DNA from: Perkinsus chesapeaki ATCC PRA-425
Lineage: Eukaryota; Protista; Perkinsozoa
Direction of reading: 5' to 3'
NCBI GenBank assembly: GCA_013115145.1
Contig: JAAPAO010000358.1
Location: forward strand, 1 to 36,814
DNA length: 36,814 nt
Made by a program: the position numbers and the translations under genes
Shown here: piece after piece, positions 1-36,814 of the stretch
Layout of the letters: each line of letters opens with the position of its first letter
How positions within the stretch are numbered: the stretch's first letter is position 1
The notes under the pieces: model-generated
What the model saw: the letters and a program-made list of their open reading frames with translations, nothing else
Told to the model about the DNA's origin: nothing
Databases searched by the model: none

Positions 1-32
1 GGATTTTCGTTTGAACCTATTCCACATACTGA

Positions 33-1519
33 GTTAAATTTTCGGGGCACTTTGAATTTTGGCCACACCGTGCGACCGATCAGAAATGGTTTTTGGATGA
101 ATGCACCAAGCTCGATGCAATGCTAGGAAGGATGCTACTGAACGCTTCTAGGTCGACTCCTGCGGAGCTGATGGCCAAGGCGGCAGCGGCAGTAGCTAGA
201 CCCACCTGGTGGGAGGCAAGGCTGAGAGTGGCGAAATACTGGCTGCACCGCAGCACAGCCGACCAACCTGGCTGGCTTACAAAGCTGGTCAAGAAATGGG
301 GGGCAAGATCTCCGATGGCACACAAAGAGCACTTCGTTAAATCGGACTGGGACCCACCGGAGGGCCTAAAAATAAACGTCGATAAGGACTATGGATGGAC
401 ATTGGAGCCCGATCGGAACCTGATAATATTCAGCGACGGATCGCTAGTAGATGATCGCAGGCGGAATATCCAGGCCGGAACAGGACTAGTAAGAGTGGGC
501 TCTGAAGTGAACCGACAAAGGGAGTGGCTGGCAGAGTACAGGGCCTACAAAATAACACAGCCAGCGAACATCTGCCAGGCCGAGCTTTTGGGAATCCTCC
601 AATCGCTAATATGGGCTGAACAGAGAGAGGAATCCAGAATCAGCATCTTCCTAGACTCCAGAGCAGCGATACTGGCAGTGAAAGGAGAACGGGAAACGGA
701 ACTAATAAGGAGGATCAGAAGACTCATCGATAACATCGCGGCGAAGGGGAGGGCGATTGAGATAAACTGGACAAAAGGGCATGGGGGGAACCCGCCGAAC
801 GAAGCTGCCGACTGGGCAGCCAATTATGGCAGAAGGGGCGGGCCAGGATCGGTGAAGGTGGACTACATCCCAACACCGGTAGCCTACACCGCAAGGGAGA
901 TCAACATAGCGGCGGAAACCGAGCTGGAACAGCGCTGGGAGAGAAAGGGTAAGGGCCTGGCCTGCAACAGGATAGGTCTCTCAATGGGACCGAAGCAGAT
1001 GGCCGCAATAATGCGGAACTCACTGAGATTGAAGACGGCAGACCGCAAGAAGCTATGGGAACTTATAACCTATCACGGAAACGTGAGAGGATACAAGGGA
1101 AGGAGCAAGCAGTACACCGGGCAAAGCACCGGATGCAGGTACTGCAACGCAGAGAAGGAGACAATAGCCCACTGGCTCTGGTGCGAGGCACCAAAAATGA
1201 GGATGTTGAGGGGAAAGTGCTTCCGATCAGGAAGTCCTGCACATGCTGGCAAGGGCTCCTCTCCAACTGTCAATGCCTTAAGGCTAGTCCGCGAGGCAGT
1301 CTGTGGAGGGGGAATTAAGCTTAGGCAATTGACTAAGTTCCTAAGGGCAGTGGTACCAGACTGGTCATCCGGGGGGGACCAGGCTGTCCACGACTCCCGA
1401 AACGGGACATCAACCTCAGGGTTGAATTAGCGGGCAAGTCCCGCGGAGCGAGCGGGTATACTGCCAATTAGAATGCAGGGATTACCGCACTTGAGCTCCA
1501 CAAACAAACAAACAAACAA
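33..1519 (+). mobile_element. Non-LTR retrotransposon, 3' portion (post-RT linker, RNase H, Zn knuckle, short 3' UTR, (ACAA)5 tail); 5' junction unresolved
   Basis: The frame is open from about 33 to the stop at 1430. It has the linker 'RMLLNASRSTP', then RNase H and CCHC-type motifs, a ~70-nt UTR and an (ACAA)5 tail at 1500-1519. In-frame stops lie upstream of 33. Confidence 0.85.
93..1430 (+). CDS. C-terminal part of retrotransposon ORF2: RNase H domain plus Zn knuckle
   Basis: RNase H catalytic motifs IFSDGS, QAELLGI, FLDSRAAI and WTKGH..N..NEAAD; C-terminal CRYC..ETIAHWLWC. Confidence 0.9.
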   Translation: MDECTKLDAMLGRMLLNASRSTPAELMAKAAAAVARPTWWEARLRVAKYWLHRSTADQPGWLTKLVKKWGARSPMAHKEHFVKSDWDPPEGLKINVDKDYGWTLEPDRNLIIFSDGSLVDDRRRNIQAGTGLVRVGSEVNRQREWLAEYRAYKITQPANICQAELLGILQSLIWAEQREESRISIFLDSRAAILAVKGERETELIRRIRRLIDNIAAKGRAIEINWTKGHGGNPPNEAADWAANYGRRGGPGSVKVDYIPTPVAYTAREINIAAETELEQRWERKGKGLACNRIGLSMGPKQMAAIMRNSLRLKTADRKKLWELITYHGNVRGYKGRSKQYTGQSTGCRYCNAEKETIAHWLWCEAPKMRMLRGKCFRSGSPAHAGKGSSPTVNALRLVREAVCGGGIKLRQLTKFLRAVVPDWSSGGDQAVHDSRNGTSTSGLN

Positions 1520-2109
1520 CTCCTACAACCACTACAACCACTACAACCACTACAACCACTACAACCACTACAACCACTACAACCACTACAACTACTACAA
1601 CCACTACAACTACTACAACTACTACAACCACTACAACCACTACAACCACTACAACCATTACAACCACTACAACCACCACGACCACTGCAACCACTACTCG
1701 GCCCCATGAGCCAGTCGTTGATAAATGTGAATTCCAGCGCAGGTTATACGAGTGTCGTGAAGATAGGGTTCCGCCGATATGCAGAGGCCTCTACTGGACC
1801 GACTCAACTTTCAAGCATATGTGTTTCGATGAGGGAGATGGTAAATGTGGCTATGGTAAGGCCAACAGGCCAGTAAGATGCAAGAGGACGACTCCCCCAA
1901 CTCCTTACAAGCCTCGCAACTCATGTGATGTATTCTGTAACGAGCACGGCAACAATCTCTGTGCGAAGGAAGGTTATCACATCGAGTGCAGGCGTGATAA
2001 TCACGTCTGTCGAGGACTTTACACTGACAGATATAGGTCTGGTATTTGTCTCGACCCTGTGGATCAGAATTGTGGTGACAGTCCGTTTAGCGTCGCTGTG
2101 AGATGTTGA
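1516..2109 (+). pseudogene. 5'-truncated paralog of the Cys-rich mucin-like gene (poly-Thr stalk plus two Cys modules), lacking start and signal peptide in this window
   Basis: The frame of ORF 1819-2109 is open upstream to a TGA at 1492 and reads TTP-T(n)-ATTTRPHEPVVDKCEFQRRLYECREDRVPPICRGLYW.... It is near-identical to 5208-5567. Confidence 0.85.
1523..1686 (+). repeat. (ACTACAACC)n 9-bp tandem repeat encoding about 54 consecutive Thr codons (one Ile)
   Basis: Read directly; in frame with the downstream Cys modules. Confidence 0.95.
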
Positions 2110-2222
2110 TCAAATGAGTTTCTTAGGACTCTCACTACCTGCCTGACGCCATCAGGCTCATGGCAATTCTGTTGTTTGTTGATCTTGCCTACTAGAAATC
2201 TAGTACGAGCCTGCTGAACAGA

Positions 2223-2244
2223 CCCTGTTCAACAGGGCCTGTTG
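2223..2244. other. 22-bp double palindrome (candidate hAT excision footprint; inferred TSD CCCTGTTG)
   Basis: C CCTGTT [C] AACAGG [G] CCTGTT G. Confidence 0.7.
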
Positions 2245-3040
2245 GACTTGAGTCTTGAACAGCAAGCTTGTTGCGTTTGTATTGAGTCAAACAGAATTTC
2301 GTTGTCGACTCAGCGGCGCTGAGTCAGCCCTACAAAGTACCAGACAGTCGCATGACAGTTTCTCGGAATGTGTACATGAAGCGGCTATCCTTAACTCTAG
2401 TAACTAGAGTCTCCGTGAATTGAGGTAATCATATATCCGGATTCCTAAAAGTTTACCCTGCTGCTCCAGGTCGATCTCATAGTAACTCAATTCTATCATC
2501 TTCAGTGATAATGATAATAAAAATGAAGGGATAAGTGGTTATTCTGTCTAACCAACTAATTTATGTACTCGTGTGCCATTATACGTATACGTAGCTCTAT
2601 ACGTTATCCACTGTAGCTTCGAGTGACAAGTGCAAGTAACTACAAGTAAAATTTACTTAGTCAACAAGTTGGATTCCGCGGACAGCAACAACCCATCATA
2701 GTCGGTTCACCCGACTCGGGTGGAATAAAAGTTGGCGGCAGATGAATTGCTTTCCCTGGTCCATGCTCTCCGTCTCAGCCCTTCTCTGGACCTCTCGGAT
2801 CCATAGAGAGTTCTGCTGGCGGGAGTTCAAGAATGAGAACAGGCGCTGGCTGGACTCCCATATCGAGGAAGTTATGAACACATCTGTTCCTGCTGGTGTC
2901 ATAATGTCAAGCACCGTCTCGGCATAGCTCGTATCGACAACTTGTCGATCGCCTGCTCAGCTATGCCGAGACGGTTGTCGACGACAACGTAATGTATACT
3001 ATCACTCCGAATATTGCTCAATATATTAGATATTAAAAAG

Positions 3041-3177
3041 GTGTAGATTCTACACTGTAGAATAGGACAGACGTGCAAGAACATGGAATACTGCGATCTG
3101 ATGTCAATCAATGATTGACAATCATTCAGCAATTAAGTTCTTCTAATTAATACTCACTCTCCGGGAGAGTCTCTCCC
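3041..3177. other. Three 22-bp double palindromes at 3041-3062, 3104-3125 and 3156-3177 (candidate hAT footprints)
   Basis: G TGTAGA[T]TCTACA[C]TGTAGA A; T CAATCA[A]TGATTG[A]CAATCA T; A CTCTCC[G]GGAGAG[T]CTCTCC C. Confidence 0.7.
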
Positions 3178-4622
3178 ACTAACACAGTTTGAAATTGAGA
3201 GTCCCACCAATTGACACATGACGGGCGGAATGAAGTTGTCAATTCTACTCCGCTAGTCATGTGTGAATTACTGTTGTAACCAACTCTCACGAGAACTCAA
3301 TTCACGGACTCTAATTACTTTTGACACCCTTCAGATCACAGCGATCAGATCACTTGTGTAGGAGATGCTGTCGCGCTATGAGAGGAGTAGCGTCGAGGAG
3401 AGACTCTCTCGAAACAAGTCTTATGAAAACTGCCTATGAAGAGCCAAGTAATCACGACACGACAAGTCTAAAACAATAATGATTTGGTAGTTTCAATCAA
3501 CGTATGCGCGAATGTCACGCAAGCGCCCAACGCGGGGGCGCACAATTTTCTGCGCCCCACACAACAGCAGAAATCTCTGGCATAACAGAGGTTCACGGAC
3601 ACAGGACCTATCAATAACACATTACCACAGTGTCATGTCTACTAAGTCATTATCTAGTAAAATTGCTTCAGCGCAGAAAGGGGATGTCGAGCTGCTTATT
3701 AATTATTTTGATTATTGGACCAGGTTTACCCGAGGTGAAGGCCATACTGGGAAACAGCAATACTCGTCCTGCTTGACGGTATTCTTGCCTCACTTTGGTT
3801 TCTTGAGTTCCCTGATGGTTAACAGCCGGACATACCGCGCGCAAGTTTGAGGGCTGCATTGCACTAGAATACATTCCAAATATCACAAATTGCGGCCCAC
3901 AATTTGTAATTCACAAACCCAGGATGGTGGTAACTCTGTTTCGCTCTTACCAGTTTTGTGCGCTGAGGAGGGGCTCCACGCGCGTGGTACTATAGGGCGA
4001 TATAACACTGCGTTTCTGGCCCATTCAGAGCCTATTTCCGTCTACAAGATTCCCAATTTTATTATACCGAACTTTGCCAAACATTCTCTCAGACTTCCGG
4101 TTCATCAACTCACTATATAAAGTAGACAAAAAAAGCACGAAGTGGCGCGGAGCTGATTTGTTTCACTGTCTCCAAATATTGAATTACAAGACGGAAGAGA
4201 CCTCCACAGGAACTCGCGACGATTCATCCGGGGGTGATGAATAAATCGGCCACAAGGACCATCCCAGCTCCGCTTTGTACGTATTAGGCTCTACTATACT
4301 ATGTGTCCACGCTCAAGCTGAAAAAGATACCGCCGTTCCACGGGTGGTGGCGTTGGCTAGTGTTATGCTAGCCAATCGATGTATGCTGCTTCACAAGCTC
4401 CATAGTGCTCCTTTCTGGTCGCTTATAGTACGGTAGCTAAAGTCGCAAATATGACATTTGCTCGAAATAGGCCTCTCGTGGCTGCATACAACCCTCCATG
4501 TCATGGGGACATAATACTCCCGGCGCACAGGGCACGAAGTGTATAAGCGTGACGCCGTGCCTCAAGCTGATTTAATCGACACATTTCCGTTTATTAACCC
4601 TGGAGCGGTTGCTCTCTTTGTT

Positions 4623-5567
4623 ATGATGAAATCTTTTTACTTAGGTGCAGTCGCCCTGGTTCTTTCTAGTTCTCTGGGTGACTCTGATATTGCAAGGGAC
4701 TGCAAATCATTCTGTGACCAGTACAGCGAGGGTGCTTGTACTCGTCATGGTGGTGATTTTAAATGTCTGCGTGGGGAGCTCGTTAACTCCTGCTCCATGC
4801 TGTTCTGGACTGATTCCGCGAAGACTAAAATATGTATTGATGTAGAAGGTGGTGGATGTGTGCATTCTGCAATGAAGATTCCGGTAGAATGTGGAGGCAA
4901 CCCTTCTACCGTTACTACTGCACCCTGCCCGACAACAACTCCTGCACCCTGCCCGACAACCACTCCTGCACCCTGCCCGACAACCACTCCTGCACCCTGC
5001 CCGACAACCACTCCTGCTCCCTGCCCGACCACTACCACTACTCCTGCTCCCTGCCCGACAACTACAACTACTCCTGCGCCCTGCCCGACAACTACAACTA
5101 CTCCTGCTCCCTGCCCGACTACTACCACTACTCCTGGACCCTGCCCGACCACTACTCCTCAGCCTGAGCCCGTCGTTGATGAGTGTAAATTCAACAACAA
5201 ATTGTATGAGTGTCGTGAAGATAGGGTTCCGCCGATATGCAGAGGCCTCTACTGGACCGACTCAACTTTCAAGCATATGTGTTTCGATGAGGGAGATGGT
5301 AAATGTGGCTATGGTAAGGCCAACAGGCCAGTAAGATGCAAGGGGACGACTCCCCCAACTCCTTACAAGCCTCGCAACTCATGTGATGTATTCTGTAACG
5401 AGCACGGCAACAATCTCTGTGCGAAGGAAGGTTATCACATCGAGTGCAGGCGTGATAATCACGTCTGTCGAGGACTTTACACTGACAGATATAGGTCTGG
5501 TATTTGTCTCGACCCTATCGATCAGAATTGCGGTGCCAGTCCGTTTAGCGTCCCTGTAAGTTGCTGA
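4623..5567 (+). CDS. Intronless secreted Cys-rich mucin-like protein (signal peptide, Cys module 1, PAPCPTTT stalk, Cys modules 2 and 3), about 314 aa
   Basis: Likely start MMKSFYLGAVALVLSSSLG (hydrophobic signal) at 4623; three ~55-65 aa modules with a (G/M)L(Y/F)(W/T)...IC...C...PVxC pattern; Thr/Pro stalk. Confidence 0.85.
   Translation: MMKSFYLGAVALVLSSSLGDSDIARDCKSFCDQYSEGACTRHGGDFKCLRGELVNSCSMLFWTDSAKTKICIDVEGGGCVHSAMKIPVECGGNPSTVTTAPCPTTTPAPCPTTTPAPCPTTTPAPCPTTTPAPCPTTTTTPAPCPTTTTTPAPCPTTTTTPAPCPTTTTTPGPCPTTTPQPEPVVDECKFNNKLYECREDRVPPICRGLYWTDSTFKHMCFDEGDGKCGYGKANRPVRCKGTTPPTPYKPRNSCDVFCNEHGNNLCAKEGYHIECRRDNHVCRGLYTDRYRSGICLDPIDQNCGASPFSVPVSC
4917..5160 (+). repeat. Eight-unit coding tandem repeat (24-bp PAPCPTTT and 30-bp PAPCPTTTTT units)
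   Basis: Read directly in ORF 4539-5567. Confidence 0.95.
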
Positions 5568-5792
5568 ACCCCTTAAGCCTGCCATTACCTGCCTGATGGC
5601 GGTTTTCGCTCTATTTGGCTTCTCCGCGATTTCTTATACGTGGGTTCAGAGAGCTTGTTAGACTTGAGTCTATAATCGCTTTGTTGCAATGTGTTGCGTT
5701 TGTTTGTTAATCATGAGTATCTAATATTGGATCATACTCACATATCGGCATCTTCTGGTGGACTGTTGTGTGTATAGCAGTTGTGCTGTGGA

Positions 5793-5814
5793 GTCTACAC
5801 TGTAGACTCTACAG
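5793..5814. other. 22-bp double palindrome (inferred TSD GTCTACAG), followed by further palindromes to 5851
   Basis: G TCTACA[C]TGTAGA[C]TCTACA G; then ACAGGGTTTAC[T]GTAAACCCTGT and CCTGTGT[A]ACACAGG. Confidence 0.7.
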
Positions 5815-6140
5815 GGTTTACTGTAAACCCTGTGTAACACAGGAAATTTCCGGAAACGTTTTCGGGAATTCCGACGAATTGGCAATCCGCAATGAAACAT
5901 GAAAAACTGGCCATTTTTTCAATGGAGATGGGCACTTTACCCGGATACGGTGACGGTACGGTACGAGTTGGGGAAAGAAGTACGGTTTGCTGTACGGCGG
6001 CCGCAGCTGCACGGGTTCAACTTCCTGGGAGCCCCTCCAACTTATACCAACACAACATACTATAGTTCTAGAACCGAAACTGTCGAAATCAAAAAGCACT
6101 CTGTCTGTTATTTGATGCAAATACACAATTATCCGAGATG

Positions 6141-6411
6141 CTAGTGAGAGCCGAGGAGAATCTGGACTGTTTCTGGGAGCCGCGGCTTGAAGCCGCGAGC
6201 TTCGATCTCGTCAACTTCATCGATTTCTTCTGTCCCATCTCGAATACCGTAGTAATTCATTAGCAGTCTGAGAGTCTGCTTCACTCTCTTCACGACTCCC
6301 GTTACTGCTGTATCGAGGATCAAGAAAAGTAGAAGCGACACATAAATGGCTACGTACATGCTCAGGTTTCAGAGCAAAATCGAAATAGTCTTCCAGAGAG
6401 GGGATTAGCAA
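6141..6411 (-). mobile_element. Possible degenerate hAT transposase fragment
   Basis: SLEDYFDFAL...LCVASTFLDPRY (6310-6336 for ASTFLDPRY) resembles the conserved hAT 'AtxLDPRxK' motif. No dimerisation domain was recognised. Confidence 0.35.
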
Positions 6412-8384
6412 CTTACAACACCGAGCAACCCTAGACTGGCCGTGACTCCGTTTTCCTAGCAGAGTGAGGATGATATGGTATAGTGCAAGCTTGAAGAACG
6501 CATATTCGTGTAGCTCTTATCCGTACAGTTGCAACACATACAGTTTTGAGCCGTACAGTTGCGTTTGGTACAGTGTTATGTCATCTTTTTGCACTTCGTA
6601 CAGTGCCATCTCGTACAGTATTAAATCGCACAGTGTCCACACATGTTATTCTCTCTCAGAGAGATAACATTGCTTCAGCCTTTTTAGACCTGCCTTCTAC
6701 TTCTTGTCGAGCCTTGCATAACAATTCGTGCCCCCTAATGCCAGTAAGGCTGGCCCGACTCATCTTGATAACTTTCTTGCAGCGTGCCTTATCGGGAGCT
6801 CAAGTTGAAGGCGTCAGAGGGTTGAGGTATACTACTACAGAATCTGTACTCTGGTGTAATCCTATAATATGATTCCTATTGCCCATCTTCTCAAACGATG
6901 CCTGCCCTTAGCGCCTGAGACACTTCGCCCACCCCTGTCATGTTTTTCTCACACATATAGCAATACGAGGTATACTCTAGCGCTCCTTCAATAATAAGCT
7001 CGTGTGTTACTGGCATGTTAGGCCATTAGCGATACCACAGAGCTTCTAGACCAGAGGCGGGGTGTGCGGCACACCGTGTGCCACTCGATTTTTCACTAAC
7101 ATAATCAAAACGTTTGCCCAGATGCTTTAAAATCCTTTCGTAGAAAACGCTCATGAACCCCTACAACAAGTTTAACCTCTCTAGGTCCTCGGAAGCTGGG
7201 CATTCTATTATATTTGGTATCGAAGCCGACTTTTACTTCGAATCCATTCGAGTTTGGAGGTCGGCTTTGAACTCGCTGAGCTCGCTCCCACTCGTTTGAA
7301 GAGATACCGAGTTTTAAGCAAGCTTCGTATAGACGGCCTCAGAACTCGAGGGATACTATCATTGTTTGTGAGAATGAACCGCACTCCTCAAACCGGGCAT
7401 CACATTGTTATCATACGAATAAGATGCGTCCATGTTAAAATGTTGCGAAAACGGCTTACTCTTGTCTACATTTTCTCAATTGTGTTCGTCTTTCTTTCAA
7501 GCGAACCTCCAAACCACTCCACTACAGTGTTTTATTCTCGTTATGGTTCGCATAGAAATATCTTAACACGTGGCAGTCCCGCACATGAGAGGAGGCTCCC
7601 GCCGCAGCCATTCTGTAGCCCACCTTCTCATCATCAACCCTATCAGTTGTTCAGCATTAAACTCCCACCGAGCATGGCCTAACTTCACCTCACATATACA
7701 ATTAGTCGCTGAATGCTTCCGTATATTTCTGATCGCGGTGGAGGGTAACGGTGTGTGTAACAGTCATAGTTTTGAAATCCAAGTACGAGAAAGATGCTAT
7801 TGTCTGTTGCATTTTGAGGTAGTGCAACACTACTTCGAGTAGCTCGCTTATTTTCAATGGTACTGTCTGTAGTGCTTGCTATAAAATAGTCGAGGTTATC
7901 TCTTTATCTCAACTTGTCATTGACAAGTAACATCTACAAGCCAACCAAAGGTTTACGATTGCGTAAGAACTCGGTTTTCCACTATATTTCTCGGGTTTCA
8001 CGGAAAGGTCACAATTCTCCATAAATGACGATGAACGGATTTCTTGCCGTTGCTCCTGAAGCTCGTGAGACGAGGAAATCTTGTTGGAGAAAATTCGGGC
8101 TGGTTTTTGAAGAAGATAATTTCAGGTGATAGAGCAGCATATGATGACGCTAGGTTCAGAAGGAATGTATTTGATGTTTCCTATCGGTCCAGGAGTATAT
8201 TGCCATTCGGAACGCACTAGGAACACTCCCCCATGCGGCTCTGCTACTCAATACTGTATATTGTCCGTCCGGTGCGGTTGTGGTGCATTACAGCGAGTTC
8301 ACTTTTGGAACAGCCTCGAATGATGAGTGTTTTGATTGGTAGTTAATGACTTGATTAAACACAACAACAACAAGTGAGAAATTT

Positions 8385-11300
8385 TCATAGGAAGTCTTCA
8401 GTTTCGGATACCTACATAAAGTGACCGGGTGGCATAAAAATGAAAAAAATAAATAAAAGTAATAAATAAATGTCACAAGGTGGCATGAAAGTAATATATT
8501 AATGTAATGAGGAGGTGGGTGCCTAAAATATCTCACCAATCCTGATAATGCATCATCCTGGTCAGATTCTTCACCATTCGGATCGAATTCCCCATCATCT
8601 TCATCGTCACTTCCAAACTCTTCGTTTTGAAGTCGCCAGATAGGATTGCTAAAATTCATTTCGAATTTCAATGCGCGCGGTCAAGTTTGTACCGTCTCAT
8701 TATCTCTCGCATTTCACTTGCCTCTCGCTCAACTTCACTCTCCGTCACCTCCAATATTCCATCTCGCCGCCGAGGCCTGACAGATATCCGAGGTTGAAGC
8801 TTGCAGGATACGAAAGAGCTCAGCATACCGCTTCGACGCAGCTCTCTCGTCTCCACCAGCTAGCGATGTCAGCCCAATCTGAAGGCCCTAGGAAGAAACG
8901 CTGATAAAATCGATCACGTAATCGGTTTACCGCATTCATATAGTCATCGTCTTCTTCGTCTTCCTCCTCCTCCTCCTCATCATCATCATCATCATCCAAG
9001 CTGCTAAGATCGGCCGGCGTTCCCACAGCACCTTGAGATGATATCCCGCCCGAGCCGGAACCAACTACCATCGAACCTGACCGACAACCATAGCACTTGC
9101 AAGGCGGTGGTACGAAGTGGAATCTAAAGCGTGATGATATGAAGTAAAATGAAGATTATGGAACAGTGGATGTTATTAGTTACCATACCAGCACATGGAA
9201 CTGGCAGAGTGTCGCTGGAGGCTATAAGCCTGTTGCTATACTTCTTTGCATCAGCCTTTCGAGCAACGGTTCAAAAGTTGAAACATCTACCCAGTGAACT
9301 CGGAACCGATAACAAGGTTCCTGACTGACTCGTTGTTGAAGCCTTCTCCTATTAGAAAGCGAGAAGAGCCACCAAAAACCGCACCCGGTAGAATTTGGAT
9401 ATCTCAAAGACTTACCAGAATCTTCTTCCGCTTCATCTCCATCATCATGGTCTTGGAAACAACTATTCGAAGGTGAACGGACCGATCGTTGTTGGAAATC
9501 TAATACTCCTCGGGTAGCCTGAGCGTCTCAACTTATTTTGTATCTTGCACGCTTCAACCTTTGATTCCTCCAGCTCCTGTACTGCTTTCGCCATCTTATC
9601 TTCTACGCTTTTGCATGGCTGATTGCCGGCAAGAGCGATATGGAAATTTTCTGATGAAGATCCAACCCAGAGTTTCACGAAAGCCAGCATCATCGCGGGA
9701 ACATCCAAATCGATCGCCTGATCGATTTTTCCCGTATCAACCGTCACTTCTATTCGACACTAACCTCCTCATCTTCTTTCACGCGCGCCACAAAATTAAT
9801 CTGATTGTCGCTCAAATCAACCTCAGTGATTTTCCTCCGATTCTTCAACGCGAATAGTAAAGTGATAAATCTACGTTGAGGAAATACAAGATTCAACAAG
9901 ATCGCAAGATTACCTACCCAAAGGTCGAGATGTAATTTCCCATCAAACTCAGTGTCTCCAGCACCGGAAAATCTCCACACGAAATCGATTGCGCGATCGA
10001 ATATACGCCGGCATCGAAAAGGAAATTCTCATCGAGTTCAAGTCGCTTCAGATTCTGAAGATATCCAAATCGATCAACTGGGCGAGCGCTCTTTACAAAC
10101 CGCCATACCCGCAGTCTTGCACATGTCTGTGTAAGGTTAAATGCAACTCCGTCCAAAAATCGGAAGGGGATCTTCTCAGGAGGTCGAGCTTGACTTTCTA
10201 AAAATAAAAGATACGCCAAATCGATCGACCGTTTCGGTTACTCACCGAGATCTGTCACAAAATCGAGGCACGGATTTCCCGAGCTCAACCGGCGATTGCC
10301 TAGTTTTGTCGTCGACTCTGAATCCATTTTTTGCATCGCGCCAATATGACATTCCGAAATAACCTGCGTTAAGAAAATGCAAGATTGACCAAGATTTCAA
10401 GATTCTCACCAAGTTCTCCAACTTTCTTCCAGTTCGTCCAATCGCATTTATAAGTCGTAAGAAAGCATCTGAGTATTTTCCGACGTAAATTCGATCGTTC
10501 GTCATGATGCAGTGCGATCGTTTCCTGGCCGGCACTCTACCATCTTGACCTGCAACTAAAAGTGTTCGAATGTCCCACCACAGAGCAGCAGCAGCAGCAG
10601 CAGCAGTGTCACCACTGTCGTGTGAGGTTCATGAGGATACCCCAATGAGCCGCCTAGATACGGAATACAGCAAGACTTTACCAGACTACTCGCTATGTTC
10701 GGAGAATCGTATCGGCTGGAAAAATGCGAAACGGTTGATCGATTAGATTGAAGTGAATCATCGCCTACGAGGTTCAACTTGGAGGATTTATTTTTCCTAT
10801 TCGCAGCGCAGTTCTTTCTGCAAGGGTCATTCGGTTGCCTCTTACCGCCAGGGTCCCGCGTCATCACAGCGATGCAACAGTGGCATGTGGGGTTAGAGCA
10901 AATGATATTTTAACCTAATCTGGTGGCTTCAGAGTTCGATCAATTTCACTGCTTCCGAATAGGTTTGTTTCGTGTTTCGGAAATTCAGAGGCAAAAAGTC
11001 ATCGCGGCATTTTTACTCCCTAACAACACGTTCAACTTACTGTGCCACAATCGGGAAAGGTATGAGTTCCTCATCGTCGACGGGAAAAATATGCATTGTT
11101 CAAAGCGAAGAACTCGGAGATCGATGAAGTGAGGCAGGATTGATGATAAGAACTGAAAGGACCTTTGAATTATCTCGCATGCTTCAACCTAGGATACCAC
11201 TGGAAATTCTCCCTCAAATAGAAAGTTATGAGCTCTCATAAATTTTACCGGATTCATCATCGAATTCCATCTGTGCTGATTTCAACAAATGAGAAATGGC

Positions 11301-12678
11301 GAATCGCCCTCCATCAGCGTCACCAAATTTTTCGCTGGCTTCCGATTTCAGAAAATTTTCTTGTTTTTTTTGGTAAATTTACTGCCTTACATGTACAAAA
11401 ATCGGGTCCATAATGCAGCGCTCGAAAAGAACGTTCCGAACTCGACTTCGAGTGGCCCGCCGAAGCGGCTCAACAATCCTCATCCAACAATCTCGACCTC
11501 TCTGAAAACAACCTATTTTGTATCATACCAGTATCAACCTAAGATACTCTCCTTACCACATTCCGTATCGTCAAGCTTCTCAAGTTCGCGTAATCGACGA
11601 GTCTTCTAAAACTGCACAAGTTGGAATCAGTCAACTTGAAAATATAATTCATGAATCGCTTCGCTCCGCCTAACTTTATTTACCAAATTTGTTTTATCGT
11701 CAAATATTTCATTATACGCCTGGCAAGATAGGGTACCCGATAGAGCTCTTGGAAACATGCATGGGTCGATGCCAATCATATACCTGCGGGAAGTTGGGGA
11801 AATTCACGGAAGAAAATTAGGAAAAAAACTAACAGGAAAGACTTGGATTTTGGAGCGCTACTGTAGTCTTCTCCACAAGTCTCTTTCACAAGTCGAATCC
11901 TCTGACATATTTTCGTGTCAAAAAATTCACAAAAAAAAGCTTTTATGTGTTTTTTGTTGAAATGCCTGCGAGTGATCGATTACGGTTATTGAGGATTTAA
12001 CCAAATTCCCCCCTATCGATTTGGTGAAAAAACCCAGAAAAATCGGAAAAATTTTCCGATTTTTCCCTACCGAGATAATGTTCCCGGAGCATCGGCTGCA
12101 GCTCCTGAGGCGTCTAAAATAACAGTTTCGATAGAATCTCTCACCGCCCCTGAAAATTGAATCACAATTCACCTTTAGTATCAACCTACCGCAAAGCTTA
12201 TGGCAGGTCGGGGGGACTCTGGTGAACCTAGAAAATATCTTTGAGAGATCAAATACTATTACACCAAACAGAGTGGTGCAGAACGGACTACGTCGGAGGT
12301 GGGGCGGCGAGTCAAGTAATATTTGTTATTTTACTGTTCTCCCAAAAACACTGCCAAATGCTTCCAAATGGCGTTCCGTAATTTCCGATTGTTCCGGAAA
12401 TTTCGGTAAATATTGATGTGCAGTTTATTTTTCGACCTGAGAATGGCTGGAGTGTATCTCGTCGTCTATCTGCAGTGAGGGGGATAATCTTCACGAGACC
12501 TCCAAATATTTTGCAGTTCTTTTGACGTTCGCTGATTTTCGTAAAATATCCAAAATTTTCCGCTTACATTCTTTTATTTCATTTTTGGAAATTTTCCGAA
12601 ATTTTCTGCTTACATTTCAGCCTCGTCGAGAAAACTGAACACCTGCGCCCACAACTCATTCGAGAGAGCTTCCACCAT
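8385..12678 (-). CDS. Multi-exon F-box/leucine-rich repeat protein with acidic C-terminal tail (exon model partial; could be two genes)
   Basis: First exon MVEALSNELWAQVFSFLDEAE (F-box). LRR segments KLENL|VISECHIG, LRVLRFEQC, LQNLKRLELDENFLFDAGV..LETLSLMGNYI and ITEVDLSDNQI. Canonical GT-AG introns (e.g. 9871-9917, 10364-10409, 8901-8930). Last exon VSETEDFL* ends at 8385. Confidence 0.7.
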
Positions 12679-12966
12679 TAAAAAATAGCAACTAAATTTC
12701 ACAAAATTTCCATTTTGTTACGCCGGAGCACCACTAATGATACCAGTCTCGTGCCATGCAATCTCCGCGAGAATCTCTACTGTTCAAGATGAGTATCTTA
12801 GCTTGAAGCCTGCGAGATACCCAAAAACCCCTTTAACTTCCTCCAAGTCACTCTGACCATTCACAAGCACCCCCAAGTATCTTAGCTCGAAGCGTGCATG
12901 ATACTCCATAGCTTCACTGACAAACTCAACACCCACTCCTTTAAGAAGCACCGAACTTTCAATCAA

Positions 12967-15900
12967 CTATTCCTCATCTCTATGATGTCGATGATGACGC
13001 CTCTCGCGACTTCTCGATCGTTCTCTTCTCGAATCTCTCCGCTCGCGATCACGATCACGGTCACGACTAAACAAATCCGTTGAGGAAATGCAAGTCAGAG
13101 CAAGATTGCATGATTCCCATTCCCATGTTTACCGAGATTCACCATCATCTCTCGCTCTTGCTCGATCACGATCACGGTCTCTGAGACGCGGGCCGAACTC
13201 GTCAAATTGCCTATGTGGCGGTGGGCCCTCATCATATCTAAGCGTTGAGGAAATGCAAGATTTAGCAAGATTACCGAGATTTGCTCTCACCTCGAGCCTT
13301 TGCCTTTACCTTTACCCCAACTGGATTCGTATGGTGGCGGTGCACCATACCTGGACAAAGAAATGATATAAATATCTTACTACAGACTGAAATGCACGCT
13401 TCAACCTCATCAAAAAATGAATTTTCCCATTCAACATATCTTTCCTCTCCATTAAATGCACGCTTCAACCTCACTAAGAATGAATATTCCCACTCAACAT
13501 ATCTTTAGTCTCCATTAAATGCACACTTCAACCTCCCCTGACCTTACCCCTTTCCACGACTGCTGCCGCCTCCTCCCTTTCCAAAATCGTCCATTCCCCA
13601 CCTCGGTGGCCCTCCCTTCCCCTTCCCCTTTCCATAACCGTCATCATATCCTCCTTTTCCTTTACCCCAGCTCGACATCCTCGGATGACTGTGATATCCT
13701 TGCTCCCATTCAGCAGCAGGTGGACCGAAGGCACTAGGAGGCACTCCAATAGAACTCTGAGGACCCTTCTTCGACTTTGGCTTTGCGATCCTAAACAACA
13801 CATCTGCGCGCGACTAATATAACTTATATTAGATTATATAAATCATTTATTACAAAAATTATATAATTCATTTTCATGAAAGAACACCCTATGAACAATA
13901 CTAAATATTCAACCCCATCATAGAGATAATCTTTTCCCATGAAAATTGCCGACTGCCCCTTTTCTCCTCCCAAAGAGCAATATTATCCAACCCAACGCCA
14001 CTTAGAGATGCAATTGGCACGAGCGGTCAAATGGCCAAAAGGTCGACTCTTTACAGTGCAATTGCCAATTGCACCGCAAAGAGCCGATCTCCCCGGTAGT
14101 CAACAGATTTCGCAAAAAAGATACCTCGCACCGAGGGGAGGTCGATTACGGACCATCGTGATTGATTCCACAAATCTTTCCAACAATACTCTTTTGATTT
14201 AAGATTGTTAATAAAATCTATAGAATTCCAATTGTCATCTTCCATAAATTAACATCAACTCCATCGCATCTCACGAAATGCTTCCACATTCCGCAAAAAA
14301 CGAAAAATTCCGAATGTCAGCTTCGAGCTTCAAACAACGAAAACTGTATTTTCGGAAACTACCTTTTTCACCGGTTATTTCATACTTTTAATCCAAGTCT
14401 AAATGGGAATATTTCAAACCCCTCCCATTATAACCTTCCGCTTCCTCTTCCTCCTCCCATCCTTCTTGGAATCCACCCCGAGACGGTTCTGCCGCGCTCG
14501 ACATCAACCAACACTCGACGACCGTCAATTTTAATACCGTCAGCCTACAGTCGGTTTAATAGGATACAATTTCGTGGCGCGTGACTTTATTACATTCTTG
14601 TATGCCTGTTTCAAGCTGCTTTCGCTGTCAAATTCAATAAAAGCATATCCTCGGCTTCTCCCATCCAAATCATGTATAATGGTCACCTGGCAACTCACAT
14701 TACCGCGCGCCACGAAATTGAATAATAGAGCATCTCATATAGCAAATGATTAAAAGATATTAATTACGATAACTATTCGACAGCTGCGTCAGTAGCTGCA
14801 GGTATTTCCACCCGAACCTTCGAGGTATCTTTTCGCACTGTGAAGATTCCCAAGGTATCTTTTCGCACTGTAAAGATTCCCAAGGTATCTTTTCGCACTG
14901 TAAAGATTCCCAAGGTATCTTTTCGCACTGTAAAGATTCCCAAGTTATCTTTTCGCACTGTAAAGATTCCCAAGTTATCTTTTCGCACTGTAAAGATTCC
15001 CTCACCTTTCGTATTGGTCCATATTCTCCAAAGATACGTTCCAATTGCTTCTCGGTCGTCTCATAGGCCACTCTAGCGACAAATAGAGTTTTAAATGGAT
15101 CTCCAGATACCTGAAAAAGATACTCTTGCGAATTGTAAAGAATTTAAAGATATTCTTCGCACTATAAAGACTTTAAAGATACTCTCCGCACTATAAAGAA
15201 TTCAAAGATATTCTTCGCACTATAAGGACTTTAAAGATACTCTCCGCACTATAAAGAATTTGAAGATATTCTTCGCACTATAAAAAAATTAAAAAAAATA
15301 ATGTATGGAAATTTATTTATATAAATTTATATATGGAAACTGTTAACGGCGGTATTGCTAGTCTTCTTCCCACCGACGGCGCTACTTTATCGTTATCCTG
15401 AGGCTTATAGTCATCTCGTAGACGTTTAATAAGCTCCTCGTAACTGACAAGTAATATCTTTCAATATATCAAATGCAACCTTCAACCTCGACCACCAAAT
15501 GCACGCTTCAAGCTCAGATATCAGTATTTAGATTGCTAATATCAATGTTACATGTCCACCCGACACCCGAAGCTGAGCTTCCTCCGATTCTCAGAAAATA
15601 AATTAATACGCCGCAAATGAAAAATGAATAACCAATCTGCACGTTGCATAAATTCCACTACCTCCCTCAGGAAACGAAGGGGAATTCATTGGACTATAAA
15701 TCAAAGAGGAGATGCAGGTGAACCGCGAAGAACAATTTCTCCTCTCAATGGATACAGGTTAACGGAGTTGACCCAGTTAATTCGGGGACGACTGGCCAGA
15801 GTGTGCACTGAAACCTCTAAACGCTCGGAAGGAAGGAAGGAATCAAGAAAGCTTGCATACCCAGTACGAACAATACACCCGGCGAATCTCCGAATGGAGT

Positions 15901-16743
15901 AAATGAAGGAATTCAACGGTAATAATAACAGAACGCTCCAACAGAAAATGATACACATTATGATTTTAAGCGACCACATTTTTGAAGTATTAGTCTTCGA
16001 TCTCGAAGATTTGTCATCGACCCTTTCTCACCAAACTCTTCACCGCACAAATCAACCATAGTTCTGCGGACTGTCCTCCCGAGCATCTTTCCAAATTTTC
16101 AAATAACTCATTTTCATGGGGTTTACTAGGCCATTGTTGCGTGAAGAGAATTAAGATATTTCAATCTTTCTACCACTGCGATTTCAGGAATCTTTTATGG
16201 GACACTGAAGCACGGTGTAACCTCCGACTTGACGGAGAGGGGCGCCACTATATCCAACTAATTTCATATTTATATCCGAGTGGTCGCCGGTTCGAATCCC
16301 CCGACGGTTATTATTACTTTTCCTTTTTCTCCTTGACTTTCCGTTTCTTCCTCTCCAAAGGAGTTTCATTGTGTGTTCGCTCCGGTGGCTCACCGTCCTC
16401 GAAGTACTCCACGAAGTCGGTTAAACCTGAATGGGACATCTTAGCTTTAAGCGTGCATGATACTAGAGAGGTCAAGTTATGAATTTCAGTTGAAACTATC
16501 TCAGAGGCCCCCAGGTTTAAGCATGTGGAACATAAAGAATAATACATCAAAAACAAGCATATCAGCCTACTATCCCCCAGTATCCAAGGTGGAAGCACGC
16601 ATGATCAAAAGAAGGTTGATTCACTTACCAGTCAAATGACGAGCAGTCACAGGAGCCTTCCGGATTTGCGGCTTCTCGTAAGCTTGCGGCGGCCTCGGGC
16701 AGAAGAGGGCCAGCAAATGCGGGGGCATTCCCTGAGCGCTCAT
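12967..16743 (-). CDS. SNRNP70: U1 small nuclear ribonucleoprotein 70 kDa (multi-exon)
   Basis: N-terminus [19 protein letters not shown]; [24 protein letters not shown]; [36 protein letters not shown] / SRGYAFIEF / [32 protein letters not shown]; RD/RE/RS tail ending HHRDEE* at 12967. Confidence 0.95.
13390..13535. repeat. About 63-64-bp intronic tandem repeat (2.3 copies) carrying half of the 28-bp element (AAATGCACGCTTCAACCTC)
   Basis: Units start at 13390, 13454 and 13517. Confidence 0.8.
14822..15001. repeat. 30-bp minisatellite x6 in an SNRNP70 intron (GTATCTTTTCGCACTGTAAAGATTCCCAAG)
   Basis: Near-perfect units; starts 4 nt inside the GTGAG donor at 15005. Confidence 0.95.
15117..15284. 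repeat. 29-bp minisatellite x~6 with alternating A/B units in the adjacent SNRNP70 intron
   Basis: Units AAAGATATTCTTCGCACTATAAAGACTTT and AAAGATACTCTCCGCACTATAAAGAATTC alternate; the acceptor is at 15111. Confidence 0.9.
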
Positions 16744-16882
16744 GGTGGAGAAAGGGAAACTTCCAGATGCTTGACATATTTCGTATCTTGCACGCTTCAA
16801 GTTTAGATACCATGCAGTTCTGAGAACCCGTCAGCCCACGATAAGGTTGATTAATGCTTTTCACAGACTGAAAAGATTCTCT

Positions 16883-17070
16883 TCAGTATCCCCCTCCCTG
16901 ATTGATTTCAACTGCATACACACAACTAAATTCACTGGGCGCCGCAGAATACCGTTGAGGAAACACAAGTCTGCGCAAGAGCTCAAGATTCACCCAAATC
17001 GGTTGTCCCAGCTGGCAATGCCTTCGTGCTCAGTTGCCTTGACGATTGGTACTATTATACAGGTCGACTG
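16883..17070 (-). CDS. Last two exons of a possible small unannotated spliced gene (...IVKATEHEGIASWDNRFG|EFSCVYAVEINQGGGY*)
   Basis: A GT-AG intron at 16935-16993, of the same repeat family as other introns here, joins two open frames. The start was not identified. Confidence 0.35.
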
Positions 17071-17465
17071 ATTGATCTATTTATTAAATAGATTCCTATC
17101 TTGTACTGTTGTGCTCCCTTTGTTCATTAGTTTGCTACTTCCCATATATGTACACAGAAGTTATGAAGACTTATCGACTTCAGGATGACCGTAGACCGGC
17201 GTATCGTTGACTTAATCAAGCTTAATAGCTCAGACCCTTCCCCTTCAGTTGATTAACACTTGCTTCACTCTTCTTCATTCAACATCGCTGGACATCCCTG
17301 TAGGTCCAGTGATATAGCCTGGAGTTCAAGACAGCAGCCGTATTGTACGGGAATAGCTGTCCAGAGACCCCCCTTCAAAGATGACTTAGGTTAACGACGT
17401 TGCTGATCTTTAATTGACAATGCCAACAAACAAGCAATAAGGTGGAATGAAATCCAAAGGACTCA

Positions 17466-17858
17466 TCATGATTCGAAATCATCTTTATAATACAAAAGAT
17501 ACGCCAATCTCATCTTCCTCAGAACAAACCTCGCAATTCCCATGACAAAAAGAACTACACACGCGAGCGCTAGGAGGCGTAAAAAGTAGGACGAGCAATA
17601 GCCGCCATCATCTTCATCACGCTTCTGCTTGATATCGGTTTCAGAAAGACTCGATAGACGCCTGCGAACCGTCCGCTCGTTTCTAGCCATAACATCGTCG
17701 TCGACGTCACTTGATAAAGTCGGCTCCACCTGAAAAAGCGCTCTTTGAAGGTAAGAATAAAACAGTATCAGTTTTGGTAGCCTCTTCACCACTTCTCCAG
17801 CCCTTACCTTATCTATCTCATTTTTTATGCGTTTCCTCACAGTTCCAGACGATGTCAT
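17466..17858 (-). CDS. Hypothetical protein with a C-terminal transmembrane helix (tail-anchored-like); probably spliced, 5' end uncertain
   Basis: 130-aa ORF with hydrophobic FLRLLALACVVLFVMGIARFVL near the C-terminus; an internal GTAAG donor. Confidence 0.5.
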   Translation of the reverse strand: MTSSGTVRKRIKNEIDKVRAGEVVKRLPKLILFYSYLQRALFQVEPTLSSDVDDDVMARNERTVRRRLSSLSETDIKQKRDEDDGGYCSSYFLRLLALACVVLFVMGIARFVLRKMRLAYLLYYKDDFES

Positions 17859-19311
17859 TTATACACTTTTCTGGATAAAAATTCTACCGACGACCACCAA
17901 ATACGAAAACGGTGAGAACGTCGATTTTCACTCAATTACAGGTGCCTCTTTCACCACTACTAACATTTCAAGGACAACCCTCAACGGTCGATTTTCACAT
18001 CAGTCAGCACCGAGAACCAAGTGGCAAATTGAGGTCGGCCGAGGGACGTCTCACAATTCGGTTGTCGTCACCTGCAATTTGAAAAGTGTTTTTCGATTGG
18101 AAAGTTCGCAAAGAGTTTGTTTTTACAGGAAATGAGCTGCCCCAGAAGTAATGCATTCGATGTCTTGGAACACATCGCCATTCTATCTACATTAAGAACT
18201 CTTTTTGATATATTTTCGTGGGAGTAGATGACCCCCTTTAAACTAATAAACTCAAGCCAATTTGATGACAAGGAAGGATTAAGCAACATGAAGGTGTTGA
18301 TAAGCATTAATCAAATCAATCATTAACAATACATCACCAAGCTTCATCACTGATAATGAAGAGGCGCCAAATCTCAACAGCACTAACGACTGGGACGTGT
18401 CTCTTCTCATTAGTTCCAACGTTCATGAGTTCCTCGACCCTCAGGGAGAGAGTCCATCCAACGTGAAAGAGTCTCTCACGTTCGCGCTCCTACAACTGTA
18501 TTAAAATATATATTATTGTGTCTCCTTTTGTGCGACCTTTCCCTCAGATATGCAGGACGCTAACGCATCCTTGTCGCTGTACCAATCCTCTGTAGCACAC
18601 AATGGGTCTGTCCCGATGGGAGAAGATAGGAGCTAAGCTAAGACTATGAAGATGATGCAGCTCTATCGAGTAATTACTGGATCATTAATAGGCATTCCTT
18701 CCCTATTTCATCCAGTGTAGTGTTGTCTCAATTAGCAAATCACTAGCAGGTATCTTTAGCTTATGTTACGCTGTGCTAGATACTTAGCAGTGTTGCGATC
18801 AATTGCAATTTTATAATTTCTTCCAACTTTATCATTCAATGTCGAGTTCCATGGGGTCACAACAATCCATAACATTGCCATATTTGAAGACATATAACCA
18901 CGAAAAAGAAGTTACTAATATATACTGATAAGAATAATAATAAATCTGATAAATTCATATCTATTAATCAGATTAATTCCAGAAACAGTGAGACGTTATA
19001 ATTCTGGACCCCCGTAATTTCTTCATTAGTGCAACCACTTTGAGTATTATTCTCGCTTCAGTAGTGCCACCAAAACGCACGCATACTATTATACGAAGAG
19101 TAACGTTATAACTCAGCAGTTGATATATCTCTAGCCATTCGATAAGCTCATCTGTGGAGCCACCAGAAATGTTCACAAAACAAGTCGACTAACGAAGCTG
19201 TGTCAAATTCTGTGTCCAACTGGGTTCCTGAATTATCTCACTAGTGTGCAACCTATGGAGGATCTAACCCCGCCAACCTAAGATACGCCTTCAACACCAA
19301 CTCGCGCAATA

Positions 19312-19333
19312 AACAGGGGCCCTGTTACAGGGC
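19312..19333. other. 22-bp double palindrome (inferred TSD AACAGGGC)
   Basis: A ACAGGG[G]CCCTGT[T]ACAGGG C. Confidence 0.7.
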
Positions 19334-19570
19334 TCATCGAATGAATAAGCGTTGCTGAATTAAGATATGTTTTGAAAATCCATTCAGATTATAATCGATA
19401 ACTAATCGGAAGTCATTCTCCAGGAGGATGACTAAGCGGAGAAGGATTCCTCCTCCGTTTCTTGCCGTCCAGCTACTCTAAAGTATCTCTTAAGTGTTTA
19501 AGTTGAGTATAATACCACTAAAGCTTACATAATGAAATCCACTCAACCTCGCCCAGCGACACGCTTGTGG

Positions 19571-19592
19571 CTGACAAGTTGTCAGTGACAAC
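19571..19592. other. 22-bp double palindrome (inferred TSD CTGACAAC)
   Basis: C TGACAA[G]TTGTCA[G]TGACAA C. Confidence 0.7.
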
Positions 19593-20286
19593 GAAGATTT
19601 TCGTGGCGCGCGAAACAGTTCCAGACCCAATTGGATATATTAGAGGACTGTTTACACCACACCCAGAAAGTTTTAAGTCTATGGATCTCTTCTGAATACT
19701 GGTATAGGAGCGTATCTGAGTTGACCCATACTGAACCGTGCATGCTTCAACCTAAGATATCTGCACCAACTAAACCAAAATAACAACTTGAACTAATTAA
19801 ATAAGTTACGAATTATAGCATAATCCCAAGTCCAAAATTATTATTAGTATCCTTCGTCCAATTCCACTGCTAAACCCGTCTGGGAAGGTATCAAACGGAA
19901 ATGACATCGTTAATATTATTGTATTGAACTGAGACAAGACTGGAAGAACCAAAAACGATTGACTTCGAATTAGTTCATTTCCAATCAATCAGTATTCTAA
20001 TTCGAGAAATTAATCTCCAATCATCGATTAGTAATCGACTCCATCTCTAGGGGGCCCTAACGGACATAAACCTGCCTGAAAAATTTACCACGATAAATTT
20101 TCACTGAGAGCAAGAAAATCATATCATTCATCTTCACCCCACAAATCAACATTCAACCCCAGCTACTTGCCATCTTCCTAAATATCAATAATATCGAAAA
20201 GTCTAACTGATAGCAATAACGTCAAAGTACAGGAAAAATATAATTTCCCTCACCGTCAAAAAACGAAAATTTTCTCGTTTTTTGGC

Positions 20287-22560
20287 TTACAATTGTCGCG
20301 GAAATCGATTAATTCTTTCAACATGTTGTTTAGTCTCCGCCTTCACTTTCTCGCTCGCTTTCTTGCTCATCTTCCCCGGCAATTTCAACGAATCTACACG
20401 TTGAGAGAATGCAAGTGAGAGCAAGATTGCAAGATTCTCACGTCCCATTCTCACATAGCGCTTCCTTATCTTTCTCAAGCGCTCTTCAAGGTCATCTCTC
20501 GCCTCTACAAACCACGCAGGTTCGATCCTCCCCGCCGCAATATTAACTCACTCAAATTCCGTTTCTTAACATGCTTGATCCAGTTTAGGAATTGACTATG
20601 TTCGTCCCGTTGGAAATAAATCAACGTGACCAAGTCCTCTTTTTCCTTTACAAGACGCTTCAATCGCGCAGTCTCTGTTAAAACAACAAAATAACAGAAA
20701 ATTTACAAGAAAATTATTTTCCGGAATTTCTTTTGGAATATTCGTAATTGAAAATTTACTTGCAAATTTTTTTCAAAATTGGTTTTTTAAAATACCTACT
20801 GTAGAGCTCATAATTGTCCCTCCCTTCGAACCCGCGTGCAATTTTTTACCGACAAATCCAATGACTGATAAAAAATTTCCGAAAATTCGTATTTCTGGCC
20901 GAACTTTTATCAAGAAAAATTTTCCGAATTTCCAATAATACTGGTTAGTCGAATAATTTCTCAGAAACTCTTTCGAAAACTTCCCCAAAATTTCCGAAAA
21001 TTTCCCAAACTTCTTCAAGGAATAGCGACTGACCTATCGCTAGAACATTCTTGAACGCAGACGACTCCATCAAATTCGCAGCCTCCAACTCCCGCACTTC
21101 CCTCCATAGTTTTTCATGCCTGACAGGAAAAATTCAAAAAGAGGGAAATTTTTTCCGATGAGATTCCGGAACCGCACGCGGAAGATTTTCCCACAAAAAG
21201 CTTCTTACCGTTGCAACACATCACGAGCATTTCTCATCCACAACTTCGACTTCATAAGCTCGTCGTCAATCTCATCGACACTGAAATCGATCAATCGGGC
21301 GCGCGCTAATTACAACCCCGCTTACTGCTCTCGCTTCGGTGAGATTCTCTCTTGTTTTGCCTCCAGGAGACCTTTCAACCTGTTTTGAGGATTCTCGAAA
21401 AGATTCCGAAATCTTTCTGATTTTTTCCGAAGATTATCGGTGCAACTCAAGCAGACTAGAATGCAATGGAAAAAAATCGAGGAAAAATGAAGAAATCAGA
21501 AAAATTTCGGCGAAATTTTAATTTAATTGCTGCGAATTGAGCGCAATTCCTTTTTCGATGACATGAAAGCTTCTTTACTTTTCTGAATCAGATAAAATTT
21601 TCCGTTTTTCCCAGAATTTTTAGATTTTTCCCCCAAAATTTACCATTCCTACCTCGTTCGCATTCCCGAGATTTTCATCTCCAGTCCAGCAATTTCTTCC
21701 CTCATCATGGTTCGGGCACTTGCATCTCCTAATTTGGGGCGCGCAAGAAAATCGGAGAAGTGAAATTAACAGAATTAATTTCCTCAGCTGGCGACTCGAC
21801 AAGGGAATGACGATGACGAAGTGTATAACGCGGCATTTTTCCCCCAAAAAAGAAATTTTTTAACGAAAAATTTTAGGGAAAATTTCGGGAAGAATTTCAA
21901 CAGAAAATTTCCGTGTAAATTTTTGTACTAAAGTGGCAACCTCATCCAGCTGAAAGTTTGATCAGCTTTATCGAAGTTGTAGCAAATTTCATTAGTTGGA
22001 AAAGTTTAATTTTTCCGGTTTTTTCCCGAATGAAGAAAATCGCGAAATTTCTTCATCTTTTAAACCACACTAAGTTCGAAGTTTACGCGACGATTCATCA
22101 ACCGGAATTCTGTGGCGCGCAAGAAATGTGGTTCTAAAACCCAAGAAAATTTTGGGAACTTGACATTTATTTTCCAGAATTTTTACGAATTTCAAAGACA
22201 ACGGAAAAATGCAACTTTTCTTACTTTCATTGTTTGCCGTAAAATGCCTCAAATCCGCCACACCAGTTGAAGCGATGACAGGAATCATTTTTTTACTCCT
22301 AATTGCCGTCGCCGATTGCCGTTTGGGACTTCCATAGCTTAGCGGAGCGAAGCATTTCATGTTTTACATTTTCATATTGGCCTACCTAACTATGGGGACG
22401 TCGTCATTCCCGTCTGCGTTCGGTGGAATTCCGAAAGCTGATAAGAAAGATTCTTGAATCAAGGCGAACTGAACAGAACGTTTTAAACTGGGTAAAATAT
22501 TCCGATTAGACTCACGTTTAATCGTTCACGCTCCAGCGGTAACTCCATTTTCTCTTCCAT
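20287..22560 (-). CDS. Multi-exon coiled-coil hypothetical protein (ends uncertain; may be continuous with the upstream gene)
   Basis: Exons MEEKMELPLERERLN, MMREEIAGLEMKISGMR, LKGLLEAKQERI, VDEIDDELMKSKLWMRNARDVLQ, LWREVRELEAANLME and WFVEARDDLEERLRKIRKRY, flanked by GT/AG. Confidence 0.55.
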
Positions 22561-22573
22561 TTCGCCAACCCCC

Positions 22574-25500
22574 TTAAACGTAGCTTCGTACAATTGATAT
22601 AGCTGAACCGGGAGAGCGCTTCTTTCCGAACCCGACAAACGCAAGTTCGTTCCTCACCAGCTCCTCGGTAACTTCTTCAATTTCCATATAACCTGTGTTG
22701 GGGAAACGCTGAGTTAAATCGATCGCTCGATCGATTTGCTTACCTTCCAAGTCCGATATAACACTCTCAATCTCAAAGCTGAAAAAAGCAAACCAAGTAA
22801 ACACAACAAATGTATGAAAATGACGTCCTTGGGAATCGAACCGGCGACCTCTCGCTTACTCGTGGAAAAAACACGCCGAGGAAACGCAATCAACAGCAAA
22901 TTCGAAATTCACATCATCCTCCAACTGAAAGAAATCAAATCGATCACGCGATCGATACGAGCCATGAACTCACCGCCGCCTTGGATGTATCAGAGATCGT
23001 GTCAACTTCGTAAACTGGCAAAAACGACGAAAATTTTCGGGAAAAAAAATAAAAAAACTCACCCGAAGATTCTTCCGACCTCAAATCGCACCCGAAAGAA
23101 TATCTGAAAAATTTCCGTATTTTCCCCAAATTTCCGTCCTTCACCTTCGGCATGCATTGGCTGCTAGACCTTCCGATAAATTCTCCATGAACTGAAAACG
23201 AAGAAAATTTAGGGAAAAATTTGCGTCGCTGTAATTGCCCAGGTTTGAAGACAATCCGAAAAATGAAGGGGAAACATTCGGACAAATTCTGAGAAAATGA
23301 TTTCTGAATTTTCTTATCTGATTAATTTCGCAGACAAAAAATTCCTCCGCGTGCGGATCCAGAATCTTGTAAAATGCAGCGTTTATATTTTCCCAGATTT
23401 TTCCTGGTTTTTTCGAATCGTCCTTCTCAAGAAACTCACCTGTGAAAGAGGTGTTGAAGATTCTGACGAGGCCGAAAAAATTTCTGGGAAATCTGAAACA
23501 AATACAGAAATTTCCGGAAATTTTCTGCCTACCTGACATGCTATCCACAGCACTGATCGACTCACCAGAATCGTCACGCGCCTGAAAATTATTCCATCAT
23601 CGACGAGAATCTTTTGACCTCACCGAAAGTGTTGAACTTGATAAGATATTCCCGACAACCTCCTCAGCGAGCAGCACTTCTACGGACATGTCAAATCTTG
23701 AAATCTTGCATTTCCTCAACGCATCACCCCACCATTGATTTATAAAAATAGGAACCTTCTCATCCTGAAACGCTTTTTCCTGAAACATGCTTTATTTTTC
23801 CATAAATTTTTCCCGATTTTTTTCTGTTTCTTCCTCGCTGGCCACCTCGTCCAGTCTCCGCAAGAACGCTTTTTCCTGCGGCAAAATTTCCACAATTTCC
23901 GAAAATTTTGCGCAGATTTCCCGCACACTCGTCAGGACACTCCACGTGCTGATCAGATACACTTCGTGCCGCTGTAAGGCGCCAATGCAGGCTCGACCGA
24001 ACTCGGCAAGCCAAATATTCTCTCCGCCGGATTCGAAGCGATGCCCGTTAACCTCCGTCAAATGCTCCAAGGCCCGCTCGACCTCCTCGTCAACTTCTCC
24101 GACGAATTCGTTGGTCGCCAAATCCAGCCACTCTCGATTGCAAAATGGCTTCATCGCTTGGGCTAAATGGATCGCCCTCAATCCATGAAGACCGTTGTGG
24201 AGCAACAATGATCGAAGAATCAAGCAAATGTGCACCGTCGTTGAATTCCAAATTTTCAAATCTTCAATCGCCGCCAAGACACTTGTCCAGTGCGCCGGAT
24301 CCAGTTGATTTTCGGCCGTCAAAAACTCAACCATCTTCATCACGCTGAATTTCCTTTCGCCGATCGTCGATATTTTTTTCTGAAATTTTATTTCTTCCGT
24401 AAATTCCGGATCATTCGTAAGCGCTCGAATCAACGCCCCCGTGGCCGTTTCTGGGCGAATCTTCAGTTTTGAGAATGCCGTCAAGAGTGCCACAATTTGC
24501 ACTTGGTTCAAGCTGGCAATCACAGCTGGTCGGCACAGACTCTCCAATAAGGACTTCAGAGTCTGAAAAAATGGGGAAAAATCCTGGAAAATTCAGAAAA
24601 ATTGCTGGGGGAACAGGTTATCGAAATACCAATACTGGAACTTCCAGTCTGGAAGTGTGCATGCTAACAATTACTGTAATCATAAGAAACGGAACTTCTG
24701 TGAAATAACGTTCCCTCAGCAAACCCGCGCATGAAACGTCATGAAGAATTCAAAGAGGAAAATACCTACGAAAATTTCCAAAAACTCCCAAAAATTTCCA
24801 AAGTTTCCAAAAATTTCCATGGAGGAATTTCAACTTACACATTTCTGCAAGATAAAGGAAATAATGAAAAACACGATTTTCCCCGAAATATACGAAAATT
24901 TTCTCAACTTTTATTTCACTTTTATTAATGAGGCTTCTCCAAGGAAAAGACCTTCCCCCCCAAAAGAATTTTTCGATGGCCAAAAATAACTCACCGATTT
25001 CATAATTGGTTCTGGTATCTCCTCCATGTGATGACTCAAGACGGCCAAAAGTTGCTGAATTTGTGCAGCAGCAAGTTTCCCTGTCCCTTTCTTCTTGATC
25101 GTCCTCAGACAGCCAATCGCTAGTTTTTCGGAAAAATTCGACAACTTCGATAATGTACAAAAAACCGTCGCCGAATTGCTCGCTGACCAATCCGAAAGAT
25201 TCCTCTCGCCCACAGCCGCCAGAAGATCTCGGACCGCACTCGAGAGAATCGGCCGTCTTTTCTGCACCGCCAACAGTAATTGCGTTGTTGCCGTTTCGTT
25301 GAGCGTCGATGCATATCTTTTTGCACGCACGCACAAGAGGTCCAAAATTTCCTGCTCCGGATCGAGGCAAGTATTCAACCTCGACACCACCGTCATCATT
25401 ACCAGCAATTGCTGCGCCGTCACTTCAGGTTTCTCGCGCGCCAATAAATTCAAGAATCTCTCGCGCGCTTTGTCCATGAACTCTCCATCAAAGACCTCCG

Positions 25501-26425
25501 ACCGCGCAAAAATTCCCAAAATTTGCACCAGTTGGAAAATTTCCATTTTTCCCAAAAATTTCGTCGCCTCTTTCGCGATGTCGTGGAGCAAGCAATAATC
25601 GATCAGATCCTGTCTCTGCGTGGCGTCCGCCAACTGCAACAATTTCCGTACCGATCCAACCTTTCCAATTCCATCTGAAGCCTTCACAGCCAATAAATGC
25701 TGAACCCTCTCGCTCGGTTGAGCATTCAACTTCGCCGCCGCAATCATTATTTCTCCAAAAATATCCGACCTTGAAGCGTGCATCTCACACACAGCTGCAA
25801 ATATCTTTTCTATCATCTCCGCATTTGTATCAATTTTCTCATTGCCAACCACCAACCTCGGTTGCATCCTCGCCAGACAGCAATACGCCTCAATCGTCCA
25901 CCAGTTTAATTCCTCCATCTGGACCGCCAAAGCTTCGATGCACATTTCCGCGAATCTAGGATCCCTCAAATGTTCGCATCTCTCCAAAGCCAAACATGTC
26001 CGAGCCAGCAACTGCGCGTCACCGCCAAGTCCATGCAACAACGCCGAAAATATCTCCTGTAAGATCTTATTCGGCAATTTCTCGCGCGCCACAATATTAA
26101 TCGCCCCCACAAGCTCCTTTCTCGAGTATCTTTCAATTCCGCAAGACACTGCCCGACCAATGGCAGCCGTTCCGAGTCGTCCAGATGAAAATTTTCCGGA
26201 ATTTTCCGAAAAATTTCCGAAACTTTTCAGAAAGTTCCTTCTTGTTGATCGCCGAGATACTCCTCCAGTATGCAGCAGACGGGCCGGTGTCACGCCGATT
26301 TTCGTGGCGCAGTGACGCGACGGTTTTCTCCTCAACCGTTTCAAAAACAATATGGCAGATTTCGGCAGTTCACGAACGCAACGGCGTCTACCGCAGGACT
26401 TCAGGGGCTCGACCATTTGCAACAT
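22574..26425 (-). CDS. Large alpha-helical repeat protein (HPR/OPR/FAST-like; putative organellar RNA-binding), multi-exon
   Basis: Long ORFs 24911-26425 and 23792-24547 with recurring helix pairs such as MEIFQLVQILGIFARSEVFD, WSASNSATVFCTLSKL and LNQVQIVALLTAFSKLKI. The family call is by pattern only. Confidence 0.55.
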
Positions 26426-26816
26426 CGAGGAATCTTAGCCTGAAGCGTGCAACATACGAATTAGGTTAACAAAACACAATCGGTTCCACCGAAACCTTCA
26501 CGAAAGAGATACTGATAATACTGACCATTCAATCAAAAAAATCTCGCTCCACATCACATTTTCCCGCGCGCCACAAAACCACCAACCAGCAAGAAATCTT
26601 TTAATATCAAAAATGTAGCTCTCCGCGGCAAACGACTTTTTCATTATCCGACACATCGGTATGACAGGGTCTGCTACAGGGGGAATATCACCACCTCGAC
26701 GAGCAAGTATGAGAACTAGATTAGATATAATCACTACGTTAGGAAAATAATCAACAACAACAACCGTCACGCGCCACAAAATGAGTCAGTAATGAGCGTG
26801 TAACTGTGAAGGTAAA

Positions 26817-29800
26817 TTATCCGCCAGCCGATTCCAAAAGCCTCTCGTTTAAAAGATTCTCTTTTCCTGTTTCTTCCTCGACAACCTTCGGCTTCCACAA
26901 AGTGATGAGCATCACTCCACTGATCACCGTAAACATACCTAAATCGATCACGTGATCGATTATCAACCATATCATATCACACAAAAGTCGCCTTGGGGAT
27001 TTCCCGAAAAGAATCCATTTCTCCCGTTGCGATTATTAGAAAAATATTCCTGAATCGCTTCGCTCCGCCTATCATCCAAAAAACTGTAGAATAGCCCTTA
27101 GCAATTTTCCCAAAATAATCTTCCAGAAGATATAAAACGTGAATCGCTTCGCTCCGCCGTCTTCCTATTACCTATCAACTTTGTAGCTCCCGGAGCTGCC
27201 CCCAGGAACATATAAGCAAATATTAATCCCAGAATAGAGTTAGATGCCGCAATGACATTGACCACAGCAGTACAAGGATACGCCACGGCTTCATTCAAAG
27301 CCGCCACGCCGATGAACTGCGCGAGACCGGACACGTTGGGCCAGAAATATCTGAAAAAACGCTCCAACTGAATCGCAAACGTGGCCAGCGCTCGCACTGT
27401 TGTCGGTAATAATAGCATTTATCGAATATAACCTCGCTGAGATTATTTTCTGTAAGTTTTATAGTAATATGTAGTCAACTTGAATCCGCATCAGATCGAC
27501 CAAAATAAAATGTGATTGATAACCCAAGTCAACGAAATAAATTAATTTGCTACTTTGACCAGAAATATGGAACAAATTGCCAACTATCTTTCATCACTCT
27601 CCGACAAATCGAGGGAGGGGGAGCGCAACCTTTGTTGCACTGGTAAGACTTTCATGAAAATTAAATAATTATAAAGGGAATCATTTAAAGAAGTCGGACT
27701 CTGCACCAATCCATGATGTGAACCCCTCCCGTGGCCTCACGTAGAGGAGACCGATTCTCCAGCCAAGCACAGCTAACTACTGTTGAGCCGTATTATGGTG
27801 TAAATAAATTAATCCATCTATTAGGTTAAATAATAACCAAAAACATCAACGCAAAGTACTCAACCCACCGCCCAAGAAAGTTAATCTTCAATTCTCAAAA
27901 TGGCTCCCCGGGCGACAGGGGGCCTCACGGAAAAATAATTTAACTTAATAATAAAAATACAATAGGCGACACAGTACGGGGCTTGCCCTTTTCAATCAAG
28001 TTGGCCGCCAGTCCCGCGTGACACAATCGGCAGCTTCAGCATTGCCAGTGAAATCCCTCCTCTATTACAACGATCCATAATCCTTAGGCGCCTCGGAAGC
28101 TCCTTGTCTCGCCGCATAGACAAGCGCAATAATTCCAATAAAAAGCATGGTGAACAACCTGCCTGTGAAGCGGGATCTGAAAAAAATCGATCACGTGATC
28201 GATTATGAAGAATAACCAAACTCAGCTAGTCTCACCGAAAATGCCTTCCTAATGCGGCGGACGCGAGATTCGAGAGGGAAAATTTCCGGAATTTTTGGAA
28301 AATATATTTGATGACAAAATAGAGTCTCAACTAGATAATCTCCTTCGCCTCTCGGAACAAACATACGATAAAAAATTAATTAATTTCGGAAAAAAATTAA
28401 ACCAAACAAATAGGAGATTATTTCCCCCTTGAACGTAGACCGCACTGCAGTGAACTCCTCCAAACTGAGCGAGCAAGTTCTCCCTCATTTTCTAGGACAT
28501 TTTCCCATTCCAAAATCGCCAAGAACTCTCCTTGTCCATTGCACTGTCCGGCAGTCCCTATTACATTGCAGCCTGTCCCTCAATACAGGTATACCGCATG
28601 AAGAGCAAACTACTAGCAAAAGTAAGCATGCCAAAGATAGCATAGAAAAATCCAATCAGATGGCCCACTCGAGAATCAAACGCGGCCATAACCACCAAGC
28701 CTGACACCAGGAAATCTTGCTCATCTTGCTAATTCTTGCATTTCCTCAACGCTACCTGTCAGAACTATCAAAATTGCCACCCCTTGCATCAACGACAGTT
28801 TTTCATGATACAGAAAATGACAGGCTATTCCGACCACCTGAAAAAAATAAAAAAATAAGAAAAATAAAAAAGAAAAAAAAGAAAAAAAGAAAAAGTTACG
28901 AAAATTTCACAAGTTGACAGAAATACAAAATATAATGATTACATGTCACCGAAAATTCAGGTTAGTTTGCCTCGTCGTTTGTGCGAGTGCGGTCGCATAA
29001 CGTTACGCGTCACCAAAGGCCGCCTACGATGGGATTCACCCTGCTGCAACAGCAGCTCTTCCTGATGTTTTGATACGTGTCAGCTTTATTACGTGTATTG
29101 CCGTATCGTCTTAGTTGATAAAGTCGTAACTTACTATAAAGCTAGTTTCGAAATTGCTCAACCACAATTGTTGAGTTGAAGTGGGACGTATACGTTGAAT
29201 GCAAAGGTACTGGACGAATACCTTTGAGATGCTTTCCTATTCTGAGATGACAAAGGCAAAACTGCTGGATGAAACAATGATGGATCAACAGAAAGGAGAA
29301 AATGACACCACTGGACCAACTGGCCACTGGATGTAATAACACTGGATCAGATGATATACACCCATCGCACGCAACGTGTGCGTGCAGACGATTGTGCTGA
29401 GTATGCTGGGTAGCCAATGGCTACCAGGTAGCCAATGGTAGCCAATGGCGATTGTGCTAGCATGGCTACTAGCCATGCTATACCGTAATACACATCGCAT
29501 TTCAGCCCTCATCCCTCTGTGGTACTACACCTTCCAGCATGCACGTTATGGCGTATTTCTCGCTTGCCTTGTCTTCACACGCTAGCCGTTTCGCAAGATA
29601 TTAATCATGGAATGCCACTCATAAACTACTTATTATCAAATGTAGGATTCTTGCTGTTGCATAACGTTTGATCTGGTATAACACCCTCCGCTCCCGGGTG
29701 AAGGGCTCGTCGTCAACAGTTGTTTTCTGTACAGTGTAAATATAGCACCCAACTTGCTGGTGGACGGACTCTACGAGTACCACCGATTCTCGCGCTCGAG

Positions 29801-31206
29801 TATGATAATTTAACGGCAAGAAAGAGACAAACAAATTCTCCCCAAAATGGGGAAAATCAAAACAACAAAAAACGCTTGAAACCCCTCTCCCATTAATACC
29901 ATAATATCCGATGACGATACTGCCATCAACGGTCCTGTCGAATCCGGATCAGTTGCGAATGCCCGCTGAATCATCAACAACGAGAACCCAATGCATAGAC
30001 CTGTAAGCGGAAAGCGCTCGCCCGGGTGATCGATTTAATAATACCAACGTACCTTGTCCGACTGTTAGAGCTTTCGATGTGAAACTAAGCGTGGATGAGA
30101 ACTTTGCTCCACCGAGTCGATAAATTCTGACATCCTCATCGGTGTAGAAAATCGTACCAAATTTGAACCTGGGAATTGTGGTGTCCAATTTGAAGGGCGA
30201 TAAACTAGTATTAAAAATAAAGTAATAAAACGGACAGCATTATTAAACAAATAACGAGTCTCTTCTTTGGCGCCACCCTAATAAGATTCCTAATCTTATA
30301 TAATACATCTCGAAGCTCCGTGAAGATAAGTTCTCTCAATGGCACTCGTGAAAGACGAGCCTCAGGCAACTGGACGACGACGCCGACGATGAGCTGCCGC
30401 CTTTCGTTCGAAGCCCGAAAATCTTCTAATAATGTCCAATTTATCGAGAGGGAAGAATTGTTTCATCACCATTGCTCCATATTTGGTATCATCACCATTG
30501 AAGGCGATGAATGACTATATAACGTCGGCTTCGGCGGCGGCGGAAAAAGGAAAAGCAGGAAAAGCCTGCTGGAATCGAGACTGCAGTAGCAACTCAGCAG
30601 TTGAGGTGTAAATGATCCTCCTTCATGACACACTTCGTGCCACGAAGAAGGCATTAAAAAGTACTAAAAGTTATCACTGATATACAAGACGGTCTGTGAT
30701 GTTAGTTGTTAAATTTATACAGTATCATCATTAGTTATATCATTACATTATTAGATGGCAAATCTTACCATTTAAAACCTCTGATGACCAATTAACAGAT
30801 AAATGAGTATATGTACTTCCGTGAAGAGAAAATCGATAATAATAAAGTGATATAATATTATAATGCAAAGTGATATAATAAAATGATAATAATAAAGTAA
30901 TATATATTTGTTAATCAACTATATATAATTTTCTCAATGTCTCAATAGAACCTATCGGATCAATTGCTGAATGTTATCCATATGATTCCCTAAAAGAACC
31001 CTTGCCCATCATCATCATTACTACCACAAATAGACCGCCGGTATCATCGCCAACACTCCACAAGACGCCCAGTTCTGACCGACTGTCGCCCACGGGTTCG
31101 CTCCTTCTTGCTGGTTGCAATAAGATATTAAAAAATTAGACACGCCGAACGAAAAGCATGCCACCAGAGACCAAAGGACTGCCTGGGGGGCCACCTCGAT
31201 CGCCAT
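26817..31206 (-). CDS. EamA/DMT-like multi-pass membrane transporter, paralog A (middle exons not found; possibly disrupted)
   Basis: Exon 1 MAIEVAPQAVLWSLVACFSFGVSNFLISY (31206-31024); exons VVGIACHFLYHEKLS, GLVVMAAFDS..GFFYAIFGMLTF, RFTGRLFTMLFIG, FWPNVSGLAQFIGVAALN..YPCTAVVNVIAASNS and GMFTVISGVMLITLWKPK align with paralog B. Confidence 0.7.
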
Positions 31207-31664
31207 GCCAGGAAAAAAGCTCACTGAAATCGATCACGCAATCGATAATACGATATGATATTAAGTAGTGTTCAATCACTTTTTTCCTCCCGATCAAGCA
31301 GGAAAATTTTGTTACGGAATCGCTTGCCTTGGAGATTCAAGGTTTAATCTCCGCGTTAGCTCACCGAGCTCATTAAGACGACGTCGTTCAGGAACACCGA
31401 CGGAGCTCCATGCTGGCGCCTGGAACTACATAAAATATCTGCATTCCATATCCCCTCCTCCTCCTCCGTATCACTAGTACCCATGGTAAAACTAGATTAC
31501 CAATTAATAACACCACGACATCAGAAGGATCATTCTGAAATGCTCTCACACGGCAATGTAACAAATATCAACCTTTTCAAGACAACCGAGGTATCACTCG
31601 GAAAGCTCCGTCATCATCATCACTGCGCATTAATAAAGTGAGCTCCTATACGGTCGCTCCATGC

Positions 31665-31732
31665 GTACCTGAATGGCCTAACGGTAGAGCACTCGGCCTT
31701 AAACCCATTGACCCTTGTTCCATCCCCGCGGC
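31665..31732 (+). pseudogene. Degenerate tRNA-like sequence (A-box and B-box remnants)
   Basis: TGGCCTAACGGTAGAGC (D-arm/A-box-like) ... GACCCTTGTTCCATCCCC (T-arm-like); the stems do not pair fully. Confidence 0.3.
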
Positions 31733-31739
31733 CTACTAT

Positions 31740-33960
31740 TTAACATCTAATTTCTCCGCTACTTGTGGCTGAACCACAAAAGCTGCTTCCGTTCGTCGAG
31801 TCATTTGGGAGCTTTAAATCTTTCTCTTTCACAACATCATCCGAAGACTCCTGAAGAAAATAAATTTAGATCACCGATGAATATACCCTCCTCCGCAAAA
31901 GATTAATCTTGTTTTATGAGTCTATTTAGGTATGTGCGAGATAAGAGGCAACTCAAAGGTTGAAGCAGGAAAGATTCATCGAAGGTTAACCAGTTGACCT
32001 CCTCTCACCTCCTTCGGCTTCCATAAAGTCATCAGAGATACGCCAGCAATTACAAAAAACATACCTGAAAAAATGATAAGATCGAACAGTAAACCAAAAA
32101 CTGACAAGTCAACAGATATCGAAAAAACTTTCGTACATACGCTCCGAATAATTTCGCGGAAAATTTCTGAAAATTTCTTACCAATTATTTTTGGCGTTCC
32201 AGGAACAAGTCCGAGTAGGACCCAATTAAGCAATAAGACAACTATCGAATTCGATGCCGCTATGACGTTAACCACTGCTGTTGAGGGGTAAATGAGCGCA
32301 CGGTTGAGGGCAAGGACACCGACGGCTTGGGATGCACCCGATACCATTGGCCAGATGTACCTGGTGAATCAACCGTTTGGGTATCATGCACGCATCAGGC
32401 TAAGATAGAGAGGATCAATCAGTGACGAGAAAATGCTATCTCGGGATGACAAGTGCAACAACCAGGAGAGCAGATCGATCGTATACATGCAATTAATCCA
32501 CAACAACCAATACGTATCCAAGCTTGAAGCGTGCAGGATACAAAATACGCCAACTTACATATCAGCCCACAAATATGAGTTTGACACAATCAATCCTCCA
32601 TTAAATCCAGCCGAAGCAAGCGCAACTAGTCCCATGAAGAACATTACACCCATTCGGCCAATGAATCCCGACCTAAAACAAAAATGGTAAACAAAAATCG
32701 CTTCGCTCCGCCCAATCCTTACCAGGCGTCTATTCCGTCGATACAAGAGCTTCGGATGCAGACTATACTAGCCGCAAAACTGAGCATTCCAAGTATGGCG
32801 TAGATGAATCCAAGTGGACTTCCACCAGAGCTCGAGTCGAATGAGGCACCCATTACGATGAGACCTGAAAGATATCTCAAGTCGAGCGTGCAAGATACAA
32901 AATGGGTCGGAAGTTACAGACAAAAGCATTCAGGCTGAGTACTCGAAAATATCCTCGGTTGGAGCGTGCAAGATACACAATAGGTCGAAGAAAAATCCTA
33001 CCGGTTAGCACGACTAATATTGCTATTGCCTGCGTCCACGATAGCTTCTCATTGTACACAAAATGACAGTAAACGCCAATAACCTGAAAAGAAAGAACAT
33101 AACCTTCCGGAGCAAAATAGATACTTTAAACGCCGTCAAGAAATCGAATAGAGCCCAATATTAGAAAGATGACCCCAACAAAGGGCGGAAACATTTCTCC
33201 CTAAATAAAAACTGCTTGCGAAAACCGCACTCAAAAGGAGCGTAGAAGCGATTCACTTTGAAGAATTTCTTTGGAATTTTTGGGGTGGTAAGGTATTACT
33301 AGTATATCGGAGGAGATGACAGCAGTGAGCGGCCCTGATGCGGCTGGGTCGGTAGCAAACGCCCACTTCATCATTAGTTGGGACAAACCAACACAGATAC
33401 CTGACAGAAGATAATGATACATAGAAAGGGAGGATGTAGCTACCTCCCACTAACGTGAGTATCTTAGCTCGAAGCGAGATTTCGGCAGGCGGCTGATGCT
33501 TTTCGCCATTGGAAAGGTAGACGTATCCTGCCTCGGCGAGCTCGGGACTGCAAGTCGAGCTTTTTTGGATCTTTTGGGATTCCAGAAAGTCAGCAGTAAA
33601 GAAGACTCTACCAATTTTAAACCTGAGAAAAGGTATCTTGGGTTGAAGCGTACAAGATCCGTAAAAAGCTGACTTATTGCCTAGAGCAGAACGACGAAAA
33701 TTATATCGATAACTGATAACGGTAACTTCGAAACCCGACGTATCTTAGGTTCAAGCGAGCACGATACATAATAGGTCAGCTTACCAAAAGTAAACTCCAG
33801 TTAGTACTCCTATCAATCCCGAAGTGAACCATATCCATCCAATGACCGCCCAAGGGTCGATACCATCAACATTAGTGTACGATATCAAAAAGTTAGTCAG
33901 GCCGAACGTAACGTTGGAGATGACGGACCAGCCGACGCAGTAGGGGGAGACCTTCACCAT
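31740..33960 (-). CDS. EamA/DMT-like multi-pass membrane transporter, paralog B (about 9 exons, apparently complete)
   Basis: MVKVSPYCVGWSVISNVTFGLTNFLISY...GICVGLSQLMMKWAFATDPAASGPLTAVISSDIL...YNEKLSWTQAIAILVVLTG...YPSTAVVNVIAASNSIVV...GMFFVIAGVSLMTLWKPKE|ESSDD...IRC*. Two EamA-like halves; splice phases are consistent. Confidence 0.85.
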
Positions 33961-35761
33961 AGATGCAAGTTATAGAGTGGAACTTCTGATGGAAAAAGCG
34001 TAATAGAGAGGTTCGTAATAACTAGCGCGCTCTAGCAGTGTGGAAAAGGGACAAAGTAATTTTGTGGCGCGCGACATAAAAATGCTTGAAGCTTACCGCT
34101 CGAACTCAATCCGTCACTAAATTCCTTACTCGGACACTCCCAATGTTCATTAAACCAATTCCGGGATTCAGAATCGATTCCAGCATCGTATTTTGCGTGT
34201 AAAAGGAGTTCTGGAATCGATTCTCAATTTCAAAATCGGTTCATTGAACGATCCCACTAGGTTTTCTATTTTCTAGCTTAGTTGGGCGAGCGGCCTTCTA
34301 TGAACCCTTTGACGCAGGTTCTATTCCCAGGTGCGCTATTTTCTGCAAAAATTTCCGGCTTTCTCTGCGCGCTGAGCCGGGTGTTCTGCCAGAATGTGGG
34401 ATGCTCAGGGTTCCAATGGTGGTATTTGTACACTCTTATCTTTGACCCAGTGTTGCGTTCCACTAGTGGCCTTGGAAAACGAGACCATAGTAATATTAGG
34501 AGTAGCAACTATCCGTTCCCTATCCGCATCACTGGGGTAAGCATCTGCAGCACCGTAGCTGTAAATCGTCAATAAACTCCAACTGCGTAGTATGTAGAAG
34601 TATAACAAGTTAGTCGAAGTACACCACCCACTCAGATCCAACTCAATAACAGTCATTGCGGTAACAGAATCGCATGACATGCAATTTGCATGGATTACAA
34701 TACTTCACGCATTGAAACACTCCATTAAAATGAAATCTCATCGAATACGGGATTACGGGAGGGAACAGCAATACTCAACCCGAAGCCCGGACGCTAGGTT
34801 ATCTCTGGGTTCAAAGCCTGAACTCCATCAACACCCGGCGTTCCAGAATAGGTGAGTAGTGTGTTTCCAATGTCAGTCTAATCTTGACCTCGAACTAAAG
34901 GAGTGAGGAAACCCCAGGTGCCGAGCACTGTTCAAGGTTTATTAGCAATAGGCTAGACATCGCCGTACTCAAGATCTTTCACACAAAACAAAAAAAATGT
35001 CCGTCGAAGTCCACTCGACAATGCTCCAGGCCCGGCTCGGCCGATACGGCCGTACCATGTGCCCAGAGGTGAACTGATAGTATCGCTGGATTTGCACGCG
35101 TGCCCCCAGCTGCACGCACAGGTTGTGTCGGATGTCTATTTTGTGTGGGGTTGCACAGTAACCTTACCAGTGCGCAAACCCTCTATTCGCGATATTTCAC
35201 TACCGCTACAGTCCAATTCTCCTTCCGCTAACCAGAGCTACACCTGTTCGACCTTTTGGCACCAGACTGTTATCGACCTCGCAACTCTACACAGTTTCCT
35301 ATCTGATTACTCGCATCCTCAGCTGTGACAATCTACGAGTCCTGAAATCATTTCTGCAAAATGTGTCACAATCGACGTTACTGATCAAATCACTACGAGT
35401 CGCTCTCACGCGAGTTTGACTCGCATATTGAACGCGATGCTCGATCAACACATAGTATTCAAGCGCATGTGAAATAACACTCGAGATTTTGGATATTTGA
35501 GCTTCTACTATCAATTCCGAACCAATGCAAACTCGCAAGTCGACTGGTACTCCTATCAGGCTTCCCCCACATTACATCCAAAAGCCAGCTCAACCTCAAC
35601 CCGAATCCAAGCCAAGTGCGTGTACTAGATCTAAGGCCAAGCCGGAGCCTCGATCGAGTGAAACCTGGCCCAGACAAGTGGATACAAGCGGTTTGAAAAG
35701 AAGTCGGGCCGTACTAGTTGATGAAGACCCGGTTATCGATGATCCTATTGATGACAACTTC

Positions 35762-36002
35762 TCGGCAAGTTGCCGACGGCAACCACACCGGGCAGACTAG
35801 GGTCTTACCAATAGCTTATGCGCCTGGCTCGAGTCCGCGCGCTGCATGATGCAGCCTGCGTCCACGGTAGTCCACAATATGGAGGCTTTTACCGGGCTCC
35901 GTGCACTACAACAGCCCACATTAAATACCAATAGTCAGCTAGACAAAAGGGTACAAGGTGAGACCTGTACGGCTGATGACCTTGTAAGTTACAAGTTGTA
36001 AC
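35762..36002. other. Three 22-bp double palindromes at 35762-35783, 35841-35862 (one mismatch) and 35981-36002
   Basis: T CGGCAA[G]TTGCCG[A]CGGCAA C; G CTGCAT[G]ATGCAG[C]CTGCGT C; C TTGTAA[G]TTACAA[G]TTGTAA C. Confidence 0.7.
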
Positions 36003-36246
36003 AAGGTCTCCAACAAGATACTTGCTGGAGACTCCAAAATAAGGTAAGTTGGTCTGTGCGAACAAGCCTGGAATTCGTTAATACCAACGATATAGTAGCT
36101 TGCTGTCGGCTTCCTCGAGAATTTATCAGACAGCGAACTTGATCGTGTTCTGAAACCCGAATTTACCGGAGATTCCAGTCAATGCGAATCCTTGCGCAAT
36201 GATCCGCGGCACATCAGCAGTCAAAGTATTTTCAAAGAACCAGTTA

Positions 36247-36520
36247 TCAGCAGAAAGAATGTGGATAATACCGGCAAAATGCCCGAGGCACCTGGCAGAC
36301 ATAAGGTGCATCAAACGGCGGGCAACGGATCAACAAACACCAGACTGGCGTTTGTTGCCCGGACAACACATCTAGACTGAGTCTAGATGTGAATGGAGCA
36401 TCGAACTTCATCCCGTCTGGTATCCTGAGGTAATCTAATCGAGACCTAGCACTCGAATAATTGTTATCATTCAAGTTAAAAACCCTCAACTCCTTAAGCA
36501 CAGAGCAGCTGGATAACCTC
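36247..36520 (-). pseudogene. Possible LRR-like coding fragment
   Basis: RLSSCSVLKELRVFNLNDNNY..RLDYLRI resembles an LRR strand. A stop lies upstream and a palindrome (36367-36391) sits inside the frame. Confidence 0.25.
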
Positions 36521-36597
36521 GTCGATGTTATAAATCAGGAATTTACCGAGTGTTCAGTTGCGCATGGAATAATTATCAGGGATAGTATTCAGTCGGT

Positions 36598-36619
36598 ATC
36601 CAGACTCTGGATTCCAGAG
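36598..36619. other. 22-bp double palindrome (inferred TSD ATCCAGAG)
   Basis: A TCCAGA[C]TCTGGA[T]TCCAGA G. Confidence 0.7.
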
Positions 36620-36814
36620 TAAGCGCCGAGTACAAAATCATACAGTTCTACCAACTCATGCGCGATAGTTGCCTTTCGTAAAATCTCATCGAACACGGGA
36701 GTGCGGGAGGAATACTCAAACCCGGAACCCGAACACACTCCAAAGTTGAGCGGGAAGAGGTTTCGGTTTGGGTATCCATGTCAAAGCAGCAAGTGACCCA
36801 AGGCAAATCTAGGG

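Follow-up and report, generated by a model that had tools for sequence, protein, structure and literature searches.

The 36.8-kb stretch of DNA analysed here (the window) comes from Perkinsus, a shellfish parasite, and harbors 17 copies of a short repeat scattered through its genes and the DNA between them. An initial annotation described the repeat as a 28-bp hairpin and proposed either a minimal MITE-like element tolerated only in introns or a structured cis-element. The locus thus raises the question of what such a repeat is: the remnant of a mobile element, a signal read in DNA, or a structure formed in RNA.

Copy Number and Repeat Unit

The element is present at every one of the 17 listed starts, and in an ungapped scan 15 of them come within 7 substitutions of the originally given consensus. 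Five window copies lie within 3 mismatches of this consensus, as opposed to none in 100 shuffles, and no copy is expected by chance. The partial copies reported at three further sites are real on inspection, and none was found in the first 8.3 kb, as had been stated. The search was extended to the whole genome (~42 Mb) with degenerate patterns. At ≤ 3 mismatches the 28-mer yields at least 438 good copies, with a reversed-pattern control of 0; at ≤ 1 mismatch it yields 97 matches and the exact 15-nt core 157, 6 of them within the window, again with controls of 0.

The distribution of copies is uneven. Core matches number 22 in the window and 6 in 110 kb of loci picked for an unrelated reason, and degenerate copies occur at ~ 0.11 per kb across 107 kb of unrelated kinase loci. 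Copy density differs more than 10-fold among regions, with local hot spots at the window and on contigs such as C1906. Single introns may hold tandem or inverted pairs of copies, and tandem arrays of the core only also occur. Pattern scans of metagenome and genome collections gave 0 matches for the repeat, a probe search revealed no second haplotype of the window locus in the assembly, and no description of the repeat in Perkinsus was found in the literature searched.

Conservation is not confined to 28 bp, as first described, but extends to about position 40-45. The conserved unit of ~ 40-45 bp consists of the 28-mer GTATCTTAGGTTGAAGCRTGCAAGATAC followed by the tail AAAATAGGTCAACTTAC, and its non-splice-site core is TTGAAGCNTGCA. 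The fixed length proposed earlier is largely borne out by the spacing of the arms: of the sites found with the arms alone, 14 have a spacing of 18 nt and 4 a spacing of 17 nt, and none has one of 16, 19, or 20 nt. The 7-bp inverted repeat GTATCTT/AAGATAC is present, but it is internal to the ~ 41-45-nt unit rather than forming its ends. Positions 6, 7, 10, 18, and 23 are free, whereas adjacent positions are > 90% fixed, and the C at position 17 is retained even though position 18, which completes the CpG, is free to vary. Around 21% of copies start with ATATC. The copies diverge from the consensus by ~ 15-20%, so that recent mobility is not visible.

Placement of the Copies in the Window

Every resolved gene within 8.3-34 kb is encoded on the minus strand. 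Twelve of the 17 copies reside in spliced-out parts of genes, with 11 of them distributed over eight short introns that could be modelled. Another four occupy intergenic or leader DNA shortly before start codons, and one may lie in an intron (Table 1). The description of the copies as mostly intronic therefore stands for 12 of 17, and the two copies placed just upstream of start codons (16783 and 26430) are confirmed among the four intergenic or leader copies. Tolerance only in introns is too narrow a description, given these four copies and two cassette look-alikes within coding exons, one in the window and one at another locus (L027).

Table 1. Repeat copies and related features of the window. 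F, unit read forward in gene sense; R, opposite strand; (-), minus strand; distances are in gene sense
Feature	Positions	Strand	Placement and splice signals
28-mer copy, R	8784..8811	+	body of 52-nt intron 8777-8828(-); donor GTATGC 17 nt upstream, acceptor CTGTCAG 7 nt downstream
28-mer copy, F	9540..9567	-	inside 64-nt intron 9519-9582(-); position-1 GT mutated to GA; donor GTACAG 15 nt upstream, acceptor CTCAG 21 nt downstream
28-mer copy, F	11170..11197	-	in 96-nt intron 11153-11248(-)
28-mer copy, F	11520..11547	-	body of 55-nt first intron 11502-11556(-); donor GTAAGG 9 nt upstream, acceptor TTTTCAG at unit position 46
28-mer copy, R	12793..12820	+	intergenic spacer between RS-rich gene (stop 12970-12972) and F-box-like gene (ATG 12676-12678), both minus strand
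28-mer copy, R	12877..12904	+	same spacer, 84 nt from copy 12793
Three tandem 62-nt units, core only (TGCACGCTTCAACCT on plus strand), without arms	13390..13535	-	
Two adjoining partial copies, core only	15471..15522	-	
28-mer copy, R	16436..16463	+	3' end of 184-nt U1-70K intron 16445-16628(-); contains in-frame acceptor TTAAAG; last 9 nt of copy are exon
28-mer copy, R	16580..16607	+	5' end of U1-70K intron 16445-16628(-); donor GTAAGT 21 nt upstream
28-mer copy, F	16783..16810	-	leader, 40 nt upstream of U1-70K start codon 16741-16743
28-mer copy, F vs minus strand	19733..19760	-	candidate 93-nt intron possible by flanks: GTAACT 48 nt upstream, CTCAG 17 nt downstream
Cassette look-alike, ATATC arm + 13/15 core bases	25761..25788	+	coding exon of P. 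olseni FOZ60_008831 orthologue; outside the 17 copies
28-mer copy, R	26430..26457	+	ends 4 nt before start codon 26423-26425 of P. olseni FOZ60_008831 orthologue; internal CTAAG places AG 8 nt upstream of ATG
28-mer copy, F	32381..32408	-	3' end of 198-nt intron 32361-32558(-), membrane-protein gene; tail reaches CACCAG acceptor
28-mer copy, R	32514..32541	+	5' end of 198-nt intron 32361-32558(-); tail gives GTAAGT donor 17 nt upstream
27-nt copy, R	32872..32898	+	second of two tandem units in 137-nt intron 32865-33001(-); acceptor CTTTCAG 7 nt downstream
28-mer copy, R	32949..32976	+	first of two tandem units in 137-nt intron 32865-33001(-)
Half copy, minus strand GCTTCGAGCTAAGATAC	33458..33478	+	inside membrane-protein gene
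28-mer copy, R	33633..33660	+	membrane-protein gene, between exon 1 and later exons; taken as intronic by position only
28-mer copy, R	33740..33767	+	72-nt first intron 33713-33784(-); tail gives GTAAGC donor 16-17 nt upstream

The model of intron 8777-8828 was judged by eye from frame and GT..AG, together with minus-strand coding potential. For copy 9540, the intron length of 64 nt is consistent with the frame shift between the open frames that flank the copy. The AG in copy 26430 is a candidate spliced-leader or 5'-UTR acceptor. The core-only array at 13390..13535 is unique in the genome. Two alternative acceptors were discarded: ATAG at unit position 35 of copy 11520 would read into a stop, and the internal CTAAG of copy 33740 would create one, the downstream CAG being used instead.

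Introns Confirmed by Protein Homology

Protein homology offers a more stringent view of how the unit is spliced, and confirms four introns. The DHBP synthase gene matches its Pfam profile at positions 118-138 and 142-188 on the two sides of a 43-nt intron consisting entirely of the unit. In DPH1, the P. olseni protein KAF4746611.1 (...YTI/YVLVRISYDV) spans a 44-nt intron, GTAAGTTGCC...CCTAAG. An EF-hand loop (FDT/DGSGEI) is interrupted by a 69-nt F-type intron in a third gene. For the U1-70K gene of the window, positions 2-24 of the PF12220 profile correspond to exon 1 and positions 35-74 to exon 2, with the 184-nt intron between them carrying a copy at each end. Donor and acceptor of the DHBP synthase and DPH1 introns both lie within the unit; their donors, GTAAG or GTAAC, are outside the 28-mer. 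Hence, as in introners, one sequence is common to introns of many unrelated genes (DHBP synthase, DPH1, the EF-hand protein, U1-70K, the membrane protein, and others), and at least one of the splice sites comes from the element itself.

The DPH1 intron also constrains how the element might have arrived. The last 4 nt of its 28-mer, ATAC, are host exon coding for Ile-Tyr, which is also found in P. olseni. A simple model in which the whole 28-mer was inserted therefore fails for this copy.

U12-type introns use the 5' splice site /RTATCCTT and the branch site TCCTTAAC. The RTATC at position 1 of the unit, with ATATC in about a fifth of copies, resembles the former, and CCTAAG on the opposite strand resembles the latter. 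Removal of the unit by the minor spliceosome is nevertheless extremely unlikely, as the donors of the confirmed introns lie elsewhere and no U12 snRNA match was obtained, U6atac reaching at best 20.9 bits against a gathering score of 33, with part of the candidates scored.

The Perkinsus spliced leader is ACCGTAGCCATCTTGGCTCAAG (PMC9399869). Descent of the unit from a relict spliced leader is not supported: their best local alignment scores 7, a value reached in 317 of 2000 shuffles.

Orientation and Splice Signals

Copies face either way with respect to the host gene, as initially noted: 41 F and 47 R (binomial p = 0.59) among the 88 copies with a gene strand, inferred solely from flanking codon usage. 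The conservation profiles of F and R copies are alike (r = 0.90 over positions 1-40), indicating that the unit is a single DNA entity. The difference between the orientations is confined to the end of the tail, which is donor-like in one and acceptor-like in the other. A donor motif is found there in 27 of 47 R copies and 7 of 41 F copies (p = 1.5e-4), and a pyrimidine-rich YAG in 20 of 41 F copies and 7 of 47 R copies (p = 1e-3). The closeness to splice sites noticed earlier is thus upheld, with copies often near such sites or supplying them.

Read in R, the unit is a near-complete mini-intron, GTAAGTTGACCTATTTT-GTATCTTGCACGCTTCAACCTAAG; its tail provides the 5' splice site, and an AG that can be used stands 4 nt short of the 28-mer's end. 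Read in F, it has a donor at GTATC or immediately before it, and a pyrimidine-rich YAG acceptor follows at about positions 45-51.

A single profile for both orientations also speaks for the main rival to a mobile-element origin. Here, the copies would be not relics but host cis-elements under purifying selection, with a fixed-length site, GTATC-N18-GATAC, and a specific core recognized by a protein acting on transcribed, spliced-out DNA. Candidate binders would include a domesticated transposase, a chromatin factor, and a factor coupled to transcription. The nearly invariant arm spacing, the free positions beside fixed ones, the retained C at position 17 next to a variable position 18, and the copies directly upstream of start codons all agree with this proposal. 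However, the uneven conservation is partly a product of the copy-finding procedure, and length changes at 4 of 18 sites approximate the expectation for neutral decay. Moreover, no binding protein is known, the unit is missing from many introns of the same genes, its density varies widely among regions, and copies grade from degenerate ones to half copies and tandem arrays of the core. We consider selection on a DNA-level signal a serious but distinctly less probable reading than decay of a mobile element.

Covariation and Folding

If the hairpin acted in pre-mRNA, helping to define tiny introns or presenting splice sites or the spliced-leader acceptor, its stem should leave a trace in the pattern of substitutions. 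The 7-nt arms are able to pair, and folding energies of the isolated 28-mers range from -3.8 to -7.3 kcal/mol, the lowest z being -2.4. In R-type introns ending in CTAAG, the stem would even bridge the 3' splice junction (AAG/ATAC with GTATCTT). The C-G pairs of copies 8784 and 32514, described in the initial annotation as a compensatory change from T-A, do exist. They belong to only three such pairs among 113 copies, as opposed to 46 C-A, T-T, T-C, or A-A mismatches at the same stem pair, which indicates no covariation.

The covariation check suggested at the time gives the same picture across all copies. Stem pairing is 82.6% observed and 82.7% in shuffles, and the covariation score of 0.070 compares with 0.066 for shuffled copies, 147 of 500 shuffles scoring as high; the stem thus covaries no more than the composition of its columns would give. 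Stem pair 6-23 is broken in 46 of 113 copies and pair 7-22 in 36 of 113. Whole cassette introns fold no better than their shuffles (z -0.3 to +1.4), and none of the Rfam families match the unit. Finally, the non-palindromic core is conserved equally in both transcript orientations, a poor fit to recognition of an RNA sequence. The proposed structured cis-element thus finds no support at the RNA level, and we regard it as very unlikely.

A Possible Introner-Like Relic as Best Explanation

The best explanation, to which we assign roughly even odds (probability about 0.5), is that the repeat is an old, decayed, introner-like non-autonomous miniature DNA element. The element would have inserted into, or survived only in, sequence that does not stay in the mRNA: short introns and the leaders or spacers that separate tandem genes. 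Insertion could have taken place on either strand, and in F copies the tail may subsequently have evolved into the pyrimidine-rich YAG acceptor. This agrees with the MITE-like alternative of the initial annotation, a minimal element dispersed in spliced-out DNA in both orientations and close to splice sites. Origin by transposition, great age of the family, and any present function beyond carrying splice signals are inferred, whereas the copy number, the intron and leader locations, the two orientations, the use of splice sites within the unit, and the lack of RNA-structure signals are observed.

Direct marks of transposition are less apparent. As reported before, there is no target-site duplication: none was detected at 2-5 nt, whichever boundaries and lengths were tried. 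MITEs are recognized by such duplications together with terminal inverted repeats, and introners by one of these marks or both; neither mark was found for the unit. The suggested search for longer elements yielded no parent or autonomous partner.

The copies might also be ends or fragments of a larger, described transposon, or reflect chance likeness among tiny introns with strong splice signals. A retroelement-like RNase H ORF is indeed present in the window at 93-1430, and Dada DNA transposons are known from P. marinus (PMC3706591). However, the retroelement region (1-8.3 kb) is the part without copies, and two probes that take in the sequence separating paired copies occur only once in the genome. 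Chance likeness is contradicted by the cassette-free introns of the same genes, which have only GT..AG in common with the unit, and by the empty reversed-pattern controls. Both possibilities together appear highly improbable.

A more specific version of the introner-like origin is conceivable, though we consider it unlikely. The mobile unit would be the 41-44 nt beside the 28-mer, its R strand being an exact minimal intron GTAAG...CTAAG. Insertion would be duplication-free, next to a host RTAT/ATAY pairing with an internal GTAT/ATAC 'guide', and the target would supply part of the palindrome. The one locus supporting this version directly is DPH1, whose terminal ATAC belongs to ancestral coding sequence (Ile-Tyr) shared with P. 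olseni. Additionally, positions 1-4 of the unit are conserved to the same extent as its interior.

Implications

If a ~ 45-nt unit forms whole introns either way round, it is among the smallest intron-forming repeats seen, and if it is introner-like, introner activity is pushed back to the perkinsid branch. Should the guide-directed insertion of 41-44 nt prove true, the unit would be the smallest known intron-generating element and a case of target-specific, guide-directed insertion in a eukaryote. If selection instead acts on the copies whichever way they face, they would point to a hitherto unrecognized DNA-level signal linked to spliced-out DNA, in an organism whose mRNAs are trans-spliced. 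For annotation, introns made of the unit are 43-70 nt long, frequently keep the frame open, and in some cases terminate within the repeat, so that gene finders can easily read through them.

Comparison with Known Systems

Bacterial REP and IS200/IS605-type elements share with the unit a short hairpin by a conserved tetranucleotide, a fixed length, and the lack of target-site duplication. The host ATAC flanking the DPH1 intron, complementary to the internal GTAT, recalls the guide recognition of targets by IS200/IS605-type elements, albeit at a single locus. Those systems, however, belong to prokaryotes and require a Y1 (HUH) transposase, for which no gene was found in the Perkinsus genome.

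MITEs have terminal inverted repeats and target-site duplications and usually measure 50-800 bp. The Perkinsus unit resembles them in being small, non-coding, clustered, present at high copy number in both orientations, and equipped with an inverted repeat. It differs in that the repeat is internal, no duplication is found, and its length falls below the usual lower bound of 50 bp.

Introners of the Micromonas/Aureococcus type are ~ 100-200 nt or longer and are detected as near-identical introns; the Perkinsus unit is far shorter and older. Like those of Micromonas pusilla and Aureococcus anophagefferens and the families in PMC9860276, it is non-autonomous and generates or occupies introns genome-wide. 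That survey, the main text of which does not name Perkinsus, covers introner families both with and without inverted repeats or duplications and recognizes insertion in opposite orientation (Gozashti et al. 2022, PMC9860276).

The introners of Amoebophrya, Polarella, and Symbiodinium have inverted repeats, and some make introns either way round (PMC7789003; bioRxiv 10.1101/2020.10.14.339549). Their hosts, including Polarella glacialis, are the closest relatives of Perkinsus, and they resemble the present unit in their look-alike introns in unrelated genes, inverted repeats, self-supplied splice sites, and bidirectional use in some classes. In these lineages, the elements have target-site duplications of 3-8 nt that come to serve as a splice site, and young, species-specific copies are numerous; in Amoebophrya, intron boundaries are non-canonical and the repeats lie at the intron ends. 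In contrast, the Perkinsus unit of ~ 41-45 nt combines diverged copies, an internal repeat, and canonical GT..AG boundaries with no detectable duplication, and is common in intergenic leaders as well as in introns.

Anatomy and abundance of the unit

An ungapped profile built from 116 distinct copies displays a sharp left edge at position 1, while at the other end conservation passes position 28 and fades only at about 40-45. The conserved unit, or cassette, of this profile reads GTATCTTAGGTTGAAGCRTGCAAGATAC followed by aaAAtAGGTyaa(cTTAC), with TTGAAGCNTGCA as its core. Within the 28-mer, the front part that holds this core between two inverted-repeat arms, positions 1 (G/A), 6, 7, 10 (G/C), 18 and 23 are variable. 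The remaining positions are at least 90% conserved in the pattern-ascertained set, and approximately 70-95% conserved when copies are collected by only the core or only the arms. Of the sites collected by their arms, 14 have the arms 18 nt apart and 4 have them 17 nt apart; no site shows a spacing of 16, 19 or 20 nt. No clear subfamilies were found within the 28-mer, the sole significant links joining neighbouring tail positions (GGTCAA vs GGTTGA). The reverse complement of the unit, GTAAGTTGACCTATTTT-GTATCTTGCACGCTTCAACCTAAG-ATAC, has a canonical 5' splice site at one end and, close to its other end, an AG.

All 17 copies listed in the initial annotation are present in the window (that at 32872 being a 27-nt copy), its half copies are real, and positions 1-8.3 kb are indeed devoid of copies. 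Five window copies match its consensus with at most 3 mismatches, and none do so in 100 dinucleotide shuffles. Throughout the assembly (41.7 Mb in 3544 contigs, the window being contig C2791), the degenerate 28-mer gives 97 matches at up to 1 mismatch and 438 at up to 3, and the exact 15-nt core gives 157; the reversed-pattern control gives 0 in each case. Exact-pattern scans of metagenome and genome contig collections without Perkinsus DNA returned 0 matches. As a sample picked independently of the element, 107 kb surrounding 30 protein-kinase genes hold 12 copies with at most 7 mismatches, or 0.11 per kb.

Well-preserved copies are strongly clumped, with 10 of the exact cores on a single 44-kb contig (C1906) and 6 in the window. 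Both are hot spots of the unit, the window because the core-alone criterion finds 22 matches there vs 6 in 110 kb of control loci. At 13380-13545, the window carries three 62-nt tandem units bearing the cassette core only, an array found once in the genome. Paralogous segments bearing cassettes were not found among the loci examined.

Gene context in the window

The window contains few long ORFs, one of which (504 aa, 24911-26425, minus strand) shares 53% identity with a hypothetical Perkinsus olseni protein. The genome belongs to a Perkinsus other than P. olseni. No tRNA genes or Rfam matches were found in the window, and most of its exons have no Pfam match. Between 8.3 and 34 kb, almost all of the coding signal falls on the minus strand according to a codon-usage log-odds model whose training set was 27 long ORFs (from the kinase loci, together with two P. 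olseni-confirmed exons). The resolved genes of this region all lie on that strand, head to tail and with very short spacers (a stop near 8665, for example, is followed by an ATG at 8657), a layout as expected for an organism with mRNA trans-splicing.

An ORF at 93-1430 encodes an RNase H domain (PF00075, E=4e-7), and after it come two 540-bp direct repeats (1576-2109 and 5028-5567) that are 87% identical and 3.45 kb apart. The ORF and repeats may represent a degraded LTR retroelement, and the region carries no cassettes. A separate tandem repeat with a 60-bp period and units 97% identical occupies 14823-15001.

Window introns were modelled by three-frame minus-strand translation; for most of them reading frames and GT..AG boundaries were judged by eye, and one, in the U1-70K gene, was confirmed by tool. 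The description of the copies as mostly intronic in the initial annotation holds for the 11 copies that fall within eight modelled introns, but four others are non-intronic. Its placing of two copies just upstream of start codons agrees with the gene models, as does the occurrence of both orientations: in gene sense, 6 of the 17 copies show the GTATC-first strand (F) and 11 the opposite strand (R). Several introns of the same cassette-bearing genes contain no cassette.

Cassette copies of the window and their gene context
Feature	Strand	Length	Copies and context
Intron 8777-8828	-	52 nt	Copy 8784
Intron 9519-9582	-	64 nt	Copy 9540
Intron 11153-11248	-	96 nt	Copy 11170
Intron 11502-11556	-	55 nt	Copy 11520
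Intron 16445-16628	-	184 nt	Copies 16580 and 16436
Intron 32361-32558	-	198 nt	Copy 32514 at 5' end and 32381 at 3' end, tails outward
Intron 32865-33001	-	137 nt	Copies 32949 and 32872 in tandem
Intron 33713-33784	-	72 nt	Copy 33740
Copy 33633			Between exons of the membrane-protein gene that also holds the 32361-33784 introns; exon structure provisional
Copies 12877 and 12793			Non-intronic; between stop codon 12970-12972 and the next gene's ATG 12676-12678
Copy 16783			Non-intronic; 40 nt upstream of ATG 16741-16743
Copy 26430			Non-intronic; ends 4 nt before ATG 26423-26425
Copy 19733			No gene model assigned

The stretch 16320-16743 (minus strand) is the N-terminal part of a gene for U1-70K (U1 snRNP 70 kDa), with two cassettes in the first intron and a third in the leader. 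Exon 16630-16743 matches positions 2-24 of the U1snRNP70_N profile and exon 16320-16442 matches positions 35-74; the intervening 184 nt, with a cassette at each end, are therefore an intron. Its sole in-frame acceptor lies inside copy 16436.

Cassette introns elsewhere in the genome

Open-frame length by itself proved too noisy a guide to introns, and the codon-usage model, although better, still over-extends introns, mis-setting for instance the donors of the first two loci described here. In one of these (L039, contig C1873), two exons match positions 118-138 and 142-188 of the DHBP_synthase profile with one split codon between them. The 43-nt intron (GTAACT...GATTAG) is wholly made of the unit in R orientation, its end falling 4 nt short of the 28-mer end.

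The second locus (L030, contig C981) holds a fragment of DPH1 with 89% identity to its P. olseni counterpart. Where that protein (KAF4746611.1) has HSCLTPVDQTVVYTIYVLVRISYDV, the DNA here encodes HSCLTPVDQTVLYT-I/YVLVRISYDV, and a 44-nt intron, GTAAGTTGCCGACCATTTTCGCATCTTGCACGCTTCAACCTAAG, interrupts the Ile codon. In this copy the palindrome is completed by an exonic ATAC, which codes for an Ile-Tyr also present in P. olseni. With the read-through ORF as query, a word search gave no match and an HMMER search returned only spliced P. olseni DPH1 models. Along L030 440-700 (minus strand), a 41-nt cassette-free DPH1 intron is followed by a 45-nt micro-exon and then by the 44-nt cassette intron; all three pieces are open in frame, a kind of structure missed by gene finders.

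A 69-nt intron that carries the unit in F orientation interrupts the coding sequence of an EF-hand loop, FAKFDT/DGSGEIEY (L013; weak Pfam support, E=0.011), and the R layout of the DHBP synthase and DPH1 loci recurs adjoining a TPP-enzyme domain (L057). A kinase gene (L062) contains a candidate intron with its donor at unit position 1, where the CDK loop varies in length.

Orientation and splice signals

The gene strand was set by flanking codon usage only, with 20 nt on each side of the 28-mer excluded, for the 113 copies that have 350 nt or more of flank. This gave 41 F, 47 R and 25 ambiguous copies (binomial p=0.59), and conservation per position over positions 1-40 is closely similar in the F and R classes (r=0.90). 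The tails behave differently. Scored on the R strand, 27 of 47 R copies have a GTAAG-type donor at the tail, vs 7 of 41 among the F copies (p=1.5e-4). Scored on the F strand, a pyrimidine-rich YAG occurs there in 20 of 41 F vs 7 of 47 R copies (p=1e-3). These orientation-specific motifs independently support the strand calls. The comparison also shows a unit whose body is orientation-neutral and whose end has been shaped by splicing. In noisy predictions, F-type introns typically start at GTATC or up to 17 nt upstream of it and end at unit positions 45-51, and R-type introns start in the tail and end at CTAAG in the 28-mer or 4-20 nt past it.

Conservation that is both strand-independent and position-specific favours the main rival explanation, in which the unit would be a host signal selected at the DNA level. 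We regard this explanation as rather unlikely.

Cassette sequence inside coding exons

At L027 4237-4281 (contig C802, minus strand), a copy matching 24 of 28 positions and followed by a cassette-like tail lies in frame within a 336-aa ORF for a THUMP-type (THUMP/Trm14-like) methyltransferase. An ORF from a sister lineage (P0162, 57% identity) runs through the site without a break, and the helix IARTVGEAIFERL of archaeal Trm14 can be aligned with the VSKLAACMIPERL encoded by the cassette; the copy is therefore coding. Either a cassette has been exonised or converted here, or the site hints at the source of the family. A second look-alike, at 25761-25788 of the window, combines an ATATC arm with 13 of the 15 core bases. 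It falls within the FOZ60_008831 orthologue, in its confirmed first exon, at a point where the P. olseni protein has a different sequence and 2 extra residues.

Rejected readings

The initial annotation considered a structured cis-element, recorded compensatory C-G changes in copies 8784 and 32514, and proposed stem covariation as a test. Both changes exist, but pair 6-23 is broken in 46 copies and is C-G in only 3, these two included. In an alignment of 113 copies, 82.6% of the cells of the 7-bp stem are paired, vs 82.7% in column shuffles, and the covariation score is 0.070 vs 0.066, with 147 of 500 shuffles as high. Isolated 28-mers have folding energies of -1.7 to -7.3 kcal/mol, and whole cassette introns fold like shuffles (z -0.3 to +1.4). 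With pairing and covariation both at shuffle level, a structured RNA was rejected.

Several other candidates were discarded as well. No target-site duplication of a classical MITE was found, as had been remarked from the sequence. For a U12-type intron, U12 was not found among the candidates scored and U6atac remained below threshold, and for a spliced-leader relic the similarity to the spliced leader is not significant. The suggestion that the units are the ends of longer repeats found no support from two probes of 188 and 166 nt, each unique in the genome. No Y1 transposase (Y1_Tnp) of an IS200/IS605-like system was found.

Origin of the unit

We interpret the unit as an old, introner-like, non-autonomous DNA element, now a relic, and give this interpretation roughly even odds (probability about 0.5). 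Such an element would be spliceable on both strands. The introner-like interpretation is supported by the abundance and clustering of the unit, by tandem and inverted pairs within single introns, by core-only fragments, strand neutrality and a continuum of decay, by whole introns made of the unit, and by its restriction to DNA that is removed from mRNA. Other observations speak against it: no target-site duplication was found, the inverted repeat is internal to the unit, nothing points to recent movement, and in the DPH1 copy part of the palindrome is host exon. Introner-like elements do occur in sister lineages (PMC7789003; bioRxiv 10.1101/2020.10.14.339549; PMC9860276).
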